Positions 1-64,000 of a DNA stretch of 64,000 bases are shown here, piece after piece. Source of the stretch: an uncultured Gammaproteobacteria bacterium (GTDB lineage: Bacteria > Patescibacteriota > Patescibacteriia > UBA9934); assembly GCA_964569575.1 (NCBI GenBank), contig CAZMTL010000004.1:8959-72958 (forward strand), read 5' to 3'. Both the position numbers and the translations under genes were made by a program. Position 1 is the first letter of the stretch, and each line of letters begins with the position of its first letter. The notes under the pieces were generated by a model. The model saw nothing but the letters and a program-made list of their open reading frames with translations, did no database searches and was not told the origin of the DNA.

Positions 1-88
1 GCATGTAAGAATTTCGCACAATACAACTCTATCGCACTCCCAATTCTAATCAAACACGCCTGTGGAAAACATGCTATACTGAACGGAC

Positions 89-1282
89 ATGAAAAAATTC
101 CTCTTACTTGGATTACTCCTCGGTATCGGCCTAGGCATTTACGGAATTTTCAGGCACTCAAACGTGAATGCTCGCGAAAAACAAGAAGAAAACATCGAAA
201 CCACCGAACCACAAATCCAAATCACCACAAACAGCTACACCATTCAAGACGGTGACACGTTCACAAAAGCCGCAGAACAACTTGAAATACCCTACAGCGA
301 AGCGCTAGCGATTGTAGAGGCCGCAACAGACACATTCGACTTCACTCGCGTACGAATTGGAAAAACACTTTCGATCGTATTCGAGGACGGCGTGCGAAAA
401 CGATTGGAATATGAACCAGACAACGAACGAGTGATCGTTGTCGACCTGCAAAACAACTACGCAACCACAGAAAAGCCAATCGAATACAACGTCGAACTCA
501 CAACCGCGCAGGTAACCATTCAGGAATCCATGTTTCTCTCTGGCGTAAATGCAGGGGTTCCAGAAACAGTCATTCTCGACATGGCAGAGATATTCGCTTG
601 GGAAATCGATTTCGCGACTCAGACGCAAACAGGCGATTCATTCCAAGTACTCTACGAAAAACGAACACGGAACGGCCAAGAATCCACACCCGGAAAAGTA
701 CTCGCTGCCACATTCACAAACCGTGGATCTGTTTCGAGCGCTTTCCGCTTCGAAACAGAAGAAAAAGCCGGCTATTACGACGCTGCGGGCAACAGCTTGG
801 TGCGTCCGTTCTTAAAAGCTCCCCTTTCCTACTCCCGAATCACATCCGGATTCAGCTACTCGCGATTTCACCCAGTTCTTGGCACAAACACCATGCACCG
901 CGCCATCGACTACGCTGCGCCGCTTGGAACGCCAATCATGGCCGTTGGAGACGGGACCATTACTTACCTGGGCTACAACGGTGGGTACGGAAACTATATC
1001 GACATCCGCCACAACGCCACATTCGAAACGCAATACGCGCATTTAAGTTCGTATGCGCAAGGATTACGCGCCGGAAGTCGCGTAACACAAGGACAAGTCA
1101 TCGGATATGTCGGATCAACCGGCTACTCAACTGGACCGCACCTTCACTATCAAGTTGAAGTAAACGGCGAACTAGTGAACCCACTCGAAGTAGAATTCCC
1201 AAGTGGAGACGCTATCGCGGAAGAATACAAACCTGCATTCGACCAAAAACGAAGCGAACTCGAACAACTTCTCCAAAATTAA
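89..1282 (+). CDS. M23 family metallopeptidase with N-terminal membrane anchor and LysM/OapA-like segment
   Basis: The C-terminal region (HRAIDYAAPLGTPI...GYVGSTGYSTGPHLHYQV) matches the M23/LytM peptidase signature. The N-terminus is a hydrophobic signal/TM segment. Confidence 0.85.
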   Translation: MKKFLLLGLLLGIGLGIYGIFRHSNVNAREKQEENIETTEPQIQITTNSYTIQDGDTFTKAAEQLEIPYSEALAIVEAATDTFDFTRVRIGKTLSIVFEDGVRKRLEYEPDNERVIVVDLQNNYATTEKPIEYNVELTTAQVTIQESMFLSGVNAGVPETVILDMAEIFAWEIDFATQTQTGDSFQVLYEKRTRNGQESTPGKVLAATFTNRGSVSSAFRFETEEKAGYYDAAGNSLVRPFLKAPLSYSRITSGFSYSRFHPVLGTNTMHRAIDYAAPLGTPIMAVGDGTITYLGYNGGYGNYIDIRHNATFETQYAHLSSYAQGLRAGSRVTQGQVIGYVGSTGYSTGPHLHYQVEVNGELVNPLEVEFPSGDAIAEEYKPAFDQKRSELEQLLQN

Positions 1283-1306
1283 AAATCACCGGTTTGGTGA
1301 TTTTTA
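1283..1306. terminator. bidirectional intrinsic terminator hairpin (AAATCACC-GGTTTG-GGTGATTT)
   Basis: Perfect inverted repeat flanked by A-run and T-run, lying between two convergent genes. Confidence 0.6.
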
Positions 1307-1321
1307 ATTTACTTCTAAATG

Positions 1322-1636
1322 CTATTTAAACTTTACCGCTGTTCCATAAGCCAAAATCTCGGCCGCGCCCTGCATTACTTGTGAAGTTGAATAGCGCGCA
1401 CAAACAATGGCATCTGCCCCCAAATTCGTCGCTTCCTTCACCATACGTTCAGTCGCTTGATCACGAGCAGAACTAAGCATATTTGTATATTCACTAATCT
1501 CCCCACCGATAATCGACTTAAGTCCCGCCATAATATCGTTTCCAATGTGCTTCGCTTGAATTGTATTCCCCCGTACAAGCCCAAGAACCTCACCTACTTC
1601 TTTCCCTGGAATTGTTTCGATTGTAGTAATCATCAT
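1322..1636 (-). CDS. YbjQ/UPF0145 family protein
   Basis: The sequence MITTIETIPGKEV...GADAIVCARYSTSQVMQGAAEILAYGTAV is typical of the YbjQ heavy-metal-binding-like family. The start is likely an internal Met. Confidence 0.8.
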   Translation of the reverse strand: MMITTIETIPGKEVGEVLGLVRGNTIQAKHIGNDIMAGLKSIIGGEISEYTNMLSSARDQATERMVKEATNLGADAIVCARYSTSQVMQGAAEILAYGTAVKFK

Positions 1637-1936
1637 AGATCTACACTGTAACAAATCACTCCCAGAACAGCTAGACTTGAGTTATGAAGAAAAAATGATA
1701 TGATTTTAGCAGGAGGAGACTTTGAAAAAACAAGGAAACAAAACTGGGGACGGAAACGATGCCCCAAGCTCACCCAACCGTGACAACCACTGGATCACCG
1801 ACGAGATGATTCGTGACGCGTGGAGACACCAACAGCAACAACCACGACCAACGTGGGACAACAGCTACGAAGAGGGTTCAGACGAATCCAAGAACTGAAC
1901 AACGGCCGCTCCACCCGGGGCGGCAAAACCATTTTT

Positions 1937-2434
1937 ATGAGAGTACCGACAAGAAAATCTGAACAAGATCGCCACGCCCTGCAAAGCAACGACCCGCTTT
2001 ACATCACAAAAGAAGGCATCGCAAAAATGAAACGAACAGCGGAGCGAATCAAGAAAGAACTCCCAGAACTACGCGCCGAAGTAACGCGCACGCAGGAAAT
2101 GGGAGATTTATCAGAAAACGCCGCCTACCAAGAAGCGAAACACACGTTACGCAGAAAGCAGTCACAACTAGAACGCATTGAGGAAGAATTAAAACAAGTG
2201 ATCGAAATTCAAACATCGGGCAACGAACAGGTTCAATTAGGCTCGCAGGTAACGGTATTATTCGGAAATGAAGAGAAGATCTTCGAAATGGTCGGCGAAC
2301 AAGAAGCAAACCCCTTCAAAAACCGTATCTCGCACAAATCACCCCTAGGCGCACAGCTTGTAGGCAAAAAGACAGGCGACCAATTCGAATTCGGACCAAA
2401 ATCAATCGTCGTTATCGTAAAAACAATCAAATAA
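1937..2434 (+). CDS. greA: transcription elongation factor GreA
   Basis: Shows the GreA coiled-coil N-domain and C-terminal FKBP-like domain (GDLSENAAYQEAKH...SPLGAQLVGKKTGD). The ORF track extends the frame to 1820, and that N-terminal extension overlaps a GC-richer leader, so the true start is uncertain. Confidence 0.85.
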   Translation: MRVPTRKSEQDRHALQSNDPLYITKEGIAKMKRTAERIKKELPELRAEVTRTQEMGDLSENAAYQEAKHTLRRKQSQLERIEEELKQVIEIQTSGNEQVQLGSQVTVLFGNEEKIFEMVGEQEANPFKNRISHKSPLGAQLVGKKTGDQFEFGPKSIVVIVKTIK

Positions 2435-2435
2435 A

Positions 2436-2466
2436 AAATCAGGCCGTAACAGCCTGATTTTTTTAC
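2436..2466. terminator. bidirectional intrinsic terminator
   Basis: The hairpin AATCAGGC-CGTAAC-AGCCTGATT is followed by a T-run and lies between convergent greA and dsbA-like genes. Confidence 0.6.
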
Positions 2467-2472
2467 TATACG

Positions 2473-3201
2473 TTACTTCGCCAATTCTGCATCAACCAAT
2501 GCCTTCAACTGATCGTACGGCACTGCTCCCGAAACTAACTGACCATTTACGAAGGTAGCCGGTGTTCCTGTTACGCCTGCTGCGACTCCAGACGCGTAAT
2601 CCGCGTCCACAATGTCGGCATACTTTTCAGAATCATAACAATCCTGGAACTGCGTTGTGTTCAAACCTAGATCACCTGCAAGATCGATGTAATATGCATC
2701 GTTCAACAATGCTTGATTTGCCATCAACGTATCACCGTATTCCCAGAACTTACCTTGTTCCGCCGCACATTCCGACGCAAGAGCTGCTGGTCGAGCCTGA
2801 GGGTGGAAAGAAAGTGGGAAATGTCGGTACACCCAAGCCACATCTTCGCCATACTCTTCAACTAATCGAACCATGGAAGGATGATGACGTTCGCAGAACG
2901 GACATTCAAAATCTGAATACTCTACCAATACAACCTTCGCCTTATTGATATCTCCTCGAATGTGTTCATCTTCCTGAACAGCCGCGAGCGTACCACTAGG
3001 CTGAGGCGTACCAGTATTTGTTCCTGTGTTCGTTCCAGTATTCGTCGGAACGGTTCGTCCACCATTATTCGATCCATTTGCCCCAAACGACGGAAGACTA
3101 AATCCTCCACCAAGCACTGCCGTTACCGCAATACCTGTCACCAATCCGAAAAGAAAAATCATCTTCGGGTTACCGTCAAAAAAACCTTTACTTTCTTGCA
3201 T
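2473..3201 (-). CDS. DsbA-family thiol:disulfide oxidoreductase, membrane-anchored
   Basis: Has a CPFC active-site motif (YSDFECPFCERHH) in a thioredoxin fold, an N-terminal TM segment and a TNTGTNTGTNTGT linker. Confidence 0.8.
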   Translation of the reverse strand: MQESKGFFDGNPKMIFLFGLVTGIAVTAVLGGGFSLPSFGANGSNNGGRTVPTNTGTNTGTNTGTPQPSGTLAAVQEDEHIRGDINKAKVVLVEYSDFECPFCERHHPSMVRLVEEYGEDVAWVYRHFPLSFHPQARPAALASECAAEQGKFWEYGDTLMANQALLNDAYYIDLAGDLGLNTTQFQDCYDSEKYADIVDADYASGVAAGVTGTPATFVNGQLVSGAVPYDQLKALVDAELAK

Positions 3202-3943
3202 AATTTTTTCGTAAAAAATTAATTCCGTACACAACTCCGAACAGTACAAGAACGATACACATGTACTGCGCCGGCGTCAGTCCCCAGTATTTTACATCAG
3301 CTGCACGGTAGAAGTCTAGAAAGAAACGCACAGCCCCATACCAAATAGAAAAGATCGCAATATACGAACCAACAGGAGCGCGCTTCTTAGCCAAAAAAAG
3401 AAACACCAAACTCATCGCTAGGCCATTTAACGAAAGATATAGTCCATGATCGTGACGCACGATCCCGTCCGGATACTCAACGCCAAGAACAAAATCCGTC
3501 GCCGTACCAGGGTGATCATGAATCAAAAAACACCCTATTCTTCCAATCCACAACCCAAACGGCAACCCAAAAATCAACGAATCACTATACATCCAAGGGT
3601 CCAATTGATGTTTTCGAAAATACCAAAGCGCAATCACCAAACAAGCAATTAATCCCCCAAACAACGACATACCTCCCTGCCAAATAAACAAAATCTCGAT
3701 CGGATTCGCCAAAAAATACGCAGGCTCGTAAAACAACACGTGCCCCAGTCGACCACCAACTGCTGCTCCTAACACAAAAAGCACGGTCAAATCATACACG
3801 TGCTTTGTGTCTCCTCCTCGAAATCGAACCATCCGAGCCGCTACAAACGAACCAAGTAAAAATCCTAACGCAACAAACAGTCCCCAGACATGCAGAGTAA
3901 ATGGTCCTATCGCAATACTTGTCCATGAAAGATATGGGATCAT
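3188..3943 (-). CDS. lgt: prolipoprotein diacylglyceryl transferase
   Basis: Polytopic membrane protein carrying the Lgt signature region (HDHPGTATDF, GLYLSLNGLAMSL). Confidence 0.9.
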   Translation of the reverse strand: MIPYLSWTSIAIGPFTLHVWGLFVALGFLLGSFVAARMVRFRGGDTKHVYDLTVLFVLGAAVGGRLGHVLFYEPAYFLANPIEILFIWQGGMSLFGGLIACLVIALWYFRKHQLDPWMYSDSLIFGLPFGLWIGRIGCFLIHDHPGTATDFVLGVEYPDGIVRHDHGLYLSLNGLAMSLVFLFLAKKRAPVGSYIAIFSIWYGAVRFFLDFYRAADVKYWGLTPAQYMCIVLVLFGVVYGINFLRKNYARK

Positions 3944-5373
3944 GAAGGCATGTTTGAGTGCCAGTCTGTCAACGATTGATACGCATGCGCAACCGCCAAC
4001 ACCTTCGCGTCAGCCTTGTACGCTCCAATAAACTGAACGCCTACAGGCAAATTCTGTGCAAAACCACACGGAACAGAAATCGCGGGAATCCCGGCAATAT
4101 TCGCCGTAGTAGTAAAGATGTCAGAAAGATACATCGTAACCGGATCATTGAATTTTTCATCAATCTTCCAAGCAACCGAAGGAGACGTTGGCGTCAACAG
4201 TACATCCACCTGCTTAAACACCTCAGCAAATTCCTGCGAAATAGCTGTCTTTACCGCAACCGCCTTTTTGTAATACGCGTCGTAATAACCAGCCGACAAA
4301 ATATACGTTCCAAGCATAATTCGACGCTTCACCTCTGCGCCAAATCCCGCGCCTCGTGCCTTAACATAACTATCAAGCAATCCACCTTCAGCACGCGTTC
4401 CATATCGCATCCCATCAAAACGAGCCAAATTCGAACTTGCTTCAGCCGGTTGCAAAATATAGTACGCAGGCAAAGAATATTGCGTTAGCGGCAAACTTAC
4501 CTCCACAAACTCTGCGCCAGCTGTTTTCAACACCTCAATAGCCTCTAGTACACGTGAACGAACTTCCCCGTCCATCCCATCAATAAAATATTCTTTTGGA
4601 ACACCAATTTTTAATCCAGCTACCGAAGAAGAGAGAAGCTCGGAAGGAACAACTTCAGACGGCAACGTAGTCGCATCGTGTGCATCTTCACCAGAAATAA
4701 CTTCGTACACCATCGCTGCATCTTCAACCGTACGAGTAATCGGTCCAATTTGATCAAGTGTTGAAGCAAGTGCAATCAACCCGTAACGCGAAACACGTCC
4801 ATAAGTAGGTTTAAATCCAGTCACACCACACAATGCAGCCGGCTGACGAATTGATCCACCTGTATCTGAACCAAGAGCCACAGGAACCATTCCTGCCGCT
4901 ACCGCTGCAACCGAGCCACCCGAAGAACCTCCAGGAATGCGTTCCAAATCCCAAGGATTTTTCGTCTTCTGAAAAGCCGACGTTTCGGTAGAAGACCCCA
5001 TTGCGAATTCGTCCATGTTCACGCGGCCAATCAAAATTGCACCAGCTGCAATCAAACGATCAATCACAGTCGCGTTATACGTACTTACATAATCCTCCAA
5101 CATCTTCGAGCCCGAACTCGCATGCTTTCCAACCTGACAAAGATTATCCTTCACTGCCACCGGCACACCTGCTAATCGCGGCAATTCTTCTCCGGCCGCA
5201 ATCATCGCATCAATTTCTTTTGCACGCGTTCGAGCGTCGTCTGCATACACTTCTAAAAAAGCTCCGACAGCGGAATCCTTCTCTTCGATCACCTTCAACG
5301 AAGCTTCTACCACATCAACCGCAGTAAGCGATTTGTTTCGAAGACCGTCGTAAATTTGTTTTACAGTATACAT
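3940..5373 (-). CDS. gatA: Glu-tRNA(Gln) amidotransferase subunit A
   Basis: Amidase signature ([14 protein letters not shown]). It lies immediately downstream of gatC with an ATGA overlap with lgt. Confidence 0.95.
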
Positions 5374-5375
5374 AA

Positions 5376-5663
5376 TTATTCAAATACAGCAGGAACCTGC
5401 AATGCACCACCTTTTTCATTAGGAAACGAATCAATCAAGCGCGCGCGCTCAGTCTCGTTTTGCTCAACCACATCATCTCGAAAAACATTCTGACGATCAG
5501 AAAGGTACGCCTTTGCCTCAACATTCGAAGTATCCACTTCCTGCAATTTACCAATATATTCCAAAATACGCGGCATCTGCGCCTTTAGCATTTCTTTCTC
5601 TTCCGAACTTAGCTCCAGATAAGCCAGTTTAGACAATCGTTCAATATCAAATACATCTTTCAT
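5376..5663 (-). CDS. gatC: Glu-tRNA(Gln) amidotransferase subunit C
   Basis: A 95-aa GatC-like protein directly upstream of gatA. Confidence 0.85.
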   Translation of the reverse strand: MKDVFDIERLSKLAYLELSSEEKEMLKAQMPRILEYIGKLQEVDTSNVEAKAYLSDRQNVFRDDVVEQNETERARLIDSFPNEKGGALQVPAVFE

Positions 5664-5672
5664 AGGTACAAT

Positions 5673-7718
<2,046 letters not shown>

Positions 7719-7721
<3 letters not shown>

Positions 7722-7898
7722 CAACAATCCAGCTTCAGAAAAATGTAATCGTGAATCGGTTCCAATAACCATGTCCGTACTCTGAATCACGAGCACTTCG
7801 TCTGCCTTCTCGGCCGTTGGACGAATAATCGTGAAGAATATCCCAATAAACACGATAATAAACACGAATCCCAGCGCCGTTGATGCAAATAATTTCAT
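7719..7898 (-). CDS. small membrane protein, possibly YajC-like (59 aa, below the ORF-track cutoff)
   Basis: Hand-translated as MKLFASTALGFVFIIVFIGIFFTIIRPTAEKADEVLVIQSTDMVIGTDSRLHFSEAGLL. It has one TM helix and an IRP...DEV pattern loosely like YajC. Confidence 0.3.
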
Positions 7899-8003
7899 AA
7901 GAAATGGCTACTGAATTAACACACAATAATAGCAGAAAAAAGGCGTTTTGTCAATGTAAACACGAAACCCCCGCCACACACGTGTAGTGCGGCAGGGGTC
8001 AGG

Positions 8004-8288
8004 CTACGAGTCAAACGTCTCGGTGCGAAGCTCCAACCCGTTCCAAACAGGCTGAAAGATCGCATCGTGATCATTTGATCCCTCGCGATAAACTCCAATC
8101 CGTTGACCTTCGGGAAGGATGATCAACAGCTGGCCCTTACGCGGATCGTAGCGAAGAACTACCAGGCCCTCCACTCCTGTCGACCGAATGATCGCTTCCA
8201 CCCGATCGAGCAGGTGAATGGCGGTACACTCGACACCGGCACGGAGTATGAAGCGGATCTCCCGCTGAACAGACTCTGTCAGACGCAC
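8004..8288 (-). CDS. hypothetical protein in GC-rich island (possible frameshifted continuation of 8279..8545)
   Basis: The GTG start overlaps the previous ORF's stop and has no SD, and its frame stays open upstream. Either two coupled small genes or one gene of about 180 aa with a frameshift. Confidence 0.4.
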   Translation of the reverse strand: MRLTESVQREIRFILRAGVECTAIHLLDRVEAIIRSTGVEGLVVLRYDPRKGQLLIILPEGQRIGVYREGSNDHDAIFQPVWNGLELRTETFDS

Positions 8289-8545
8289 TCGCGGAACGTC
8301 GCCTCGTGCATCTGAAGGAACGACTCCAGCGGATCGGGGCTGACGGGCCGAATGGGCCGGCGCACCTTGGATCCATCGATCTCGACAACGATCTCGAACG
8401 ACTCGTCATCGAAGAACACCTCAGCCTCCAGACCGAGCTCGTAGAGAACCCGCTGGACGACGTCCTCGTCGAGCGAATCCTGCTCGAGCAGCTTCACGAT
8501 CACCACTCCAACATCGGCAGACGAACACACGCGCCTTGCGACCAT
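8279..8545 (-). CDS. hypothetical acidic protein in GC-rich island
   Basis: ATG with SD (GGAGAGG) 2-4 nt upstream. GC is about 58% against a background of about 45%. Confidence 0.5.
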   Translation of the reverse strand: MVARRVCSSADVGVVIVKLLEQDSLDEDVVQRVLYELGLEAEVFFDDESFEIVVEIDGSKVRRPIRPVSPDPLESFLQMHEATFRECV

Positions 8546-8686
8546 GACCTCTCCTGAAAAACGGCATTATCGCCTCGAAAAAGACAAATATTCTCTTCTT
8601 CAAGCCAACCAAGAATACAAATGCACTCTTGCTAATAACGAAAGAACATAACAAAAAAATGGCCCTCTGTCAACCAAAAAGCCAAA

Positions 8687-9475
8687 TTACACTCCTAAAT
8701 ACCAACCAAGAATCCATTCTCCAAAAAACATCACGAACACAATAGCGCAGGCCATAAACGTTCCGAATGGTACATGGCTCGAAAGCGCACGCTTCTTACT
8801 AAGCACCAAAAGCAATCCACCAATCCCACCAAAAATATAACTAAACAACAACGCCAACAAACCTAACTGCGGGCCAAGCAAAAACCCCATCAACAACCCC
8901 ATACGCACATCCCCATCACCAACCCACTTCCCTTGCGAAATCAGGTACTGAACGGCAAAAAACGTTCCAATCAGCAATCCTCCCAACACAAACCACACAA
9001 TAGAAGCACCAAGCGCCAAATTGAATATCAAGATAGCCAAAATCGCCGGCACCGAAAACCGATCTAAAATAACCGAAAAACGATAATCATACACAAAGAT
9101 CACCATCAAAAACGACACCACCACAACATCTCGAACAAACAGCAAAATTAATTCGGACGAATCAACGAATTCAGGAATGCCAAACCCAAGCGCCACACGC
9201 AAAAACAACAACGTGGTCAAAATTCCCATTGCAAGCTCGACCGCCGGGTACTGCCACTCAATCACCGTCGCACACGAACGACATCGTCCTCGCAACGAAA
9301 TATAACTCACCACCGGAATCGTATCCAAAAAGGCAATCGGCTCTAAACACGTGTGACAGGTTGATTTCGGTTTTAACAACGCCGCATCTGCCTTTGTGCG
9401 AAAAATAACCACATTCAACAATCCGCCGATCGCAATCCCGAGTAATGCCGAAAGAATAATGCCAAGAACAATCAT
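8687..9475 (-). CDS. pilD: type IV prepilin leader peptidase (A24 family)
   Basis: Zn-binding CHTC...CRSC motif, polytopic membrane topology and a GDGD-containing catalytic region. Confidence 0.85.
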   Translation of the reverse strand: MIVLGIILSALLGIAIGGLLNVVIFRTKADAALLKPKSTCHTCLEPIAFLDTIPVVSYISLRGRCRSCATVIEWQYPAVELAMGILTTLLFLRVALGFGIPEFVDSSELILLFVRDVVVVSFLMVIFVYDYRFSVILDRFSVPAILAILIFNLALGASIVWFVLGGLLIGTFFAVQYLISQGKWVGDGDVRMGLLMGFLLGPQLGLLALLFSYIFGGIGGLLLVLSKKRALSSHVPFGTFMACAIVFVMFFGEWILGWYLGV

Positions 9476-9476
9476 A

Positions 9477-9983
9477 TTAATTCGAAAGTAGAATTTGTCG
9501 ACATGCGCCCGATTCAAAACCAGTCTCGGTTGCACAATTCAATCCCTTGCTCAAACCAAGAATCGCATTGTCCTTCTCGAGCTCGAACTGAATTCGATAC
9601 GTTTCCTCGTTCGCTGCGTAACAATACGCATTCGATGCTTCGGAACACTGCGAAAGCTCTCGCAGTCCGCGCTGAGGAGGCGAAAACACAACTTCCATAT
9701 ATGTTTGTTCAGCACGCGCACAAGCACCCACAAAGCCATCAACCCCCAAGCAGCGCGTCGAAGGCCATCCAAGCGCAATGTATTCCGGAGAAACAGGAAA
9801 TTCGCTCGTATCATGATAATACAGTTCTAACGCAACCTGCGTTTGACGCACATCCGAAAGCCGAACGGCGTCCCGCATCTGCGCTCGCGCACTCGACAAC
9901 ACCAACACAGTAATCAATCCCAAGATCGCAAGCACCGAAGTAGCGATCAACAATTCAATTCTTGTAATTCCTGACTGAGTCAT
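9477..9983 (-). CDS. type IV pilin/pseudopilin
   Basis: N-terminal class III signal (MTQSG|ITRIELLIATSVLAILGL) with Glu at +5. Confidence 0.75.
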   Translation of the reverse strand: MTQSGITRIELLIATSVLAILGLITVLVLSSARAQMRDAVRLSDVRQTQVALELYYHDTSEFPVSPEYIALGWPSTRCLGVDGFVGACARAEQTYMEVVFSPPQRGLRELSQCSEASNAYCYAANEETYRIQFELEKDNAILGLSKGLNCATETGFESGACRQILLSN

Positions 9984-9999
9984 ATGCTTTAGTATATCA

Positions 10000-10374
10000 C
10001 TATTGAAGTAACCGCTTTATCTTTTGAACAAACTCCTGTGGAAGAAAGTGACCGAGTAACAAAAAGTGGTCCACTCCATGCCTTAATGCCTGGTCAATGA
10101 ACTTTTTCTGAGCCGAATGAGCAAGAATCACCGTCTTCAAATTCAACAAAGACGGAATGCGTTTCATCGATTCCAAAGCAGCGATCGGATCAACGGTACA
10201 TTGAGCATCCAGTATGACAACATCCGGGTGAATTTTCGCCACCTTCTTCTGCGCTTCTTCCAATGTTTCATTCACATCCACTTCGATCCCCTCCTGCTCC
10301 AGCTTACGACCATAAATACCGGCTAAAAAACTATCGCACGCAATAATCATCACAAGAGGATCTTGTTTCGACAT
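10000..10374 (-). CDS. response-regulator receiver (CheY-like) domain protein
   Basis: About 125 aa with an alpha/beta receiver-like pattern (VMIIACD...VVILDAQ...LKTVILAHS). It is coupled to pilM. Confidence 0.6.
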   Translation of the reverse strand: MSKQDPLVMIIACDSFLAGIYGRKLEQEGIEVDVNETLEEAQKKVAKIHPDVVILDAQCTVDPIAALESMKRIPSLLNLKTVILAHSAQKKFIDQALRHGVDHFLLLGHFLPQEFVQKIKRLLQ

Positions 10375-10375
10375 A

Positions 10376-11506
10376 CTAGTTCTTTTCCGTCTTCTTGAGC
10401 GCAAGCCCGGCTGCGACAGAAAAACGCGGACCAACTTCGTCCAACACCGCACCCAATCCTTTCGGCACCGAAACGCGCGCCCACGGATCACCCAAATACA
10501 CATTCATATTTAATGCAGACGTCAAAATCTGATCAATGTGCGGCAAATGCGCAGAGCCACCCGTAATCACAATCTTCTCAACAGTTGAACCCTGATGAAA
10601 TTCTTGCGCAGCAAAAAGTTCGAGCGAATACTTCACCTCGTGCAAAATCGGCTGCATCGCTTCTTGCAACACCGGAGGAATCGCTGCCCCGTTCGTAAAT
10701 GCTAAATCTAATTTCGTTTGCTCAGCTTCTTCCAAAGACACCCCCATCTGCTTCGAAATCAAACGAGTAATATTTCCGCCTCCCGCCTTTACCGAACGAT
10801 GCAAGAAAGGAATACCTTCGTGCACGATCGTAATATTTGTCCGTTCAAATCCAATATCGACAAGTAGAATCTTTTCCTTCGCTTCACCTACAAGCGAACG
10901 AATCAACGCAAACGCCTCAGTCTCCAGTCCGGTTAAATTCAATTTCGACAACTTAAAAATATCAATATACTTCTGTACCAAGGTCTTCGGGGCACCCGAA
11001 ACCAACACGCGTACATGTTCCGTATCCGTTGTTCGCTGACCAGCAGCCGCCTTTGCATCTGATTTTGCCGATTCCTTTTTTGATGAAATCGGATCAAGAA
11101 TCTGTGAATCCAAAATCATGTCTTGAACCGGAATAGCAAGCAATTTTTTTACTTGGGACTCAATTAACGGCTTCAAATCATCCTTCTTTTCTTTTGGAGC
11201 GGGGATCGTAATAATCGCATGAAAAACCGAATGACTTGGAAGCGACACATTCGCCTGAAGCGATTTCATGCCAGAACGTCGGTGAAGTTCATCAATCAAA
11301 CTTGCCGCGTATTTTGGCTGATCAAGTAAAGATGTTTGTGTTTTATCGCTCTGAGATGTCCAGTCGGTATAACCATACGACAAAAGACGAGATCGTCCAG
11401 ATTCTCGCGCAATTTCGCATGCCTTTATTCCCCCTGCTCCAACATCGATTCCTACGACACCAACATCATTTGATGGCTTCTTTTTTAAGAAAGAAAATAG
11501 TCCCAT
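10376..11506 (-). CDS. pilM: type IV pilus assembly ATPase-like protein PilM
   Basis: Actin-like fold starting VVGIDVGAGGIKACEI, of PilM length and in pilus-cluster context. Confidence 0.85.
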   Translation of the reverse strand: MGLFSFLKKKPSNDVGVVGIDVGAGGIKACEIARESGRSRLLSYGYTDWTSQSDKTQTSLLDQPKYAASLIDELHRRSGMKSLQANVSLPSHSVFHAIITIPAPKEKKDDLKPLIESQVKKLLAIPVQDMILDSQILDPISSKKESAKSDAKAAAGQRTTDTEHVRVLVSGAPKTLVQKYIDIFKLSKLNLTGLETEAFALIRSLVGEAKEKILLVDIGFERTNITIVHEGIPFLHRSVKAGGGNITRLISKQMGVSLEEAEQTKLDLAFTNGAAIPPVLQEAMQPILHEVKYSLELFAAQEFHQGSTVEKIVITGGSAHLPHIDQILTSALNMNVYLGDPWARVSVPKGLGAVLDEVGPRFSVAAGLALKKTEKN

Positions 11507-11541
11507 GTAGAGATAGTTTTGCGTTCAGTATAACACATCGC

Positions 11542-11949
11542 TCACCGAGCATCTAACGCTTGATTCACATACGCGTCCGCTTCCTTGTTCAATTCACGTC
11601 GTACATGCACAAATCGCGCAACAGAAAATTGACGCGCCAGTTGAATCACCTCTTTATACAATGGCTGCAAGCCCGCATTCTTCACTCGATACTGCCCGTT
11701 GATCTGCTTCACCGCTAATTCCGAGTCCAATCGAACATCAATCTCTTCAAAACCTAATTCGAGCGCCTTACGAAGTCCAAGCACGATCGCCATATACTCC
11801 GCCTGATTATTTGTTCCAACTCCAAGGAATACACCTTCGCCAAACACACGCTCTGTTTTATTTAAATCCGTAAACAAGACGTATCCAGCAGCCGAAGGAC
11901 CTGGATTCCCTCTCGATCCTCCATCTGCAAACATGACTGTATAATTCAT
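11542..11949 (-). CDS. rnhA: ribonuclease HI
   Basis: RNase H motif DGGSRGNPGPSAAG and a C-terminal DEDD residue pattern. Confidence 0.85.
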   Translation of the reverse strand: MNYTVMFADGGSRGNPGPSAAGYVLFTDLNKTERVFGEGVFLGVGTNNQAEYMAIVLGLRKALELGFEEIDVRLDSELAVKQINGQYRVKNAGLQPLYKEVIQLARQFSVARFVHVRRELNKEADAYVNQALDAR

Positions 11950-11951
11950 AG

Positions 11952-13652
11952 TTATTCACTCAAACGTATATCTTCTATTTTACACTGCAATTCCTTTTTC
12001 CCATTCCATTCATTCACCCCAACGTCGAACACAATATCGACCTCGGTGTCTTTTTGTAACATGCCCGCCCAGTCCCCTAAACGAAATCCGATCATCTTCA
12101 TAATATCACCCACACCGGAATGCACCGAAAGACGCAAGTGTTTACCTTCTGCACCAATCGCATCCGCCGCAATCACAAGGGCTTTCTTTACCACAAACAA
12201 CGGCCTACGATTTCCTTCACCAAAGGGTTCAAATTTTGTAAGCAGGTTATAAAAATCCCAATTGATCTCGCCAAGTGCTACTTCACACTCGACCGTAAGG
12301 GTTCGTTGAAGCTGACGATTCTGAAAGAACTCCCGAGCAAACAACGAAACACGCTCTTCGAACACCTTTAACAAATCAAGACTCGCTATACTCACGCCGC
12401 ACGCCTGAGGGTGTCCACCGGCCTTAATAAAAATATCTCCGCACGATTTCATCGCCTCAACCAAGTGCAGACCCCCAACACTTCGCCCCGAACCAACATA
12501 GTGTTCACCAACTTTCGTAAAGACAAATGCAGGTACACCAAACTCGCTCACAATTTTCCCAGCCACCAAACCAACCACTCCGTGCAGCCAATCTTCATTC
12601 CAAATCACTTGAACAAATCCATTATTCTTCTGACGAGCTATGGCGGCCGCCTGCTGAAAAACCAAATCCGAAATTTTCTGTCGCTCTCTATTTAACTGTT
12701 CGAGCTCGGCAGCTCCTACCATCGCTGCAGCTTCATCTGTCGCAGCAAGCACTTCAAATGCCTTCATAGGTGAAGCGATCCGCCCAGCTGCATTAATTCG
12801 AGGACCAAGCTGAAATCCGATCGTCTCCGTGTCAATCTGTCCCATTTCGCCTCGAGCAAAATCCATAATCTTCCGAATGCCATGCCGTCGCGTTTTATTC
12901 AACACAAGCAAACCAAATTTCTCCAACACACGATTCTCACCCTTCAAGGGAACAACATCCGTTACGGTTGCGATTGCCACCAAATCCAAAAACCACTTCT
13001 CATACCCATCCGGAAATCGAGCGCCCCGTACAGCCGCCTCACGAATAAACGCACTCGCAAACTTAAACGCCACTCCCGTTCCACACAAATGCTTATTCGG
13101 ATACACCTCCCCCGGAACCAACGGATGAATAATCAACACATCTTGCGGCAACTTCTCTCCCAATTGGTGATGATCACACACAATCACATCCATGCCTAAT
13201 TCCTTGGCACGCCCAAGCGAAACATCATTCGAAATCCCACAATCCACCGTTACAATCAATCGAATACCCTCTTCCGCAAACCGCTCAATCGTATGAACCG
13301 CCACACCGTATCCATCCCGCTCACGATCGGGTAAAAAAACCGACACACGCGAGAAATCGTAATCCAATTGATCACACACATCTCTTAAAGCCGTGTACAA
13401 CAATGTTGATCCACTAATTCCATCCGCATCATAGTCTCCGTGAATCCGAATCATTTCACCCCGCTCAAGCGCCTGAAACAACCGATCAACTGCCGAACGC
13501 ATCTGCGTAAACAAAAAAGGATCATGTGTGCCATGCTCCCAATTTGGATTCAAAAATGCCTCTACTTCATCAACCAAAATCCCTCGGTTTCGTAATAGTA
13601 CGTCCGCAACAGATTCTTCTTTTCGCTCGCCAATATTCCACAAAAACGACAT
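11952..13652 (-). CDS. recJ: single-stranded-DNA-specific exonuclease RecJ
   Basis: DHH motifs (GDYDADGISGS, DHH) plus a DHHA1 domain. Confidence 0.9.
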   Translation of the reverse strand: MSFLWNIGERKEESVADVLLRNRGILVDEVEAFLNPNWEHGTHDPFLFTQMRSAVDRLFQALERGEMIRIHGDYDADGISGSTLLYTALRDVCDQLDYDFSRVSVFLPDRERDGYGVAVHTIERFAEEGIRLIVTVDCGISNDVSLGRAKELGMDVIVCDHHQLGEKLPQDVLIIHPLVPGEVYPNKHLCGTGVAFKFASAFIREAAVRGARFPDGYEKWFLDLVAIATVTDVVPLKGENRVLEKFGLLVLNKTRRHGIRKIMDFARGEMGQIDTETIGFQLGPRINAAGRIASPMKAFEVLAATDEAAAMVGAAELEQLNRERQKISDLVFQQAAAIARQKNNGFVQVIWNEDWLHGVVGLVAGKIVSEFGVPAFVFTKVGEHYVGSGRSVGGLHLVEAMKSCGDIFIKAGGHPQACGVSIASLDLLKVFEERVSLFAREFFQNRQLQRTLTVECEVALGEINWDFYNLLTKFEPFGEGNRRPLFVVKKALVIAADAIGAEGKHLRLSVHSGVGDIMKMIGFRLGDWAGMLQKDTEVDIVFDVGVNEWNGKKELQCKIEDIRLSE

Positions 13653-13696
13653 GACATGATCTTAACATGCCCACGCCCGATCCTTAAGTGGATAAA

Positions 13697-15499
13697 CTAA
13701 CGCTTCAATACCTTCATGTACGCCTCGCTCGGAATCTTTACTTTTCCAACACCCATTTCCATCATTTTCTTCTTTCCTTTCTTCTGTTTGTCGAGCAATT
13801 TTCGTTTTCGTGTCACATCTCCTCCGTACAATTTTGCTGTCACATCTTTTCGAAGAGCCGAAATACGTTCTCCTGCAACAACCTTTCCACCAATCGTTGC
13901 CTGAAGTTTGATGACGAACTGCTGTTTTGGAATCGTTTCTTGAAGCGACTTCAAAATCTTTCGCCCAGTCTTTTCAGCCTCTTCGCGATACACAAACGTC
14001 GAAAGCGCTTCTACCATATCGTCGGCTACCATAATATCGAGCCGCACAACATCCGCCTCCCGATAATCTGTCACTTCATAGTTCATCGACGCGTACCCGC
14101 TCGTTACACTCTTCAACTTATCGTAAAAATCCACAATCACGCTTGCGAGTGGAATTTCGTAACGCAAAATCGCACGATCTTTGGAAAGAAATTCAGTCGT
14201 TGTATAAATCCCGGATCGCTCCTGAACAAACGTCATAATGGACCCAATATGTTCTGGCGGGCTAATAATATCAATTTTACACCAAGGTTCTTCGATATGA
14301 TCAACCAAAGACATGTCCGGCAAATCCAACGCTGTTCGAATCACCTCAGGCTCTGTCTTCCCATTTCGAAACACCTTGTACGCAACCGACGGAACCGTCA
14401 CAACAAGCTGAATATCAAATTCCCGCTCTAGTCGTTCTTTCAAAATCTCTAAATGCAGCATTCCTAAAAATCCTACTCGGAATCCGTACCCAAGCGCCGG
14501 TGAATGCTCAGGTTCAAACACAAGTGCTGCATCATTCAACTTCAAACGATCCATCGCATCTCGCAAGTTCGAATATTGATCCCCTTCCGCAGGAAAAATA
14601 CCAGCAAACACCATCGGCACCACTTCACGATACCCCGGCAAAGACTTCGCTTCGGTCGCTCCCGCCAAGGTCATTGTGTCACCCACGCGACAAGCAGAAA
14701 TATCTTTAAATCCTGTCACAACATACCCGATCTGACCCGTTTCTAATTCATCGAGCTCAAAAAACTTCGGTGCCAACGAACCAACTTCCAAAATTTCACT
14801 CTGCGCCTTTGAAGCAATCATCCGCAAAAGGTCACGCTTTTTCAACCGCCCGTCGAACACACGAACATACGCAACAACACCTTTATAGTCGTCGTAATAG
14901 GAATCAAACACCATCGCGCGCGGCGAAGTCACATCCGTCCCCTTTGGACACGAAATACGATCAATCACCGCATCAAGCAACGCAGGAACGCCATCGCCCG
15001 TCTTTCCAGAAACTGCCAATACTTCTTCCGGCTTACATCCAAGCAATGTCACCAATTCTTCCTTTCGAGCCGGAATATCTGCTGCAGGCAAATCAATTTT
15101 GTTCAATACAGGAATGATTTCCAAATCTTGATCAACCGCCAAATACAAATTAGCAATCGTCTGCGCCTGCACACCCTGAGTCGCATCCACCAAAAGAATA
15201 GCCCCTTCCACCGCAGCGAGCGAGCGCGAAACTTCGTAATTAAAATCGACGTGACCAGGAGTATCGATCAAGTTCAAGGTAAATTCCTTCCCGTCCTTCA
15301 CATGCTTCATGCGAACAGGAGCAAGCTTGATGGTAATTCCACGCTCTCGTTCGATATCCATCGAATCAAGCATCTGAGCCTTCATTTTGCGAGAATCAAC
15401 TGTCTTGGTTACTTCCAACAAACGATCTGCTAACGTTGATTTTCCATGATCAATGTGCGCGATAATACAAAAATTTCGAATCCGATCTTGAGGCGTCAT
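13697..15499 (-). CDS. lepA: elongation factor 4 (LepA)
   Basis: GTPase motifs (AHIDHGKST) and overall LepA architecture including the distinctive C-terminal domain. Confidence 0.95.
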   Translation of the reverse strand: MTPQDRIRNFCIIAHIDHGKSTLADRLLEVTKTVDSRKMKAQMLDSMDIERERGITIKLAPVRMKHVKDGKEFTLNLIDTPGHVDFNYEVSRSLAAVEGAILLVDATQGVQAQTIANLYLAVDQDLEIIPVLNKIDLPAADIPARKEELVTLLGCKPEEVLAVSGKTGDGVPALLDAVIDRISCPKGTDVTSPRAMVFDSYYDDYKGVVAYVRVFDGRLKKRDLLRMIASKAQSEILEVGSLAPKFFELDELETGQIGYVVTGFKDISACRVGDTMTLAGATEAKSLPGYREVVPMVFAGIFPAEGDQYSNLRDAMDRLKLNDAALVFEPEHSPALGYGFRVGFLGMLHLEILKERLEREFDIQLVVTVPSVAYKVFRNGKTEPEVIRTALDLPDMSLVDHIEEPWCKIDIISPPEHIGSIMTFVQERSGIYTTTEFLSKDRAILRYEIPLASVIVDFYDKLKSVTSGYASMNYEVTDYREADVVRLDIMVADDMVEALSTFVYREEAEKTGRKILKSLQETIPKQQFVIKLQATIGGKVVAGERISALRKDVTAKLYGGDVTRKRKLLDKQKKGKKKMMEMGVGKVKIPSEAYMKVLKR

Positions 15500-15541
15500 A
15501 ATGCAAAGAATATAGCTGAAAACAGAAAAACTGTCGAATAC

Positions 15542-16612
15542 CTAAACACTGATAACTCCGCTACCAATCAGCTCATCACCAACATAAAACACCACGAATT
15601 GCCCAGGAGCAACAGCTCGCTGCGGTGCAGTAAAACTCACACGCAACCGATCTCCATCACGAACAAAACGACATTCTTGCAAAGGCTGTCTATACCGAAT
15701 ACGTGCAAAGATTGTCTCGCCTTCATAACGAGCAAAATGCCCTTCAACCGTTTCGGACAACTCTTCAGCAACTAAATCAGCTTTAAATAACGCCGGATCA
15801 TCTTCGCCTACAGCCACCACAATCTCGTTTGTCTCCGGCCGTCGTTCAACAATAAAATACGGAATTCCGCCACCAATTCCCAAACCAGTTCGTTGACCAA
15901 TCGTATAATACGCATGCCCCTTATGCTTCCCCAAAACTTCACCAGAAGTAGTAACAATATTGCCTTCCTGTTCACTAATCTTTTCCTTCAAAAACTCGCG
16001 CATCTGCACCTTGCCAACAAAACAAATACCCTGACTATCTTTTTTGTTCGCCACTTCCAGCCCGTGCATTTTCGCAATCTCACGAACCTTATTTTTCTCC
16101 AAATCACCGATAGGAAACAATACGCGGCTTAACTGAACTTGGCTTAACTGACACAAAAAATACGACTGATCTTTATTTGCATCTACTCCAGAAAGCAAAT
16201 GAGAAATAGCGTGTTCATCAACCGTTTTCCGAGCATAGTGCCCTGTCGCTACAAAATCACAATTCAAACGATCCGCTTCCTTCATCAAATACCCAAACTT
16301 CATATACTTATTACAAAGTACATCCGGATTAGGTGTTCGACCCGCTCGATATTCACGAATCATGTAATCGTACACCTCCGCCCGATACTGGTCTTCAAAA
16401 TCAAACGTATAAAACTCAATCCCCAACCGAGCCGCCACGCGTTGCGCATCGCGACGTTCAACCCGCCAAGAACACTCCTCGCCCTCATTTCCATCACTCC
16501 AATTCTTCATAAACGCCCCAATCACCTCGTATCCCTGCTCCAAAAGCAAAACCGCCGCAACGCTCGAATCAACGCCACCGCTCATACCAAGTAATACTTT
16601 TTGCTTCTTCAT
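15542..16612 (-). CDS. mnmA: tRNA-specific 2-thiouridylase MnmA
   Basis: PP-loop SGGVDSS, of MnmA length, with conserved Cys. Confidence 0.95.
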   Translation of the reverse strand: MKKQKVLLGMSGGVDSSVAAVLLLEQGYEVIGAFMKNWSDGNEGEECSWRVERRDAQRVAARLGIEFYTFDFEDQYRAEVYDYMIREYRAGRTPNPDVLCNKYMKFGYLMKEADRLNCDFVATGHYARKTVDEHAISHLLSGVDANKDQSYFLCQLSQVQLSRVLFPIGDLEKNKVREIAKMHGLEVANKKDSQGICFVGKVQMREFLKEKISEQEGNIVTTSGEVLGKHKGHAYYTIGQRTGLGIGGGIPYFIVERRPETNEIVVAVGEDDPALFKADLVAEELSETVEGHFARYEGETIFARIRYRQPLQECRFVRDGDRLRVSFTAPQRAVAPGQFVVFYVGDELIGSGVISV

Positions 16613-16684
16613 TTCCATAACGCTTCATACTACCAAATAAACCCAATAAATCAAGAAACGAGCCTTTCGACTCGTTTCATTCGA

Positions 16685-17755
16685 CTAGCCACCAAATTTA
16701 CCAGACCCAGCTTTTGCAATCCTCTTCGCATTTGCCTGCGCCCGTTCACGAGCACTAGCAGGCTTACCACTACGAGCCGAAGGCTCTTCAGGTAACGTAT
16801 CAGCGTTCATATCAAAATGTAATTCAACCTGATTTACCAAACCTTCTAGCTGCGAAGCCCTCTTCTCCAATAGTGATAGCTGTAATTGAGCACTGTTTAA
16901 TTCACGACCAGGAAAAACACGTTTCCACATGCGTTTCATCATGCCTCCTCGTAAATCATCCATTTGCGCACGCAAGTTATCCGCATCCGCTTCTAAAAGA
17001 GGGAGCTTACGAACTGCATCGGCATAAGCTTCGTACGAAATCCCAGTAGCGGCCTCTATGCCCTGCGAAATAAACTGATCTTCATACACATCTACTTCAT
17101 CAACAGTTAATTTACTTTCATCTTCAACTTCATCCAAAGCTCCTGCCTCTACACCAGCAAAATCTCCTGCCCCGAATTCGGGATCCATCTCAACCTTTTT
17201 TGCCTTCACGCCTTCAAGTTCTTCTGATTCAATATTGTTAAAATCATCTTTCTCAAAACCTTGAACTACCTCTTCCTCAGCCAAATCATCATCCTCCTCT
17301 TCATCATCATCTTCCTCTTCCTTATCAGAATCAAAATCATCTTCTTGATCAACGTCATCCAGATCATCTTCATCAAAAAGCGGACCCTCGGTACCAGCAT
17401 CTTCTCCTAATCTCTTTGAGCTCAATTCACCCAAAGCATAAATTGCTAATTCGTGCAGGTCAGCTTCGTCAGGATCTTCCGAATCCGCTAAGTCTTTTTC
17501 AAAATCTGACAACAAACGTCCCGCCAAAGCCGAATCCTCATCATCAAGTGCACTCACATTAAAATCGCGTTGCAAAAGCTCGACGATTCTAACAAGAACT
17601 TCCTGATCCAAATGCTCATCTTCTTCCAAACCATCCGTCAGCGACAAATCGCCCTTCTCTAATGATTTTATAATTTTCTTAAAATCAGAATCTTCCCACG
17701 TCACCTGTTTAACAGCTTCCGCCTCAGGATTAAAACCTCGTACTTCCTTCACCAT
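16685..17755 (-). CDS. hyper-acidic low-complexity hypothetical protein
   Basis: A 356-aa ORF in a coherent gene slot with long Asp/Glu runs (DKEEEDDDEEEDDDLAEEE) and a basic C-terminal tail. Confidence 0.6.
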   Translation of the reverse strand: MVKEVRGFNPEAEAVKQVTWEDSDFKKIIKSLEKGDLSLTDGLEEDEHLDQEVLVRIVELLQRDFNVSALDDEDSALAGRLLSDFEKDLADSEDPDEADLHELAIYALGELSSKRLGEDAGTEGPLFDEDDLDDVDQEDDFDSDKEEEDDDEEEDDDLAEEEVVQGFEKDDFNNIESEELEGVKAKKVEMDPEFGAGDFAGVEAGALDEVEDESKLTVDEVDVYEDQFISQGIEAATGISYEAYADAVRKLPLLEADADNLRAQMDDLRGGMMKRMWKRVFPGRELNSAQLQLSLLEKRASQLEGLVNQVELHFDMNADTLPEEPSARSGKPASARERAQANAKRIAKAGSGKFGG

Positions 17756-17850
17756 AACAAAGTAGATTATGAACTTATTATTACACCCATTTTACTACGT
17801 TCGAAGAGAAATGACCCTGTGAATAAAGTTTTGCGAAATACACAGCTCGC

Positions 17851-17879
17851 TTGACAGGGGTACAAAATCATGATATAGT
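17851..17879 (+). promoter_or_regulatory. sigma70-like promoter (TTGACA-17-TATAGT)
   Basis: Consensus -35 and near-consensus -10 with a 17-nt spacer, about 55 nt upstream of the RRM gene. Confidence 0.5.
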
Positions 17880-17934
17880 ACTGACGTTTCTCTTGTTCAT
17901 GTAATAAGAGGAAAGTTAATTTATATTCTCTGAT

Positions 17935-18192
17935 ATGCAGAACAAGTTATTTGTTGGTAACTTGCCATGGGCTGTAGATAGCGAAAAACTTCGCGACATC
18001 TTCACAGCTTACGGTGAGATCACTGACGCAGTTGTTCTTTCAGACAAATTCACTGGGCGAAGCCGAGGATTTGGATTCGTAGAATTCAAAACTGACGCTG
18101 AAGCAGCAGCAGCTGTAGACGCACTAGATGGAAGCAACCTTGAAGGTCGCGACATCGTAGTAAACGTCGCTCGTGAAAAGACTGAAAGATAA
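17935..18192 (+). CDS. RRM-domain RNA-binding protein
   Basis: RNP2 (LFVGNL) and RNP1 (RGFGFVEF) motifs. Confidence 0.85.
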   Translation: MQNKLFVGNLPWAVDSEKLRDIFTAYGEITDAVVLSDKFTGRSRGFGFVEFKTDAEAAAAVDALDGSNLEGRDIVVNVAREKTER

Positions 18193-18195
18193 GTA

Positions 18196-18224
18196 AAAAG
18201 CCGCCTCCGGGCGGCTTTTTGTTT
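18196..18224 (+). terminator. intrinsic terminator
   Basis: AAAAAGCCGCC-TCCG-GGCGGCTTTTTGTTTT. Confidence 0.7.
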
Positions 18225-18288
18225 TACACAATACACAGGCACCAAAATTGACGACGCAAAAAAAATCACGTATATTCTTGGCACCCAT

Positions 18289-18362
18289 TCCCGGATCGTC
18301 TAAAGGCAGGACTCCAGTTTCTGGCACTGGCAATCGGGGTTCGAATCCCTGTCCGGGAACCA
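18289..18362 (+). tRNA. tRNA-Gln(CUG)
   Basis: Cloverleaf folded by hand: acceptor UCCCGGA/UCCGGGA, D arm, anticodon stem CCAGU/ACUGG with loop UUCUGGC (anticodon CUG), T arm GGGGUUCGAAUCCCU, and an encoded CCA. Confidence 0.85.
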
Positions 18363-18363
18363 G

Positions 18364-18391
18364 AAAAACTTCACCATTAGGTGGAGTTTTT
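18364..18391. terminator. hairpin terminator between tRNA and dnaX
   Basis: AAAAACTTCACC-ATTA-GGTGGAGTTTTT. Confidence 0.45.
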
Positions 18392-18428
18392 CTTATATTC
18401 AACAAATTCAAACTTGATCCTGTCAAAC

Positions 18429-20039
18429 CTACTCCATCACCTTTCCACCAAACGCCTCCACAAGTGTTCCGAGCGTCCTTTCTTGTTCCTCATGCATAAA
18501 CACGGGCTTGATCGTAATAGCACTCTGCATCACTTCGTTGATCGCCTCGTTCACAATCGTCATGTTCTTATGTTCCGAAAGTGCATCAAAATGAAGTCGG
18601 AACGACAAGCCGATTTTCAATACGCCGTCAGCGCATTCAATCAATTCAGCCTGTTGCAAAGCGAGCGGAATAGCGATACTTCGCTTTTTTACCAAATCAC
18701 AACAACGCTTCCATTTCGAACGTATCTCCTGAACATCAAACGAAGTCCGACGCTCGACAACAACAGGATCAACAGCTGCCACAGGCGTAGCAACATCAAC
18801 AACGGACTCAGGAACAACATCTGGTACAACCGCTTCAACAACAGGCGGCGCAACACTCTCAGGCGCTGTCGATCGATGCTCTACTGGTGTATACGAATCG
18901 TGTTCAATCTTTTTTTTTGAGTCATGCTGATCAACAGGCAGAACAGGTTCTGCTGATTTTTGCAAAATAAACTTCGTTAACACAATCTCCAAACCAAGTT
19001 GCGGAAGCGCTTCAGGAATAGACTTTTTTCGCATATCTACCAACATATCCAACAATTCCGCCACACGCCGTGAAGACAACTTCGTTGCCCATGCACTAAA
19101 TGAATCAACGAACAACGGATCAACTTGCGCCGTTGAAAAATCCAACGAAAATAGCAGCAACGAACGCAGAACGTCCAACAATTCATCACTTAAATGTTTT
19201 ACCGAACCACCTTGATCAATAAATGTGTTCAGCAAACGAACCGCTCTCGACAAATCATCTTGAAAGGTAGCAATCAATAAATCCTTCACCACAAGCGAAT
19301 TTGTAGCAGGTAATACAAGCGAGGCTGTTTTTGCGCTCACATGACCCTCCCCTAATGCAAGCACCTGTCCAAGCAAACTCTCTCCATCACGCAAACACCC
19401 TTCCGAAAGTCGAGCAATCTGAGACAGCACCTCCGCATCGACAACAACATTTTCTTGCTTCGCAATACCTAGTAATCGATCCACCATTTCCGCCGGTGGA
19501 ATACGGTGAAAATCAAAACGCTGACAACGAGAGATAATCGTCGCTGGAATCTTATGCAATTCGGTTGTAGCCAGTACAAACACCACGTGCGCTGGCGGTT
19601 CTTCGATCGTCTTTAACAGCGCGTTAAATGAAGATGTAGAAAGCATGTGCACTTCATCGATAACAAACACCTTATACTTCCCTTTCGACGGCGAAAATCG
19701 TCCTGCCTCGATAATATTCTCGCGTACATTATCCACACCCGTCTGCGAAGCAGCATCAATTTCGATCACATCAAGTGCCCTGCCCTTATTCATCTCTGTA
19801 CAGTTATCACAGGCGTTACAAGGCTCCGAACCCTCCGCCAAGGGCTGAACGCAGTTCAACGTCTTCGCGAGCAATCGAGCAATGGTCGTCTTTCCTACTC
19901 CACGAGGACCCGAAAACAGGTACGCATGAGCCGTAGAACTCGACTTCAACTGATTCTGAATGGTCTGCTTTACATGCCCCTGTTCGGTCACGTCCGCAAA
20001 GGTCATTGGTCGATATTTTCGATAGAGTGCTTCTGCCAT
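18429..20039 (-). CDS. dnaX: DNA polymerase III subunit gamma/tau
   Basis: AAA+ clamp-loader N-terminus (GPRGVGKTT, Zn module CNACDNC). Confidence 0.9.
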   Translation of the reverse strand: MAEALYRKYRPMTFADVTEQGHVKQTIQNQLKSSSTAHAYLFSGPRGVGKTTIARLLAKTLNCVQPLAEGSEPCNACDNCTEMNKGRALDVIEIDAASQTGVDNVRENIIEAGRFSPSKGKYKVFVIDEVHMLSTSSFNALLKTIEEPPAHVVFVLATTELHKIPATIISRCQRFDFHRIPPAEMVDRLLGIAKQENVVVDAEVLSQIARLSEGCLRDGESLLGQVLALGEGHVSAKTASLVLPATNSLVVKDLLIATFQDDLSRAVRLLNTFIDQGGSVKHLSDELLDVLRSLLLFSLDFSTAQVDPLFVDSFSAWATKLSSRRVAELLDMLVDMRKKSIPEALPQLGLEIVLTKFILQKSAEPVLPVDQHDSKKKIEHDSYTPVEHRSTAPESVAPPVVEAVVPDVVPESVVDVATPVAAVDPVVVERRTSFDVQEIRSKWKRCCDLVKKRSIAIPLALQQAELIECADGVLKIGLSFRLHFDALSEHKNMTIVNEAINEVMQSAITIKPVFMHEEQERTLGTLVEAFGGKVME

Positions 20040-20080
20040 AGTGCTCCGATTTTAGCAGGAAATAGGGAGGAAGAAAAGCA

Positions 20081-20107
20081 TCGCAAAAAGCACCCGAAGG
20101 TGCTTTA
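20081..20107 (-). terminator. intrinsic terminator after the VirD4-like gene
   Basis: AAGCACC-CGAA-GGTGCTT followed by a T-run on the minus strand. It overlaps the stop codon. Confidence 0.5.
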
Positions 20108-22645
20108 AAGCGTTCGCGGATCCGGCTGTTGAGCTACCGGTTTTTTCAATCCAATTCCCGCTCGTAACATAATATCTTTTTCCACAATCGCCTTCGGTCG
20201 GCCATATTCAAGGCGCGAAATCTCTTTCAACGCATCCGCCAGCTGCGGATTTGGCTTCTCGGGCGATTCTGCCTTAAGCGTAAACGGCTTCGCCTGCGCA
20301 TTATCGATAATCATCTTGGCATTCCAAGTAAACTTATCAGTATTCTGCAAATCGTAGCCAGTAAACGTCGGCTCGAACACCTTCGAAAGAATATCGGTGT
20401 CTTCCGGTCCAACGCGCGCCACGAACATATTTCCAACGTTTCCTAACACTGCGTCTCTAATCTCGGTCTTTCCACCATCTTGAACCAATTGCCCCATGTA
20501 CTGGTGAGCTAATACAAGATTTAACTTATACTTTCGAGCTTCGGAAAGGATCGTTGCAATAGAAGGAGTAATAAAGTTTTGGAACTCGTCGATATACAAG
20601 TAAAAATCTTTTCGCTGATCTTCCGGAATATCCGCTCGAGTAAATGCTGCCATCTGCAATTTTGACACAAGAATCAATCCCAGCAAATTCGCGTTCACAT
20701 CTCCAGTTTTTCCTTTTGCCAGGTTCACCAACAAAATCTTGCCTTCATCCATAATTTTACGAAAATCGAACGAAGAACGCTGCTGTCCGATAATATTTCG
20801 CATCATTTCGTTTTCAACGAATCGCCCCACTTTCGAAGTAAGATACCCCATCATTTCCGACTTGTGATAATCGCTGGTGTTATCCATTTCATCTTCCCAG
20901 AACGATCGCACGACAGGATCTTTAATCTTCGCTCGCCATCGTTGCTGAAAATCCTTATCCGCAACCATACGCGGAATCTCCACAATCGTTCCCGGGTCAC
21001 TTAAATCCGACATCAACGTCAACATGTAGTTTCGCATTTGATGTTCAAACATCGGCCCAATCATTTCGGGCGGGAACAACATGTAAAAAATCGAAATCAT
21101 TTCCTGCACCGCAAAATCGCGCATGTTTTCGTTTGGCGCATCCAACATATTTAACCCCATCGGACGATCCATATCCGAAGGATTAAAGTAAATAACATCA
21201 TCAATTCGGTGTTTTGGAATCGTTCCCAAAATGTCATCAACCAAATCTCCATGCGGATCAATAACCGCAATTCCCTTTCCATTCTGAATATCCTGATTCG
21301 CCATGTAGCGCAAAAAGTATGATTTTCCAGAACCAGTTTTACCGATAATATAGCTATGCCGTCGGCGATCCGCGTCCGTCATAAAAATGTCGGTTCGACG
21401 TCCACGGTACATATTGTACCCAACGTGCAAACCAGACGTAGGCACGCCTGTAGGTGCTGGAGCCGTTCGAGCCTCCATCCATCGAATATTCGGAGTCTCG
21501 GTCGTCGCAAGCGGCAAATGCCACAAGCTCGCCATTTCTTCCGTATTCAAAATCATTTTATACTTTGAATCAAACTGACGGAAAATAAACGCATTAATCA
21601 AACGCGTCTTACGTGGAAGTTCCTTCGAAAATGAATTTCCAAACTCATAAATATTAAATTGTCCGTACGCCTGCAAAATATTGTTCAAATTCGCCTGTGC
21701 TGTCTGAGCAGTAATCCCCGAACACACAATACGCACATTCACCTCCATCGCCGCCTTACTTAACTTCCCTTCAATTCCCTGCAACATCTTGTCCTCGGCC
21801 TGGGACAATCGTTTTTCGGCCTGTTGAGCCTTCAACTTGTCCTGCGAATCCTTCGACGTCACCATTTTGGTCCATCCATCTCCACCCTTCTTCGCTTCTT
21901 CAAACGAAAGACCTTTCTGCATATTCTTCACCACTCGGCGACCCATCGCGCGCCAACCATTACTCACCGGACGAATCATATACTGAATCGCCGCCCCTTC
22001 GCCTGCAGGCACCTTCGAAATAGCGTTCGTGATTCCGTTCAATGGATCCGAATCAAGCTCCTTATACGTCTTAATCGGCAAAAAATTCTCGCGTTTCAAC
22101 TTCAAATACGCCCCAACAATCACCCCTTTTGGTGAAAACATGTTGTAATCCTCGATATGCTCAAACGCGGCATTTGGATACTGAGCATGCATCTGCTGCT
22201 CCATAAATTCCCTCATATACGAAGGAACCGTCATGTAAAACGTAATCAAATGATTGTGCGCAACAATTTCGAGCGCTAACTGATCTTGCCGCCCACGCCA
22301 CCAAGCACCAAACCCACCCTGCGGCTTCTGTCCGCCAATAGCAGAATAAAATGTCTCCGCAATCGCGATCGTCTCCTGTGTATCTGCCAAACGCTCAACG
22401 CCCTTCACGTCATCTTCTGTCTGAAATTTCGGCACCGTTACCATCAATGTAATCGGTTTGTACGCCCCTTCTCCAAGAATATTTTTCTTCTGCGCGTTCG
22501 AACGAAGCAAAAAGACAATAAATACCGTCAATAAAATGAAGCCCAGAACAAACAACGCCAACATAATCACATCGCTCTGCAATGAAGCCTGCGGCAATGT
22601 GCCATTACTTACCAATAGTGACGTCTGCAATAATCCTCCTAACAT
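20105..22645 (-). CDS. VirD4/TraG/TraD-like coupling-protein-family ATPase with N-terminal TM segment
   Basis: Walker A GKTGSGKS, IAVIDPHGDL and a Walker B region typical of T4SS coupling proteins (HerA/FtsK superfamily). Confidence 0.65.
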   Translation of the reverse strand: MLGGLLQTSLLVSNGTLPQASLQSDVIMLALFVLGFILLTVFIVFLLRSNAQKKNILGEGAYKPITLMVTVPKFQTEDDVKGVERLADTQETIAIAETFYSAIGGQKPQGGFGAWWRGRQDQLALEIVAHNHLITFYMTVPSYMREFMEQQMHAQYPNAAFEHIEDYNMFSPKGVIVGAYLKLKRENFLPIKTYKELDSDPLNGITNAISKVPAGEGAAIQYMIRPVSNGWRAMGRRVVKNMQKGLSFEEAKKGGDGWTKMVTSKDSQDKLKAQQAEKRLSQAEDKMLQGIEGKLSKAAMEVNVRIVCSGITAQTAQANLNNILQAYGQFNIYEFGNSFSKELPRKTRLINAFIFRQFDSKYKMILNTEEMASLWHLPLATTETPNIRWMEARTAPAPTGVPTSGLHVGYNMYRGRRTDIFMTDADRRRHSYIIGKTGSGKSYFLRYMANQDIQNGKGIAVIDPHGDLVDDILGTIPKHRIDDVIYFNPSDMDRPMGLNMLDAPNENMRDFAVQEMISIFYMLFPPEMIGPMFEHQMRNYMLTLMSDLSDPGTIVEIPRMVADKDFQQRWRAKIKDPVVRSFWEDEMDNTSDYHKSEMMGYLTSKVGRFVENEMMRNIIGQQRSSFDFRKIMDEGKILLVNLAKGKTGDVNANLLGLILVSKLQMAAFTRADIPEDQRKDFYLYIDEFQNFITPSIATILSEARKYKLNLVLAHQYMGQLVQDGGKTEIRDAVLGNVGNMFVARVGPEDTDILSKVFEPTFTGYDLQNTDKFTWNAKMIIDNAQAKPFTLKAESPEKPNPQLADALKEISRLEYGRPKAIVEKDIMLRAGIGLKKPVAQQPDPRTL

Positions 22646-22648
22646 ACA

Positions 22649-23170
22649 TTACAAATCAGTTTGAACTTCCGAAACCTTAGATTCTGCGTAATCAGCCAAC
22701 TTATCAGCCTTAATCTTCGCCTCTTGTTCCAAGAAAAACTTATTCACTCCCGGAATCAAACGAAGCCACGCGCGAATCAACTGCAATATTTTTGGAACAG
22801 AGATCTTTCCACTTGCAATCATGTCCCGCACCACCATCGCAATCTCTTCACCCTTCGCGCGAAAAACCGGTTTTTTCGATTCTGGTAATTCTCGATAAAT
22901 ATCTGCTAACCCATCCGAAAGCGCAGTCTCTAAATCGAGCAAAACCGGATCCTTCGGAACGACAAACGCCGCATGCTCTTCCTGAGCAAGCGATTCAGCA
23001 AGCTTCAAAGCCTCGGCTTCGTCACGCTGCTCTTCTTCGGTCAACATCTCCTGCTCAACTGGCTCTTGTTCCACTGCAACTTCTTTCGAAACTTCGGGCG
23101 AAGCCTGCATCTGATCGAGAAAATCCACCGATCGCGGTTGTTCAATTTTTGGTTCGGTTCCCATGCGCAC
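22649..23170 (-). CDS. hypothetical acidic protein
   Basis: ORF with no recognisable motifs, coupled by 4 nt to the VirD4-like gene. Confidence 0.45.
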   Translation of the reverse strand: MRMGTEPKIEQPRSVDFLDQMQASPEVSKEVAVEQEPVEQEMLTEEEQRDEAEALKLAESLAQEEHAAFVVPKDPVLLDLETALSDGLADIYRELPESKKPVFRAKGEEIAMVVRDMIASGKISVPKILQLIRAWLRLIPGVNKFFLEQEAKIKADKLADYAESKVSEVQTDL

Positions 23171-23193
23171 AGTATACCATGAACCAAAAATGA

Positions 23194-24585
23194 CTAACCC
23201 CCAATCGCACGTACTTTTACACCGTCCGCACCATCTTCCAAGACAAATCCCGCAGCTTCGATTTCATTACGCAACCGATCCGACTCCGACCACTCTTTTT
23301 TCGCTCGAGCCTTCTCGCGATCTTCGATCATTTTCTGCACCATTAACGGAACTTCCACCTGCTGACCAACATAACGCTCCAAATCTAATCCGAGCACACG
23401 ATCACACTGCAAAAGCGTTGCTGCTTTCGATTCCGAAGAAAGATGCTCGTCTTTCAAAATAGCCCACACCTGTGCCAACGCGCCCGGCATGTCTAAATCA
23501 TCATTCACGCGCTGCAAAAAAACCGCAAAACTCTCTTCATCTACCGCGCCTGGCATATCCAAATCTCGAGCCATATTACGCAAATGCACCAATGCATTCT
23601 GAGCCGCCTGAATCGATTCCCAAGTAAAATTCAACGCAGAACGATAATGCGCCGTAAACGTAAAATATCGATACGCCAACGGATCAATCCCTTTTTCCAT
23701 TAAATTGTCCACCGTATACGCATTTCCAAGAGATTTCGACATCTTACCGCCATCGATCAACAAAAACGCTCCGTGCAACCAATAATGCGCCAAATCATTT
23801 TCATAAGCTGCGCTCGTTTGAGCGATTTCGTTCTCGTGATGCACTGGCGCTAAATCGATTCCGCCGGTATGCACATCAAACGGCGCATCCAAGTACTGTT
23901 CCGACATCGCAGAACACTCAATATGCCAACCAGGAAACCCAACACCCCACGGCGAAGGCCATTCCATATCGCGCTTTTCATCTTTAGGCGAAAATTTCCA
24001 CAACGCAAAATCCGAAGCCTGCTTTTTCTGTGAATTGACTGCGACACGTGCTCCTGCCTCCTTTTCTTCTAGCTTTTGACCACCCAACTTTCCATAATCA
24101 GCTAAGCGAGATGTATCAAAATACACACCGTCGTCGATCGTGTACGTAAACCCCTTCTTTTCCAGCAATTGAATAAACTCAATTTGCTCCGCAATATGAT
24201 CGGTCGCACGCGGTAACTGAGCCGGTTGCAAAATATTCAACAAATGCAAGTCCTTCAAAAAAATATCGGTGTAGTACTGCGCAATTTCCCAAGCCGTCTT
24301 TCCTTCGCGCTTCATCGCCACAATCATCTTGTCCTCGCCTTCATCGACATCTCCCGTCAAATGACCAACATCCGTCACATTCATTACATGCTTCACTTCG
24401 TAACCATTTAACTGAAACATGCGCCGCAGCACGTCGGTAAAAATAAACGTACGAAAATTCCCAATCGTCGCCACGCTATAAACCGTAGGACCACATGCGT
24501 ACAAACCCACTTTTCCTTCGTGAATCGGCTTGAATACTTCTTTTTCTTTTGTAAGTGAATTTGTCAGATAAATCATATGCACCAA
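23194..24585 (-). CDS. cysS: cysteine--tRNA ligase
   Basis: HIGH-like motif (CGPTVYSVATIGNFR) and KMSKS motif. Confidence 0.95.
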   Translation of the reverse strand: MVHMIYLTNSLTKEKEVFKPIHEGKVGLYACGPTVYSVATIGNFRTFIFTDVLRRMFQLNGYEVKHVMNVTDVGHLTGDVDEGEDKMIVAMKREGKTAWEIAQYYTDIFLKDLHLLNILQPAQLPRATDHIAEQIEFIQLLEKKGFTYTIDDGVYFDTSRLADYGKLGGQKLEEKEAGARVAVNSQKKQASDFALWKFSPKDEKRDMEWPSPWGVGFPGWHIECSAMSEQYLDAPFDVHTGGIDLAPVHHENEIAQTSAAYENDLAHYWLHGAFLLIDGGKMSKSLGNAYTVDNLMEKGIDPLAYRYFTFTAHYRSALNFTWESIQAAQNALVHLRNMARDLDMPGAVDEESFAVFLQRVNDDLDMPGALAQVWAILKDEHLSSESKAATLLQCDRVLGLDLERYVGQQVEVPLMVQKMIEDREKARAKKEWSESDRLRNEIEAAGFVLEDGADGVKVRAIGG

Positions 24586-24615
24586 GAGTAACGGAACAAA
24601 AGGGAAAAAGAAAGT

Positions 24616-25113
24616 TTAATCATCCCCACGAATCAACAACCAAAATCCAATCGGCGCAACAACCCAGAAAATCGATCCTGGTTGAGAAATGAACAGTAAA
24701 TTTGTCAGTTCGGACAAATCAGCCTGGAACACGCCTCCAGAGAGCCGCGCTAAAATAACCACAAACAACCCGGCAGCTAATGTAGCAAACACGCCCGTTT
24801 CCCAAAGCGCAGGCACCATTGGTGATTCAAAAAAACCATTTCGAGTAAGAATAAAAAACGTGATCAAAAAGAACACCAAGAAATAACCACCCTCTAAAAA
24901 CCCCGACTCAACTCCAAACGTCGGCAATAACGAAAAGAGATCAGAAAAAAAGAAGATCGGAAAAGCTGAGATATAAATCGCTTTAATCGCCGTCACCACA
25001 TCTTCCTTGCCAAGCGTACAGAAATACAAAATAAACAAGATAAAAACCCCAAGAATCACCAGCAAATCAATCGAAAGTGTAAGGGAAGAGAAAAAAGAAA
25101 GAATAACTTGCAT
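24616..25113 (-). CDS. hypothetical polytopic membrane protein
   Basis: Hydrophobic helices and no motifs. Confidence 0.45.
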   Translation of the reverse strand: MQVILSFFSSLTLSIDLLVILGVFILFILYFCTLGKEDVVTAIKAIYISAFPIFFFSDLFSLLPTFGVESGFLEGGYFLVFFLITFFILTRNGFFESPMVPALWETGVFATLAAGLFVVILARLSGGVFQADLSELTNLLFISQPGSIFWVVAPIGFWLLIRGDD

Positions 25114-25116
25114 AGC

Positions 25117-26628
25117 TTAGGAACAATAATTTTGTACTTGATACGTATCGATCACCCGAGCACCGCGCACATCCATGCCCCAAACGGTCAATTCCGAGAT
25201 CAATTCATCACCAGAATACACCTCTGCTCCTACCATCATATCATCAAAACCAGACCAGGTAACCACATCCACTTTTACCGCCCTGCAATCACGCACATCC
25301 AGCAAAAACACCGCTTCATCAAAATCAGCATCCATATCATCTAACTCGAACGAAAGTTTAAATTGACGATCTCCAAGCACCTCCGCACGCACATATTCTG
25401 AAATCGTATGTCGACGCTGGCCCTGCGAATCTTCGATAAACAAATAAAAGGCGCTATTCTCGCATGTACGCGCACATGCCTGAGTTGAATCAAACACTTG
25501 CTCATCTGCTCGAACAGCATCTTGATCAGATAAAACATGAGTAACAAGCTCCGAACTTCCACCAGAACGATCAGGCGATTCGCTAGAAATCGATTCGGCC
25601 ATCTCGGGAACTTCGAAAGCAGCAACGCGATACACCAACGGAACAGCCGCTTCAACCGGCGCAATACCTAACTTCACCGTAGTGCCCCGCAACACCTCTT
25701 CACCATCATCAGAATAACGCAAAATACTGGTGATATGATCTGTCTGCGAAACAAATCCACGAGCGAACTTCACCCGCACATCGAGCAAAGCTTCTTCGCC
25801 TGGAGCAATCGAACCAATCATCCACTCACCAGTCGTATAATCATACTGACCAGCACTCGCCCGTCCGCCTAAATAATCCATTTTCGTCGAAATAGGCATT
25901 TGAACCGCAATCGAATCAACAGAAACAACCCCCGTATTTCGAACGGTCATTTTTAGCAAAAACTCTTCCTCGAGCGCGAATGCGTCGGCATCGATCAAAA
26001 GCTCGTGCTCCAATTTTGGCACTCCCGGCTCTACCCAAATATCATACACATTCAAAGAAGCACTGTCCGCAAACTGGTACCCCATTTCATCAGGATCGCC
26101 CTGAACACGTTGAATGACTCGAACGCACAAAGAAGAAATCTCCGAAGCCTCCACAGGAACACTCAACGTAAGTCGACCTTCTTGTTCAGAAAAAACGCCC
26201 ATATCAACCCACGCCCTACTTCCAGCATCCGAACACATAACATTGCCGGAAGCAGAATACTGAACAACAAACGAATCATCACCATTTACACCTTCGAAAA
26301 AACTCCCTATAAACGACAACGCATACAAATCCAAGTCGCTCTCCAAATCCGCAAAGTCATAAAAATAAGCAGCCGTCGCAGACTCACTCCCCGCAAAATA
26401 CATCTTCGCAAACGTCTTCTCGTCTCGAGGGCGATCAAAATCAAAAGCGGCTTCCGCACTATTCTCGCCTGTGGGAGGATGAACAACATTTGTATTCAAA
26501 CGTGTTTCGGTGGGTTTTGAATACTCACCGGCCGCACCAACCATGGTCATGCGCACAAGTAAAAACAAGCTCGTCAGTGCAAAAATCACGAACAAAACAA
26601 CAAGATGTGACGTTTGCACGGCTCGCAT
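25117..26628 (-). CDS. hypothetical secreted/membrane-anchored protein
   Basis: N-terminal TM/signal segment, 503 aa. Confidence 0.45.
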   Translation of the reverse strand: MRAVQTSHLVVLFVIFALTSLFLLVRMTMVGAAGEYSKPTETRLNTNVVHPPTGENSAEAAFDFDRPRDEKTFAKMYFAGSESATAAYFYDFADLESDLDLYALSFIGSFFEGVNGDDSFVVQYSASGNVMCSDAGSRAWVDMGVFSEQEGRLTLSVPVEASEISSLCVRVIQRVQGDPDEMGYQFADSASLNVYDIWVEPGVPKLEHELLIDADAFALEEEFLLKMTVRNTGVVSVDSIAVQMPISTKMDYLGGRASAGQYDYTTGEWMIGSIAPGEEALLDVRVKFARGFVSQTDHITSILRYSDDGEEVLRGTTVKLGIAPVEAAVPLVYRVAAFEVPEMAESISSESPDRSGGSSELVTHVLSDQDAVRADEQVFDSTQACARTCENSAFYLFIEDSQGQRRHTISEYVRAEVLGDRQFKLSFELDDMDADFDEAVFLLDVRDCRAVKVDVVTWSGFDDMMVGAEVYSGDELISELTVWGMDVRGARVIDTYQVQNYCS

Positions 26629-26629
26629 A

Positions 26630-27211
26630 TCAAAACCCCATGGTTAAATTGAATCCACCTGCCACCTCCTTCTCCTTCGGTTTAAAATCGATATTCACCA
26701 TTCGACGTTCACCCATTCGGTCATCGAACAAGATGTACCCTTTCTCCACCCCAAATTCAAACACATCCTTCGTTACCTTCACGTCCTGCATACAGTAATC
26801 AATCACATCCTGCACCTTCCCTTCCTTCCACCACTGCACCGCAAGCAAACCATGAGCACTCTTCTTCACCCCAATCGTTGCCGCCGCTACATCGTCCAAC
26901 TTAATACGGTACCCCAAATTTTTATAAATCTCGGCCAACATGTCGCACTGAGGCAATTTCAATAAATTTCCAGCGTAATACCGATTCATTACCGGCAAAT
27001 CGAAGCCAATTGTGTTATACCCAATGATACGATCACACGCTTCCAAGCGCTTACAAAGCGCCGGAACATCGGGCTCCAAAAAAGATTCCCACGTATCCGT
27101 TTCGTAAAAATAGGCACAGACAACCGAAACATTCAGCTTATCCGGAAAATACCCTCCAACATCGTCGAATGTGTTCGACGTTTCAATATCGAGAATGACA
27201 TCTTTATTCAT
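26630..27211 (-). CDS. DEDDy-type 3'-5' exonuclease domain protein
   Basis: Exo I (ILDIETS), Exo II (YNTIGFDLPV) and Exo III (YCMQDVKVT) motifs. Confidence 0.7.
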   Translation of the reverse strand: MNKDVILDIETSNTFDDVGGYFPDKLNVSVVCAYFYETDTWESFLEPDVPALCKRLEACDRIIGYNTIGFDLPVMNRYYAGNLLKLPQCDMLAEIYKNLGYRIKLDDVAAATIGVKKSAHGLLAVQWWKEGKVQDVIDYCMQDVKVTKDVFEFGVEKGYILFDDRMGERRMVNIDFKPKEKEVAGGFNLTMGF

Positions 27212-27232
27212 ACGCTCACAGTATACCAAATA

Positions 27233-27799
27233 TTAAGAATCAAATTTATACAAAAACGCCTTCCGACCGTCATCGTCCCACGTTTCTACCGGTTGAAGCT
27301 GTGGAAAAGGAAATCCTCTGGAAATACAGTGAGCTCCACGCAATTCAGCGACCAACTTCTTCTCTAGCCGAGCCATCATCGGCGGAAGTAAATACACGGC
27401 AATGACATCGCAAGCGACAAGCGGTTGATGAAAGATATTCGCTGTCTTCACCTCGATACAATGACTCAACCCAAGGATTCGTACCCGCAACCTGGAATAG
27501 ATCACAAGAATTGGATTGATTTCATATCCAACAGCCCGTTTCGCTCCAAATCGAACCGCCTCAATTAAAAACGTCCCCGTTCCCGAACCAATATCCACAA
27601 ACACATCCCCCCGCTTCAATCTGGATCGTTCGAGCAATAACGTTGCAAGTTCACTTGATGTTCCAACAAAAGGCGACCCAAACACAGCCGTCGCCCCAAA
27701 ACTCGCCAAGACAACCGCCGCAAAAAAACAAACAATCAACAAAGACGAAAGCACAACAAGTAAAAAAACCGACATATTACTCCGCCTGAAGCAATTCAC
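27233..27799 (-). CDS. small class I SAM-dependent methyltransferase
   Basis: Motif I VFVDIGSGTGTFLIE plus an acidic motif II, with an N-terminal TM segment. Confidence 0.7.
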   Translation of the reverse strand: MNCFRRSNMSVFLLVVLSSLLIVCFFAAVVLASFGATAVFGSPFVGTSSELATLLLERSRLKRGDVFVDIGSGTGTFLIEAVRFGAKRAVGYEINPILVIYSRLRVRILGLSHCIEVKTANIFHQPLVACDVIAVYLLPPMMARLEKKLVAELRGAHCISRGFPFPQLQPVETWDDDGRKAFLYKFDS

Positions 27800-28778
27800 G
27801 CGCCGTGTCCCACAACTGAGGACGATCGTTCTGCTTCAAAAAATACCACCACTCAATTCCCCACACATATACCTCATCAATACCTGTCGCCTGGGCAAAT
27901 CTAACATTTCGAGCGAACTCTTTTTCTGTAAACAATTGATACTTCGCTTCAAGCGTAAGCAACTCAGATGCTGGAGGAAACCATGGCTCTAATTGCAACT
28001 CAGAAATAATCGGCCGAGCTCCAAACTGATTCGCAAGCGCACCCTGAACCGCATACCAAAACGGTGGAATCGGAAACGTTGTATGGCCTAAAACAGGAAC
28101 ATACACTGTTCGATACAAACTTGCACCAATCACATCCAAAGGCTTCACACGTCCGGCCCAAATTGATTGCTCACCACTAACCGTTCCTTGAATCGGATGA
28201 GAAGAATCAAGTCCTCGAACCAACTCAATTTCGCGATAGTAACGCTCTGCATTTGGAGGCGGACATTCACCGAATGGAAAAAACGGTTCATTCTCGACCT
28301 GCCATCGCTCAAGAGCAGGATGTGCCTTATACCGCTCAACCGCCGTCTGCATGTACCCAAACAAGGCAGCCTCGCGCTCTTCCGGCGACAATTCCTCTGC
28401 CCATTCAGGAATAAAACACTCCGGCCAACGTGGCACCTTCAATCCAACCACTAGTGTTACACGCGCGTCATATTCAGCAGCACGATCCATCATCCAATCA
28501 ATCTCGCTAAAATCATACACTCCTCGCTCAGATTCAATTGAAGACCAATATAACGGAATGCGATAGTTTTGCTGATTCAAATCGGCGAGCGAAGCTTCAA
28601 ACGCTTCTTGCCAGTCGATTCCTAACTCCTTCGCATAAACCGTTGAAAACGTCACTCCATACGCTGGTTTCGGAAACGTCTTAAAGGAAAAAATAAACGA
28701 AGCCAAATAAAACAACACCAAAATCACGCAAACAATGCTGAGCAAACCCAAAATAATCTGTACAAACATGCGTTTCAT
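27777..28778 (-). CDS. membrane-anchored clan GH-A (GH5-like) glycoside hydrolase
   Basis: NEP catalytic-acid motif (WQVENEPF) in a TIM-barrel-like pattern, with an N-terminal TM segment. Confidence 0.6.
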   Translation of the reverse strand: MKRMFVQIILGLLSIVCVILVLFYLASFIFSFKTFPKPAYGVTFSTVYAKELGIDWQEAFEASLADLNQQNYRIPLYWSSIESERGVYDFSEIDWMMDRAAEYDARVTLVVGLKVPRWPECFIPEWAEELSPEEREAALFGYMQTAVERYKAHPALERWQVENEPFFPFGECPPPNAERYYREIELVRGLDSSHPIQGTVSGEQSIWAGRVKPLDVIGASLYRTVYVPVLGHTTFPIPPFWYAVQGALANQFGARPIISELQLEPWFPPASELLTLEAKYQLFTEKEFARNVRFAQATGIDEVYVWGIEWWYFLKQNDRPQLWDTARELLQAE

Positions 28779-28779
28779 G

Positions 28780-30369
28780 TTAGATCTCTTCTTTCTTTTC
28801 ACGAATATACCCAACCCACCCTTCAATAAACCGCACAACAACTTTGTACGGAGATTCGATAATGAAATCGAAGAAATAAATAAAGATATTGATTTTCGAA
28901 ACTCGCAACGACAACCAACGACCCGCATGGACAATTGGAAGCATGAAAGCATCAAAAATCGAACCAATCACACCTGCACGCGCTCCAGAAAGCACAACAT
29001 CTTTCGTCGAACTGCGGATACGAATACCGAAAAAGGTCACGAGCGAAAGGAAGAATAAGAATAAACTAATCGAAAGTACACTAAAATGCAGTTTTACAAG
29101 AAACAGAGCGATTGCACTGTACGTAAGTAAAAACATCATCGCATACGCAAAAGCAAAAAACTTTCCAAACGCACCGTAACCATCTCGCTTCAAACGAACA
29201 TTAATCAATTCATGATCTGTACCAACTCGCAAGGCGCGAACAGCCACCATATAATCTTCTTCATTGCGCTTTTCAGGAATCGTCGCAGTCGCGGCAATAA
29301 ACGCCAAGAAAATCGGATGGAAACAAATATTTACCAGCAACGGAAAGAAGTTCGTTTTATGTTCGCCATCTGTAAGCGCCGGGATAATCAGCAAATCATA
29401 CGGAACTTCTAGCAACAACGCTAAAAACATCTTGGTAATAAACAAGAATAGCACCGAACGCACAATGGTGCGCTGCAAACGCGTGCGGAATAATTTTGTA
29501 CGACGTTTTACCGCCTTCGCCACTTCACGATCGAGCAACTCGGGATCATTCAACGTTTTCACAAAATCATCACCAGTTTCAACAATCACATCACGAATAG
29601 CCCAAAACACACCCGAACGACGACGAAGTGCTAAACTTAACCGCTCCGTAACCGGACTCATGATCGCTTCATCAATCGCCTCCATCACCATACCCAAATG
29701 ACTCGATACTTCCTTGATACGCTCTGGCGAAGAACCACCTGGCCAATCAGGGTAATACAATGTAAGCACCCGGAAACGCAAAGTAGCCGTGTTCGATTTC
29801 AGCAATGTCTTGTGAATCGCAATATACAACTTTAAATCCTTCTCCTCTTCGGTCATCTCAATTTTAGGATCCCAAAAAATACGATCTCGCATTTCTTCGT
29901 ACATGAAGCTGACCAGTGCCTCTTCCTGATACGGCGGCGTAATCGCATATTCAACTTCAGTCGAAAGCACTTCCAAAACCCAATTAAAGGCCGCATCCTT
30001 GCGCACCTCGTGTTCATCAATCCAACGCAACAATGGTTCGTACTTCAAAAAAATAGGAAGCAGTTCCTTTGCAAAAGCAGCCGGAACCTCGCGATTCGGC
30101 AAATATTTCGCCCAAATCAATTCTCGCAGCAAGTTCTTGGACAATTCATCAATCGGAATATCAGAACCCAAGTACCGTTTCAAAATACGCAAAATAGCAT
30201 TTCGTCGAAGCAAATGCTCTTCCTGGTAATCCACCGCTGTACGAACTTTTTCGTAAAAACTAGCAGCCGTAGATGCCGGCGCCGTCACCTCGATCGTTTC
30301 CTGACCATTCGCGCCTCCCCTCGCAGGACGCAACAACGAACTCGCTAATTGTAAAATGCGTTCAGACAT
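28780..30369 (-). CDS. hypothetical membrane protein with large cytoplasmic N-domain
   Basis: 529-aa ORF with C-terminal TM helices. Confidence 0.45.
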   Translation of the reverse strand: MSERILQLASSLLRPARGGANGQETIEVTAPASTAASFYEKVRTAVDYQEEHLLRRNAILRILKRYLGSDIPIDELSKNLLRELIWAKYLPNREVPAAFAKELLPIFLKYEPLLRWIDEHEVRKDAAFNWVLEVLSTEVEYAITPPYQEEALVSFMYEEMRDRIFWDPKIEMTEEEKDLKLYIAIHKTLLKSNTATLRFRVLTLYYPDWPGGSSPERIKEVSSHLGMVMEAIDEAIMSPVTERLSLALRRRSGVFWAIRDVIVETGDDFVKTLNDPELLDREVAKAVKRRTKLFRTRLQRTIVRSVLFLFITKMFLALLLEVPYDLLIIPALTDGEHKTNFFPLLVNICFHPIFLAFIAATATIPEKRNEEDYMVAVRALRVGTDHELINVRLKRDGYGAFGKFFAFAYAMMFLLTYSAIALFLVKLHFSVLSISLFLFFLSLVTFFGIRIRSSTKDVVLSGARAGVIGSIFDAFMLPIVHAGRWLSLRVSKINIFIYFFDFIIESPYKVVVRFIEGWVGYIREKKEEI

Positions 30370-30372
30370 AGA

Positions 30373-31164
30373 TTAAAAAAACGTTCGTTCTTCGGTATGC
30401 CGAATAATTTCGTAAGCCTCTTCAGCTGTATCAACAATCTTGTACAGCTCCAAATCGTTGCGAGAAATCGTATCAAACTCAGCAAACATCACTTCTCGAA
30501 TAAATCCATCCAACGGCTCCCAGAAGGATTTTCCAACCAAAACCACAGGAATTGTTTCGGACTTCTCGGTTTGAATTAACGTCAAAATCTCAAACAACTC
30601 ATCCAATGTCCCGAACCCTCCCGGAAAATACACATATGCCTGCGCCGATGCAGCCAAAATAACCTTACGCGTGAAAAAATAATAAAACGCCTTCGAATCC
30701 TTCACATAAGGATTAATACGCTGCTCCATTGGTAATTGAATATTGAGCCCAACCGACTTCCCTCCCGCTTCATACGCTCCTTTATTTGCCGCTTCCATAA
30801 TTCCAGGACCACCACCTGTTACAACGGTAAATCCTCCACCGGCAAGCAATGCACCAAACTTCTCCGCTTCACGATACCATTTATTTGTTCCTGGAGTACG
30901 AGCCGAACCGAACACAGTTACTTCTCGTTTGATATTCGAAAGAAACTGAAATCCTTCCACAAATTCCGCCATAATGCGGAAAATACGCCAAGTCACGTCC
31001 GACATCCGAGGAGCCTCACCCGCTTTTGTAAGCGCCGCTTTTTCATCCGCACCAAGCGGAATACGACACGCAAGCGATTCATCTTGAGTAGGATTTTTTT
31101 TCGTTCCAAATATGTCCATAGTACACAAAGTATACCACGAATAAATTTCACTCACGACTACCAA
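30373..31164 (-). CDS. LOG family (TIGR00730) nucleotide-binding protein
   Basis: PGGFGTLDE motif and GGGPGIMEA. Confidence 0.85.
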   Translation of the reverse strand: MVVVSEIYSWYTLCTMDIFGTKKNPTQDESLACRIPLGADEKAALTKAGEAPRMSDVTWRIFRIMAEFVEGFQFLSNIKREVTVFGSARTPGTNKWYREAEKFGALLAGGGFTVVTGGGPGIMEAANKGAYEAGGKSVGLNIQLPMEQRINPYVKDSKAFYYFFTRKVILAASAQAYVYFPGGFGTLDELFEILTLIQTEKSETIPVVLVGKSFWEPLDGFIREVMFAEFDTISRNDLELYKIVDTAEEAYEIIRHTEERTFF

Positions 31165-32876
31165 CTTCCCCCTCCGCCACCACCGCCTCCGCCACCCGAA
31201 AATCCACCTCCACCCGAACCGCCGTTCGCCTGACTAAACGTAGACATGTTTTGAATAGACGTATTAACCGTAGAAAGATGATGCGTAATCGACAGGGCAT
31301 CAATATAACGATACTTCGCATTCAGCCATTCCGGCTTTTGCAGATCCATTCCATCAAACGTACGCGCCCAACGCTTTACTTGATTAAACGCAATCGCATA
31401 CGGAAGATACTTTTCGAAAATATATTGATCTTCTTGCCATTGCGATCGATAACGCTCCGCAGTGTGCATAAATAATTTGAATCCCCGAATATGTCGAGCA
31501 ATCTCGGCACCCTCTGACGTATAGCGCTTCATAAGTACCCCAAAAACAGCGCTGTAAATCGCCGCAACGACGTACAAAATACCAACTAATACAGCGCCAT
31601 TGCCCAAAAAGTAAAACGCAAAGAATCCGAAGATGAATGAACATCCACCAACTAAGATCACGCCATCAAACGAACCCTTAGTGAACCAACCCGATTCAAC
31701 AGCATGTTCTTGAATCGCCTTACTTATCTTGTACCCACGTGTATTCGAAGACATCGAAGTCTGAACCTCCTTCATTGTGCGTCGATCTTTCTTGCCAGGA
31801 AACAGCCCTTGCATCAATTCCCGATACGACTTTTCGAGCCCCGCCTCGGACTTCAATCGCGTAAACGCAATCGCAGGAATCGTCTTTCCAAATTTGGTCT
31901 TTTCAACCTTCTCTTCATCAATATCAATCTTCAAATATCCCTTCACTGCCAAATCCACAATCATTGCCCCAATAAAACGGCGTCTAAATCCACCAGTCAG
32001 TAAAAACCCAGCACTTACCGGACTCACATCCGCAGGTGGAGCAAATTCCGCCACCACCGTCTTTGTCTTTGGATCCTTTCCGAACACATACCAAGCCAAG
32101 AAGATGATCGGCATCGCGACAATCGGAATCAAACCAGCAACATTATCTCGCACAACATAAAACACCTTTTTCACAATAGACGGTTCTGTCACAACCCCTT
32201 TCGAAAAACCAACCGCAACCGTCAAATAATCATTCGCCGCAAACGCCAAGTCTCCATCCATCTCAACAATTTCACAATTCTGTTGAGTCGAACCGTACGA
32301 ACCCGTGTAGCAAGCGGTCTCGAAAATCTGAACACCGTCTGGCAACGTCACACGAGCCGTAGAAAGCGCGATCGGCACCTCCCAATCATTCCCTGTAATA
32401 TCCCAATAAAATTCATCCCTCTCATCAAAAAACAACACACCTCGCTCTACCCTGTAACGAATCACATATTCAACAGGGCCCGACACAAACAAGTCCGCAT
32501 CCCCAATTCGGTACCGTCTAAATCCACCTTCACGAGATTTTTTATACTCAGCCGGAACACCGTTTTGCAAAATCTCCTCCACCTGCACATTCATGCGCAT
32601 TTTAGAACCATACGAACCCCCGTAGACAATAGGAATATCGCGATAAATTCCATGCTTGTTAAAGCTAGAATTAAAATTGGTCAAAATACGTTCCGTGATC
32701 AAAATCTCTCCCGTTTCCAAGACTTCTATTTCCGAATCAAACGAATCAATCTGCCAACCATACAAATTATAAGAAGGAGCAAATTCCTCTAACTGCGCAT
32801 GTGCAGGCAAGCTAAAAAACAAACACAGAATACCGATAAGCGCTGCCCCCAACCAACGCAGATTAACGAAGGTAAG
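31158..32876 (-). CDS. DUF2207-family membrane protein with C-terminal poly-Gly tail
   Basis: Signal peptide, extracellular domain, TM helices, and a GGSGGGGFSGGGGGGGGGGSW C-terminus. Confidence 0.7.
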   Translation of the reverse strand, partial: LTFVNLRWLGAALIGILCLFFSLPAHAQLEEFAPSYNLYGWQIDSFDSEIEVLETGEILITERILTNFNSSFNKHGIYRDIPIVYGGSYGSKMRMNVQVEEILQNGVPAEYKKSREGGFRRYRIGDADLFVSGPVEYVIRYRVERGVLFFDERDEFYWDITGNDWEVPIALSTARVTLPDGVQIFETACYTGSYGSTQQNCEIVEMDGDLAFAANDYLTVAVGFSKGVVTEPSIVKKVFYVVRDNVAGLIPIVAMPIIFLAWYVFGKDPKTKTVVAEFAPPADVSPVSAGFLLTGGFRRRFIGAMIVDLAVKGYLKIDIDEEKVEKTKFGKTIPAIAFTRLKSEAGLEKSYRELMQGLFPGKKDRRTMKEVQTSMSSNTRGYKISKAIQEHAVESGWFTKGSFDGVILVGGCSFIFGFFAFYFLGNGAVLVGILYVVAAIYSAVFGVLMKRYTSEGAEIARHIRGFKLFMHTAERYRSQWQEDQYIFEKYLPYAIAFNQVKRWARTFDGMDLQKPEWLNAKYRYIDALSITHHLSTVNTSIQNMSTFSQANGGSGGGGFSGGGGGGGGGGSW

Positions 32877-33900
32877 CATTTTTGTTCGCAACATGTTGAT
32901 CGTGTGTAACACCATAATAAACGGTTCCGACAGCATCGGTTAAGAAATAAAAGTAATCAGTCTCTTCGGCCATTGCGAGCGAATTCAATGCTTGCGAACC
33001 AGGATTACTAATCGGCCCTGGAGGCAACCCTGCGTACATATACGTATTGTACGGTGAATCAATTTCGGTATCTGCAAGGCTAATTCCAGGCGTCTTTTTA
33101 CCTGTGACATAATTCACCGTCGAATCCATCTGCAACGCCATACCAATCTCTAAACGATTGTAGAAAATGCCAGAAACAATCTTCATGTCACGCTCACCCC
33201 GAACTTCCCGCTCCAAAATCGAAGCGAGAGTCAAATATTCATGCAAAGTCGTTGGACCATTTTCATAGACCGATAGTCGCACATTCGCCGCTTCCACATT
33301 TTCCTGCATTTCTAACAACATGCGACCAACAATGTCTTCCGCCGTCGAATCTTCAAAAAACCGATACGTATCTGGGAACAAGTACCCTTCCAACGAAAGT
33401 GCGGCAGGCTTTCGAGCCGCGACAACAAAAGGATGATCTTCAAACGGTCCACCGGCAGCCACAACACGATCCCATTCTTCTTCCGAAATATCGAACGAAC
33501 CACGAACCACTTCTCCAATCTGCTCTATCGTATACCCTTCCGGAATCGTAATACTCACTTCATCTGTCGTACCTTGTAACAAGGTATTACCGATCGATTT
33601 GTAGTTCATACCTTCCTGCAGTGTAAATTCACCCGCCTGCAATACCCGCGCATTTCCAGATAATTTCGCATACACTTTAAACCAAAATGCATTCGCAATA
33701 AATCCTTCCTCTTTGAGCGAATCCGCCACACGCGACAATCCAGATCCTGCCACAACTTCAAATGTACGTTCTTCGGCCTGCTTCGACGGCGTCTGAACAT
33801 AAAATCGATACCCCTGCCAAAGCAGAACGACACCAAAAAGACAGAAAATAATAATAAGTGAAGTAAAGCAGGCAAGAATTTTTCTAAATAATTTCATCAT
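32863..33900 (-). CDS. mltG: endolytic murein transglycosylase MltG (YceG family)
   Basis: N-terminal TM segment and YceG signature (YNTYMYAGLPPGPI). Confidence 0.9.
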   Translation of the reverse strand: MMKLFRKILACFTSLIIIFCLFGVVLLWQGYRFYVQTPSKQAEERTFEVVAGSGLSRVADSLKEEGFIANAFWFKVYAKLSGNARVLQAGEFTLQEGMNYKSIGNTLLQGTTDEVSITIPEGYTIEQIGEVVRGSFDISEEEWDRVVAAGGPFEDHPFVVAARKPAALSLEGYLFPDTYRFFEDSTAEDIVGRMLLEMQENVEAANVRLSVYENGPTTLHEYLTLASILEREVRGERDMKIVSGIFYNRLEIGMALQMDSTVNYVTGKKTPGISLADTEIDSPYNTYMYAGLPPGPISNPGSQALNSLAMAEETDYFYFLTDAVGTVYYGVTHDQHVANKNAYLR

Positions 33901-34409
33901 AAAGGTAAGTATTGAAACAGGATACCAGAAACAAGCATCCCTAAGAAGGCACCGACAATCACATCAGAAAAATAATGAACCCCAACAGCAATGCGAGAAA
34001 GTGAGATGCAAAAAGCAACCGCAAAAAAAATGGCAATATACACAAAATCAAACGCAACTTGGGCACGTAAAAACAGTAAGGTTAACGAGGTAGCGAACGA
34101 AAAACTCATCGAGGCATGCCCAGAAGGAAAAGAAGAAGTACCATCCCACAAGTGATACACCGGCCCCTTGGTCAGCGGACGCTTTCGACCAACCAACCCT
34201 TTTATAAACAAGGTGAGCAGCAACGAGAGCGCAACCAACACGAACAAATAAAAAACATGATGCTTGTGCGTCATTAAATACCCCAAAGCCACCATAATCG
34301 CGGCATAAAAATACAACCCAAACCGAGAAACCAGGCTCCAAAACGTAAAAGCCGAAGCAAACATGTTGCGCAACCAGTACGTAATGCGTGCATCAAAGTG
34401 CTCTTTCAT
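33897..34409 (-). CDS. PAP2-family phosphatase (undecaprenyl-diphosphatase-like)
   Basis: KX6RP (KGLVGRKRP), PSGH and SRIAVGVHYFSDV motifs. Confidence 0.8.
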   Translation of the reverse strand: MKEHFDARITYWLRNMFASAFTFWSLVSRFGLYFYAAIMVALGYLMTHKHHVFYLFVLVALSLLLTLFIKGLVGRKRPLTKGPVYHLWDGTSSFPSGHASMSFSFATSLTLLFLRAQVAFDFVYIAIFFAVAFCISLSRIAVGVHYFSDVIVGAFLGMLVSGILFQYLPL

Positions 34410-34413
34410 AGCG

Positions 34414-35145
34414 CTAGTATATCTCATCCGAAACCGCTCGTCGAAGACGCTGCAACTCCGCCTCACGACGCTCAACATCCGCCAAGATCGCTTCTGCATT
34501 CTTAGGCGCAATCAAGTTTTTCTTCGGAAAAGCACACACATCCACCAACGGACACGCCCAACATCGCGGAGCGGAAATACAAAGATAACGCCCGTGCTTC
34601 ACAAACACTTCATTCACCCGTTTCATTTGTTCTAGCGGAATAATTTTCAACAATTTCTTTTCCGTTGCCGCAGGTGTAGCCGCCTTCACCCACCCAAGTC
34701 GATTCGTAACTCGATGCACATGAGTATCCACGGCAATAGCAGGAACGCCATAAATATAAGGCAAAATCACACTAGCCGTTTTACGCCCAACTCCAGCGAG
34801 TGACGTTAATTCCTCCATGGTACCCGGGATCTTGCCATCAAAAACTTCCACCACTCGCAAAGCCATCTTCTTCAAATTTTTTGCCTTCTGCCGATACATG
34901 CCGATCGTATTGATCTTTGAACAAATAAATTGTTCGTCTGCCTTCGAAAGCGTTTCCACATCCGGAAATGCACGAAAAAACCCAGGAAGTAACTTCAACA
35001 CCTGCTCATCCCGCGTTCGAGCCGAAAGCGCCACAGCCACAACCGCATGATACGCCCCACCAATCTCCATCGCGCCAGGTTCTGGAAAGATTTTTTTCAA
35101 CGCCGTAAGAACGAAATCAATATCATCTTGCAACAATCTCTTCAT
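34414..35145 (-). CDS. nth: endonuclease III
   Basis: HhH-GPD fold (LAGVGRKTA) and a C-terminal 4Fe-4S Cys cluster (CxxxxxxCxxCxxxxxC). Confidence 0.9.
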   Translation of the reverse strand: MKRLLQDDIDFVLTALKKIFPEPGAMEIGGAYHAVVAVALSARTRDEQVLKLLPGFFRAFPDVETLSKADEQFICSKINTIGMYRQKAKNLKKMALRVVEVFDGKIPGTMEELTSLAGVGRKTASVILPYIYGVPAIAVDTHVHRVTNRLGWVKAATPAATEKKLLKIIPLEQMKRVNEVFVKHGRYLCISAPRCWACPLVDVCAFPKKNLIAPKNAEAILADVERREAELQRLRRAVSDEIY

Positions 35146-35147
35146 AT

Positions 35148-36749
35148 TTACAGCAAACTCGTCCCCGTCATATCAGGTGGCTGCGCGATGCCTAGGACCT
35201 GAAGTAATGTCGGAGCAACATCCGCCAATACACCCACCGGCGGCAAAAGCGAAAGATCACCATTCGGCACATCTCCCGATGGACCGGTCACTCCCTCGAA
35301 CTGATTTCCAATAACGAAAAATGGAACCGGATTCGTACTATGCTCCTTGTCGATCTCGTTCGTCTGCAAATTCAACACCTCCTCCACATTCCCGTGATCC
35401 GCCGTGATAAATACAACCCCGTCCTTCGCAAGCGTAGCTTCGACAATTCGCCGAACACAATCATCAATCACCTCATTTGCCTTAATCGAGGCAGGAAGAT
35501 TTCCAGTATGCGAAACCATGTCAGGATTCGCAAAATTCGCAATAATCACATCATAATTATCAACTCCAACTTCTTTCACGATACGGTCCGTAATTTGATA
35601 GGCGGACATTTCAGGCTGTTCATCGTACGAAGAAATGGAAGGCGATGGAATAATCACGCGATCTTCGTGTGGAAATGCATCTTCTTTCGCGCCGTTAAAG
35701 AAAAACGTAACGTGCGCATATTTCTCTGTCTCGGCAATATGAAGCTGAACAAGTCCATTGTTCGCCAATACTTCGGCGAGAGAATTTTGAAGAGGAATAG
35801 AAGGAAAGGCTATATCAACTGGCAAACCAACTTCATACTGCATCATGGTCACGAACTCAACGCCAGGAATATACGTACGTGCAAACTTATCAAAATCCGG
35901 CAGCACAAACGCCTTCGTAATCTCGCGAGCGCGATCTGGCCGGAAATTGAAAAAGATTACCGCATCACCCGTCTTCACCGTAGCAAGTGGTTCTTTCTTT
36001 TTCGTAAACACCGTTGGCACAAATTCTTCATCGTACACCTCTGCTGCATACGAAGCCTTCAACGCCTCAATAGGGTCATCCGACAAAACTTCCGATACAC
36101 CAAGCGCAATCGCGTTGTAAGCCTTCTCGATACGATCCCAACGATTATCACGATCCATCGCGAAATACCGCCCAGACATCGAAGCAATATACCCAACACG
36201 CAATTCATCCATCTTCTGCTGAAGCTCGGTGACAAATTCTAACCCTGAATTATACAAAGTATCTCGACCATCCAAAATCACATGCACAGCAACATCTTTT
36301 ACCTTGTGCTTTTTTGCCAATTCTAAAAGCGCATAACAATGCGCGTTATATCCGTGCACTTTACCCGAAGACATAATACCCAATAAATGCAGCGTTCCTC
36401 CAGACGACTTCACCTGTTCAATCGACTTCAAAAAATACTCATTCTCGAAAAAAGAACCATCCTGAATTGCGCGCTCAATACGCGGCAACGCTTGATAATA
36501 CACACGACCCGTTCCAATAGTAAGGTGACCTACCTCCGAATTTCCCATTTCACCCCACATTAATCCAACAGTTTCGCCCGAAGCACGCAAAGTCATCGAT
36601 GGATAACGCTGAATAATTTCTTTAAAAAACGGCATCTGCGCTCGGGTAACCGCATTACCATCCGAATCAGGTGCAACACCAAAACCGTCTAAAATCAATA
36701 AAACCGCTGGTCGCGGACGTTGAAAATTTGGTTGTTGAATATCTGCCAT
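35148..36749 (-). CDS. gpmI: 2,3-bisphosphoglycerate-independent phosphoglycerate mutase
   Basis: iPGM N-terminus (LLILDGFG) and metalloenzyme domain. Confidence 0.95.
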   Translation of the reverse strand: MADIQQPNFQRPRPAVLLILDGFGVAPDSDGNAVTRAQMPFFKEIIQRYPSMTLRASGETVGLMWGEMGNSEVGHLTIGTGRVYYQALPRIERAIQDGSFFENEYFLKSIEQVKSSGGTLHLLGIMSSGKVHGYNAHCYALLELAKKHKVKDVAVHVILDGRDTLYNSGLEFVTELQQKMDELRVGYIASMSGRYFAMDRDNRWDRIEKAYNAIALGVSEVLSDDPIEALKASYAAEVYDEEFVPTVFTKKKEPLATVKTGDAVIFFNFRPDRAREITKAFVLPDFDKFARTYIPGVEFVTMMQYEVGLPVDIAFPSIPLQNSLAEVLANNGLVQLHIAETEKYAHVTFFFNGAKEDAFPHEDRVIIPSPSISSYDEQPEMSAYQITDRIVKEVGVDNYDVIIANFANPDMVSHTGNLPASIKANEVIDDCVRRIVEATLAKDGVVFITADHGNVEEVLNLQTNEIDKEHSTNPVPFFVIGNQFEGVTGPSGDVPNGDLSLLPPVGVLADVAPTLLQVLGIAQPPDMTGTSLL

Positions 36750-36799
36750 ACAAAAAAGAGTATAGCAAAATTCGGGAAAAAATTCGAGCTTAAATCACA

Positions 36800-37117
36800 C
36801 TAACGAATCGCAACAGCATCAATTCCAGGACTAACATATTCAACTCGTTCAACCGGCGTAAGACCAAGTAGTTTTATACGACTAGACACACTTTGAACCG
36901 ATTGCAACTCGGCAATTTCCATCGCAAGACGAGCATTTTCGCGCTCCAATTCTTCGATCTGATCCTCTACTTCTCGCATAGCAAATCCCTTCGTTGCCGC
37001 AACATTCACCTGCCAAATAAAGAGACAAAACAACACAAACGATCCGACAACAAAAGCAATCGTCAAAAACCGGACATTGCTAATTTTAGTAAAAATTGTG
37101 TTCGTTTTTGCTGTCAT
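36800..37117 (-). CDS. ftsL: FtsL-like cell-division protein
   Basis: Small bitopic protein with a coiled coil, immediately downstream of mraZ-rsmH. Confidence 0.55.
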   Translation of the reverse strand: MTAKTNTIFTKISNVRFLTIAFVVGSFVLFCLFIWQVNVAATKGFAMREVEDQIEELERENARLAMEIAELQSVQSVSSRIKLLGLTPVERVEYVSPGIDAVAIR

Positions 37118-37145
37118 ACCTCCTTACCCTCCTACCAAGTTAATA

Positions 37146-38000
37146 TTAGATTTTCTCGGCTATTCTTAGCTTCGCACTACGAGATCGAGGATTCGATTTC
37201 TTTTCTGCAAAACTAGGTTGAATAGCTTTTTTGTTCACCTGAACTAAATCTGTTCTTGACTTTATCCACTGTTTCACCAAACGATCTTCCAACGAATGAA
37301 ACGTAATAACCACCAATCGACCACCAGTTTCGAGCAAGTCTACCGCTGCTGGTAACCCTTTTTCGATCTGACCAAATTCATCATTTACCACCAATCGAAG
37401 TGCCTGAAAAACACGAGTAGCCGGATGCGACTTACCGCTTCTTCGCACAACTCCAGCGACAATATCTGCCAGCTGCAAGGTTGTTTCGATTTTCTGTTTT
37501 TTTCGAGCTTCCAAAATCGCTTTCGCAATTTGCGGAGCCCAACTCTCTTCCCCGTAGACCCGGAACAATTTCATCAAGTCGTCCACCGACCATCCGTTTA
37601 CCACTTCGTAAGCAGTAAGCAATTGCCGTTGATCAAACCGCATATCGAGTGGACCGTCTTTTTGAAAAGAGAATCCTCGTTCCGCTTCGTCGACATGAGG
37701 AGAAGAAATTCCTAAGTCAAACAACGCTCCATGAATACGTGGCAATGCATGTTCGGCCAAATTCGCGAACGAATCATGAACAAACCGCACCCTGTCTTTG
37801 GCAAAGGAAAGACGATCTTTTGCAAATGCGAGATTTCGAGCATCGCGTTCGACGGCAATCAATTCACCGTTTGGCGCCGTGGCTCGCAAAATCGCTTCCG
37901 CATGACCACCCAACCCTAATGTTGCATCGAGTACTCGAACACCAGGCGATAACTTTAATCCCTCCAACGCCTCCTGCATGAATACCGGCACATGTTCCAT
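37146..38000 (-). CDS. rsmH: 16S rRNA m4C1402 methyltransferase RsmH
   Basis: VLDATLGLGGHAEAIL motif, with the start taken at MEHVPVFMQEAL. Confidence 0.9.
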   Translation of the reverse strand: MEHVPVFMQEALEGLKLSPGVRVLDATLGLGGHAEAILRATAPNGELIAVERDARNLAFAKDRLSFAKDRVRFVHDSFANLAEHALPRIHGALFDLGISSPHVDEAERGFSFQKDGPLDMRFDQRQLLTAYEVVNGWSVDDLMKLFRVYGEESWAPQIAKAILEARKKQKIETTLQLADIVAGVVRRSGKSHPATRVFQALRLVVNDEFGQIEKGLPAAVDLLETGGRLVVITFHSLEDRLVKQWIKSRTDLVQVNKKAIQPSFAEKKSNPRSRSAKLRIAEKI

Positions 38001-38025
38001 ACGATCTGTCTTACAGTTCAGGGAT

Positions 38026-38457
38026 TTAAATCCCCAAGTCCCCCAATTGTTCAGCAATGTCCGAAGCATCCGCTTCCGTCTGCTTACGGTACTGATCCCA
38101 CGCCTCCGCGTCCCATAATTCGAGCCGCGTACTAACCCCTACAATCACCACATTCTTCTTAATACCTGCATATTCACGCAAGTATTCCGGCACGACGAAC
38201 CTTCCCTGCTTATCCAAATTCACATCCATCGCACCCGCAAGCATGAGCCGAGCGAACGCACGAGAATTTGACTTCCCCAGGGGCAAATTAGAGAGCTTTT
38301 CAGCTAACTTACCCCACTCCTCCAAAGGGAGCAGGAACAGTGAAGAATCTAGACCTCGCGTAACAACCGCGCCCTTCGCAAGGTCGGAACGAAACTTCAC
38401 TGGGGTCGCTAGGCGCCCCTTGTCGTCGATATTGTGATGATATTCGCCAATAAACAT
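38026..38457 (-). CDS. mraZ: transcriptional regulator MraZ
   Basis: Duplicated SpoVT/AbrB-like halves (DDKGR...; DKQGRFVVP). Confidence 0.9.
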   Translation of the reverse strand: MFIGEYHHNIDDKGRLATPVKFRSDLAKGAVVTRGLDSSLFLLPLEEWGKLAEKLSNLPLGKSNSRAFARLMLAGAMDVNLDKQGRFVVPEYLREYAGIKKNVVIVGVSTRLELWDAEAWDQYRKQTEADASDIAEQLGDLGI

Positions 38458-38552
38458 AGATGCTTGTAGAAAGTAGACCTCCCTACTCGCTAAAGATGAC
38501 TTTCGTCACCAACTAGTTAAAAAGAACAAGCGGTTGTTTCCCGTCAGAAAAT

Positions 38553-38756
38553 CTGACAGCTGCCACAAATAATCGCACTACTCAGAGGCTTCTCCGAACA
38601 TCCGTCTTGCGACGGAAACTCTCGGAGAAGTCTCTCTCCAGCGATGACTCATGACAGGGGAAATTTCCCAAAACCACTTGTAAAAAAATACGACGAAAAA
38701 TACATTTCGTCTCAAGGGGCGTGACAGAAGCTAAATTTCCAAACAATCTGGAAATT
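38553..38756. promoter_or_regulatory. palindrome/hairpin-rich divergent control region between mraZ and the pseudo-Nudix gene
   Basis: Five hairpins or palindromes occur in about 200 nt. GTCAGA-AAA-TCTGAC is at 38553-67. A nested hairpin CTTCTCCGA...CCGTC-TTGC-GACGG...TCGGAGAAG is at 38589-38630. The perfect 12-mer GGGAAATTTCCC is at 38658-69. GACGAAA-N6-TTTCGTC is at 38692-711. AATTTCCA-N7-TGGAAATT is at 38734-56. Confidence 0.35.
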
Positions 38757-38883
38757 CCCCACTTTCTGCCTCGCTGCTTCCACTTTACCCCACTTCCGCC
38801 CCACCAGCAACCACCCTTCACCTAAACCTGTGGATAATTGACCAAACAAGTTAAAAACGCTACATTTCGAACGCAAAGGAGGC

Positions 38884-39444
38884 GTGATGCCTGACGACAT
38901 GGGACGACCAACCGCAGAGGAGATCCTGACGGATGGCGCGTACCTGAACGTGGACGCGGTACGTATGTACGAACTTCTCCAAAGGTGCATCGAGGAAACG
39001 GGAATGCTGCCTCAGTGGTACTTCGAGCACATGCCTCGAGTATTCCCTCAGGCCTGCATCGAACTGGCGGTCATGACCGTCCGATCCGGCAAGCGGCACA
39101 TCTTCCTGCTTCAACGACCAGACAACGATACGCACTGGCCGCGTCAGTGGCACATGCCCGGTACGACACTGTACCCAAAGGACAGCGAAGAAACGATGTG
39201 GAAACGGCTACTGGCATCCGAGCTCGGACAACTCCTCCGGCAAGAGATGTTCCGTCTCGCCTTCAACCACATCAGCACACGAGAAGAACGGGAACGCGGC
39301 GAGTGCATGCACGCCGTCTACACGGGACGCATCGGCACCGCATCGAAGAAGCTGGAACGCTTCGGAACCTTCTTTCCGGTCGATCAACTCCCGGAAGAAG
39401 TCATCCAACACCATCGAACCATACTCACCAGGCTCACCCACTAA
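38884..39444 (+). CDS. degenerate-Nudix-fold protein A (GC-rich copy)
   Basis: SD AAAGGAGG 5 nt before the ATG. It is a paralog of the next gene at about 45% identity, with a Nudix-like layout but a degraded Nudix box. GC is about 60%. Confidence 0.6.
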   Translation: MMPDDMGRPTAEEILTDGAYLNVDAVRMYELLQRCIEETGMLPQWYFEHMPRVFPQACIELAVMTVRSGKRHIFLLQRPDNDTHWPRQWHMPGTTLYPKDSEETMWKRLLASELGQLLRQEMFRLAFNHISTREERERGECMHAVYTGRIGTASKKLERFGTFFPVDQLPEEVIQHHRTILTRLTH

Positions 39445-39462
39445 GACCTGCGAGCTCCTCTC

Positions 39463-39490
39463 GGAACGCCACCTGGCGTTCCTTTCGTTT
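39463..39490 (+). terminator. intrinsic terminator
   Basis: GGAACGCCA-CC-TGGCGTTCC followed by TTTCGTTT. Confidence 0.5.
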
Positions 39491-39509
39491 ACAGAATAAA
39501 ATACTCAAT

Positions 39510-40013
39510 ATGAAATCTATTGATCTATCAAACATCATTCTCTCGCTCGAAAAGTACAGCTCAGAAAACAACGGCCAAATCCCACGTGATTGGTTCGAAA
39601 AAATGCCCATCTACTTCCCTCAAGCGGCTATCGAGCTAGGGATCATTAAAGAGATCAATAACTCTCATCACATCTTCCTCGCTCAAAGGCCAGCAGACGA
39701 TCCATATTGGCCCAGCGAATGGCACCTTCCGGGCACAGTCCTCCGCCACACAGACACAGAAAAAACAATTTGGAAAAGACTACTTTCTGATGAAGTGGAT
39801 GGGATAATACAACCTTCCGAAGCAAAACTGATCGATACACACATTTCGAGCAAACAAGATCGCGAACGCGGCGCGTGCGTTCACTCAATCTATCTCGCAA
39901 AAACAAATAAAGACATCAAAAGTGGTAAATTCTTCCCGATCATCGATTTACCGAAAAATACAATCAAGCACCACCTGCCACTCATCGAAAAAATTAAAAA
40001 ATCCCTAAAATAA
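39510..40013 (+). CDS. degenerate-Nudix-fold protein B (host-GC copy)
   Basis: HIFLAQRPADDPYWPSEWHLPGTVLRHTDTEKTIWKRLLSDEVDGI fits a Nudix scaffold with a substituted GX5EX7REUXEEXGU box. The C-terminal DRERGACVHSIY...FFPIIDLP region is shared with protein A. Confidence 0.6.
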   Translation: MKSIDLSNIILSLEKYSSENNGQIPRDWFEKMPIYFPQAAIELGIIKEINNSHHIFLAQRPADDPYWPSEWHLPGTVLRHTDTEKTIWKRLLSDEVDGIIQPSEAKLIDTHISSKQDRERGACVHSIYLAKTNKDIKSGKFFPIIDLPKNTIKHHLPLIEKIKKSLK

Positions 40014-40047
40014 CAACGAGGCCCCCGAAAGGACCTCAGCGTCTACT

Positions 40048-40437
40048 CTAGTGGTAGAACTCACGATGCTCGTGCACTGGTAGATCGAACACGAACGGAT
40101 CGTTCACGAACGACACTTCGATCTGACTTCGCAGATCACGAAGAGAACGTTCGAAGACTTCGATTCCACCAATCTGCTCAAGTAGCTCTTGAACATCTGG
40201 CAGTTGCCAACCCGGGAAATCTTCAGTCCAGTCGTCATTCGCTACGGCTGCGTAAAAGCACCACACCGATTCACGCGTACCGAACAGATGATACTCCCTA
40301 CCCTCCAACTCCCCCGTAGCCACGCTCTCGAGACTGAAATACACCAGTTCGAGCAGGTCGAGCATGCTCTTCTCGTGTTCATTCAGCAGCTCCACGAAAT
40401 GCAGAACAATGTGAACCAGGATCACGCATTCCTCCAA
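40048..40437 (-). CDS. hypothetical acidic protein
   Basis: ORF convergent with the Nudix pair, with no motifs. Its start is uncertain. Confidence 0.4.
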   Translation of the reverse strand: MEECVILVHIVLHFVELLNEHEKSMLDLLELVYFSLESVATGELEGREYHLFGTRESVWCFYAAVANDDWTEDFPGWQLPDVQELLEQIGGIEVFERSLRDLRSQIEVSFVNDPFVFDLPVHEHREFYH

Positions 40438-40479
40438 GCGACAAAAGAACTCTATAAAATTTAAGGTGAATCGTCAAAA

Positions 40480-41814
40480 TCACCGCTTCTTTCGCTTAAT
40501 CCCACTCGACTTCGCTCGCACCTGCTTGTGGTACACCTGCGAAAAACGGTGGGCTTCGTCACGAACTTTTTGAAAAATCACCTTCCCCATCGCGCTTGCT
40601 TTTGCCAAATCTAAATTGGTTCGATCAAAAATCAACCGATCCTGCTTGCGATCAAATCCTTTTGCAATCCCAATAATCGGCACCTGTATTCCCAGTTCAT
40701 CCAAAACTGCCTGCACGCGATTCACTTGCGGCTTTCCGCCATCTATCACCATCACCTGCGGCAACTCCCAAGCATCCGGAAACTGCTGAGCCTTTCGCAA
40801 GCGTCGACGCAGTACCTCTTCCATCATCCCAACATCATTCGCACCAACCACAGTGCGAATTTTAAATTTACGATACTTCTCTTTCGCCGGTTGCCCGTCC
40901 ACAAATACCGTCATCACACCAACAGCGGACGTTCCAGAAATATTCGAGATGTCGTACGCCTCAATTCTACCGTCCAAATCAATCGCTGTTCGTTCCTTCT
41001 GCTTACTAAACGGCAATTCAATATCATCCTTGGTAATCAAAGCAACGTCTTTAATGTGCTCCAACGCAAAAATGGTATTCCGAAACTGAGCCGCGTCTTC
41101 ATAACGCCGTTCAACCGATGCTTGAGTCATTTTTTTATTCATCTCTCGAATCAACTGAGATTTCTTCCCTTCAAAAAATAAAATCAACTGATGAATAATC
41201 TGTTTATACTCTTTTGGTGAAATTTCACCCGTACACACGCCCGGGCAACGACGCAGATGCCGATTAAAACAGGGGCGCTTCCGACCAGTCACCGAAGGCG
41301 GTTCACAATCCGACCAAGGAATAATCTTTCGCAAAAAATCCAACGACTTTTTTAACGAATATCCACTGGTATAAGGACCAAATACACGCAAAAACTTCTT
41401 TTTTGCCTTTGCAGACAACGTTGCGTCAAAAGGGTTAATCTCCAAATTCTCTAAATCCAACCCCCTCAGCAATTTCGGCTTTGGGTATTCTTCATTGGTA
41501 ATAACAAGATACAAAAAACTCTTATCATCCCGCTGAAGAATATTATATTTCGGCTTCAACGCTTTGATTTTATTCGCTTCTAACACCAGCGCCTCAATAA
41601 CAGTAGGTGTCTCGATATAATCAATGCGCGCAATTTGCGACACCATTTCACCGATCCGATTATCGTGCGCCTTAGTAAAGTACGACCCAACACGACGCTT
41701 CAACGACGTCGCCTTGCCTACATACAACAAATTTCCCGCCAAATCATAATAAAAATACACCCCAGGTACATCGGGTAATTCATTATTTTTGATTGTAATT
41801 TCTGGCGAGATCAT
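40480..41814 (-). CDS. uvrC: excinuclease ABC subunit C (short form)
   Basis: N-terminal GIY-YIG (VPGVYFYYD...LLYVGKA), UvrBC-interaction region and RNase H-like endonuclease domain. Confidence 0.9.
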   Translation of the reverse strand: MISPEITIKNNELPDVPGVYFYYDLAGNLLYVGKATSLKRRVGSYFTKAHDNRIGEMVSQIARIDYIETPTVIEALVLEANKIKALKPKYNILQRDDKSFLYLVITNEEYPKPKLLRGLDLENLEINPFDATLSAKAKKKFLRVFGPYTSGYSLKKSLDFLRKIIPWSDCEPPSVTGRKRPCFNRHLRRCPGVCTGEISPKEYKQIIHQLILFFEGKKSQLIREMNKKMTQASVERRYEDAAQFRNTIFALEHIKDVALITKDDIELPFSKQKERTAIDLDGRIEAYDISNISGTSAVGVMTVFVDGQPAKEKYRKFKIRTVVGANDVGMMEEVLRRRLRKAQQFPDAWELPQVMVIDGGKPQVNRVQAVLDELGIQVPIIGIAKGFDRKQDRLIFDRTNLDLAKASAMGKVIFQKVRDEAHRFSQVYHKQVRAKSSGIKRKKR

Positions 41815-41944
41815 GAAGTAAGTATAGCAAAATTATAACACCGAAAAGAACGGCTCCTAGATACACGATAAAGTCTCCATCCCTATTCCCTATCTTCCTA
41901 CCCCCTTCATCAAGGACAATCCAAAGTAAGCTACAGAATGCAAC

Positions 41945-44473
41945 CTACTTCACATTCTTCTTCCTCAAATAAGGCTTCAAATACTGTCCCGTATAACTCT
42001 TAGCCGAACGAGCAATATCCTCCGGAGTCCCTTCTGCAACAACCATTCCTCCACCAACTCCACCCTCTGGACCCATGTCGATTAACCAGTCAGCCGTTTT
42101 GATCACATCCAAATTGTGTTCAATGATCAAAACCGTATTTCCTTTCTCGACCAAACGATGCAACACCTCAAGTAATGTCTTAATATCTTCGAAGTGAAGT
42201 CCTGTCGTCGGCTCGTCGAGTAAATAAAGTGTTCGGCCCGTATTTCGCTTCGCAAGTTCAGAAGCCAACTTCACACGCTGAGCCTCACCACCCGAAAGCG
42301 TATTTGCAGACTGACCTAGCTTCAAATAACCAAGCCCAACGCTCACGAGTGTTACCAACTTATCGTGAACAGAAGGAATGTCCTTAAAAAACTCCGTTGC
42401 TTCCTCGATCGTCATCTCCAAAACTTGAAAAATATTCTTTTCTTTAAATTCAACCTCCAACGTTTCACGATTAAATCGTCGCCCTTTACACACATCACAC
42501 TGCACATACACCGTTGGCAAGAAATGCATTTCGATCGCAATTTCCCCATGCCCCTCACAATGATCACAACGTCCACCCGCCACGTTAAAGCTAAAACGAC
42601 CAGTTTTATATCCACGGAACTTCGCTTCATCCGTCGTAGCAAACAAATCACGAATCGGCGTCCAAGCTCCGGTATAAGTAGCTGGGTTAGATCTAGACGT
42701 TCGTCCAATCGGAGATTGATCCATCAAAATTGCCTTATCGATGTACTCAATGCCCAAAACAGATTTATGAGCACCAGGCTTCCCTTTGCTGCCGTACAAC
42801 TTTTTCGCAATCGCTTTGTAAGTCACTTCCAACATCAAGGTCGACTTCCCGCTTCCAGAAACACCTGTAATACAAACCATGCGTCGAAGCGGAATATCAA
42901 CATCTACATTCTTCAAATTGTTCTCGGTAGCTCCCCGAACCTTAATCGCATCCTTCCCAACCTTTCTGCGCTCGGTAGGAACCGGAATAACGCGATCACC
43001 CCGCAGATACGCCGCGGTCAGCGATTTCTTATCTTCAAAAATCTCGGGCGTTGGTCCGGCAGCAACAATCTCCCCTCCGTGCACACCAGCACTCGGTCCA
43101 ACCTCGACCATGTAATCCGATCGCCGAATGGTATCTTCGTCATGCTCTACAACCAACACGGTATTCCCCAAATCTCGCAACGATTCAAGCGTATTAATCA
43201 ACTGATCGTTATCACGTTGATGCAGACCAATCGTTGGTTCATCAAGTACATACAAAGCACCAACCAAACGCGAACCAATTTGCGAAGCTAAACGAATACG
43301 TTGCGCTTCACCCCCAGAAAGCGTCCCGGCCTTACGATCGAGCGTTAAATAATGCAACCCAACATCCAACATAAACGTCAATCGGCTTTCGATCTCTTTC
43401 AATACGGTTCCAGCAATTTCCAACCCACGCTCGTCTAACGCGATATGTAGAATGAAATCTGCGGCTTCCGAAATCGTTTTCGCTGTGTACTGAACAATAT
43501 TTTCACCACCAATAAGCACACTCAACGCCTCCTTGCGCAATCGCTTCCCATCACACGCGGGACAAATTTCTTCAGAGAAAAGCTCGAGCGTTCCTAACCC
43601 AGTACACGCTTCACAAGCTCCATAGGGACTATTGAACGAAAAAAGTCGTGGCTCGATTTCTGGAAACGAAAATCCACAATTTACACAACTAAATTTAGTA
43701 GAAAACAACCGCTCTTCCCCTGACGCGTACACCACATTCACCAAATCCTGTCCGCGATCAACCGCATTTTCGAGCGCTTCATTCAAGCGTTGACGCGTGT
43801 CCTTGTCCGGATCCTTTAGGCTAACCTGTGGAATAACATCGATAACCACTTCGATCGTATGCTGCTTATAGCGAGAAAGCTTAATTTCTTCACTCAAACG
43901 ATGCATCTTGCCATCTACCCGCACCTTTGCGAATCCTGAATTATACAAATCATACAATAACTGATAATAATTCCCCTTTCGACCACGAACAACCGGAGCC
44001 AAAATTTGAATTTCGCCAGAAGGAATCGCCTTTTCCTTTGCATTTTGCTTCATCAACAAATCAGAAATTTCATCAATCGTTAAACGCTCAATTCTCGATT
44101 TACAATCAGGACAATGCGCCTCACCAACACGCGCGTAAAGAACACGAAGGTAATCGTAAATTTCCGTCACCGTCGCCACAGTTGAACGCGGGTTTCGAGA
44201 ATGTGCTTTTTGATCAATCGAAATAGCTGGTGACAACCCTTCGATTTCGTCTACATCCGGCTTTTGCATCTGACCCAAAAATTGCCGTGCATAAGCAGAA
44301 AGCGATTCGATATAACGACGCTGCCCTTCCGCAAAAATCGTATCAAAAGCGAGGGAAGATTTTCCGCTTCCCGACACGCCAGTAAAACAAATAAGTTGAT
44401 TTCGAGGCAATTCGAGTGAAACATTTTTTAAGTTATGCTCACGCGCACCCTTGATTGTAATTTTTTCTTTCAT
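41945..44473 (-). CDS. uvrA: excinuclease ABC subunit A
   Basis: Two ABC ATPase modules and Zn fingers. The start is [17 protein letters not shown]. The ORF track extends the frame to 44899, and that extension is read-through of the GC-rich intergenic element. Confidence 0.95.
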
Positions 44474-45221
44474 ATATAATTGTTGAGATGTTGATAGCGT
44501 TCTCGTGGTGAGATCGGCGTCGCATCGGCGAAAGGAGGCCCCCATGTCTCGTGGAGCAGTGAACGCTGGACGAACGCGTCCAGCCGAGACCACGCGTCGC
44601 CCGGCAATGCAGGTGCATTGCCGGGACCGATCGGGCGCACGACGCGCTTCGAACGGAGGTGAGCAGTCTCGATCCGTCGTGCCCGGCGTGACCACCTCCG
44701 GAAACGGAGACGGTCGAAGCCCGCGAGCGCGCGAACAGCGCTGCGGTGGTGGTGGGCTCGCGCCCATCCGAGGAGCTTCACCCGACGAAGAGTCCAGGTG
44801 CCCGGGGGCGTCGGAACGGGCGAACCCGGGCACGCCAACGCAGACACGAAGGCCAGCGTCCGGCCGAGGAGGTGAGGAGTCTCGATCCATCACGCCCAAC
44901 TACGCGAGCGATTCCGCAACCGGAAACGCTCGCGAACAGCTGTACTGTGGCAACGGGGGACTTTCCTCCACACCAGGATCTGGACACGACTACCGTGCAC
45001 CGGGCTTCGGAGGCAAGAAGCACATCAAGGACCCTCGAGGAAAGAAGCGCGGCGACAACCCGCGAGGAATTCCGCATCTCCCTCGACGAATTCGACTGCC
45101 CACGCACCCGGGCATGCAATGGACTCCGGCCAAGAAGCCTTAGCCGAACACAATTGACGTACAGACGAAACCCGCCAGGCGATCGTCATCTGCCCTGCAA
45201 AAGCAGGGCCTTTCATTTTTT
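44474..45221 (+). ncRNA. candidate large structured RNA or structured DNA element in the uvrB-uvrA spacer (about 65% GC)
   Basis: Perfect hairpins occur at 12 bp (CCCGGCAATGCA-GG-TGCATTGCCGGG, 44600-25), 8 bp (GCTGGACG-AACG-CGTCCAGC) and 9 bp (GTGCCCGGG...CCCGGGCAC). There are two GAAA-tetraloop hairpins (CTCCG-GAAA-CGGAG and CGAGCG...CCGGAAA-CGCTCG). An imperfect module is repeated twice (GGAGGTGAGSAGTCTCGATCC...CCGGAAACG...CGCGAACAGC). A TATAAT-like box lies at the 5' end and a plus-strand terminator at the 3' end. Strand and RNA nature are inferred. Confidence 0.4.
45192..45221 (+). terminator. plus-strand intrinsic terminator
   Basis: GCCCTGC-AAAA-GCAGGGC followed by CTTTCATTTTTT. The T-run overlaps the uvrB stop codon. 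Confidence 0.55.
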
Positions 45222-47270
45222 AGAAGAACGTTTTTTCATCTTTTTTAACTCGGACTGCAATTCAATAATCTCATCTCGCAATATCCCTGCCGTTTCAAAC
45301 TGCAAATTAGCCGCTGCCAACTCCATCTCCTCTGTCTTCTCACGAATCACCTCTTCGATTTCGTGCGGCTCTGCAGCCAGTTCGATCTTCAAGATATTTT
45401 TCGTATCTTTCTTTTCACCCGGCTCTGCAACCCCCATGATTTCGCTGACATTTTGGATGGACTTAGTAATCGTAATCGGAGTAATTCCATGCTTTTCGTT
45501 GTGTGCCAGCTGAATCGTACGACGGCGATTGGTTTCATCGAGCGCTCGAGTGAGCGAACCGGTCATGCGATCCGCGTACAAGATCACTTCTCCATGGATA
45601 TTTCGTGCCGCTCGTCCAATGGTTTGAATCAACGACATTTCCGACCGCAGAAACCCTTCCTTGTCCGCGTCCAAAATAGCCACCAATGACACCTCCGGCA
45701 AATCCAGCCCTTCACGTAACAAGTTCACCCCAATAATAACGTCGTAAATCCCCTTGCGTAGATCGGTCAATATTTCGATACGCTCGATCGTTTTGATATC
45801 AGAATGGATATATTGAACCTTGATTCCCAGCTCTTTCAAATGCTCGGTCAAATCTTCAGCCATCTTTTTTGTAAGCGTTGTCACCAAACTTCGCTCACCT
45901 TTCGCTGTTCTATCTTGAATACGCGGAATCAAATCATCTACCTGACCTCGATGATCATCTGTTTCGGTCACCGGAAGTACAGTCACAATCGGGTCGACCA
46001 ATCCGGTCGGTCGTACGATCTGTTCAACAATTCGATCTGATGAATCATATTCTTGTTCACCGGGCGTTGCAGAGACATAAATCGTCTGCCCTACTCGTTC
46101 TTCGAATTCTTTTGATGTCAAAGGTCGATTGTCGCGAGCTGACGGCAGTCGGAACCCATGTTCTACCAAATTATCTTTCCGCGCCTTATCGCCAGCAAAC
46201 ATTCCACGAATCTGAGGAATAGTCACATGAGATTCGTCGATAACCGTCAGAAAATCCTTGGGAAAATAGGCAAGCAATGTATCCGGTGGTTCACCAGCAT
46301 TTCTGCCATCAAAATGCCGAGAGTAGTTTTCGATCCCATTACAGTAGCCAATACTCTTCATCATTTCGATATCGTACTTGGTTCGTCGCTGCAAACGTTC
46401 GTATTCAAGCAACTTTTCCTCCTGCTTAAATTCCGCTAACCGCATTGCAAGTTCATCTTCGATTTGCCGAACCGCCCTTTCCGTATGTTCCGCGCCAACA
46501 ACATAATGTTTCGCGGGAAACAGCCAAAAATCCTGCACGCGATCTTTCACTCGCCGAGTAACGGGATCGAGAATAAAAATCTCGCGCAAAACACCATCTT
46601 CAATCACCAACCGATACAACGAAGTCTTCTCGTTCGCATCCCCGCTTCCAGAACGCCCAGACATCGGCATAATCTCGATCACGTCCCCCATCGCTCTAAA
46701 CTGTCCACGCTCTACATCCGCATTCGTTCGCTCAAAATACATTTCGATCAATCGTCTAATCAGTTCCGAACGATCCGCAACCTGTCCCGCCTTCAAGTTC
46801 ATCACCGTTTTAGAATATTCCTTCGGCGAACCTAATCCATAAATGCACGAAACCGAAGCAACGATAATCACATCCTGCCGGCTCAATAACGCCTGAGTCG
46901 CCGCATGTCGCAAACGATCGATCTCTTCATTAATCTGAGCTTCTTTTTCGATATACGTATCGGAACGGGCAATGTAAGCCTCTGGCTGATAATAATCGTA
47001 ATAACTCACAAAGTACTCAACCGCATTTTCGGGGAAAAACTGTCTAAATTCATTACAAAGCTGAGCTGCCAACGTTTTATTATGAGCAATCACAAGCGTT
47101 GGTCGCTGGACCTGCTGAATCACATTCGCAATCGTAAACGTCTTTCCAGAACCAGTAACACCAAGCAACGTCTGGCGATCCAGTCCAGTTTGAAGACCAT
47201 CAACCAACCCCGCAATTGCCTTGGGTTGATCGCCAGCCGGTTTGTATTTTGATTGTAGGTTAAATTTCAT
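45213..47270 (-). CDS. uvrB: excinuclease ABC subunit B
   Basis: Helicase motifs (GVTGSGKT), beta-hairpin region and a C-terminal UVR domain. Confidence 0.95.
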   Translation of the reverse strand: MKFNLQSKYKPAGDQPKAIAGLVDGLQTGLDRQTLLGVTGSGKTFTIANVIQQVQRPTLVIAHNKTLAAQLCNEFRQFFPENAVEYFVSYYDYYQPEAYIARSDTYIEKEAQINEEIDRLRHAATQALLSRQDVIIVASVSCIYGLGSPKEYSKTVMNLKAGQVADRSELIRRLIEMYFERTNADVERGQFRAMGDVIEIMPMSGRSGSGDANEKTSLYRLVIEDGVLREIFILDPVTRRVKDRVQDFWLFPAKHYVVGAEHTERAVRQIEDELAMRLAEFKQEEKLLEYERLQRRTKYDIEMMKSIGYCNGIENYSRHFDGRNAGEPPDTLLAYFPKDFLTVIDESHVTIPQIRGMFAGDKARKDNLVEHGFRLPSARDNRPLTSKEFEERVGQTIYVSATPGEQEYDSSDRIVEQIVRPTGLVDPIVTVLPVTETDDHRGQVDDLIPRIQDRTAKGERSLVTTLTKKMAEDLTEHLKELGIKVQYIHSDIKTIERIEILTDLRKGIYDVIIGVNLLREGLDLPEVSLVAILDADKEGFLRSEMSLIQTIGRAARNIHGEVILYADRMTGSLTRALDETNRRRTIQLAHNEKHGITPITITKSIQNVSEIMGVAEPGEKKDTKNILKIELAAEPHEIEEVIREKTEEMELAAANLQFETAGILRDEIIELQSELKKMKKRSSKK

Positions 47271-47435
47271 AACAAAATTGCCCGACTCCACGCTCTACTA
47301 CAAAGTAGATGACGCTTTTGGGATCGGGATCGTTCGTAAATTGTAAAACCAGCATAGCACACTTAAAGAAGAAAACAAAAACGCGCCCCTTCTTGCAAAG
47401 TGAGCGCGCAGCATGCAGTGAAGCATGAATTCCTC

Positions 47436-47645
47436 CTATTCGTCTTCGGTAGTGTGGCGACGATTACCACGAGTGGTGCGGACGTATCCGCGTTTAGAGT
47501 GATACCCGCCGCCATTACGACGGCGAAGTGCCACCAGATCGGTACGCCGACCCTGCGGAAGCACGACAACGATCCGAAGATCATCCTCGCGCTTCTGTTC
47601 CTTGGTCCTACCAACAGGCTTCGAAGCCTTCCGCTTCTTCGCCAT
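47436..47645 (-). CDS. small highly basic protein (69 aa) in GC-rich cassette
   Basis: Perfect SD AGGAGGTG 4 nt before the ATG. Lys/Arg-rich (MAKKRKASKPVGRTKEQKRED...RRRNGGGYHSKRG), suggesting nucleic-acid binding. Confidence 0.5.
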   Translation of the reverse strand: MAKKRKASKPVGRTKEQKREDDLRIVVVLPQGRRTDLVALRRRNGGGYHSKRGYVRTTRGNRRHTTEDE

Positions 47646-47662
47646 CTCTCACCTCCTGGTGC

Positions 47663-47872
47663 TCACAACCACGTGAGCACGTACATCTTCACGCGATGAA
47701 ATGCGCTCGAGCGCACCACCGAGTGGACCACCTCCGGAAGCTGAGGCTCCCAGTACAGGGAGTTGAGCTTGCCAGTGAGCTCGACCGTCCCTTCCAGGAA
47801 CGACCGAACCCGACCGGGCTTGAGATCGAACTTCTCGAGAATGAATCCCGAGATCAAACCCCATAGAATCAT
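47663..47872 (-). CDS. small membrane protein (69 aa from the ATG) in GC-rich cassette
   Basis: N-terminal TM helix (MILWGLISGFIL) and SD GGAGGG upstream. The ORF track extends the frame to a TTG at 47887. Confidence 0.4.
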   Translation of the reverse strand: MILWGLISGFILEKFDLKPGRVRSFLEGTVELTGKLNSLYWEPQLPEVVHSVVRSSAFHRVKMYVLTWL

Positions 47873-47951
47873 GATCCCTCCAATCAAGACACACCACAGT
47901 ATACCAAAAAAGAGGCTTTGTCAACCTCTTTTCTTCTCTACCACCTACACT

Positions 47952-48428
47952 CTATTCCCTTTTTCCATTCACCTTCTTCTCAATCACATCCATCGCACCA
48001 GCCGGCACCTTGGATCGCCAACCTCCACTTCCTGATTCAATCATTTCCTTAATCTCTTCGGTTACATGACCCGGAACTTCCGAAATCTTCTTGGTCGGCA
48101 CACCTTGAGCTTCAAATAACTCTCGCACTTCATCCTTTCCACTCCAAACAACAATATCATCACCTCCCGCAACTTCTAGCACCTTATCAACCCACTCAGC
48201 GTCATCATCACAATCGGCAACCGACGCAATGGTGACATCCATCATATTTTCCTCTAGCAAAGCTGCACTGATCATTTCCCGAACATCATCTGTTGAAAAA
48301 AGAGCATCTGAATCAGGTTCACAAATAACCACAACGGCTGTACCGCCAGCGTTCACCATCCCTTCGATCACCATAAAATGACCGGTGTGAAAAGGTTGAA
48401 ACGAGCCAGGAAAAACAAATGTTGCCAT
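47952..48428 (-). CDS. nucleotidyltransferase, NMN adenylyltransferase-like (archaeal NadM type)
   Basis: (H/T)xGH motif FPGSFQPFHTGH in a small Rossmann fold. Confidence 0.7.
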   Translation of the reverse strand: MATFVFPGSFQPFHTGHFMVIEGMVNAGGTAVVVICEPDSDALFSTDDVREMISAALLEENMMDVTIASVADCDDDAEWVDKVLEVAGGDDIVVWSGKDEVRELFEAQGVPTKKISEVPGHVTEEIKEMIESGSGGWRSKVPAGAMDVIEKKVNGKRE

Positions 48429-48457
48429 ACTTTTTTTCTTAGTATATCAAACGTTAT

Positions 48458-49402
48458 TTAAGCTTCGGTAGATTTATCAACACTCGCTTTCCATGCCGTA
48501 ATCTTCTCCAAAAAACCTAACGGAGTGCGAAAAACTCGTGTGCATTCCGAAAGCAGCATAGGAGGAACATCGATTCGAGCCAAATCCGTCACCCCAAGCT
48601 CGTCCTGCGAACCTAGCGACAAATACCCAATATCACCCGGATCGATCCCGATCAACGTTGCGGCAACCGAATCCACAGCAAACGCATCGGTCCCAGCAAG
48701 TGCAAGATGCATGGAAACGACATCGCCCTCGACCGGACCACATCCTTCCATAGCAGAAAACCCATCAATCACCGCCAAATCAAAACCAAATTGTTTCTGC
48801 ATAGCCGCAATCATCCTATGATGCGTAGACGACCCCTCCCCATCCGTCCAAGGCCATCGTGCCCAAACGCGTCCCGAAGCGCTAATGCGCGACGGAACAA
48901 GCCAGGTTCCAATCGTCCAATTTGTAATCGAAAGCGCCGCCCCAAGCGAATCATGAATTTTCAAAGGTGTAAGTGAGATTTTATAATCTGCCTCAATCGC
49001 CATACGAGCCCGCCGAATCTTCACTTCACTCCCATCTTCACGTACAACAGTCTGCTCCACAAAATCGTCATCATTCAAATCCACCAAACGCACCGACTCG
49101 TATTCATGCTCCAGATGTTCGTACCCCAACTGCCGAAATGCAAACGGTGTACCAACATACGAAGCATCACCAATAAACACAGGTGCCTGCGTGTGATACC
49201 GAATCGCATCCAATACCCCACGAACCGCATCAACATGCGTAGAAGCAAGCGCCCGTTCCGCATCAACCAAATTAACTTTCAAAAAAATAGACTTCGCTTC
49301 CTTCAACCGCGAAGAAAACGAATCATCCAAGCCATCCAAAACACGCCGAATCAACTCGCGCCTCTCCTCCCCCGTTTCCAACTGTACGTTTGTGGTAATC
49401 AT
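48458..49402 (-). CDS. hypothetical protein (possibly DUF362-like)
   Basis: 314-aa ORF with no diagnostic motif. Confidence 0.45.
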   Translation of the reverse strand: MITTNVQLETGEERRELIRRVLDGLDDSFSSRLKEAKSIFLKVNLVDAERALASTHVDAVRGVLDAIRYHTQAPVFIGDASYVGTPFAFRQLGYEHLEHEYESVRLVDLNDDDFVEQTVVREDGSEVKIRRARMAIEADYKISLTPLKIHDSLGAALSITNWTIGTWLVPSRISASGRVWARWPWTDGEGSSTHHRMIAAMQKQFGFDLAVIDGFSAMEGCGPVEGDVVSMHLALAGTDAFAVDSVAATLIGIDPGDIGYLSLGSQDELGVTDLARIDVPPMLLSECTRVFRTPLGFLEKITAWKASVDKSTEA

Positions 49403-49469
49403 GCAAAAAGTGTATCACAGAAAAAAATAGGAGCAACAGACAAAAACAAATAATCAAAAATCTCCCCAA

Positions 49470-49506
49470 AAACAAACCCACCAAGCAGCAGCTTGGTGGG
49501 TTTGTT
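49470..49506. terminator. bidirectional intrinsic terminator
   Basis: CCCACCAAGC-AGCA-GCTTGGTGGG flanked by A-rich and T-rich runs. Confidence 0.55.
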
Positions 49507-49580
49507 GGTTCCCAGACAGGGATTCGAACCCCGATTCTCAGGACCAAAACCTGATGTCCTGCCCTTAGACGATCTGGGAA
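49506..49580 (-). tRNA. tRNA-Gln(UUG)
   Basis: Reverse complement folds as acceptor UCCCAGA/UCUGGGA, anticodon stem UCAGG/CCUGA with loop UUUUGGU (anticodon UUG), the same T arm as the other tRNA-Gln, and an encoded CCA. Confidence 0.85.
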
Positions 49581-49626
49581 TACTGTGCCCAGATCATATA
49601 GGCTTTTTAAACAACTGTCAAAGTCA

Positions 49627-50343
49627 TTATGCCCCCATCATTGGATCTTTCGGAGCACTTTCCTGTGACTCTGAACCCGACAAATCCTTTTTCAAACCAT
49701 CCAATACCTTCGCGGCATGCTCTCGCCCGCCAAGTCCAAACGCCAATCCTCCCGCAAGCGCGATCATGGCAACGAATCCAGTAAACAACACCTGAATCAA
49801 TGATTCAGCAATTCCTAACTGAACAAGAGCCGCCATGAAGCTGAACACAATAATTGACCACTTCGCGACGCCTGCCAAAAATCCAGCACTTCTCATGTTT
49901 GCCGACAAAATAGCCGCACGAACAACGCTATGAACAAATCCAGCCAAAACCGTTCCAACAAGCAAGATGATGACCGCAATCAATACGTTTGGAAGATACG
50001 CGACAACTTCGTTCAAAAACACCGTAATCTGATCCCAATCAAGCACATCTGCCGCAGCAATAAGCGCGAAGATAATAACGAACCACTTCACCAACCAACC
50101 CAAGAACAGCCCAACATCCAGCGTCATGCCTGTACGAGCAAAAAGTGGCGCTACTTCCAACCTGTGCAACGCATCGTCAATTTTCAACGCCTTCACAACG
50201 CGTTCTACCGTCGCTTTTAATACCTGAGCGATAAGTAATCCAACCAAAAACACCACTACAGCCAAAAGCAATTTTGGCAAAAATAAAATGGCCGAAGCCC
50301 ACACATCAATAAACGCCATTCTCAACACATCAACGTATTCCAT
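49627..50343 (-). CDS. membrane protein with repeated conserved-TM-helix (MscS-N-terminal-like) segments
   Basis: Several TM helices and repeat-like segments (LAGFVHSVVRAAIL / LAGVAKWSIIVFS). Confidence 0.5.
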   Translation of the reverse strand: MEYVDVLRMAFIDVWASAILFLPKLLLAVVVFLVGLLIAQVLKATVERVVKALKIDDALHRLEVAPLFARTGMTLDVGLFLGWLVKWFVIIFALIAAADVLDWDQITVFLNEVVAYLPNVLIAVIILLVGTVLAGFVHSVVRAAILSANMRSAGFLAGVAKWSIIVFSFMAALVQLGIAESLIQVLFTGFVAMIALAGGLAFGLGGREHAAKVLDGLKKDLSGSESQESAPKDPMMGA

Positions 50344-50402
50344 ACAAAAAAGTTATGGTGAATAACTACATTTAGTATCACACACATCTCCTTCAATAAC
50401 AA

Positions 50403-50822
50403 CTACTTTTTCTTTCTTTTCAACGAATCCTTGTTCGAAGAAGTAATGCGTGCCTGATGTTGATAGACCGGCACAACCTGCGATCCTGTAAAAATCTGCT
50501 CCTCATTTGCCCTTAAGCGCCCAAGCAAAAACTCATCTTTTTCGTCCATTTCTTTCTTCACGCCACACAGCGGAATACCCAAAGCCCAAGCGAGCGCCTG
50601 AGTAATACTAAAAATAGATCGAAGAGAAGTAGCAGAACCAGGACCTTGAACAAGCACAATTTGCTCAAGATCTTCTTTATGAATCCCTCGCGATTGCAAA
50701 AACTGATCAATCGAAAACAAAAATTGTTCAGGAGAAACCAAGTAGCGCACTGGCGACTCGGAATCATCCAAATCTGCTAAAACTAATACACGGATGTCCT
50801 GTCCATTGACGTACAACTTCAT
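50403..50822 (-). CDS. tsaB: TsaB/YeaZ-like protein (short)
   Basis: VQGPGSATSLRSIFSITQALAWALGIPL matches the TsaB GPGSFTG(L/V)R region. The protein is shorter than canonical TsaB. Confidence 0.6.
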   Translation of the reverse strand: MKLYVNGQDIRVLVLADLDDSESPVRYLVSPEQFLFSIDQFLQSRGIHKEDLEQIVLVQGPGSATSLRSIFSITQALAWALGIPLCGVKKEMDEKDEFLLGRLRANEEQIFTGSQVVPVYQHQARITSSNKDSLKRKKK

Positions 50823-51529
50823 AATTCCTCACGCAATTCATCGACAAGAATAATCTTCTCCGAATTCATAATCGAAGCAAGAAAGCGATCTTTCACTTCA
50901 CGGCGATACAAAAACTCATCCCGAGGCATGTACGTATAGTTGATTTCCCATCCAATCATCTTTTCGAATTCATCAATCGTCTCCTGCAAAACCGGGGCAT
51001 CCACCTGTCCAACAATCAACAAATCAGAAGGCACCGCATCGTCATCAACAAATTTTCCGGTCATGAACAACAAATCTATTCGACCCTTCTGCACCAACCC
51101 ACGAACAACAGATTTATGCGAAAGCACAGACGCCTTCTTCATAATTGAACGCAGTTCATCAAAAAAGATAAAATCTGTGTTCGCCTGATAAAACTTCTTC
51201 TTATCATTTGAAGCCTTCTTTCGTTTCTTCACATCCGCCGTATCCCCCTCTTCTTCATCGTCGACTTCCTGCTCCAAAATCTTCCCTTCAACTTCGAGTA
51301 AAATACCCATCTCGATCAAGTTAGAAAGCTCGCGGCGTACCGAATTTAACTGAGCATCAATCCGTCGAGTTAGTTCGCGAACGTAATACGCTCGTTCTGG
51401 ATTTTCTAAAAACAATCCAATCAATCGAACGCGGGTTTTTGATCCAAAAAGCTGTTCGATATGAAAATCATCTTCCATCCCAACCGACGATTCTGTTGAT
51501 TGAATACCATCTTGCATTACTTGTGCCAT
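50819..51529 (-). CDS. winged-helix DNA-binding domain protein
   Basis: N-terminal wHTH-like segment (RVRLIGLFLENPERAYYVRELTRRIDAQLNSVRRELSNLIEMGIL) followed by an acidic/basic linker. Confidence 0.5.
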   Translation of the reverse strand: MAQVMQDGIQSTESSVGMEDDFHIEQLFGSKTRVRLIGLFLENPERAYYVRELTRRIDAQLNSVRRELSNLIEMGILLEVEGKILEQEVDDEEEGDTADVKKRKKASNDKKKFYQANTDFIFFDELRSIMKKASVLSHKSVVRGLVQKGRIDLLFMTGKFVDDDAVPSDLLIVGQVDAPVLQETIDEFEKMIGWEINYTYMPRDEFLYRREVKDRFLASIMNSEKIILVDELREEL

Positions 51530-51646
51530 ATTCTTCTAAAAAATGTGTTCACGTAAAGGATAACTGTTCTATCGCTTCTTTACAACTTATAGTAAAATGG
51601 AACAAAGGATTCGTAAAGGCAAAATCGCCACATCACTTCTCCAATA

Positions 51647-53839
51647 TTGGGATATATGCAAGAATTACAGATCAAATCAGCAAAACTTGCTTCACAGGCT
51701 GAACGCAAAGAACAAGTACTCGAATCGATCCTCCTTCCATTCGAGCATCTGCCAGGATCTGTCTTCGGCGTACTCTTTATCGAAGGTCAATTAAATGAGC
51801 ATCGGGCAGAAATGGCGGCGATCATTTTTGAACAACTACAACTACTTCAAGCAATAGAAGCAAGCGCAAACGTACCACGTCGCTTTGAACAGCTTCTTCA
51901 ACAAATCAATCAAGAATTGCAAGTACTTCAGCAAAAAAATCCAAAAGTACAAATCGAACAACTGCACGCCATTTTGGGAACTCGTGTAAAAAATCAACTA
52001 TTTCTAAGTGGAACAGGATTTTTGCACGCGCTGTTCATGCACCGAACAGCACAACAACGCTATTCGATTTACCAACTAGACAAGCAATTACAAGAAGGCG
52101 AATTTAATCCAGAAAAACCATTCATCACCGTACTAGACGGCGAACTACACCCAGGCGATGTCTTCTACCTTTCAACCCCCTTGGATCCAAAAGAAATTTC
52201 GATCGGCGAACTACAAGACATTCTAGTCACACTTCCCCCGTCAGGTGCCCTAAAACGGATAGAACAACATGTTCATCGCGACAAAGGCTATGCAGCTGTT
52301 GCTTTTCAAATTCAAGAACCCGAAACACAAACGACTCACAAAAAAATCAACCCGCTCTCGTCCATCACCGAACTCACCCAAACACAAGAAAAAACAACCG
52401 CACTCTTAAGCGAACAAGGAACTGACGTAGTAGGTCGCCTACAAAAAATGGCACAACCACTAATGAAAAAACTCGCCTCTCCAGGGAAGAACGATACTAA
52501 GTCCGTGCTAAAACGCATCGCGAAAATGTTGGTAAAAGCCCTTCTCTTTGTGACTTCAGTTACCGTCAGCATAGTGAAAACAATCCTAACCGCAATCAAA
52601 AAAGCAATCGAACTCACAAAAGAAAAACGAAGCAAATCTGCCGTATCAAACGATTCAGACGCAACGCTTCCGCAAACCGACGAAGCATCAGACTCAACGA
52701 AGCGTTCGGTGTTCCAAAAAATAGCAGCACTTTCAACGCTACAAAAATACGCCATCGGTGGAGTCATTTTATTAATCATCAGTATCGTAATCGTGCTTCT
52801 ATTTGCCTTTTCTGGAAACAAACAAAAAAATCCCGAAATTGATATAAACGAAACAGCACGACAAATCGAAGAACAAATCAACGCAGCTGAAGCAAGCTTG
52901 ATTTACGGCGACCAAGAACAGGCTCAAAGCTTCCTTACTCAAGCTCGAGCACTTCTAGACAGCATCGAGAAAAAAGAGAAAAACCAAGAAGCAATCGCAC
53001 AGCTAGAACAATCAATCGAAACCATCGAAGCAAAAGCTCGTGGAATCACCATGCCAGAACTAACAGAATTGCAAGGACTAAGCGCAACTCTTGGCAACGC
53101 TCCAGCATCGAACATCATTTATCACAACAACACCGTATTTGTAACAAGCGAAACAAATACCGTAGCGTCGTTTAGCGAATTAAACAATTCGTGGATCAAC
53201 GAAAACGTCACCATCGGAAGTATCGCGGCTTCCAAACGTCTACAAACAGAGGGAGCAAATATTCTCGTGCTAGATGACCAAAACCGCCTCGGACGAGCAA
53301 ACATTACCGCAAAAACGCTCAACCCCCTGGTTTCAGGAACACAAAGCCTGACCGACGTACAAGATATCTTCGTCTACAATTCTTCTGTGTACGCGCTCAC
53401 AAACACAACGAAACAAGTCATTCGCATGCGAGCACAAGGCGAAAACTACGAAGCGGGAACATCGTGGATTACAGCAACGACTGAAGAATTGGGTGAATTA
53501 CGATCACTCGCCATTGATGGATCCGTCTACATTCTAGGACCGGACAAGGTGTACGAATTCCTAAGCGGAAGTCAGCAAGCATTCGCGATCACAAATCTAG
53601 AACCCGCACTAGCAAATGCAACAAAAATCTGGACAAACGAAGCGAGTAATCACCTCTACATCCTAGAAGCCGAACAAAAACGAATCGTCGTACTAGACAA
53701 ATCTGGCGTCGTTGTAAGCCAGTATCAGCACAACGAGCTACAAAACGCCCTAGACTTTACCGTAAACGAGGCAGGAAACACCATTTACTTCACAACCGAA
53801 AACAACGCGTACGCATTTACAGCCGAACACCTTCTTTAA
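51647..53839 (+). CDS. large hypothetical membrane protein
   Basis: 730 aa with a central TM helix (IGGVILLIISIVIVLLFAF) and a C-terminal beta-rich region. Confidence 0.5.
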   Translation: MGYMQELQIKSAKLASQAERKEQVLESILLPFEHLPGSVFGVLFIEGQLNEHRAEMAAIIFEQLQLLQAIEASANVPRRFEQLLQQINQELQVLQQKNPKVQIEQLHAILGTRVKNQLFLSGTGFLHALFMHRTAQQRYSIYQLDKQLQEGEFNPEKPFITVLDGELHPGDVFYLSTPLDPKEISIGELQDILVTLPPSGALKRIEQHVHRDKGYAAVAFQIQEPETQTTHKKINPLSSITELTQTQEKTTALLSEQGTDVVGRLQKMAQPLMKKLASPGKNDTKSVLKRIAKMLVKALLFVTSVTVSIVKTILTAIKKAIELTKEKRSKSAVSNDSDATLPQTDEASDSTKRSVFQKIAALSTLQKYAIGGVILLIISIVIVLLFAFSGNKQKNPEIDINETARQIEEQINAAEASLIYGDQEQAQSFLTQARALLDSIEKKEKNQEAIAQLEQSIETIEAKARGITMPELTELQGLSATLGNAPASNIIYHNNTVFVTSETNTVASFSELNNSWINENVTIGSIAASKRLQTEGANILVLDDQNRLGRANITAKTLNPLVSGTQSLTDVQDIFVYNSSVYALTNTTKQVIRMRAQGENYEAGTSWITATTEELGELRSLAIDGSVYILGPDKVYEFLSGSQQAFAITNLEPALANATKIWTNEASNHLYILEAEQKRIVVLDKSGVVVSQYQHNELQNALDFTVNEAGNTIYFTTENNAYAFTAEHLL

Positions 53840-53846
53840 AAACAAA

Positions 53847-53870
53847 GACCCCGTACACGTGTACGAGGTC
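53847..53870. terminator. near-perfect 24-nt palindrome GACCcCGTACACGTGTACGaGGTC (terminator-like)
   Basis: On the minus strand it is followed by TTTGTTTT, downstream of the GC-rich ORF. Confidence 0.5.
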
Positions 53871-53895
53871 CGAGTGACGCCTCAGGTTGAAGCGA

Positions 53896-54681
53896 TCACG
53901 AGTCCGGGCTAGAGGTTCGCGGAAGTCCTGCTGACAGACGGGTCATTACCTCGGGAGGAAACGAAGCTGGCTGATCGAGCCTCATACCTCCTCCGCCGGC
54001 GGTGATACGAAGCCTACCAAGCCGCAACAGACGCAACTCCCGTCGAGCGAGCGCCACCAGACGAACACCGTCTTCCAGATACCCTTCGTAGCGACGAATG
54101 GTGCCTTCGAGCGAAATTCCTTGACGAAGGCACTCAACCACCCATTCTGCGCAGATTGACGGAGGCAGCCGAGGAACACGCGTGAAGAATTCTACGACCT
54201 TCGACCAGTCCATCAGATGTTCCTGGAAGTGCTGCTGCACATGTTCCGGAACCTCCAACAAGGCCGATCGACGAGCGCAGACAGCTGAGACGATGGACCG
54301 GTTGAGCAGATCTTTATCAGCGGTATTCTGACCTGCTCGACACAGCGCATCGATGATCTTCTTCACATACCCAGGCAATTCGCCAGGGTACTTCTTGTGC
54401 ACCCCTGATTCCGCAAGCGCACTCAGAACTGCATAACGCGTCTCCTGACACGGAAGCAGCTTCTCCCACCTACGTACCGCCGAAAGCACCGCACGTCGTG
54501 GAAGCATCGGCAAGTCACACTGTACTGCTCGGGCATGCGCGACAATCACGTCGATGACGTCCACTTCTTCACGCGTCAAAAACCACTTGGTCGACACATA
54601 ACGACGCGCCGAGCGCGCATATTGATCGAGAGCCTCCTTGGCCAGTTGTTCAAGGTTGATCGAAACATCAATCCACTGCAT
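53896..54681 (-). CDS. hypothetical protein in GC-rich island (about 57% GC)
   Basis: 261-aa ORF with ATG and GAGGAG 9 nt upstream, and no motifs. Confidence 0.5.
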   Translation of the reverse strand: MQWIDVSINLEQLAKEALDQYARSARRYVSTKWFLTREEVDVIDVIVAHARAVQCDLPMLPRRAVLSAVRRWEKLLPCQETRYAVLSALAESGVHKKYPGELPGYVKKIIDALCRAGQNTADKDLLNRSIVSAVCARRSALLEVPEHVQQHFQEHLMDWSKVVEFFTRVPRLPPSICAEWVVECLRQGISLEGTIRRYEGYLEDGVRLVALARRELRLLRLGRLRITAGGGGMRLDQPASFPPEVMTRLSAGLPRTSSPDS

Positions 54682-54748
54682 GTGGAAAATCTCCTCACGG
54701 ACCGCAGGATGCTACAGGAAAAAGAAAACTTGGTCAATAAACCAAGCT

Positions 54749-55006
54749 TTAATCAATAGCCCCTTCTTCTTTTAAAATCTCTATCTTTCGCTCCTCCCCT
54801 CGATTATATCCACCCATTCGTCCATCCGATCGCACCACTCGATGACACGGAATGCTTGGATCATAATTTGTATTCAACACACTTCCGACAGCTCGATACG
54901 CTTTTGGCCTACCGGCAGCTTCCGCCACCTGCTTATACGTCAAAACCTTCCCTTTCGGAATAGCCTTCACTACGGCAAAAACAGCTTGTGCAAATTCTGT
55001 ATTCAT
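54749..55006 (-). CDS. MGMT-family DNA-binding domain protein (O6-alkylguanine transferase-like)
   Basis: PCHRVV active-site motif and a helix-turn-helix. Confidence 0.75.
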   Translation of the reverse strand: MNTEFAQAVFAVVKAIPKGKVLTYKQVAEAAGRPKAYRAVGSVLNTNYDPSIPCHRVVRSDGRMGGYNRGEERKIEILKEEGAID

Positions 55007-55042
55007 AAAACAAGTATAACAACAAATCTAGTTCAAACAAAA

Positions 55043-55070
55043 AACAGGGCCGAAGCCCCGTTTTTTTTTG
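55043..55070. terminator. intrinsic terminator after rplL
   Basis: GGGC-CGAA-GCCC hairpin with 9 T on one strand and an A/T-run on the other. Confidence 0.55.
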
Positions 55071-55081
55071 TCGAAACAACC

Positions 55082-55477
55082 TTACTTGATAGTAACAGTT
55101 GCTCCAGCTGCTTCCAACTTCTTTTTCATGTCTTCAGCTTCTTCCTTTGATGCCTTTTCCTTGATTACCTTTGGTGCACCATCAACCATTTCCTTTGCTT
55201 CCTTCAAACCAAGACCAGTGATTTCTCGAACAGCCTTGATTACGTTGATTTTGCTATCTCCAGCTCCAGACAATTCAACATCAAACGCGCTCTTTTCTTC
55301 AGCTGCCGCCGCTCCTCCAGGAGCTGCCATCATCATAGCTGGCGCCGCTGCAGAAACTCCGAACTTATCTTCCAATACCTTTACAAGTTCTGAAAGATCG
55401 ATTACAGACATCTGTTCGATTTCTTCAACAAGTTTCTTGAACTTTTCAGGAACTTCTACGTTCTTTACTTCTTCTGA
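55082..55477 (-). CDS. rplL: 50S ribosomal protein L7/L12
   Basis: Ala/Pro hinge ([19 protein letters not shown]) and a C-terminal domain ([18 protein letters not shown]). Confidence 0.95.
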
Positions 55478-55505
55478 CATAAATATACCGTTACAAATAA
55501 TTAAT

Positions 55506-56024
55506 TTAACCTTTCTTCTCACTAATTGCTCCAAGAACCGTTACGAGACCTCGCAAATTACCTGCAAGAACGTTGACGAATCCAGAAACAGGGGCGTTGA
55601 TTGAACCAACCAACTTCGCATAGAGCTCTTCTCGGCTAGGAAGAAGTGCCAACTGATTCACTTCTTGTGAACCAATCTGACGACCTTCTAAAAATCCCGA
55701 TACCAACGAAACGGCTTCGTTTTCTTTGGTAAGCTCTTTCAAAAGCTTCGCTGCACCAACATCATCTCCAAACGCCACGGCAGTAAGGATTGATCCCTTC
55801 AACGCTGAAGTGTCTAGATCAAATCCCGCTTCCTTCGCGGCAATTTTGAGAAGTGTCTTTTTTGCAACGAATACCTTGATGTCCTTTTCTTCTGCCTTCG
55901 TACGCAGCGCATCTGCCTGCGCCATACCGAATCCAGAGATTGAAGAGAACGCGGCAGACTTCATGTTTTTGAAGTCCTGAGCAATTCGCTCAACGATCAC
56001 TTCTTTTTGTGGACGAGTTTTCGC
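55506..56024 (-). CDS. rplJ: 50S ribosomal protein L10
   Basis: L10 fold and position upstream of rplL. Confidence 0.9.
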
Positions 56025-56230
56025 CATACTACATTGAATTAACATGCAGATGAAAGAGGAAGGCATCTCCACTTCCAGTCCGCTGAATAAAAAACAACGG
56101 CTGAAAAGCCGTAGAAAATGAAGCGAAATCGCTAGAAATATGCCTCGATGAGATTTATGCGTTCGCTACTCACTTTCTACGGCTCTTCTGTTGTTGGACA
56201 TACACTATCAAAAAAGAAAAACGACGTCAA
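56025..56230 (-). promoter_or_regulatory. putative L10 (rplJ) leader region
   Basis: About 200-nt untranslated leader upstream of rplJ. Only the position is established. Confidence 0.3.
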
Positions 56231-56232
56231 CC

Positions 56233-57390
56233 TTAGGAAAGCACCGAAAAAGCCTGCAAAACAGTCAAAACAGCCCCTGCAGCAAAAACGAATCCAACAG
56301 CTACCAATATACTGTCAGGGATCGTTAAGCAGCGCTTAGGCGTGCACACATCGCGTTTTGCACGCACATACAAATACAACACAATTAAGCCGATTAAACT
56401 TCCAAGAAAACCACCCGTAAATCCAATAACATCAATAAAATCACGAGCGCCCAGCAAAAAAGCAACAAACGGAACCGAACACGCAAGCGCCCAAGCGCGC
56501 AAATAGCGCCACTTAAAATCGTAAACAAGAGTATCCATAACGCTAATGCCCAAGATCAAAAAGCTGGTAAATACAGAAAAAAGTCCAATAACCGCTCCTA
56601 CGACCAAAACCCATTCACCTACAATGCTTCCAAGACCAGTGATAGCATCTTGTGTTGTAAGGGGTCCGGTAACACCAACGACCACGGCACTAAACGCGAC
56701 ATAGACCAAAAACACGATCGCCATCGAAGCAAGAATAACCGGTCGCAGCAAACGATCTCGTTGTTTCGCTAAAATATGAGCCGCTTCTGGTACGGCGGCC
56801 AAACCACCAAATGCAAACAACACAACACCAAATGGCAAAAACCACGACGATTCGCGAGCGGCGTTCAAAAAAGAAAGCTCGACATGCGGAACAGAACCAG
56901 CGACCACCACCGTAAGCATAATCAACAACGCCAGCACAAACACAACCTCCAGGTGGGCAATAAAACTAAGCCCACCAATCAACAAAAGACTCGACACAGC
57001 AAAAAAGACCAGCTGGTAGACCATCAATTCACCTCCTAACACGGGCTCCAGTAACGCAAAAAGAAAATCCCCGCCCAAAATAATATAAGCAATCATGGCG
57101 CCCCAAGTCGACGTAAATAAAAAGAGTGTCGCCACCCAACTAGCTTCGCGACCCACATACCGATCAACCAATCCCGCCATTCGGGAAACGCCCGGAGTGT
57201 TACGAATGACGTCCGCATAAAGAACGAGCAAGAGCGTATTTACCACCACAACAACAATCATGTGCACCATTCCAACCCAAAAACCAGCCTGAGCAAATAC
57301 AAACGGCAGCCCAAAAATACCAACCCCAATAACCGAACCAATAATCGGCTGCATTCCCTGAAAAAATAATCCATGTACCCCCTTTTTCAT
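56233..57390 (-). CDS. APC-superfamily amino acid permease
   Basis: About 11 TM helices starting GSVIGVGIFGLPF. Confidence 0.7.
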   Translation of the reverse strand: MKKGVHGLFFQGMQPIIGSVIGVGIFGLPFVFAQAGFWVGMVHMIVVVVVNTLLLVLYADVIRNTPGVSRMAGLVDRYVGREASWVATLFLFTSTWGAMIAYIILGGDFLFALLEPVLGGELMVYQLVFFAVSSLLLIGGLSFIAHLEVVFVLALLIMLTVVVAGSVPHVELSFLNAARESSWFLPFGVVLFAFGGLAAVPEAAHILAKQRDRLLRPVILASMAIVFLVYVAFSAVVVGVTGPLTTQDAITGLGSIVGEWVLVVGAVIGLFSVFTSFLILGISVMDTLVYDFKWRYLRAWALACSVPFVAFLLGARDFIDVIGFTGGFLGSLIGLIVLYLYVRAKRDVCTPKRCLTIPDSILVAVGFVFAAGAVLTVLQAFSVLS

Positions 57391-57529
57391 ACGCAAATTA
57401 TACCACAGCAACCACTCATCATCACCAGACCAGGCAAAACACTCAACGAAGCAAGAAAAGTGAAATATTTATGCACCAACCATCCCCAATTTGGGTTGCA
57501 GAAAGCCATAATTACATTAAGATACAGGC

Positions 57530-58996
57530 ATGAATAACGAAATGCGCCACATCCCGCCACATAACCTGGAAGCTGAAGAATCACTTCTTGGGGCGATTTT
57601 AATTGAACCGGAAGCTTTGCTAAAAGTGGTCGATATTCTTCAACCAGAAGACTTCTACAAAGATGCTTACAAAACCATCTTCGAAGGAATGCTGGAACTT
57701 TCCGAAAAACACGAACCAGTCGATCTTTTAACTCTCGGAAACAAATTAGAAGAACGTGACGTCCTAAAACGCATCGGCGGACGATCGGCGCTCGTTGAGC
57801 TCACAAACCGCGTAACCACATCGGCCCACATTCAAAACTACGCGAACATTATTAGTAAAAAAGCCACTTTACGACGACTAATTCGTGCAGCAGGCGAAAT
57901 TACCGAACTCGGATTCGACGAAAACGAAGATGTAGATCTACTGATCGACGAAGCAGAGCGCAAACTGTTCAACGTTTCGCAAAAAAATAACAACAATAAC
58001 TTCGTACCGATGCGTTCAATTTTGGCAAATGCCTTCGAACGCATCGACGAACTTCACCAAAGCCAAGGAAAACTAAAAGGCGTCCCATCTGGCTTCACCG
58101 GTGTCGACAATCTACTCGGAGGCCTGCAGCGTACGGATTTAATTATTCTTGCCGCCCGACCTTCGGTTGGAAAGACTTCTTTTTCCCTCGACATCATTCG
58201 CTCGGTAGCGGTAAAGCACAAACAGCCTGTTGGATACTTCTCGCTGGAAATGGCAAAAGAACAAATTGTCGACCGCATGCTTTGTGCCGAAGCAAACGTC
58301 GACCTTTGGAAATTACGAACCGGACGTCTTTCCGACAAAGACGACGACTTCCCGCGAATCGGTGAAGCTCTCGGACGCCTTTCGGAAGCTCCAATTTTTA
58401 TCGATGACTCCTCTTCGGCAAACATCATGACGATTCGTTCAAAGGCACGGCGATTAAAAGCAGAACACGGCCTTTCCTTAATCGTAATCGACTACTTGCA
58501 GCTAATGGATGCTCGCAAACACAGCGACAACCGTGTACAAGAAGTGGCCGAAATCAGTCGTGGATTAAAGCAAATCGCAAAAGAATTAGACGTACCAGTC
58601 CTTGCGCTTGCACAGCTCTCGCGTGCCGTTGAACAAACCAAACCAGCCATTCCAAAACTCTCCCACCTTCGTGACTCGGGTTCCATCGAGCAAGACGCCG
58701 ATATCGTGATGTTCCTCTATCGAAAAGGCGCCGACCGAAACTACATGCCCGAAGAATTAACACCCGAAGAACAAAACTCAGGCGAAGTTCACATCGCAAA
58801 ACACCGTAACGGACCAACGGGAATGGTAAAACTCTACTGGGACAAACCTCGAGCCAGCTTCAAAAATCTGGAACAGCACCGCGCACCAGCGATGCCAAGT
58901 CAAAACTCGGGACCACAAACATCAGGCCCTCACAACATCGGCCTTCCCCCTGGAGTCCCTCCAAAACAACCAGCAACAGCCAGTGAACACGGTTGA
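57530..58996 (+). CDS. dnaB: replicative DNA helicase
   Basis: N-terminal DnaB domain (PHNLEAEESLLGAIL) and RecA-like domain (ARPSVGKTSF). Confidence 0.95.
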   Translation: MNNEMRHIPPHNLEAEESLLGAILIEPEALLKVVDILQPEDFYKDAYKTIFEGMLELSEKHEPVDLLTLGNKLEERDVLKRIGGRSALVELTNRVTTSAHIQNYANIISKKATLRRLIRAAGEITELGFDENEDVDLLIDEAERKLFNVSQKNNNNNFVPMRSILANAFERIDELHQSQGKLKGVPSGFTGVDNLLGGLQRTDLIILAARPSVGKTSFSLDIIRSVAVKHKQPVGYFSLEMAKEQIVDRMLCAEANVDLWKLRTGRLSDKDDDFPRIGEALGRLSEAPIFIDDSSSANIMTIRSKARRLKAEHGLSLIVIDYLQLMDARKHSDNRVQEVAEISRGLKQIAKELDVPVLALAQLSRAVEQTKPAIPKLSHLRDSGSIEQDADIVMFLYRKGADRNYMPEELTPEEQNSGEVHIAKHRNGPTGMVKLYWDKPRASFKNLEQHRAPAMPSQNSGPQTSGPHNIGLPPGVPPKQPATASEHG

Positions 58997-59047
58997 TAAA
59001 AACCACAAAAGCAAGTATTTTATCTACATTAATCTTTACAAAATTGT

Positions 59048-59344
59048 ATGTTCAACAAACTGAAACAAATTAAAGACATCCGAAATCAAGCAAAAGAAAT
59101 GCAAAGCATGCTTGCTGACGTAATGGTGGTTGGTCAATCATCTGGATCGAAAGTGATGATTACACTCGACGGAAACCAGAAAGTACAGGGTGTAAAAATT
59201 GAAGGCGAACACGACAACGCAACGCTTGAATCAGCTATCAAAGACGCCTTCAACGATGCAACAAAAAAGCTTCAAAAAGAAATGGCAATGAAAATGAAAG
59301 ACATGGGAGGACTAGAAGCACTTAAAGACATGTTGGGTGGCTAA
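59048..59344 (+). CDS. ybaB: nucleoid-associated protein YbaB/EbfC
   Basis: YbaB family length and pattern (KEMQSMLADV...GSKVMITLDGNQKV). Confidence 0.85.
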   Translation: MFNKLKQIKDIRNQAKEMQSMLADVMVVGQSSGSKVMITLDGNQKVQGVKIEGEHDNATLESAIKDAFNDATKKLQKEMAMKMKDMGGLEALKDMLGG

Positions 59345-59353
59345 AACCCGCGC

Positions 59354-59953
59354 ATGCGAAAATTTCCAGCTCCAATCCATAACGCTGTCGCAGCACTTTC
59401 GAAACTACCGGGAGTCGGTCCAAAAACCGCTCTCCGGTATGTTTTTACATTGCTACGATTTAGTCCAAACGATCTAGAAACAATCGCTCGCGCCATCGCA
59501 GCCCTTCGCTATATCCAAGTCTGCAACATCTGTCTCACCTATTCCGAACAACAAATCTGCGGCATTTGTAGTGACGAAAAACGTCAAAACACCATTCTGT
59601 GCATCGTATCCGAAGCACGAGACATTTCAACCATCGAAGCAACAGATGCATTCAAAGGGAAATACTTCGTACTCGGTGGCGTACTCAATCCCGTAGAAGG
59701 AAAGACGCCAGAACAGCTGAACATAAAAAAGCTCATCGAGCGACTAGAAATCCAACCCGATATCCAAGAACTGATCTTCGCCTTCTCACCAGACATCCAC
59801 GGCGAAACGACCATCATGTTCCTTTCTCGGCGACTAAAATATCTACAAAAGAAAATGACCCGTCTTGCCCGCGGCCTTCCAATGGGCGCAGACATCGAGT
59901 ACGCAGACGAAGTAACCCTAGGCGACGCCCTACTCGGCAGACGCGAGATGTAA
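59354..59953 (+). CDS. recR: recombination protein RecR
   Basis: HhH (LPGVGPKTA), C4 zinc finger (CNIC...CGIC) and Toprim domain. Confidence 0.95.
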   Translation: MRKFPAPIHNAVAALSKLPGVGPKTALRYVFTLLRFSPNDLETIARAIAALRYIQVCNICLTYSEQQICGICSDEKRQNTILCIVSEARDISTIEATDAFKGKYFVLGGVLNPVEGKTPEQLNIKKLIERLEIQPDIQELIFAFSPDIHGETTIMFLSRRLKYLQKKMTRLARGLPMGADIEYADEVTLGDALLGRREM

Positions 59954-59983
59954 AAAAATAAGCGCCCGATCACTCGAGCGCAG

Positions 59984-60394
59984 CTACGCAGACCATCGAA
60001 GTACCTCCCCACCTCGAAATACTTTCAGGTCCACAGAATGCCGATGCCGGTCTACCAATCGCAGAGCAAAGCTTCGACCTTTTGGGAAGAAACGAAGTCT
60101 ACTGAGGTACACGGCTGTAAACACGATCTCGAAGTGAGAGCGGTTCACAGCAACCGGAGTCGCACTCCAGCCTTCTTCGTCAGAATCCCGAAACGAACGC
60201 AAATGCTGCGAGTATGCCGCAACAAATCGCCGAAACTGTTCCTGTGAAGAAAGCACCGCAGCGTATTCCCACCTGTCCCCCGGGACAAGTACCGAGATCG
60301 GCAACCGAAGCAGCGCACGCCTCGTAGTCGCCAAGATCATCTTCACATCACCTGAACGCAAGCATCCTCCAACACAATGGTCTACCTCTAGCAT
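59984..60394 (-). CDS. hypothetical ORF in GC-rich island (about 55% GC)
   Basis: 136-aa ORF with no SD and no motifs. Confidence 0.35.
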   Translation of the reverse strand: MLEVDHCVGGCLRSGDVKMILATTRRALLRLPISVLVPGDRWEYAAVLSSQEQFRRFVAAYSQHLRSFRDSDEEGWSATPVAVNRSHFEIVFTAVYLSRLRFFPKGRSFALRLVDRHRHSVDLKVFRGGEVLRWSA

Positions 60395-60429
60395 GCGAAA
60401 TATATTTCAACTCGTCAAATCATAACAAA

Positions 60430-60457
60430 CAAAAAAGAGCCATACGGCTCGTTTTTG
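60430..60457 (-). terminator. intrinsic terminator after rplU
   Basis: On the minus strand, GAGCC-GTAT-GGCTC followed by TTTTTTG. Confidence 0.6.
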
Positions 60458-60458
60458 T

Positions 60459-60773
60459 TTATACGGTGATCTTTTCGATCTTAATCTTCGTAAACGGTTG
60501 TCGGTGACCAACGTTTCGTCGGTATCGAGACTTTGGCTTGTACTTAATAACAGAAACCTTATCTCCCTTACCAGTTTCTACCACCGTCGCACTTACCTTT
60601 GCTCCAGAAACAAGCGGAGCGCCTACTTTAATATCTGAATCAGCTTCGCTTCCAACAAGAAGAGCTTCGAATTCAATTCCTTTTCCATCTTCAAGCTCGA
60701 GCTTTTCGACTTCAAGAATTTGACCTTCTTGAACCACGTATTGCTTTCCGCCTGTCTTAATTACTGCAAACAT
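60459..60773 (-). CDS. rplU: 50S ribosomal protein L21
   Basis: MFAVIKTGGKQY... L21 signature. Confidence 0.95.
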   Translation of the reverse strand: MFAVIKTGGKQYVVQEGQILEVEKLELEDGKGIEFEALLVGSEADSDIKVGAPLVSGAKVSATVVETGKGDKVSVIKYKPKSRYRRNVGHRQPFTKIKIEKITV

Positions 60774-60845
60774 ACTTTATTTTTGGCTGCTTCAGGCTCG
60801 CTTGCGCGATTAGGCCTTGATCATGCCTTTAAGAATAACGGCAAA

Positions 60846-60874
60846 AATATACCAGTTTTAGAAAAAAATGTCAA
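60846..60874 (-). promoter_or_regulatory. sigma70-like promoter for rplU (TTGACA-17-TATATT on the minus strand)
   Basis: Consensus -35 and good -10 with a 17-nt spacer, about 70 nt upstream of the rplU start. Confidence 0.5.
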
Positions 60875-60899
60875 TTTAAGGCGTAAATGGCACTTTTTG

Positions 60900-61358
60900 C
60901 TAAATTCCTTCGAATTGAAGCGAACTTCCTTCAAGCAAACCTAGACGATCGGCCGAACCGGCAGGCAATTCAAGCACCATATCAACCTCGAATGGCCTTG
61001 AATGCATTCGAGGAACATCCTCACCAGAAAACCCAACAGGGACGTTCTTCGAAATCTTCATAATCTTCCCATCTCGCAACCAAATAACATCCAATGGATA
61101 ATGCATGCCCTTCATCCAAAATGACCGTTCTTCGTAGTCAGAAAAAACAAACAACATCCCATCAGCTCCCAAAGTATCCAAATGAGTACCAGAAAGGCCT
61201 CGAGTACGCTCAATAGCGGTGTCCGCGACTAATACATCTAAAGTACCTGAATCATGCGTGACAACAGCACGATCTTTACCTTGAGAGAAAACAAGGAAAA
61301 TGAATAAAGCAACAACGGCAAGTAATGCCAGCCCAATCGAGATGATCATTTTTTTCAT
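60900..61358 (-). CDS. DUF192-family secreted protein
   Basis: Signal/TM segment and MHYPLDVIW-type core. Confidence 0.6.
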   Translation of the reverse strand: MKKMIISIGLALLAVVALFIFLVFSQGKDRAVVTHDSGTLDVLVADTAIERTRGLSGTHLDTLGADGMLFVFSDYEERSFWMKGMHYPLDVIWLRDGKIMKISKNVPVGFSGEDVPRMHSRPFEVDMVLELPAGSADRLGLLEGSSLQFEGI

Positions 61359-62383
61359 ACTTTTCGTGTAGAGAGTGAATAAAGAAAAAGAAAGACAACG
61401 AAGAAAAGGATCAACAAAGCAATTACCTTCTGCCAGCTTTCAAAAATCAACGTCGTAATTCCAAAAATAAACGAAAACGCAAAATACAACAAGACAACCT
61501 GCCTCTGCGACAGTCCGGCCGCAAGCAAACGATGATGCAAATGACGCGTATCCGCCGTCGTCACATTATTGACTCCGCCTCGCGCGCGAGAATAAATAAC
61601 AAACAACACATCGAGCGCCGGAATACCAATAATCAACAACGCCGTCATAATCTTACTACCCGAAATGACCGCTAAAACCCCAAGCAAATACCCTAAAAAC
61701 GTACTCCCGCCCTCCCCAAGAAAAATCGAAGCCGGGTGCCAGTTCCACACAAAGAACCCACCAATCGCCGCGACAGCAATCAGTGAAAGCAACGCAACGT
61801 CTGGCTGATAAAATGCGGTCGAAAGCGCCAACGCCGCAATCACCAGTCCGCCAATTCCAACCACACCACTCGCCAAGCCATCGACACCATCGAGCAATTT
61901 GGTCGTATAAATCATCCCCATCAACCAAACAAAGGTAAGTACAGCCGAAACAGCCTGCCCAATCTCGAAAAATCCTCCAAGTGGATTTGTTAATTTAGAA
62001 ACTCCAATACCCGAAGCAACGGCAACCGCAACGGCGAGCAAAGGAAACAAAATAGAATGCCGCGGGCGCAAGTCATACAAATCATCCAAAACACCGCCAA
62101 CAATCAACACCGCTCCCCCAAGTAAAAATCCAAAAATCTGCTTCGCCTCAATTGCCCCCGCAACAAAGTGATTTGTAGCAAAAAAGACAATTAAGGTAAT
62201 CAAAGCAAATGCACCGTACACGCCAATCCCTCCGCCAAGCGGCATTAATCCTTGGTGCAGCTTCCGAACCCCTCCCCCAACATCGACAAGTCCAAATTGC
62301 GGAGCGAGGCGTCGAACCATAGCGACAAAAAACAGCGAAACAACAAACGCGCCGGCAACGGGAATAATCCACCAAAGAGACAT
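61355..62383 (-). CDS. glycosyltransferase family 4 polyprenyl-phosphate sugar-1-phosphate transferase (MraY/WecA family)
   Basis: LLDGVDGLASG motif in a polytopic membrane protein, adjacent to an ABC-2 exporter, which favours WecA/TagO-like over MraY. Confidence 0.75.
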   Translation of the reverse strand: MSLWWIIPVAGAFVVSLFFVAMVRRLAPQFGLVDVGGGVRKLHQGLMPLGGGIGVYGAFALITLIVFFATNHFVAGAIEAKQIFGFLLGGAVLIVGGVLDDLYDLRPRHSILFPLLAVAVAVASGIGVSKLTNPLGGFFEIGQAVSAVLTFVWLMGMIYTTKLLDGVDGLASGVVGIGGLVIAALALSTAFYQPDVALLSLIAVAAIGGFFVWNWHPASIFLGEGGSTFLGYLLGVLAVISGSKIMTALLIIGIPALDVLFVIYSRARGGVNNVTTADTRHLHHRLLAAGLSQRQVVLLYFAFSFIFGITTLIFESWQKVIALLILFFVVFLFLYSLSTRKV

Positions 62384-62384
62384 A

Positions 62385-63146
62385 CTAAGTTTTTAACTTA
62401 TACCCGGTCGAAAAAATCCAACTTGCAAGTACAAAATTAAACAAGAAAATACTACTCACCACCAAAATCGACAGCCAAATAGGCGCATCTCCTGTGCCGA
62501 TAAATCCGTATCTAAACCCATCCACCAAGTACAAAAATGGATTAAATCGACCAACCGTCTGAACAACTCCAGGCATCGCCGAAAGCGAGAAGAACACTCC
62601 GCCCAAATACATCATCGGCGTCAACACAAATGTTTGCACCATCGACGCTTTGTCGAAACTAGGCATCAACACTCCGATCACAATTCCGAATGCCGAAAAT
62701 GTTCCAGAAAGAAGAAGAGCAAACAAAATAATCAAAAACGGATGCGCGAACGGCACCGGCGCAAAAAACAATCCAACAAGTAACGTGACGATTCCAACTA
62801 GCAACCCCCGCCACATACCTGCCAATACATACGCAAACGTAATTTCGAATCCCTTCAAAGGAATACGAAGTAAATCGCTAATAATATTTGTATACTTACT
62901 AATAATCAATGACGACATCGGATTCTGGTACGCGTTCATCATCAAAGACATCGCTACCAATCCTGGGATCAATACCTGCAAATAACTATACCCATCAAAA
63001 AACGAAACACGTGTCGAAAGCGCAAAACCAAAAATAGTCATGTACAGCACATTTGTGATCACCGGAGCAATCACCGTCTGCGTCCACACTTCACGAAACC
63101 GACCAACTTCTTTTCTAAGCAATGTAAAAGTTCCTAGCACGTTCAT
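62385..63146 (-). CDS. ABC-2 type transporter permease (Wzm/TagG-like)
   Basis: Six TM helices, translationally coupled to the ATPase. Confidence 0.75.
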   Translation of the reverse strand: MNVLGTFTLLRKEVGRFREVWTQTVIAPVITNVLYMTIFGFALSTRVSFFDGYSYLQVLIPGLVAMSLMMNAYQNPMSSLIISKYTNIISDLLRIPLKGFEITFAYVLAGMWRGLLVGIVTLLVGLFFAPVPFAHPFLIILFALLLSGTFSAFGIVIGVLMPSFDKASMVQTFVLTPMMYLGGVFFSLSAMPGVVQTVGRFNPFLYLVDGFRYGFIGTGDAPIWLSILVVSSIFLFNFVLASWIFSTGYKLKT

Positions 63147-64000
63147 ACAGTTTTAGTCATTTGCAAAAACACGTCTTCAAGCGAAGGTTCGATAACTCGA
63201 AAATTCATCATCGGTAAATCAGCATTCGCAACAGCCGAAAGTACACGCTTATAATCAGATTCTTCAAAGGTGAGCGTTAATTGCATGCCATTTATTTCAG
63301 GAGAAAAAACAGCAAGCTGCGGAGGAACGGTCGAAATCGACTTCGCTAATGCAATCACAAATTTACGTGTCGATTGAAAACGATCCTTTAATGCCTTTTT
63401 GGTATCGAGCGCAACCAATTCACCTTTATTAATGATCGCGATACGTTCACACAGCAATTCCACTTCTTCCAAATAATGTGAAGTAAGTACAATAGTCGTT
63501 CCTTGTTTATTCAATTCGCGCACCAAATCATACAAATCATGCCGCAATTCCACATCCACTCCCGCAGTAGGCTCGTCGAGCACAATCACTTTTGGACGAT
63601 GAATAAGCGCACGAGCAATCATGACACGACGCTTCATTCCTCCCGATAGTTCTCGAAGTTTTGAATGTAGCTTATCAGTCAAACTTAATCGATCAAGCAA
63701 ATCAGCTAAATATGCTTCATCAACTTTCTGATTATAGTAGCCGAACTGATACCGTAGCACCTTGTTCACATCAAAAAACGAATCAAACGCCAATTCCTGA
63801 GGAACAATGCCGACAGAATTTTTCACAAACGAAGGATCTTCATCGATATCCTTTCCGAATACCATAGCCTTCCCAGAATTCTTCTGCGTAATGCCCGCCA
63901 AAATATTAATAAGCGTCGATTTACCTGCGCCATTTGGCCCAAGTAAGCCAAAAAACTCACCTTCCTCGACAGCTAAATCAAGGTTTTTCAAAGCGTGAAC
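63143..64000 (-). CDS. ABC transporter ATP-binding protein (Wzt/TagH-like), 5'-truncated by the window edge
   Basis: Walker A GPNGAGKST, signature LSGGMKRR and Walker B VIVLDEPT. The frame is still open at position 64000. Confidence 0.85.
   Translation of the reverse strand, partial: VHALKNLDLAVEEGEFFGLLGPNGAGKSTLINILAGITQKNSGKAMVFGKDIDEDPSFVKNSVGIVPQELAFDSFFDVNKVLRYQFGYYNQKVDEAYLADLLDRLSLTDKLHSKLRELSGGMKRRVMIARALIHRPKVIVLDEPTAGVDVELRHDLYDLVRELNKQGTTIVLTSHYLEEVELLCERIAIINKGELVALDTKKALKDRFQSTRKFVIALAKSISTVPPQLAVFSPEINGMQLTLTFEESDYKRVLSAVANADLPMMNFRVIEPSLEDVFLQMTKTV

Follow-up and report, generated by a model that had tools for sequence, protein, structure and literature searches.

GC-rich segments and their coding content

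The window, i.e., the whole 64-kb stretch of DNA analyzed here, comes from the genome of an uncultured, ultra-small CPR bacterium near Uhrbacteria/Magasanikbacteria. All six GC-rich segments of the original prediction, referred to here as islands 1 to 6, were recovered as peaks in 400-bp windows (GC, 0.58 at 8001-8600, 0.55 to 0.585 at 38801-39400, 0.60 to 0.67 at 44401-45200, 0.58 at 47401-47800, 0.55 to 0.57 at 53801-54600, and 0.53 at 59801-60400, versus 0.46 overall). The eight island open reading frames (ORFs) had GC contents of 0.54 to 0.66 (z = 3.4 to 8.3), versus 0.453 ± 0.024 for the 61 other ORFs, the highest of which reached 0.52. Many unrelated loci likewise show excursions this large, at a rate of about one per 10 kb; the distinctive point is the tie to orphan genes at junctions, rather than their number.

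GC1 exceeded GC2, i.e., a coding-type pattern, in five of the six islands, the exception being island 3. GC1 was elevated in all eight island ORFs and GC2 in five, and Arg/(Arg+Lys) was 0.67 to 0.92 in seven of them (0.50 in the eighth), versus approximately 0.5 in core genes. GC3 ranged from 0.80 down to 0.53 and was unequal even between the two ORFs of one island (0.80 versus 0.61 in island 1; 0.77 versus 0.57 in island 4). Islands 5 and 6 have the native strand skew at third positions, but the first ORF of island 1 and that of island 4 lack it. GC-richness was confined to the ORFs and ended at their borders, with 5′ flanks at approximately 36 to 45% GC. The folds of islands 1, 3, and 4 were far more stable than those of shuffled sequences (z = -5 to -6.6).

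Five of the islands are clearly protein-coding. The segments had been described as encoding only orphan proteins or no protein. The first part holds for seven of the eight proteins, which had no match in Pfam, NCBIfam, PHROG, or PADLOC; the second is incorrect, or for island 3 undecided at best, given that an ORF with a Shine-Dalgarno sequence is present in every island. A cluster look-up returned gene calls in NCBI and/or Logan for six of the eight ORFs, and every island protein on record was a singleton at 90% identity. An Rfam search found no known RNA family in any island, a search of the concatenated orphan proteins against phage and plasmid collections gave no match, and neither a donor nor a homolog was found for any orphan.

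The islands have one layout in common: a sigma-70-like promoter site lies in AT-rich DNA, one or two GC-rich ORFs with a Shine-Dalgarno sequence follow, and a rho-independent terminator closes the unit. With moderate confidence, we regard the six segments as six independent, self-contained accessory transcription units, with eight small ORFs in total, located in permissive gaps of the chromosome between housekeeping operons. The promoter scan used here accepts only spacers of 16 to 18 nt.

Island 1 is read from the minus strand. The promoter scan reported a promoter-like site at 8645-8673 (TTGACA-17-TATGTT, with TG before the second hexamer) in AT-rich DNA, where 100-bp windows upstream of the ORF fall to a GC content of approximately 0.36. 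ORF a (8279-8545; GC, 0.61; GC3, 0.80) encodes an acidic 88-aa orphan that had no family or PDB match and forms a singleton cluster found in NCBI and Logan. ORF b (8004-8288; 94 aa; GTG start; GC, 0.56; GC1/2/3, 0.67/0.39/0.61), likewise an orphan with no family match, is among the gene calls of Logan contig L174 and overlaps the ORF a stop by 10 nt, which suggests translational coupling. An intrinsic terminator at 7966-8000 (terminator scan; fold, -28.2 kcal/mol; z = -4.4) consists of a 14-bp stem, a loop region that contains ACACGTGT, and a tail of UUUCGUGUUU.

The unit at island 4, also on the minus strand, begins with a promoter-like site that was read by eye (47898-47924; TTGACA, a 15-nt spacer, and the extended -10 TGgTATACT); the scan missed this site because its spacer is outside 16 to 18 nt. 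Two 69-aa orphans follow, each with a GGAGG Shine-Dalgarno sequence. ORF a (47663-47872; GC3, 0.77) has a hydrophobic N terminus and is a gene call of Logan contig L173, which extends over DUF362, an NMNAT-like gene, the two ORFs of island 4, and uvrB. ORF b (47436-47645), the product of which is very basic and had no family match, is a singleton cluster in NCBI and Logan. A terminator-like hairpin followed by UUUUUGUUUU (47382-47409; fold z = -1.95) was missed by the consensus scan because of an interior loop.

Islands 5 and 6 each hold a single minus-strand ORF. Downstream of a scan-reported promoter-like site (54709-54737; TTGACC-17-TAGCAT), the island 5 ORF (53896-54681; 261 aa; GC1/2/3, 0.66/0.45/0.57) is the sole long frame, all others being ≤74 aa. 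Its product, predicted to be all-alpha, is a strict orphan that found only itself among 5.8 billion clustered proteins and, by full HMMER, nothing but itself over 1.84 billion representatives; its AlphaFold2 model (pLDDT, 50) was unusable. The unit ends in an intrinsic terminator (53846-53871; terminator scan; fold z = -4.7) with an 11-bp stem around ACGU and then UUUGUUUUU. Between the convergent genes recR and rplU, island 6 encodes a 136-aa orphan (59984-60394; GC1/2/3, 0.62/0.46/0.53). Its promoter-like site (60399-60428; TTGTTA-18-TATATT; promoter and terminator scan) comes immediately after the rplU terminator (60437-60450) when read along the minus strand, and its own intrinsic terminator (59962-59981; terminator scan; fold z = -3.1) consists of an 8-bp stem and then UUAUUUUUUU.

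Island 3, the most GC-rich of the six (0.66; 100-bp windows up to 0.73), is on the plus strand. A scan-reported promoter-like site (44451-44480; TTGATT-18-TATAAT) overlaps the opposite-strand uvrA 5′ end, and AAGGAGG at 44532-44538 lies 5 nt before the ATG of a putative 199-codon ORF (44544-45143). The predicted product is very basic, rich in Arg, Gly, Ser, and Pro, and of low complexity, with an internal repeat; the exact ORF was absent from the protein collection. An intrinsic terminator (45192-45221; terminator scan and fold), GCCCUGC-AAAA-GCAGGGC followed by CUUUCAUUUUUU, closes the unit, and the second ACGAAACCCGCCA motif (45165-45179), within a weak hairpin, lies just upstream of it.

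Island 2 and the island sites in related genomes

Island 2 follows the conserved mraZ (dcw) regulatory region (38641-38837), the conservation of which was seen in a three-way alignment and in blocks 91 to 97% identical in L163 and L165. This region has a GC content of 0.38 to 0.52; the first 300 bp of the island as originally drawn (38560-38880) are not GC-rich and represent the conserved mraZ promoter region. The region carries GTGGGG-type repeats on its minus strand, which we take to be MraZ boxes, and a DnaA-box-like word, TGTGGATAA, at 38829-38837. On the plus strand, a promoter-like site (38838-38866; TTGACC-17-TACATT) that was read by eye and not reported by the scan is followed by a Shine-Dalgarno sequence (AAGGAGG, 38876-38882) and a 185-aa ORF (38887-39444; GC, 0.58; GC3, 0.70). 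The terminator (39463-39490; plus strand; fold z = -2.9) is GGAACGCC-ACCU-GGCGUUCC followed by UUUCGUUU.

The island 2 protein matched Pfam NUDIX (1.1e-5; 25.9 bits; cutoff, 21.1), and its AlphaFold2 model (pLDDT, 73) had Foldseek matches to the NUDIX domains of AraR, NrtR, MutT, and MutY. The Nudix box is degenerate (R107-L-L-A-S-E112), with two of the three conserved glutamates missing. In its Pfam match, model fold, and reduced Nudix box, the protein resembles the noncatalytic NUDIX proteins (AraR, NrtR, and the MutY C-terminal domain); it differs from them in having no attached DNA-binding domain and in having a family-specific N-terminal helical extension (W-x-F-E-x-M-P-x-x-F-P-Q-A). A tandem paralog on the same strand (39510-40013; 167 aa), which is not an island, is 41% identical to it and has a native composition (GC, 0.43; GC3, 0.47).

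The sites of islands 2, 3, and 6 were compared with those of relatives, and that of island 4 was compared by one gene list and the L163 edge. A NUDIX-fold gene lies beside the conserved promoter blocks at mraZ|uvrC in the window, L163/L164, and L165. The island 2 protein is 51% and 44% identical to those encoded at this site (P0003 and P0004, respectively), and the island 2 gene is the positional ortholog of the relatives' gene. The tandem paralog is only 41 to 42% identical to the relatives' gene, i.e., it is farther from them than the GC-rich copy is. Gene order had been described as broken at each island; at island 2, the same mraZ|uvrC position is occupied in relatives. Presence with the same GC content in all relatives had been named as evidence against acquisition, and island 2 speaks against it in this way, being present and GC-rich in all three relatives covering the site.

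The NUDIX-fold gene, which is old and syntenic, has GC3 values of 0.70, 0.94, and 0.58 in three genomes, versus 0.32 to 0.54 for local core genes. Four-fold degenerate sites of the neighboring core genes are saturated (identity, 0.29 to 0.36, versus 0.25 to 0.29 expected). Since island 2 is GC-rich despite this saturation, its GC content is not a fading trace of one import. The protein evolves approximately three times faster than its neighbors (44 to 51% versus 74 to 87% identity). A word-indexed search of 5.8 billion proteins placed only two relatives in the family, both from the mraZ|uvrC locus, but the index overlooked the window's own paralog, so that the apparently small size of the family is weakly supported.

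At recR|rplU, island 6 was absent from L168/L169, L170, L171, L172, and L175. The gap holds no insert in L168/L169 (40 bp), L170 (14 bp), and L175 (133 bp); it is AT-rich, 335 bp long, and without an ORF in L171, and it holds an unrelated GC-rich 122-aa ORF in L172. With regard to island 3, uvrA and uvrB abut in a JGI relative (from the gene list only), and L163 carries a different 425-bp GC-rich unit between these genes, with no similarity to island 3. At the island 4 site, no small gene was called in the 350-bp gap of one relative (gene list), and the L163 edge has an unrelated gene after uvrB.

The relatives' own GC3-rich small ORFs sit at other junctions. Their GC3 excess over the local core mean was +0.43 for an L170 pentapeptide-repeat ORF, +0.34 for an L171 224-aa ORF, +0.20 and +0.22 for L163 103-aa and 110-aa ORFs, and +0.18 for the L172 122-aa ORF, with a core-gene standard deviation of just 0.03 to 0.04. 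Clade-specific ORFs without a Pfam domain elsewhere had a fully native GC content.

Origin of the GC-rich units

The best reading of these data, to which we assign roughly even confidence, is that moron-like accessory genes with a GC-richer origin were gained repeatedly and independently. Repeated acquisition, as originally proposed, agrees with the lack of island 6 in five relatives, the empty or differently filled uvrA|uvrB junction, the raised GC at codon position 3 and also at positions 1 and 2 in most island ORFs, and the relatives' own GC3-rich junction ORFs. It is not borne out with regard to a donor or homolog, neither of which was found, or to island 2, which is present and GC-rich in all covering relatives; the lasting GC-richness of this gene in distant relatives is not explained by piecemeal gain. 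The unequal GC3 of the paired ORFs in islands 1 and 4 likewise counts against this reading.

Phage morons are defined as transcription units in their own right that have been added between conserved genes of a phage (PMC3594210). The islands resemble them in that an ORF has its own promoter and factor-independent terminator (both predicted from sequence), lies between genes adjacent in relatives (shown for island 6; from the gene list only for island 3), has a GC content unlike that of its neighbors, and is unrelated to the relatives' units at the same place. Unlike morons, they lie in a cellular chromosome, between ligA, dcw, uvrABC, rplJL, and recR/rplU genes, with no phage genes nearby, and island 2 is no addition relative to the relatives. 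Genomic islets of atypical composition and acquired ORFans reportedly ameliorate over time, a view attributed to Lawrence and Ochman (in 1997) and Daubin and Ochman (in 2004). The islands are similar to such ORFans in being short, lineage restricted, without homologs, and atypical at all codon positions, and islands 5 and 6 also in a GC3 that nears the host value more quickly than GC1 and GC2 do. Whereas classical ORFans usually have a lower GC content than their host, all atypical ORFs of the window and of five relatives have a higher one. Island 2 also departs from a simple amelioration prediction, its GC excess being kept across lineages with saturated synonymous sites.

A rather unlikely alternative is that GC-richness is no foreign mark and is maintained by a gene-local force in fast-evolving, clade-specific accessory genes, e.g., selection acting on codon choice or on the stability or structure of the mRNA, or GC-biased gene conversion at recombination-prone junctions; such genes may circulate within the clade only. 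The NUDIX-fold gene, GC3-rich in the window, L163/L164, and L165 and fast evolving, argues for this alternative, as do the strong folding of islands 1, 3, and 4 and, weakly, the two NUDIX relatives from this one locus. GC-richness that ends at ORF borders next to AT-rich 5′ flanks also favors it, being unexpected for a fragment of a GC-rich genome that brought its own promoter. However, the raised GC1 (eight of eight ORFs) and GC2 (five of eight) better fit a long GC-rich past than third-position selection alone, and islands 5 and 6, with GC3 below GC1 and native strand skew, exhibit the classic amelioration pattern. The clade-specific ORFs without a Pfam domain and the tandem NUDIX paralog are native in composition, and we know of no mechanism that shifts GC3 by +0.4 in a single bacterial gene, which counts against a maintained GC content.

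It is improbable that the segments are structured noncoding RNA genes, a serious option for island 3 only. Such genes typically appear as GC-rich islands in AT-rich genomes. The GC1/2/3 values of island 3 are flat in every frame (0.67/0.67/0.63), it contains several perfect 8- to 14-bp hairpins (minimum free energy [MFE] z = -4.4), its neighbors lie on the opposite strand from its own promoter and terminator, and its 199-codon ORF has no recorded gene call. The MFE z-score is equal on both strands, indicating DNA-level palindromes rather than a stranded RNA; the ATG is preceded by a strong AAGGAGG, and the spacings of the repeat copies (213 and 201 nt) are multiples of 3. Rfam returned no family for any island (for island 3, nothing even at E ≤ 10), and the five remaining islands have clear coding signatures.

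The islands had also been proposed to be a family of nonautonomous cassettes, i.e., copies of a MITE-like or integron-cassette-like element with common terminal motifs that are mobilized in trans, which we consider very improbable. The motifs behind this proposal, ACACGTGT-core hairpins at two island ends and ACGAAACCC(CC)GCCA at two, are present where described; they are pieces of intrinsic terminators. Both ACGAAACCCCCGCCA and ACACGTGTAGTG fall inside the island 1 terminator, the CGTACACGTGTACG hairpin is the island 5 terminator, and the U-tracts that follow the hairpins on the ORF strand identify them as ordinary rho-independent terminators. ACACGTGT also occurs at 9347 and 63007, outside islands. 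The longest exact word shared among the 12 edges was 10 nt, i.e., chance level (10 nt was the modal longest shared word of random edge sets, approximately two-thirds of which reached ≥10 nt). Island-against-island BLAST found no similarity beyond chance words of 9 to 14 nt, and no terminal inverted repeats or target-site duplications were found by BLAST, repeat finding (islands 1, 3, and 4), or reading of the island 6 junction beside the sequences of relatives. Insert contents at one site differ among genomes. As originally reported, no transposase or integrase domain occurs in any substantial ORF of the 64 kb. The islands resemble integron cassettes and MITEs in size (0.4 to 0.9 kb), in having one or two ORFs, and in their 3′-end hairpin, and differ in having no integrase, array, or second copy of any island, in having, by these searches, no shared recombination site, terminal repeats, or target duplications, and in hairpins with U-tracts on the ORF strand. 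The cassette proposal is thus largely refuted.

Finally, it is scarcely credible that short pieces from GC-rich organisms were mis-joined into a CPR contig by assembly or binning. Although the DNA comes from an 88.6-kb NCBI contig assembled from a metagenome, an assembly chimera is unlikely given that the six inserts are each exactly intergenic with correctly oriented promoter and terminator signals, that island 2 is syntenic in three other assemblies, that islands 5 and 6 have the host third-position strand skew, and that contigs of a second, separate assembly (Logan) of run SRR15237806, which may well rest on the same reads as the original, reproduce islands 1, 4, 5, and 6. These contigs cross both junctions of islands 4 and 5 (L001 for island 5) and a single junction of island 1 and of island 6; they are 100% identical to the window throughout island 5 and wherever contig L162 covers island 6.

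Horizontal gene transfer, mostly among Patescibacteria, has been described as common (PMC12455944), and natural competence has been described in Saccharibacteria, another CPR lineage (PMC10633639). Under repeated gain of accessory genes, the units would have been added singly and at different times, probably through uptake of DNA and then illegitimate or homology-facilitated recombination. They would stem from a GC-richer source that has yet to be sampled, perhaps the gene pool of mobile elements or phages, or else relatives with a higher GC content. The units presumably persist because they interrupt no operon and brought or found expression signals, and the spread of GC3 and the native strand skew of islands 5 and 6 would reflect differing residence times (i.e., amelioration). 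Such accretion would be comparable to that of phage morons, and the islands look like the products of ordinary piecemeal gene gain in this bacterium rather than a new mobile element.

Base composition and coding content of the GC-rich islands

All six GC-rich segments of the original prediction were present in 400-bp windows (window mean, 0.460), and the flanking genes were those that it had named (ligA, mraZ, uvrA, uvrB, rplU, and rplJL), along with recR. We refer to these segments, which lie in gaps between core operons, as islands 1 to 6. The GC peaks were 0.58 in island 1 (8001-8600; near ligA), 0.585 in island 2 (39001-39400; between mraZ and uvrC), 0.67 in island 3 (44601-45000; between uvrA and uvrB), 0.58 in island 4 (47401-47800; beside uvrB), 0.57 in island 5 (53801-54200; near rplJL), and 0.535 in island 6 (60001-60400; between recR and rplU). 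In 100-bp windows, the island edges were sharp and matched the ORF borders. Only the ORFs and the terminator stems were GC richer than the flanks, and promoters and 5' leaders lay in AT-rich DNA. The eight island ORFs had GC contents of 0.54 to 0.66, compared with 0.453 ± 0.024 (maximum, 0.52) for the 61 other ORFs (z = 3.4 to 8.3). Given that GC excursions (≥+0.09 over ≥300 bp) occurred about once per 10 kb in many of 132 unrelated loci (a crude scan), the number of GC peaks is not remarkable; the remarkable feature is their association with orphan genes at junctions.

Island 1 contains two ORFs (88 and 94 aa) that overlap by 10 nt, and island 4 contains two ORFs (69 aa each) that are 17 nt apart. 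The other islands contain one ORF each (island 2, 185 aa; island 3, 199 codons; island 5, 261 aa; island 6, 136 aa). A coding pattern in which GC at the first codon position (GC1) exceeded that at the second (GC2) was observed in all islands but island 3, and the ORFs of islands 1, 2, 4, 5, and 6 were also called as genes in the NCBI and/or Logan annotation. The 261-codon frame of island 5 was the sole long ORF in any frame, and we estimate the probability of such an ORF arising by chance in a 56%-GC sequence at less than 1 in 10,000.

Seven of the eight proteins had no Pfam, NCBIfam, PHROG, or PADLOC match, and the concatenated orphan proteins had no tblastn match in 50,697 phage records or in a plasmid collection. 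Three orphans had no match among PDB sequences, and the match of an orphan to an Argonaute MID-PIWI chain in the PDB sequence search (E = 0.28) was dismissed as noise. The island 5 protein is a strict orphan, retrieving only itself from 5.8 billion clustered proteins and 1.84 billion representatives (full HMMER), and its single-sequence AlphaFold2 model had a pLDDT of 50. Scans of IMG/VR with the NUDIX family alignment (see below) and with the island 3 repeat returned no match. Regarding RNA genes, Rfam at gathering thresholds and ARAGORN detected only two tRNA-Gln genes in the whole window (18289-18362, plus strand; 49506-49579, minus strand; anticodons CTG and TTG), neither of which borders an island. 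Membership of the islands in a known RNA family was rejected, as no Rfam family was found, and in island 3 even a cutoff of E ≤ 10 gave just noise that fell far short of the bit-score thresholds.

Rough folding z-scores of the ORF regions (mononucleotide shuffles; n = 15) were -5.0 for island 1 (8004-8545), -5.5 for island 3 (44544-45143), and -6.6 for island 4 (47436-47872), compared with -0.6 to -2.9 for the remaining three islands and four native control regions. When islands 1 and 4 were searched for inverted repeats, the only hits were the terminator palindrome of island 1 and two weak pairs approximately 100 nt apart, which do not account for the scores of these two islands; island 3, in contrast, has several perfect hairpins. 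For island 3, a coding role is favored by an AAGGAGG located 5 nt 5' of the ATG, by the 199-codon ORF, and by internal repeat copies whose spacings (213 and 201 nt) are divisible by three, but is opposed by flat GC across the three codon positions, long ORFs open in four of the six frames, the perfect hairpins, and a minimum free energy z-score of -4.4 that was equal on both strands. Weighing these sequence features, we lean slightly toward a putative low-complexity basic protein. The uvrA frame (41945-44899, minus strand) is open for 142 codons upstream of the real ATG (44473) into island 3, so that a gene caller could give UvrA a false N-terminal extension. UvrA itself is 842 aa long, and its NCBIfam match skips about 100 model positions (protein positions 298 to 837 versus model positions 403 to 942).

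The window as a whole has a strong strand bias, with 59 of 69 ORFs on the minus strand and a GC skew that is negative throughout, without a switch. Third codon positions of the native minus-strand genes are G+T rich (G3, 0.31 to 0.33; T3, 0.32 to 0.38; C3, just 0.11 to 0.13). Among the other genes of the window are those for a small RRM-domain RNA-binding protein (17935-18192, plus strand), a stand-alone RNase H/RVT_3-like protein (11542-11949, minus strand), and an 846-aa protein (20105-22645, minus strand) in which VirD4/TrwB-type coupling-protein domains are combined with HerA-like ATPase domains. The last of these probably belongs to the type IV secretion/conjugation-like machinery that has been discussed for Patescibacteria (PMC12102498).

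Island sites in relatives and the NUDIX-fold gene

The source contig is an 88.6-kb NCBI record. Its nearest named relatives were Candidatus Uhrbacteria and Magasanikbacteria MAGs (63 to 67% identity for UvrB; 69 to 72% for DnaB), and on this basis the source organism is a Patescibacteria (CPR) bacterium. UvrB searches of GTDB species representatives and JGI metagenomes gave best identities of 65 to 67% and no island sequence. Syntenic relatives were reached via homologs of the NUDIX protein and of DnaB, followed by contig look-ups. The contigs compared were L163/L164, L168/L169, L165, L170, L171, L172, L175, and a 617-kb JGI contig (gene list only). We take L163/L164 and L168/L169 to be one organism in two runs, with identities to the window of 85% (UvrA), 77% (UvrB), 87% (MraZ), and 84% (DnaB). 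Fourfold sites of uvrA, uvrB, uvrC, and dnaB were 0.29 to 0.36 identical, compared with 0.25 to 0.29 expected from composition; by this measure, the lineages compared are old.

The sites of islands 2, 3, and 6 and, in part, island 4 were compared. Island 6 was absent from L168/L169, L170, and L175, in which recR and rplU are 40, 14, and 133 bp apart, respectively, and L171 has a 335-bp AT-rich spacer at this site with no called ORF of at least 60 aa. In L172, the site is occupied by a 122-aa ORF with the orientation and layout of island 6 and a high GC content at the third codon position (GC3, 0.71 versus 0.52); hidden orthology with the island 6 protein was rejected, as the sequences are unrelated (BLASTP E = 1.6). 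At the island 3 site, uvrA and uvrB abut in the gene list of the JGI relative, and L163 has a 425-bp GC-rich gap (0.57 to 0.60 versus 0.51) containing a promoter-like site, a small ORF, and a terminator on the strand opposite to the neighbors, as in island 3. This gap showed no similarity to island 3, and hidden orthology was likewise discarded. The island 4 site corresponds to a 350-bp gap without a called gene in the JGI relative and to another gene in L163. Islands 6 and 3 therefore lie between genes that are adjacent in relatives, whereas island 2 is present in all relatives at its site.

Pfam-bearing core genes of the relatives had a tight GC3 (standard deviation, 0.03 to 0.04), and a subset of small ORFs was 0.18 to 0.43 above it. 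Besides the L172 ORF, these comprised the NUDIX gene, a 103-aa ORF, and a 110-aa ORF in L163; a pentapeptide-repeat ORF between secA and hpf in L170 (1282-1722, plus strand; GC, 0.68; GC3, 0.91), absent in L168; and a 224-aa ORF between folD and a permease gene in L171 (GC3, 0.67 versus 0.33), absent in L168, L170, L172, and L175. L175 has a 0.62-GC stretch in the gap adjoining secA. The atypical ORFs were all GC richer than their surroundings and none was AT richer (approximately 160 kb examined). Other ORFs lacking a Pfam domain had native GC in the window as well as in the relatives; thus, orphan status alone does not predict GC richness. The pattern of GC3-high small ORFs at junctions holds across the clade. 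In the window, three large ORFs without a Pfam domain are of native GC, unlike the GC-rich orphans (i.e., 730 aa, 51647-53839, plus strand, also without an NCBIfam match; 529 aa, 28780-30369, minus strand; and 356 aa, 16685-17755, minus strand). L170 has a GC content of 48.5%, and its stored gene call fuses the pentapeptide-repeat stretch into a secA call on the opposite strand.

The island 2 protein matched the NUDIX domain of Pfam (PF00293; 25.9 bits versus a cutoff of 21.1). Its AlphaFold2 model (pLDDT, 73) had 134 PDB matches with E ≤ 0.001 in Foldseek; NUDIX-domain proteins made up all but a few of the 50 listed, the best of which were the NUDIX domains of AraR, NrtR, MutT, and MutY. The protein is accordingly a NUDIX-fold protein. 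The canonical catalytic Nudix box is GX5EX7REUXEEXGU. As read from the alignment, the island 2 motif is G92-x8-E101-x5-R107-L-L-A-S-E112-L-G114, in which the residues are spaced differently and only one of the three REUXEE glutamates is retained, and the protein thus does not carry the canonical catalytic box. A tandem second NUDIX-fold gene of native composition lies directly downstream (39510-40013; 41% identity; GC, 0.43). The relatives have one copy between mraZ and uvrC, compared with two in the window; the GC-rich copy is 51% and 44% identical to the relatives' gene and the native-composition copy 42% and 41%. Between the NUDIX pair and uvrC, a 129-aa orphan ORF (40048-40437, minus strand; GC, 0.52; GC3, 0.61) forms a seventh, weaker island; the 103-aa ORF at the same junction in L163 (GC, 0.61) is unrelated to it.

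In L163/L164, L165, and the JGI contig, the NUDIX gene occupies the corresponding position and is oriented divergently from mraZ; the few relatives known for it all map to this locus. Promoter blocks in the mraZ-NUDIX spacer were 91 to 97% identical among the window and the relatives. The gene was GC rich in both relatives in which the DNA was compared, i.e., L163 (GC, 0.66 versus 0.51; GC3, 0.94 versus 0.54) and L165 (GC, 0.52 versus 0.43; GC3, 0.58 versus 0.32 to 0.49). Island 2 is thus GC rich at the same site in relatives, an outcome that the original prediction had named as speaking against acquisition.

The spacer blocks were nearly invariant in three anciently diverged genomes (window, 38526-38837; L163, 9380-9700; L165, 1950-2110) and include GAACAAGCGGTTG and GACTCATGACAGGGGAAATTTCCC. 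The spacer also contains a perfect DnaA-box word (TGTGGATAA; 38829-38837) and a series of GTGGGG/GTGG repeats, located 5' of mraZ and on its strand, that we take to resemble MraZ boxes. Fourfold sites of mraZ (38026-38457) were 0.40 to 0.52 identical in all three pairwise comparisons, compared with 0.25 to 0.36 in other core genes and 0.43 in ftsL (28 sites only), and the GC3 of mraZ was 0.57 versus 0.44. These values suggest nucleotide-level constraint on mraZ. Recombination was discarded as an explanation: synonymous conservation was raised in all three pairs and not just in one, which argues for constraint and not for recent exchange between one pair.

Origin of the GC-rich genes

The best available reading for most of the islands is repeated acquisition from GC-richer sources, one of the two origins put forward in the original prediction, and we give it about an even chance of being correct; island 2 does not conform to it. 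In favor of import, GC1 was elevated in all eight island ORFs and GC2 in five of the eight, Arg mostly takes the place of Lys in the island proteins, and presence among the relatives is patchy. In addition, GC3 and strand skew are graded. In islands 5 and 6, GC3 is below GC1 and the strong third-position strand skew of the host is already present (island 5 GC1, GC2, and GC3 of 0.66, 0.45, and 0.57 versus core means of 0.55, 0.37, and 0.44), whereas in the first ORF of island 1 and that of island 4, GC3 is 0.77 to 0.80 and the strand skew is slight. Following the amelioration argument for acquired genes, reportedly set out by Lawrence and Ochman in 1997, this gradation looks like a series of acquisitions of different ages.

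Import is harder to reconcile with the fact that GC richness ends at ORF borders, that two ORFs of one island can differ by 0.19 in GC3, and that no donor or homolog of the orphans was found in very large databases. The route would be natural DNA uptake, with CPR competence as a precedent: Saccharibacteria, another CPR lineage, are naturally competent (PMC10633639), and abundant horizontal gene transfer, mostly among Patescibacteria, has been described (PMC12455944). Also relevant to this route, the window itself has genes for a prepilin peptidase, a PilM-like protein, and a VirD4-like coupling protein.

The weightiest point against a simple import is that the NUDIX gene is syntenic and GC3 rich in three lineages despite saturation of neutral sites. 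Its GC content is therefore not the fading trace of one ancestral import; either alleles of higher GC content have overwritten the mraZ-uvrC locus repeatedly, or GC is maintained by some gene-local force. The spread of GC3 values (0.94, 0.70, 0.58, and 0.47, the last in the native-looking tandem copy) would fit repeated overwriting. If a gene-local process kept fast-evolving accessory genes at junctions GC rich, the islands would be a compositional compartment and not foreign DNA; candidate processes would be GC-biased gene conversion at recombination hot spots or selection for mRNA stability. The GC excess that the NUDIX gene keeps at one syntenic locus across lineages with saturated neutral sites, and a GC3 of up to 0.94 where core GC3 is about 0.54, speak for such maintenance, which we nevertheless regard as improbable for the islands. 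Were it true, it would be considerably more interesting, as gene-specific GC maintenance in bacteria would be of general interest for the evolution of base composition. The persistently GC-rich NUDIX gene is a genuine small puzzle and deserves follow-up.

Predicted expression signals, island edges, and related elements

Predicted terminators (hairpin plus U-tract) were located at 8000-7966 (minus strand; island 1), 39463-39490 (plus; island 2), 45192-45221 (plus; island 3), 47409-47382 (minus; island 4), 53871-53846 (minus; island 5), and 59981-59962 (minus; island 6). A scan placed promoter-like sites at 8673-8645 (minus; island 1), 44451-44480 (plus; island 3), 54737-54709 (minus; island 5), and 60428-60399 (minus; island 6), its matches across the region (17) not exceeding the shuffle level (16.9). 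Two further sites were read by eye, at 38838-38866 (plus; island 2) and 47924-47898 (minus; island 4; 15-nt spacer and extended -10). A promoter-like site and a terminator are thus predicted in the correct orientation on the ORF strand in six of six units, and a GGAGG-type Shine-Dalgarno sequence precedes most island ORFs (a count that leaves aside the second ORF of island 1 and island 6). By these predictions, every island would form a complete unit of expression in the orientation of its ORFs.

The second origin originally put forward, a family of small insertion cassettes, was rejected. Its ACACGTGT edge hairpins do exist but are the terminators of islands 1 and 5, and two of the four ACACGTGT copies in the window are outside the islands. 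The ACGAAACCCCCGCCA motif at 7962, read on the opposite strand, corresponds to the 3' arm of the island 1 terminator together with its U-tract, and the copy of this motif at 45165 lies in a weak hairpin beside the island 3 terminator. The longest exact word common to the 12 island edges was 10 nt, the commonest value for random edge sets in a permutation test. Island-against-island BLAST yielded only 9- to 14-nt chance words and no other likeness at the DNA or protein level. No terminal inverted repeats or target duplications were observed in this BLAST, in repeat searches of islands 1, 3, and 4, or by reading of the junctions, the only inverted repeats at island ends being terminator stems. 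As originally stated, the window has no transposase or integrase (no such domain in any ORF). With edge words at chance level, the cassette family is left unsupported.

In their anatomy, the islands resemble phage morons, i.e., ORFs with their own promoter and terminator and an atypical GC content, located between genes that are adjacent in relatives (PMC3594210), the signals here being predicted. Unlike morons, they lie in a cellular chromosome among ligA, pilD, mraZ, uvrC, uvrA, uvrB, rplJL, recR, and rplU, and no phage context was detected by the PHROG and phage-record searches; we therefore call them moron-like and not morons. In general terms, the islands also fit the concept of small genomic islets or of acquired ORFans, but such genes are usually AT rich and the islands are GC rich. 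A classical genomic island, defined by a mobility gene, tRNA-adjacent insertion, flanking direct repeats, and a size of >10 kb, does not match, as there is no integrase or transposase, no flanking repeat was found in the searches run, the tRNA-Gln genes are outside, and the islands measure 0.45 to 0.8 kb. A MITE or other nonautonomous element family was discarded because, within the window, the islands include no similar copies and their terminal inverted repeats are terminator stems. As for integron cassettes, Pfam scans of the window showed no integrase and no array, and the 3' hairpins of the islands are 20 to 35 nt long with U-tracts and, on inspection by eye, show no GTTRRRY core. The paired small ORFs of islands 1 and 4 recall a type II toxin-antitoxin layout in their overlap or close spacing, but no known toxin or antitoxin family was matched, as the four proteins have no Pfam, NCBIfam, or PADLOC match; the two island 1 proteins also had no PDB sequence match.

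An assembly chimera is unlikely, given that island 2 is syntenic in relatives, that islands 5 and 6 have a host-like skew, and that islands 1, 4, 5, and 6 are reproduced in Logan contigs of run SRR15237806, an assembly that was run separately but may draw on the same reads. These contigs cover both junctions of island 5 (100% identity over 911 bp) and of island 4, the downstream junction of island 1, and the rplU side of island 6.

The islands add one more case to a type of genome dynamics that is already known. If repeated acquisition holds, the window would provide a clear small-scale picture of gene gain in a streamlined CPR genome of approximately 1 Mb, in which single expression-ready ORFs are added at interoperon junctions without mobility machinery and a given junction takes up different cargo from one lineage to the next. 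For the annotation of CPR MAGs, GC3 outliers would then flag accessory genes, and miscalls such as the uvrA frame that runs into island 3 could be avoided.

What the first reader, a model, noticed from the sequence alone, without database searches (positions are those of the whole stretch)
38458..40480. Accessory island after mraZ: tandem degenerate-Nudix paralogs of contrasting GC, plus an acidic ORF
Two adjacent same-strand genes of about 170-185 aa are clearly homologous. They share HIFLxQRP, W(H)xPGT, TxWKRLL, (R/D)ERGxCxH, FFPxxxLP and HH. The upstream copy is about 60% GC and the downstream copy is at host GC. This suggests the GC-rich copy was acquired horizontally as a xenolog and inserted next to its resident homolog, rather than arising by simple duplication. 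Both fit a Nudix scaffold, but the catalytic Nudix box is degraded (GG to GT, REx2EE to KRLLSDE), so they may be non-catalytic binders. Each copy has its own SD/promoter and terminator. A convergent acidic ORF (40048..40437) completes the island. The island sits where ftsI and the rest of the dcw cluster usually follow mraZ-rsmH-ftsL.
Basis: partly seen in the sequence, partly recalled or inferred. Interest (0 to 1): 0.6.

Follow-up and report, generated by a model that had tools for sequence, protein, structure and literature searches.

The report
Paired variant-Nudix genes beside mraZ
Two neighbouring genes in a candidate-phyla-radiation (CPR) bacterium belong to an unstudied branch of the Nudix enzyme family whose altered active-site motif is fixed across the branch; it probably acts on sugar-nucleotides, and its members recur as pairs with different base composition.

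Summary
Copy 1 (38887-39444, 57.6% GC, GC3 69%) and copy 2 (39510-40013, 42.7% GC) are 41% identical paralogs, and both fold as Nudix domains.

Three parts of the interpretation need correcting.
- The "degraded" Nudix box is a fixed signature of a large CPR family, [T/S]x5[D/E]x7R[L/I/V]x3E. It carries the same two substitutions as GDP-mannose mannosyl hydrolase (GDPMH).
- The pair lies upstream of and divergent from mraZ, not where ftsI would follow. At least 7 related lineages keep a family member in this mraZ-uvrC slot.
- Copy 1 is not a recent arrival. The nearest relatives carry a single gene in the slot that is most similar to copy 1. It is also GC-rich (+10 to +16 points over its flanks) and also has a Shine-Dalgarno (SD) ribosome-binding site. 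Copy 2 is the extra gene, with host GC and a host-style leaderless start.

Pairing recurs elsewhere in the family: a triple tandem array that also shows a GC contrast, a divergent pair, and fusions.

Distant members sit in dTDP/NDP-sugar clusters. My best guess is a dimeric enzyme or binder for NDP-sugars. This is inferred, not shown. The cause of the GC-rich, SD-led class is unexplained. Interest is moderate.

The parts
38641..38680 (.). Conserved intergenic block A (GATGACTCATGACAGGGGAAATTTCCC...CTTG), containing the perfect palindrome GGGAAATTTCCC
   Evidence: Conserved in all four aligned lineages (window, L001, L003, L009) in alignment A4. Its function was not tested.
38754..38815 (-). 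MraZ-box-like repeat array: (A)AAGTGG(GG) repeats at about 10 and 21 nt spacing, read on the mraZ strand
   Evidence: Conserved across window, L001, L003 and L009, and also present in L028. The AAGTGG-N4-AAGTGG pattern occurs only once in the 64 kb window. It matches the Mollicutes MraZ site, described as direct repeats of AAAGTG[T/G] (PMC8475190). Binding is inferred.
38829..38837 (-). DnaA-box-like TTATCCACA
   Evidence: Read from the sequence. TTATCCAC is conserved at the aligned place in L001, L003 and L028. The DnaA-box consensus is from memory. Function was not tested.
38838..38866 (+). Promoter-like site for copy 1 (TTGACC-17-TACATT)
   Evidence: Consensus scan, 9 of 12 matches. L003 has TTGACA-17-TACAAT at the aligned position.
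38875..38882 (+). Strong Shine-Dalgarno sequence AAAGGAGG, 4 nt before the copy 1 ATG
   Evidence: It is atypical for this genome, where 4 of 38 genes have an SD-like motif.
38887..39444 (+). Copy 1: GC-rich, SD-led variant-Nudix gene (185 aa, identical to P0001)
   Evidence: It is the positional ortholog, and the more similar of the two copies, of P0002 and P0003.
39463..39492 (+). Terminator-like hairpin GGAACGCCACCTGGCGTTCC followed by a T-rich tail, after copy 1
39497..39502 (+). -10-like TAAAAT, 7 nt upstream of the copy 2 ATG (host-typical leaderless-type start, no SD)
   Evidence: 20 of 37 window genes have TANNNT ending 5-13 nt before the start codon, against 9% at random positions.
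39510..40013 (+). Copy 2: host-GC variant-Nudix paralog (167 aa)
   Evidence: It keeps all family invariants.
40017..40038 (.). G+C-rich hairpin between the convergent copy 2 and acidic ORF. The T-run is on the minus strand.
40048..40437 (-). Acidic ORFan (129 aa from TTG, or 105 aa from the ATG at 40365), downstream of uvrC on the same strand
   Evidence: ORF listed. GC1/2/3 pattern is coding-like. No Pfam, NCBIfam, PHROG or PADLOC hit. No phage hit. No homolog in the syntenic loci. There is no evidence that it belongs functionally with the Nudix pair.

Best explanation
**Shown**
- The two genes are intact paralogs of a large, uncharacterised Nudix-fold family that, in the genomes sampled, occurs only in candidate-phyla-radiation (CPR, Patescibacteria) bacteria.
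- The family has two N-terminal helices, a Nudix domain, and a fixed variant box [T/S]x5[D/E]x7-R-[L/I/V]-x3-E. Its other near-invariant residues are E59, R77, D81, W84, H89, R137-G138 and P169.
- In this Uhrbacteria-like group, the gap between the mraZ control region and uvrC is a conserved home for the family.
- Copy 1 (GC-rich, SD-led) corresponds to the single gene in the nearest relatives. Copy 2 (host GC, leaderless-type start) is an additional old paralog kept only in this genome.

**Inferred**
- The family binds, and probably hydrolyses, a nucleoside-diphosphate sugar. It would use a one-metal mechanism like GDP-mannose mannosyl hydrolase (GDPMH), which keeps the box Arg and the last Glu and lacks the usual general-base Glu.
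- The working unit is a dimer. The two products here would form a heterodimer or two specialised homodimers.
- Transcription of copy 1 starts about 40 nt from MraZ-box repeats. Its expression may therefore be coupled to the division and cell-wall operon, trimming envelope sugar-nucleotide pools.
For: **Paralogy and fold**
-.

**Family size and signature**
- 860 cluster representatives at E<1e-3.
- Residue frequencies in 165 sequences: R77 100%, H89 98%, G92 99%, R107 96%, position 108 L/I/V 96%, E112 96%, R137 98%.
- All named genome hits are CPR: Saccharibacteria, Peribacteria, Uhrbacteria, Daviesbacteria, Parcubacteria.

**Slot conservation**
- A family member lies divergent from mraZ and/or convergent with uvrC in L001/2, L003-5/13/14, L009, L028, L031/32 and L033.

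**Copy 1 orthology**
- Identity with P0002 is 52% and with P0003 46%, tracking MraZ (87%, 80%) and RsmH (68%, 56%). Copy 2 is 41-43% identical to all of them.
- A copy 1 + copy 2 sister grouping appears in only 2.5-8% of bootstraps.

**GDPMH-like box**
- The verified 1RYA sequence has ERLTMAELG, against KRLLASELG in copy 1.
- hhalign of the family against GDPMH gives probability 85.5%. It aligns D22/E59, R37/R77, G50/G92, R65/R107 and E70/E112.
- GDPMH appears among the Foldseek hits at TM 0.58-0.59.
- The best NCBIfam hit of a family member (L023b) is GDPMH, though weak.

**NDP-sugar context of distant members**
- rmlA/B/C/D, DegT, GT2 and FdtA/WbuC-like cupins lie next to the gene in L006, L017, L023/24, L025, L026/27 and L031.

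**Pairing**
- Three tandem copies in L023/24 and two divergent copies in L017.
- A canonical Nudix gene is the divergent neighbour in L008 and L021.
- Single-chain fusions exist: family+family (P0029, P0097, P0137) and family+canonical Nudix (P0032, P0034).

**Precedent and regulation**
- Cell-wall Nudix enzymes with an N-terminal helix bundle that form dimers, encoded next to division genes: UDP-X diphosphatase (PMC3655063).
- MraZ-box-like repeats are conserved in the intergenic region (PMC8475190).
Against: - No biochemical data exist for any family member.
- No rml, NDP-sugar or glycosyltransferase homolog was found in this 64 kb window. The sugar link therefore rests on relatives only 25-33% identical.
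- The best structural neighbours are non-catalytic Nudix domains: NrtR (E=2e-9) and AraR. GDPMH ranks only 36th to 49th.
- The family profile matches MutT-type sequences better than GDPMH (E=1.6e-5 vs 0.03).
- The GDPMH catalytic His124 and Tyr103 could not be mapped, because hhalign coverage stops at residue 103.
- Heterodimer formation was not modelled.
- Phylogenetic support is weak. Copy 1 groups with P0002 in 31-60% of bootstraps.
- MraZ binding is inferred from sequence only.
Confidence: 0.45

Rival explanations
1. Xenologous displacement caught midway, the closest viable form of the reader's idea. A native host-GC, leaderless-type gene (the copy 2 type, as in L031 and L009) originally held the slot. 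A foreign GC-rich, SD-led homolog was inserted next to the mraZ control region in the common ancestor of the window, L001 and L003 lineages. The native copy was later lost in the relatives and survives only here.
For: - Copy 1 has two non-host traits: GC3 z=+3.9 and a strong SD in a genome with 4 of 38 SD-led genes. Copy 2 has the host-typical -10 directly before its ATG.
- Across the family, 9 of 10 GC-rich members are SD-led, against 0 of 9 host-GC members (Fisher p=1.2e-4).
- Other GC-rich, SD-led ORFs in these genomes are variable ORFans.
- The slot holds only a host-GC type in L009 and L031, only a GC-rich type in L001, L003, L028 and L033, and both here.
- P0030 (L028) is only 30% identical to copy 1 although MraZ is 80% identical. 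This suggests that more than one GC-rich lineage has entered the slot.
Against: - Copy 2 is no closer to the host-GC slot genes (41% to P0005, 36% to P0026) than to the GC-rich ones (43%, 41%).
- The GC excess persists (+10 to +16 points; GC3 0.58-0.94) in orthologs that have diverged to 46-55% identity. Amelioration after a single old transfer should have removed it.
- No donor, mobile-element gene, phage match or plasmid match was found.
Confidence: 0.3
2. Non-catalytic ligand sensor. The proteins would be stand-alone Nudix-like binding domains of the kind found in NrtR (binds ADP-ribose), AraR (binds arabinose) or the TRPM2 NUDT9-H domain. They would bind a nucleotide or sugar without cleaving it and act through protein partners.
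For: - The top Foldseek neighbours of both models are the NrtR and AraR Nudix-like domains and the MUTYH C-terminal domain.
- Two of the three box glutamates are absent in the whole family.
- Frequent pairing or fusion with a canonical Nudix fits a regulatory pseudoenzyme subunit.
Against: - There is no DNA-binding or other effector domain. The models end in a single helix.
- Near-total conservation of R77, H89, R107, E112 and R137 across 165 sequences resembles an active site and matches the residues GDPMH uses.
- Foldseek TM-scores are similar for catalytic and non-catalytic Nudix proteins (0.54-0.64), so the ranking discriminates poorly.
Confidence: 0.3
3. DNA-repair-linked nucleotide sanitiser or 8-oxoG reader. 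This would be either a MutT-like 8-oxo-dGTPase or a free MutY-C-terminal-like domain working with the nearby glycosylase, given the neighbours uvrC, uvrA, uvrB and an HhH-GPD glycosylase.
For: - The best weak sequence matches are to MutT models and MutT structures.
- The MUTYH C-terminal domain is among the top fold hits.
- Pfam NUDIX_4 gives a sub-threshold hit to copy 1 (16.3 bits against a 35-bit cutoff).
- uvrC is adjacent in every syntenic lineage where the contig extends beyond the gene.
Against: - The equivalents of the MutT catalytic residues E53 and E56 are L/I/V and a variable residue throughout the family.
- The nearby glycosylase is Nth-type, not MutY-type (185 vs 99 bits).
- uvrC is convergent, so it is not co-transcribed with the pair.
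- Family members outside this group lie in sugar-nucleotide clusters, not repair clusters.
Confidence: 0.07
4. Recent in-lineage tandem duplication, followed by very fast divergence and a compositional shift in one copy.
For: - Adjacent, same strand, same length class, all invariants shared.
- The family evolves fast: 29-55% identity where MraZ is 75-87% identical.
- Tandem arrays occur elsewhere in the family.
Against: - Copy 1 is closer to P0002 (52%) than to copy 2 (42%).
- The copy 1 + copy 2 clade appears in only 2.5% (BLOSUM NJ) and 8% (Dayhoff-recoded) of bootstraps.
- The two copies have different translation-initiation architectures.
Confidence: 0.1

Closest known systems
GDP-mannose mannosyl hydrolase (GDPMH; Gmm/WcaH/NudD; PDB 1RYA)
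   Same: - Nudix fold.
- The same two departures from the canonical box: R-L instead of R-E, and the first Glu of the EE pair lost, giving RLxxxELG.
- The N-terminal segment before strand 1 also aligns (hhalign probability 85.5%).
- Aligned residues D22/E59, R37/R77, G50/G92, R65/R107 and E70/E112 are family invariants.
- It is encoded inside a sugar-nucleotide or polysaccharide cluster, as distant members of this family are. That GDPMH sits in the colanic-acid cluster is from memory.
   Different: - No NCBIfam GDPMH hit for either window protein. The family profile matches 1RYA only at E=0.03.
- PGT replaces PGG.
- R52 is not conserved. His124 and Tyr103 could not be mapped.
- The family has extra invariants (W84, H89, R137-G138, C-terminal HH) and two extra N-terminal helices.
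- The window pair is not in a sugar cluster.
Nudix-like ligand-binding domains of the regulators NrtR (3GZ8/3GZ5) and AraR (5BS6/5DEQ)
   Same: - They are the best structural neighbours of both models: E=2e-9 for copy 2 against NrtR and E=5.5e-7 for copy 1 against AraR.
- They have a degenerate Nudix box.
- They bind ADP-ribose or a sugar.
   Different: - Those proteins carry a C-terminal winged-helix DNA-binding domain, which is absent here.
- In this family the remaining box residues are almost invariant.
UDP-X diphosphatase (S. pneumoniae SP_1669) / CDP-Chase family
   Same: - N-terminal helical element plus a C-terminal Nudix domain, about 170-210 aa.
- Dimeric.
- Encoded next to cell-wall and division genes and acts on cell-wall sugar-nucleotide precursors (PMC3655063).
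- CDP-Chase (6NCH) appears among the copy 1 fold hits.
   Different: - That family keeps a canonical Nudix box with catalytic glutamates.
- It is reported only from Gram-positive bacteria.
- No significant sequence match to this family was found.
MutT (8-oxo-dGTP diphosphatase)
   Same: Best, though weak, sequence-profile matches: 4V14 at E=1.6e-5, and NCBIfam MutT at 17-24 bits. The core fold is shared.
   Different: - Scores are far below the cutoffs of 98-148 bits.
- The equivalents of the general-base and metal-binding glutamates E53 and E56 are absent family-wide.

Membership tests
Nudix superfamily (fold level) | Alpha/beta/alpha Nudix fold of about 130 residues | tested here: met
   The AF2 models have pLDDT 78 (copy 1) and 94.7 (copy 2). 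Foldseek against PDB gives 154 and 275 hits at E<=1e-3, and all 50 listed hits for each model are Nudix-fold proteins.
Nudix superfamily (fold level) | Pfam PF00293 match at or above the gathering score | tested here: inconclusive
   Copy 1 scores 25.9 bits against a 21.1-bit cutoff, so it passes. Copy 2 has no hit at E<=1.
Canonical Nudix pyrophosphohydrolases (MutT-type) | Nudix box GX5EX7REUXEEXGU with catalytic Glu residues (MutT E53, E56, E57) | tested here: not met
   The aligned box is T93-x5-D99-x7-R107-L108-L-A-S111-E112. Across 165 family sequences, position 108 is L/I/V in 96% and never E. Position 111 is E in 10%.
GDP-mannose mannosyl hydrolase (GDPMH) | Modified box R-L-x-x-x-E-x-G that keeps the Arg and the single metal-binding Glu | tested here: met
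   The 1RYA sequence was verified. ERLTMAELG in GDPMH aligns with KRLLASELG in copy 1 and KRLLSDEVD in copy 2.
GDP-mannose mannosyl hydrolase (GDPMH) | Match to the curated family model (NCBIfam PRK15434) above its cutoff | tested here: not met
   Neither window protein hits it at E<=0.1. The relative L023b scores only 21 bits against a 146-bit cutoff.
GDP-mannose mannosyl hydrolase (GDPMH) | Catalytic base His124 and Tyr103 (residue roles recalled from the GDPMH structure papers, not re-read here) | tested here: inconclusive
   The hhalign alignment ends at GDPMH residue 103.
GDP-mannose mannosyl hydrolase (GDPMH) | Gene embedded in an NDP-sugar or polysaccharide biosynthesis cluster | tested here: not met
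   No rml, DegT, GT2 or FdtA homolog was found in the 64 kb window. The feature is met for distant family members in L006, L017 and L023-L027, and a cupin gene is adjacent in L031.
NrtR/AraR Nudix-related transcription regulators | C-terminal winged-helix DNA-binding domain fused to the Nudix-like domain | tested here: not met
   The proteins are 167-185 aa and end with one helix after the Nudix domain. No HTH family hit was found.
MutY C-terminal domain (Pfam NUDIX_4) | PF14815 match above cutoff and fusion to, or partnership with, a MutY-type HhH-GPD catalytic domain | tested here: not met
   Copy 1 scores 16.3 bits against a 35-bit cutoff, and copy 2 has no hit. The nearby HhH-GPD protein scores as Nth (185 bits), not MutY (99 bits).
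UDP-X diphosphatase / CDP-Chase family | N-terminal helix bundle plus a canonical Nudix box | tested here: not met
   Two N-terminal helices are present in the models. The box is not canonical.

The most novel reading that the evidence does not exclude
A CPR-wide "paired Nudix" module. One host-composition subunit and one or more GC-rich, SD-led subunits would assemble into a heteromeric enzyme or sensor for sugar-nucleotides. It would use GDPMH-like chemistry, and in this lineage it would be wired to the MraZ operator so that envelope precursor pools follow the division programme.

The GC-rich, SD-led state would be actively maintained. Possible causes are a distinct translation mode in otherwise leaderless genomes, or recurrent recombination at a hypervariable locus. 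It would not be a fading trace of transfer.
Probability: 0.15. Interest if true: 0.7.

Novelty: new variant of a known kind. Interest (0 to 1): 0.42.

Why it matters
- **An unannotated family.** CPR bacteria have tiny genomes and depend on scavenged nucleotides and sugars. A family of at least 860 sequence clusters is conserved across several CPR phyla, mostly invisible to Pfam and annotated as hypothetical. It is a reasonable candidate for a missing step in their sugar-nucleotide and envelope metabolism.
- **A testable mechanistic lead.** The family keeps exactly the box residues that the one Nudix enzyme known to cleave at carbon (GDPMH) keeps.
- **A caution for genome scans.** In these genomes, high GC plus an SD marks a recurrent gene class, not necessarily a recent arrival. 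Synteny in relatives reversed the call on which copy is resident and which is the newcomer.
- **An unexplained pattern.** GC-rich, SD-led genes sit among SD-less, leaderless-type core genes. This is cheap to test at scale.

Tried and rejected
**Mobile-element or defence origin: no support**
- PHROGs and PADLOC gave no meaningful hit.
- tblastn of copy 1 against phage and plasmid collections found nothing.
- An IMG/VR scan found no relative.

**Structured RNA**
- No Rfam hit at E<=1 in 38000-48000, which includes copy 1 and the other GC-rich patches in that range. Only two tRNAs were found in the whole window.

**Split-MutY idea**
- Rejected. The nearby glycosylase is Nth-type.

**Acidic ORF as part of the system: no evidence**
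- It has no family hits, no homolog in any syntenic locus, and no similarity to the ORF at the same position in L001.

**Phylogeny**
- NJ trees with BLOSUM distances and with Dayhoff-6 recoding give low support everywhere. The orthology call therefore rests mainly on synteny plus pairwise identities.

- The word-index homolog searches returned few proteins (3, 19 and 2 hits). The exhaustive profile search was what revealed the family.
- Exact-sequence lookups of P0001 and copy 2 found no contigs.

**FdtA-like cupins**
- The cupins next to the gene in L031 and L006 are only weakly similar to each other.

Full report
**1. What is there**

The region lies between mraZ (38026-38457, minus strand) and uvrC (40480-41814, minus strand). 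It contains, in order:
- a 429-nt intergenic region;
- copy 1 (ATG 38887 to 39444, plus strand, 185 aa, identical to the database protein P0001);
- a 65-nt spacer with a hairpin and T-tract;
- copy 2 (39510-40013, plus strand, 167 aa);
- a G+C-rich hairpin;
- an acidic ORF on the minus strand (40048-40437).

Base composition is as follows.

| Feature | GC | GC3 | Note |
|---|---|---|---|
| Copy 1 | 57.6% | 69.4% | Highest GC3 of 60 window ORFs (mean 45.4%, sd 6.1%) |
| Copy 2 | 42.7% | 47% | |
| Acidic ORF | 51.5-52.2% | 58-61% | Range reflects the two possible starts |
| Whole window | 46.0% | | |

Two descriptive claims fail.
- mraZ-rsmH-ftsL run on the minus strand, so the pair is upstream of and divergent from mraZ. 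The place where ftsI "should" follow ftsL is at about 36750-36800, where a phosphoglycerate mutase gene sits. The relatives have the same arrangement.
- Copy 2 has no Shine-Dalgarno sequence.

**2. Fold and family**

*Profile matches.* Pfam NUDIX matches copy 1 just above threshold (25.9 vs 21.1 bits) and misses copy 2. NCBIfam gives only far-sub-threshold MutT-type matches.

*Structure.* AlphaFold models are confident: pLDDT 78 for copy 1 from a 4-sequence alignment, and 94.7 for copy 2 from 19 sequences. Each shows two N-terminal helices, a Nudix alpha/beta/alpha core and a C-terminal helix. Foldseek against PDB returns only Nudix-fold proteins. The top hits are the non-catalytic domains of NrtR and AraR and the MUTYH C-terminal domain. 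Catalytic MutT, Ap4A hydrolase, ADP-ribose pyrophosphatases and GDPMH follow at similar TM-scores of 0.54-0.64.

*Family size.* An exhaustive profile search found 860 cluster representatives at E<1e-3 and 325 at E<1e-10. Sources call them "hypothetical protein", and most have no Pfam hit. Every genome hit with an organism name is CPR/Patescibacteria.

*Signature.* In 165 aligned family sequences:

| Position (copy 1 numbering) | Residue | Frequency |
|---|---|---|
| 59 | E | 95% |
| 77 | R | 100% |
| 81 | D | 93% |
| 89 | H | 98% |
| 92 | G | 99% |
| 93 | T/S | 89% |
| 99 | D/E | 94% |
| 107 | R | 96% |
| 108 | L/I/V (never E) | 96% |
| 112 | E | 96% |
| 137 | R | 98% |
| 138 | G | 94% |
| 169 | P | 99% |

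The non-canonical box is therefore a conserved family signature, not decay in these two genes. Both copies keep every invariant.

**3. The box is the GDPMH variant**

I recalled the E. coli GDP-mannose mannosyl hydrolase sequence and verified it as 1RYA. Its box reads G-x5-E-x7-R-L-T-M-A-E-L-G. That is the same pair of substitutions as here: Arg-Leu for Arg-Glu, and loss of the first Glu of the EE pair.

hhalign of the 40-sequence family alignment against GDPMH gives probability 85.5% over 100 columns, including the segment before the first strand. It pairs GDPMH D22, R37, G50, R65 and E70 with the family invariants E59, R77, G92, R107 and E112. The roles of these GDPMH residues, and of His124 and Tyr103, are from my memory of the GDPMH structure papers. 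The last two could not be mapped.

A review of the Nudix clan notes that GDP-sugar glycosyl hydrolases have lost key box residues, in line with their different chemistry (PMC5389931).

This is a resemblance in mechanism-relevant residues, not family membership. No curated GDPMH model is matched, and the profile-to-1RYA E-value is only 0.03.

**4. Genomic context**

*Conserved slot.* In the window's own group, a family member lies divergent from mraZ and/or convergent with uvrC in these loci:
- L001/L002 (P0002)
- L003/4/5/13/14 (P0003)
- L028 (P0030)
- L031/32 (P0005)
- L033 (P0007)
- L009 (P0026, a Candidatus Uhrbacteria MAG)

*Rate of change.* Flanking proteins are well conserved: MraZ 75-87%, UvrC 67-76%, UvrA 78-85%. 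The Nudix-like proteins are only 29-55% identical. The slot occupant therefore evolves very fast or is replaced.

*Variable extras.* Other ORFs in the slot differ between lineages. They are the acidic ORF here, an unrelated 103-aa ORF in L001, and a cupin plus a 127-aa ORF in L031.

*Sugar-nucleotide link.* Outside this group the gene sits in sugar-nucleotide neighbourhoods:
- Next to RmlB and RmlC, or an RmlC-RmlD fusion, in L006 and L017.
- After an epimerase and a DegT aminotransferase in L023/24.
- Among UDP-glucose dehydrogenase, RmlA, RmlB and RmlC genes in L025.
- Between rmlABCD and GT2 glycosyltransferases in L026/27.
- In the mraZ slot of L031, an FdtA/WbuC-like cupin lies beside it.

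Other contexts are nucleotide salvage in L007, and an amidase plus DivIC in L020. The 64 kb window itself has no rml-type gene.

**5. Pairing is a family habit**

A family HMM run over all fetched loci gave these results.
- L023/L024 have three tandem copies. Their GC is 40.8%, 49.6% and 54.2% in a locus of 37.7% GC. This is an independent case of adjacent paralogs with contrasting GC.
- L017 has two divergent copies that are 36% identical.

L008 and L021 have a canonical-type Nudix gene as the divergent neighbour. Single chains fuse two family domains (P0029, P0097, P0137) or a family domain with a canonical Nudix domain (P0032, P0034).

Nudix enzymes such as GDPMH and the cell-wall UDP-X diphosphatase are dimers. 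The latter uses an N-terminal helix pair to dimerise and is encoded beside division genes (PMC3655063). I infer a dimeric working unit and, in this genome, a heterodimer or two specialised homodimers.

**6. Which copy is resident**

The single slot gene of the two closest relatives compares as follows.

| Relative | Identity to copy 1 | Identity to copy 2 | MraZ identity | RsmH identity |
|---|---|---|---|---|
| P0002 (L001) | 52% | 43% | 87% | 68% |
| P0003 (L003) | 46% | 41% | 80% | 56% |

The copy 1 values follow the species distances. NJ trees place copy 1 with P0002 in 60% of bootstraps and with P0002+P0003 in 50%. After Dayhoff recoding these fall to 31% and 18%. A copy 1 + copy 2 clade appears in only 2.5-8%.

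Those orthologs are also GC-rich against their flanks. The excess is confined to the ORF.

| Gene | Gene GC | GC3 | Flank GC |
|---|---|---|---|
| P0002 (L001) | 66.5% | 94% | 50.5% |
| P0003 (L003) | 51.9% | 58% | 42.3% |

Other slot or family genes are likewise elevated: P0030 at 55.1 vs 43.0%, P0007 at 59%, P0004 at 65% and P0009 at 60.1 vs 47.9%. P0005 (35.1 vs 41.5%) and P0026 (38.4 vs 41.7%) are not.

Copy 1 is therefore the positional ortholog and the more similar of the two copies, and copy 2 is the extra gene. A recent acquisition of copy 1 by this genome is not supported.

**7. A second marker: translation signals**

The window genome is SD-poor (4 of 38 genes). It is rich in -10-like hexamers ending 5-13 nt before the start codon: 20 of 37 genes, against 9% at random positions. 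That is a leaderless-type architecture. Copy 2 fits this pattern. Copy 1 instead has AAAGGAGG.

Across the family, 9 of 10 GC-rich members have a strong SD, against 0 of 9 host-GC members. Fisher's exact test gives p=1.2e-4, though the samples are not phylogenetically independent.

In relatives, only 10 of 72 neighbouring genes have an SD-like motif. Several of those are GC-rich ORFans or accessory genes. These genomes thus carry a class of GC-rich, SD-led genes among SD-less core genes.

Two facts cut in opposite directions.
- The GC excess persists in orthologs only 46-55% identical, which argues against simple unameliorated transfer.
- P0030 is only 30% identical to copy 1 at an MraZ distance of 80%, which suggests more than one GC-rich lineage has occupied the slot.

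I could not resolve this. No donor and no mobile-element link was found.

**8. Regulatory region**

Alignment of the mraZ-nud intergenic region from four lineages shows two conserved blocks.
- Block B (38754-38815), read on the mraZ strand, is a run of (A)AAGTGG(GG) repeats spaced about 10 and 21 nt apart. The 10-nt-spaced pair is unique in the window. The repeat matches the Mollicutes MraZ site AAAGTG[T/G] (PMC8475190).
- Block B lies about 40 nt upstream of the promoter-like site of copy 1 (38838-38866), which is conserved as TTGACA-17-TACAAT in L003. It is about 300 nt from the mraZ start.

Shared control by MraZ is an inference.

**9. Verdict**

The pair is real and belongs to an unstudied, CPR-restricted variant of the Nudix superfamily. 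The most likely function is binding or hydrolysis of an NDP-sugar by a dimer with GDPMH-like chemistry, possibly tied to the division operon. I give this moderate-to-low confidence because it rests on motif analogy and on the context of distant relatives.

The evolutionary reading by the first stage is reversed in one key respect, and its location argument is wrong.

The recurrent contrast between GC-rich, SD-led and host-type paralogs is the most curious result and remains unexplained.

Noticed in passing
window 38641-38680 and 38754-38837: The mraZ upstream region holds three elements conserved across four or five lineages. They are a block with the perfect palindrome GGGAAATTTCCC, an array of AAGTGG(GG) repeats resembling MraZ boxes, and a TTATCCACA DnaA-box-like site (in L003 an inverted pair, TTATCCAC...GTGGATAA).
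   Followed up: partly
whole window (38 gene starts): The genome appears to use mostly leaderless or very short-leader mRNAs. 20 of 37 genes have a TANNNT hexamer ending 5-13 nt before the start codon (9% at random positions). Only 4 of 38 have an SD-like motif: ftsL, copy 1, the 18429-20039 gene and the GC-rich ORF at 53896-54681.
   Followed up: partly
window 8001-8600, 47292-47951, 53896-54681; L001 10853-11164 and 12663-12995; L029 531-1178; L031 4433-4861: Other ORF-sized GC-rich patches (54-58% GC in a 46% genome) hold small ORFs, often acidic, with no Pfam, PHROG or PADLOC hit. In relatives the GC-rich ORFs (GC3 0.65-0.81) are the ones that carry SD motifs. This suggests a compositional class of accessory genes.
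   Followed up: partly
window 44471-45212: A 742-nt stretch between uvrA and uvrB has 63.5% GC, peaking at 68%. It contains an internal duplication of about 200-213 nt (for example GGAGGTGAGCAGTCTCGATCC at 44655 and 44868). It has no Rfam hit at E<=1 and no Pfam hit for its ORFs. The RNA fold z-score is -2.2 on the minus strand. L001 has a 57% GC gap at the same place, with no detectable sequence similarity.
   Followed up: partly
window 41945-44899: The listed 984-aa uvrA ORF starts at a TTG inside the GC-rich patch. Relatives' UvrA (838-839 aa) aligns from about 44470, so the N-terminal 143 residues are probably not translated.
   Followed up: partly
L023 5093-7086 (and L024): A Parcubacteria locus has three tandem family paralogs after an epimerase and a DegT aminotransferase. 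Their GC rises stepwise (40.8, 49.6, 54.2%), and only the two GC-rich copies have an SD. The middle copy has PGG and gives a weak NCBIfam GDPMH hit.
   Followed up: yes
P0032 (528 aa), P0034 (452 aa), P0029/P0097/P0137: These are Rosetta-stone fusions. The variant-Nudix domain is fused to a canonical ADP-ribose-pyrophosphatase-like Nudix domain in either order, or duplicated within one chain.
   Followed up: partly
window 34414-38457 and the syntenic loci L001, L028, L031: In this group the dcw-type start mraZ-rsmH-ftsL is followed by phosphoglycerate mutase, endonuclease III and a PAP2 phosphatase rather than ftsI and the mur genes. This order is conserved across relatives.
   Followed up: partly
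window 37146-38069 / 38026-38457: The listed rsmH ORF overlaps the 3' end of mraZ by 44 nt. Relatives' RsmH aligns only from about residue 22-26, so the true rsmH start is probably further downstream.
   Followed up: no
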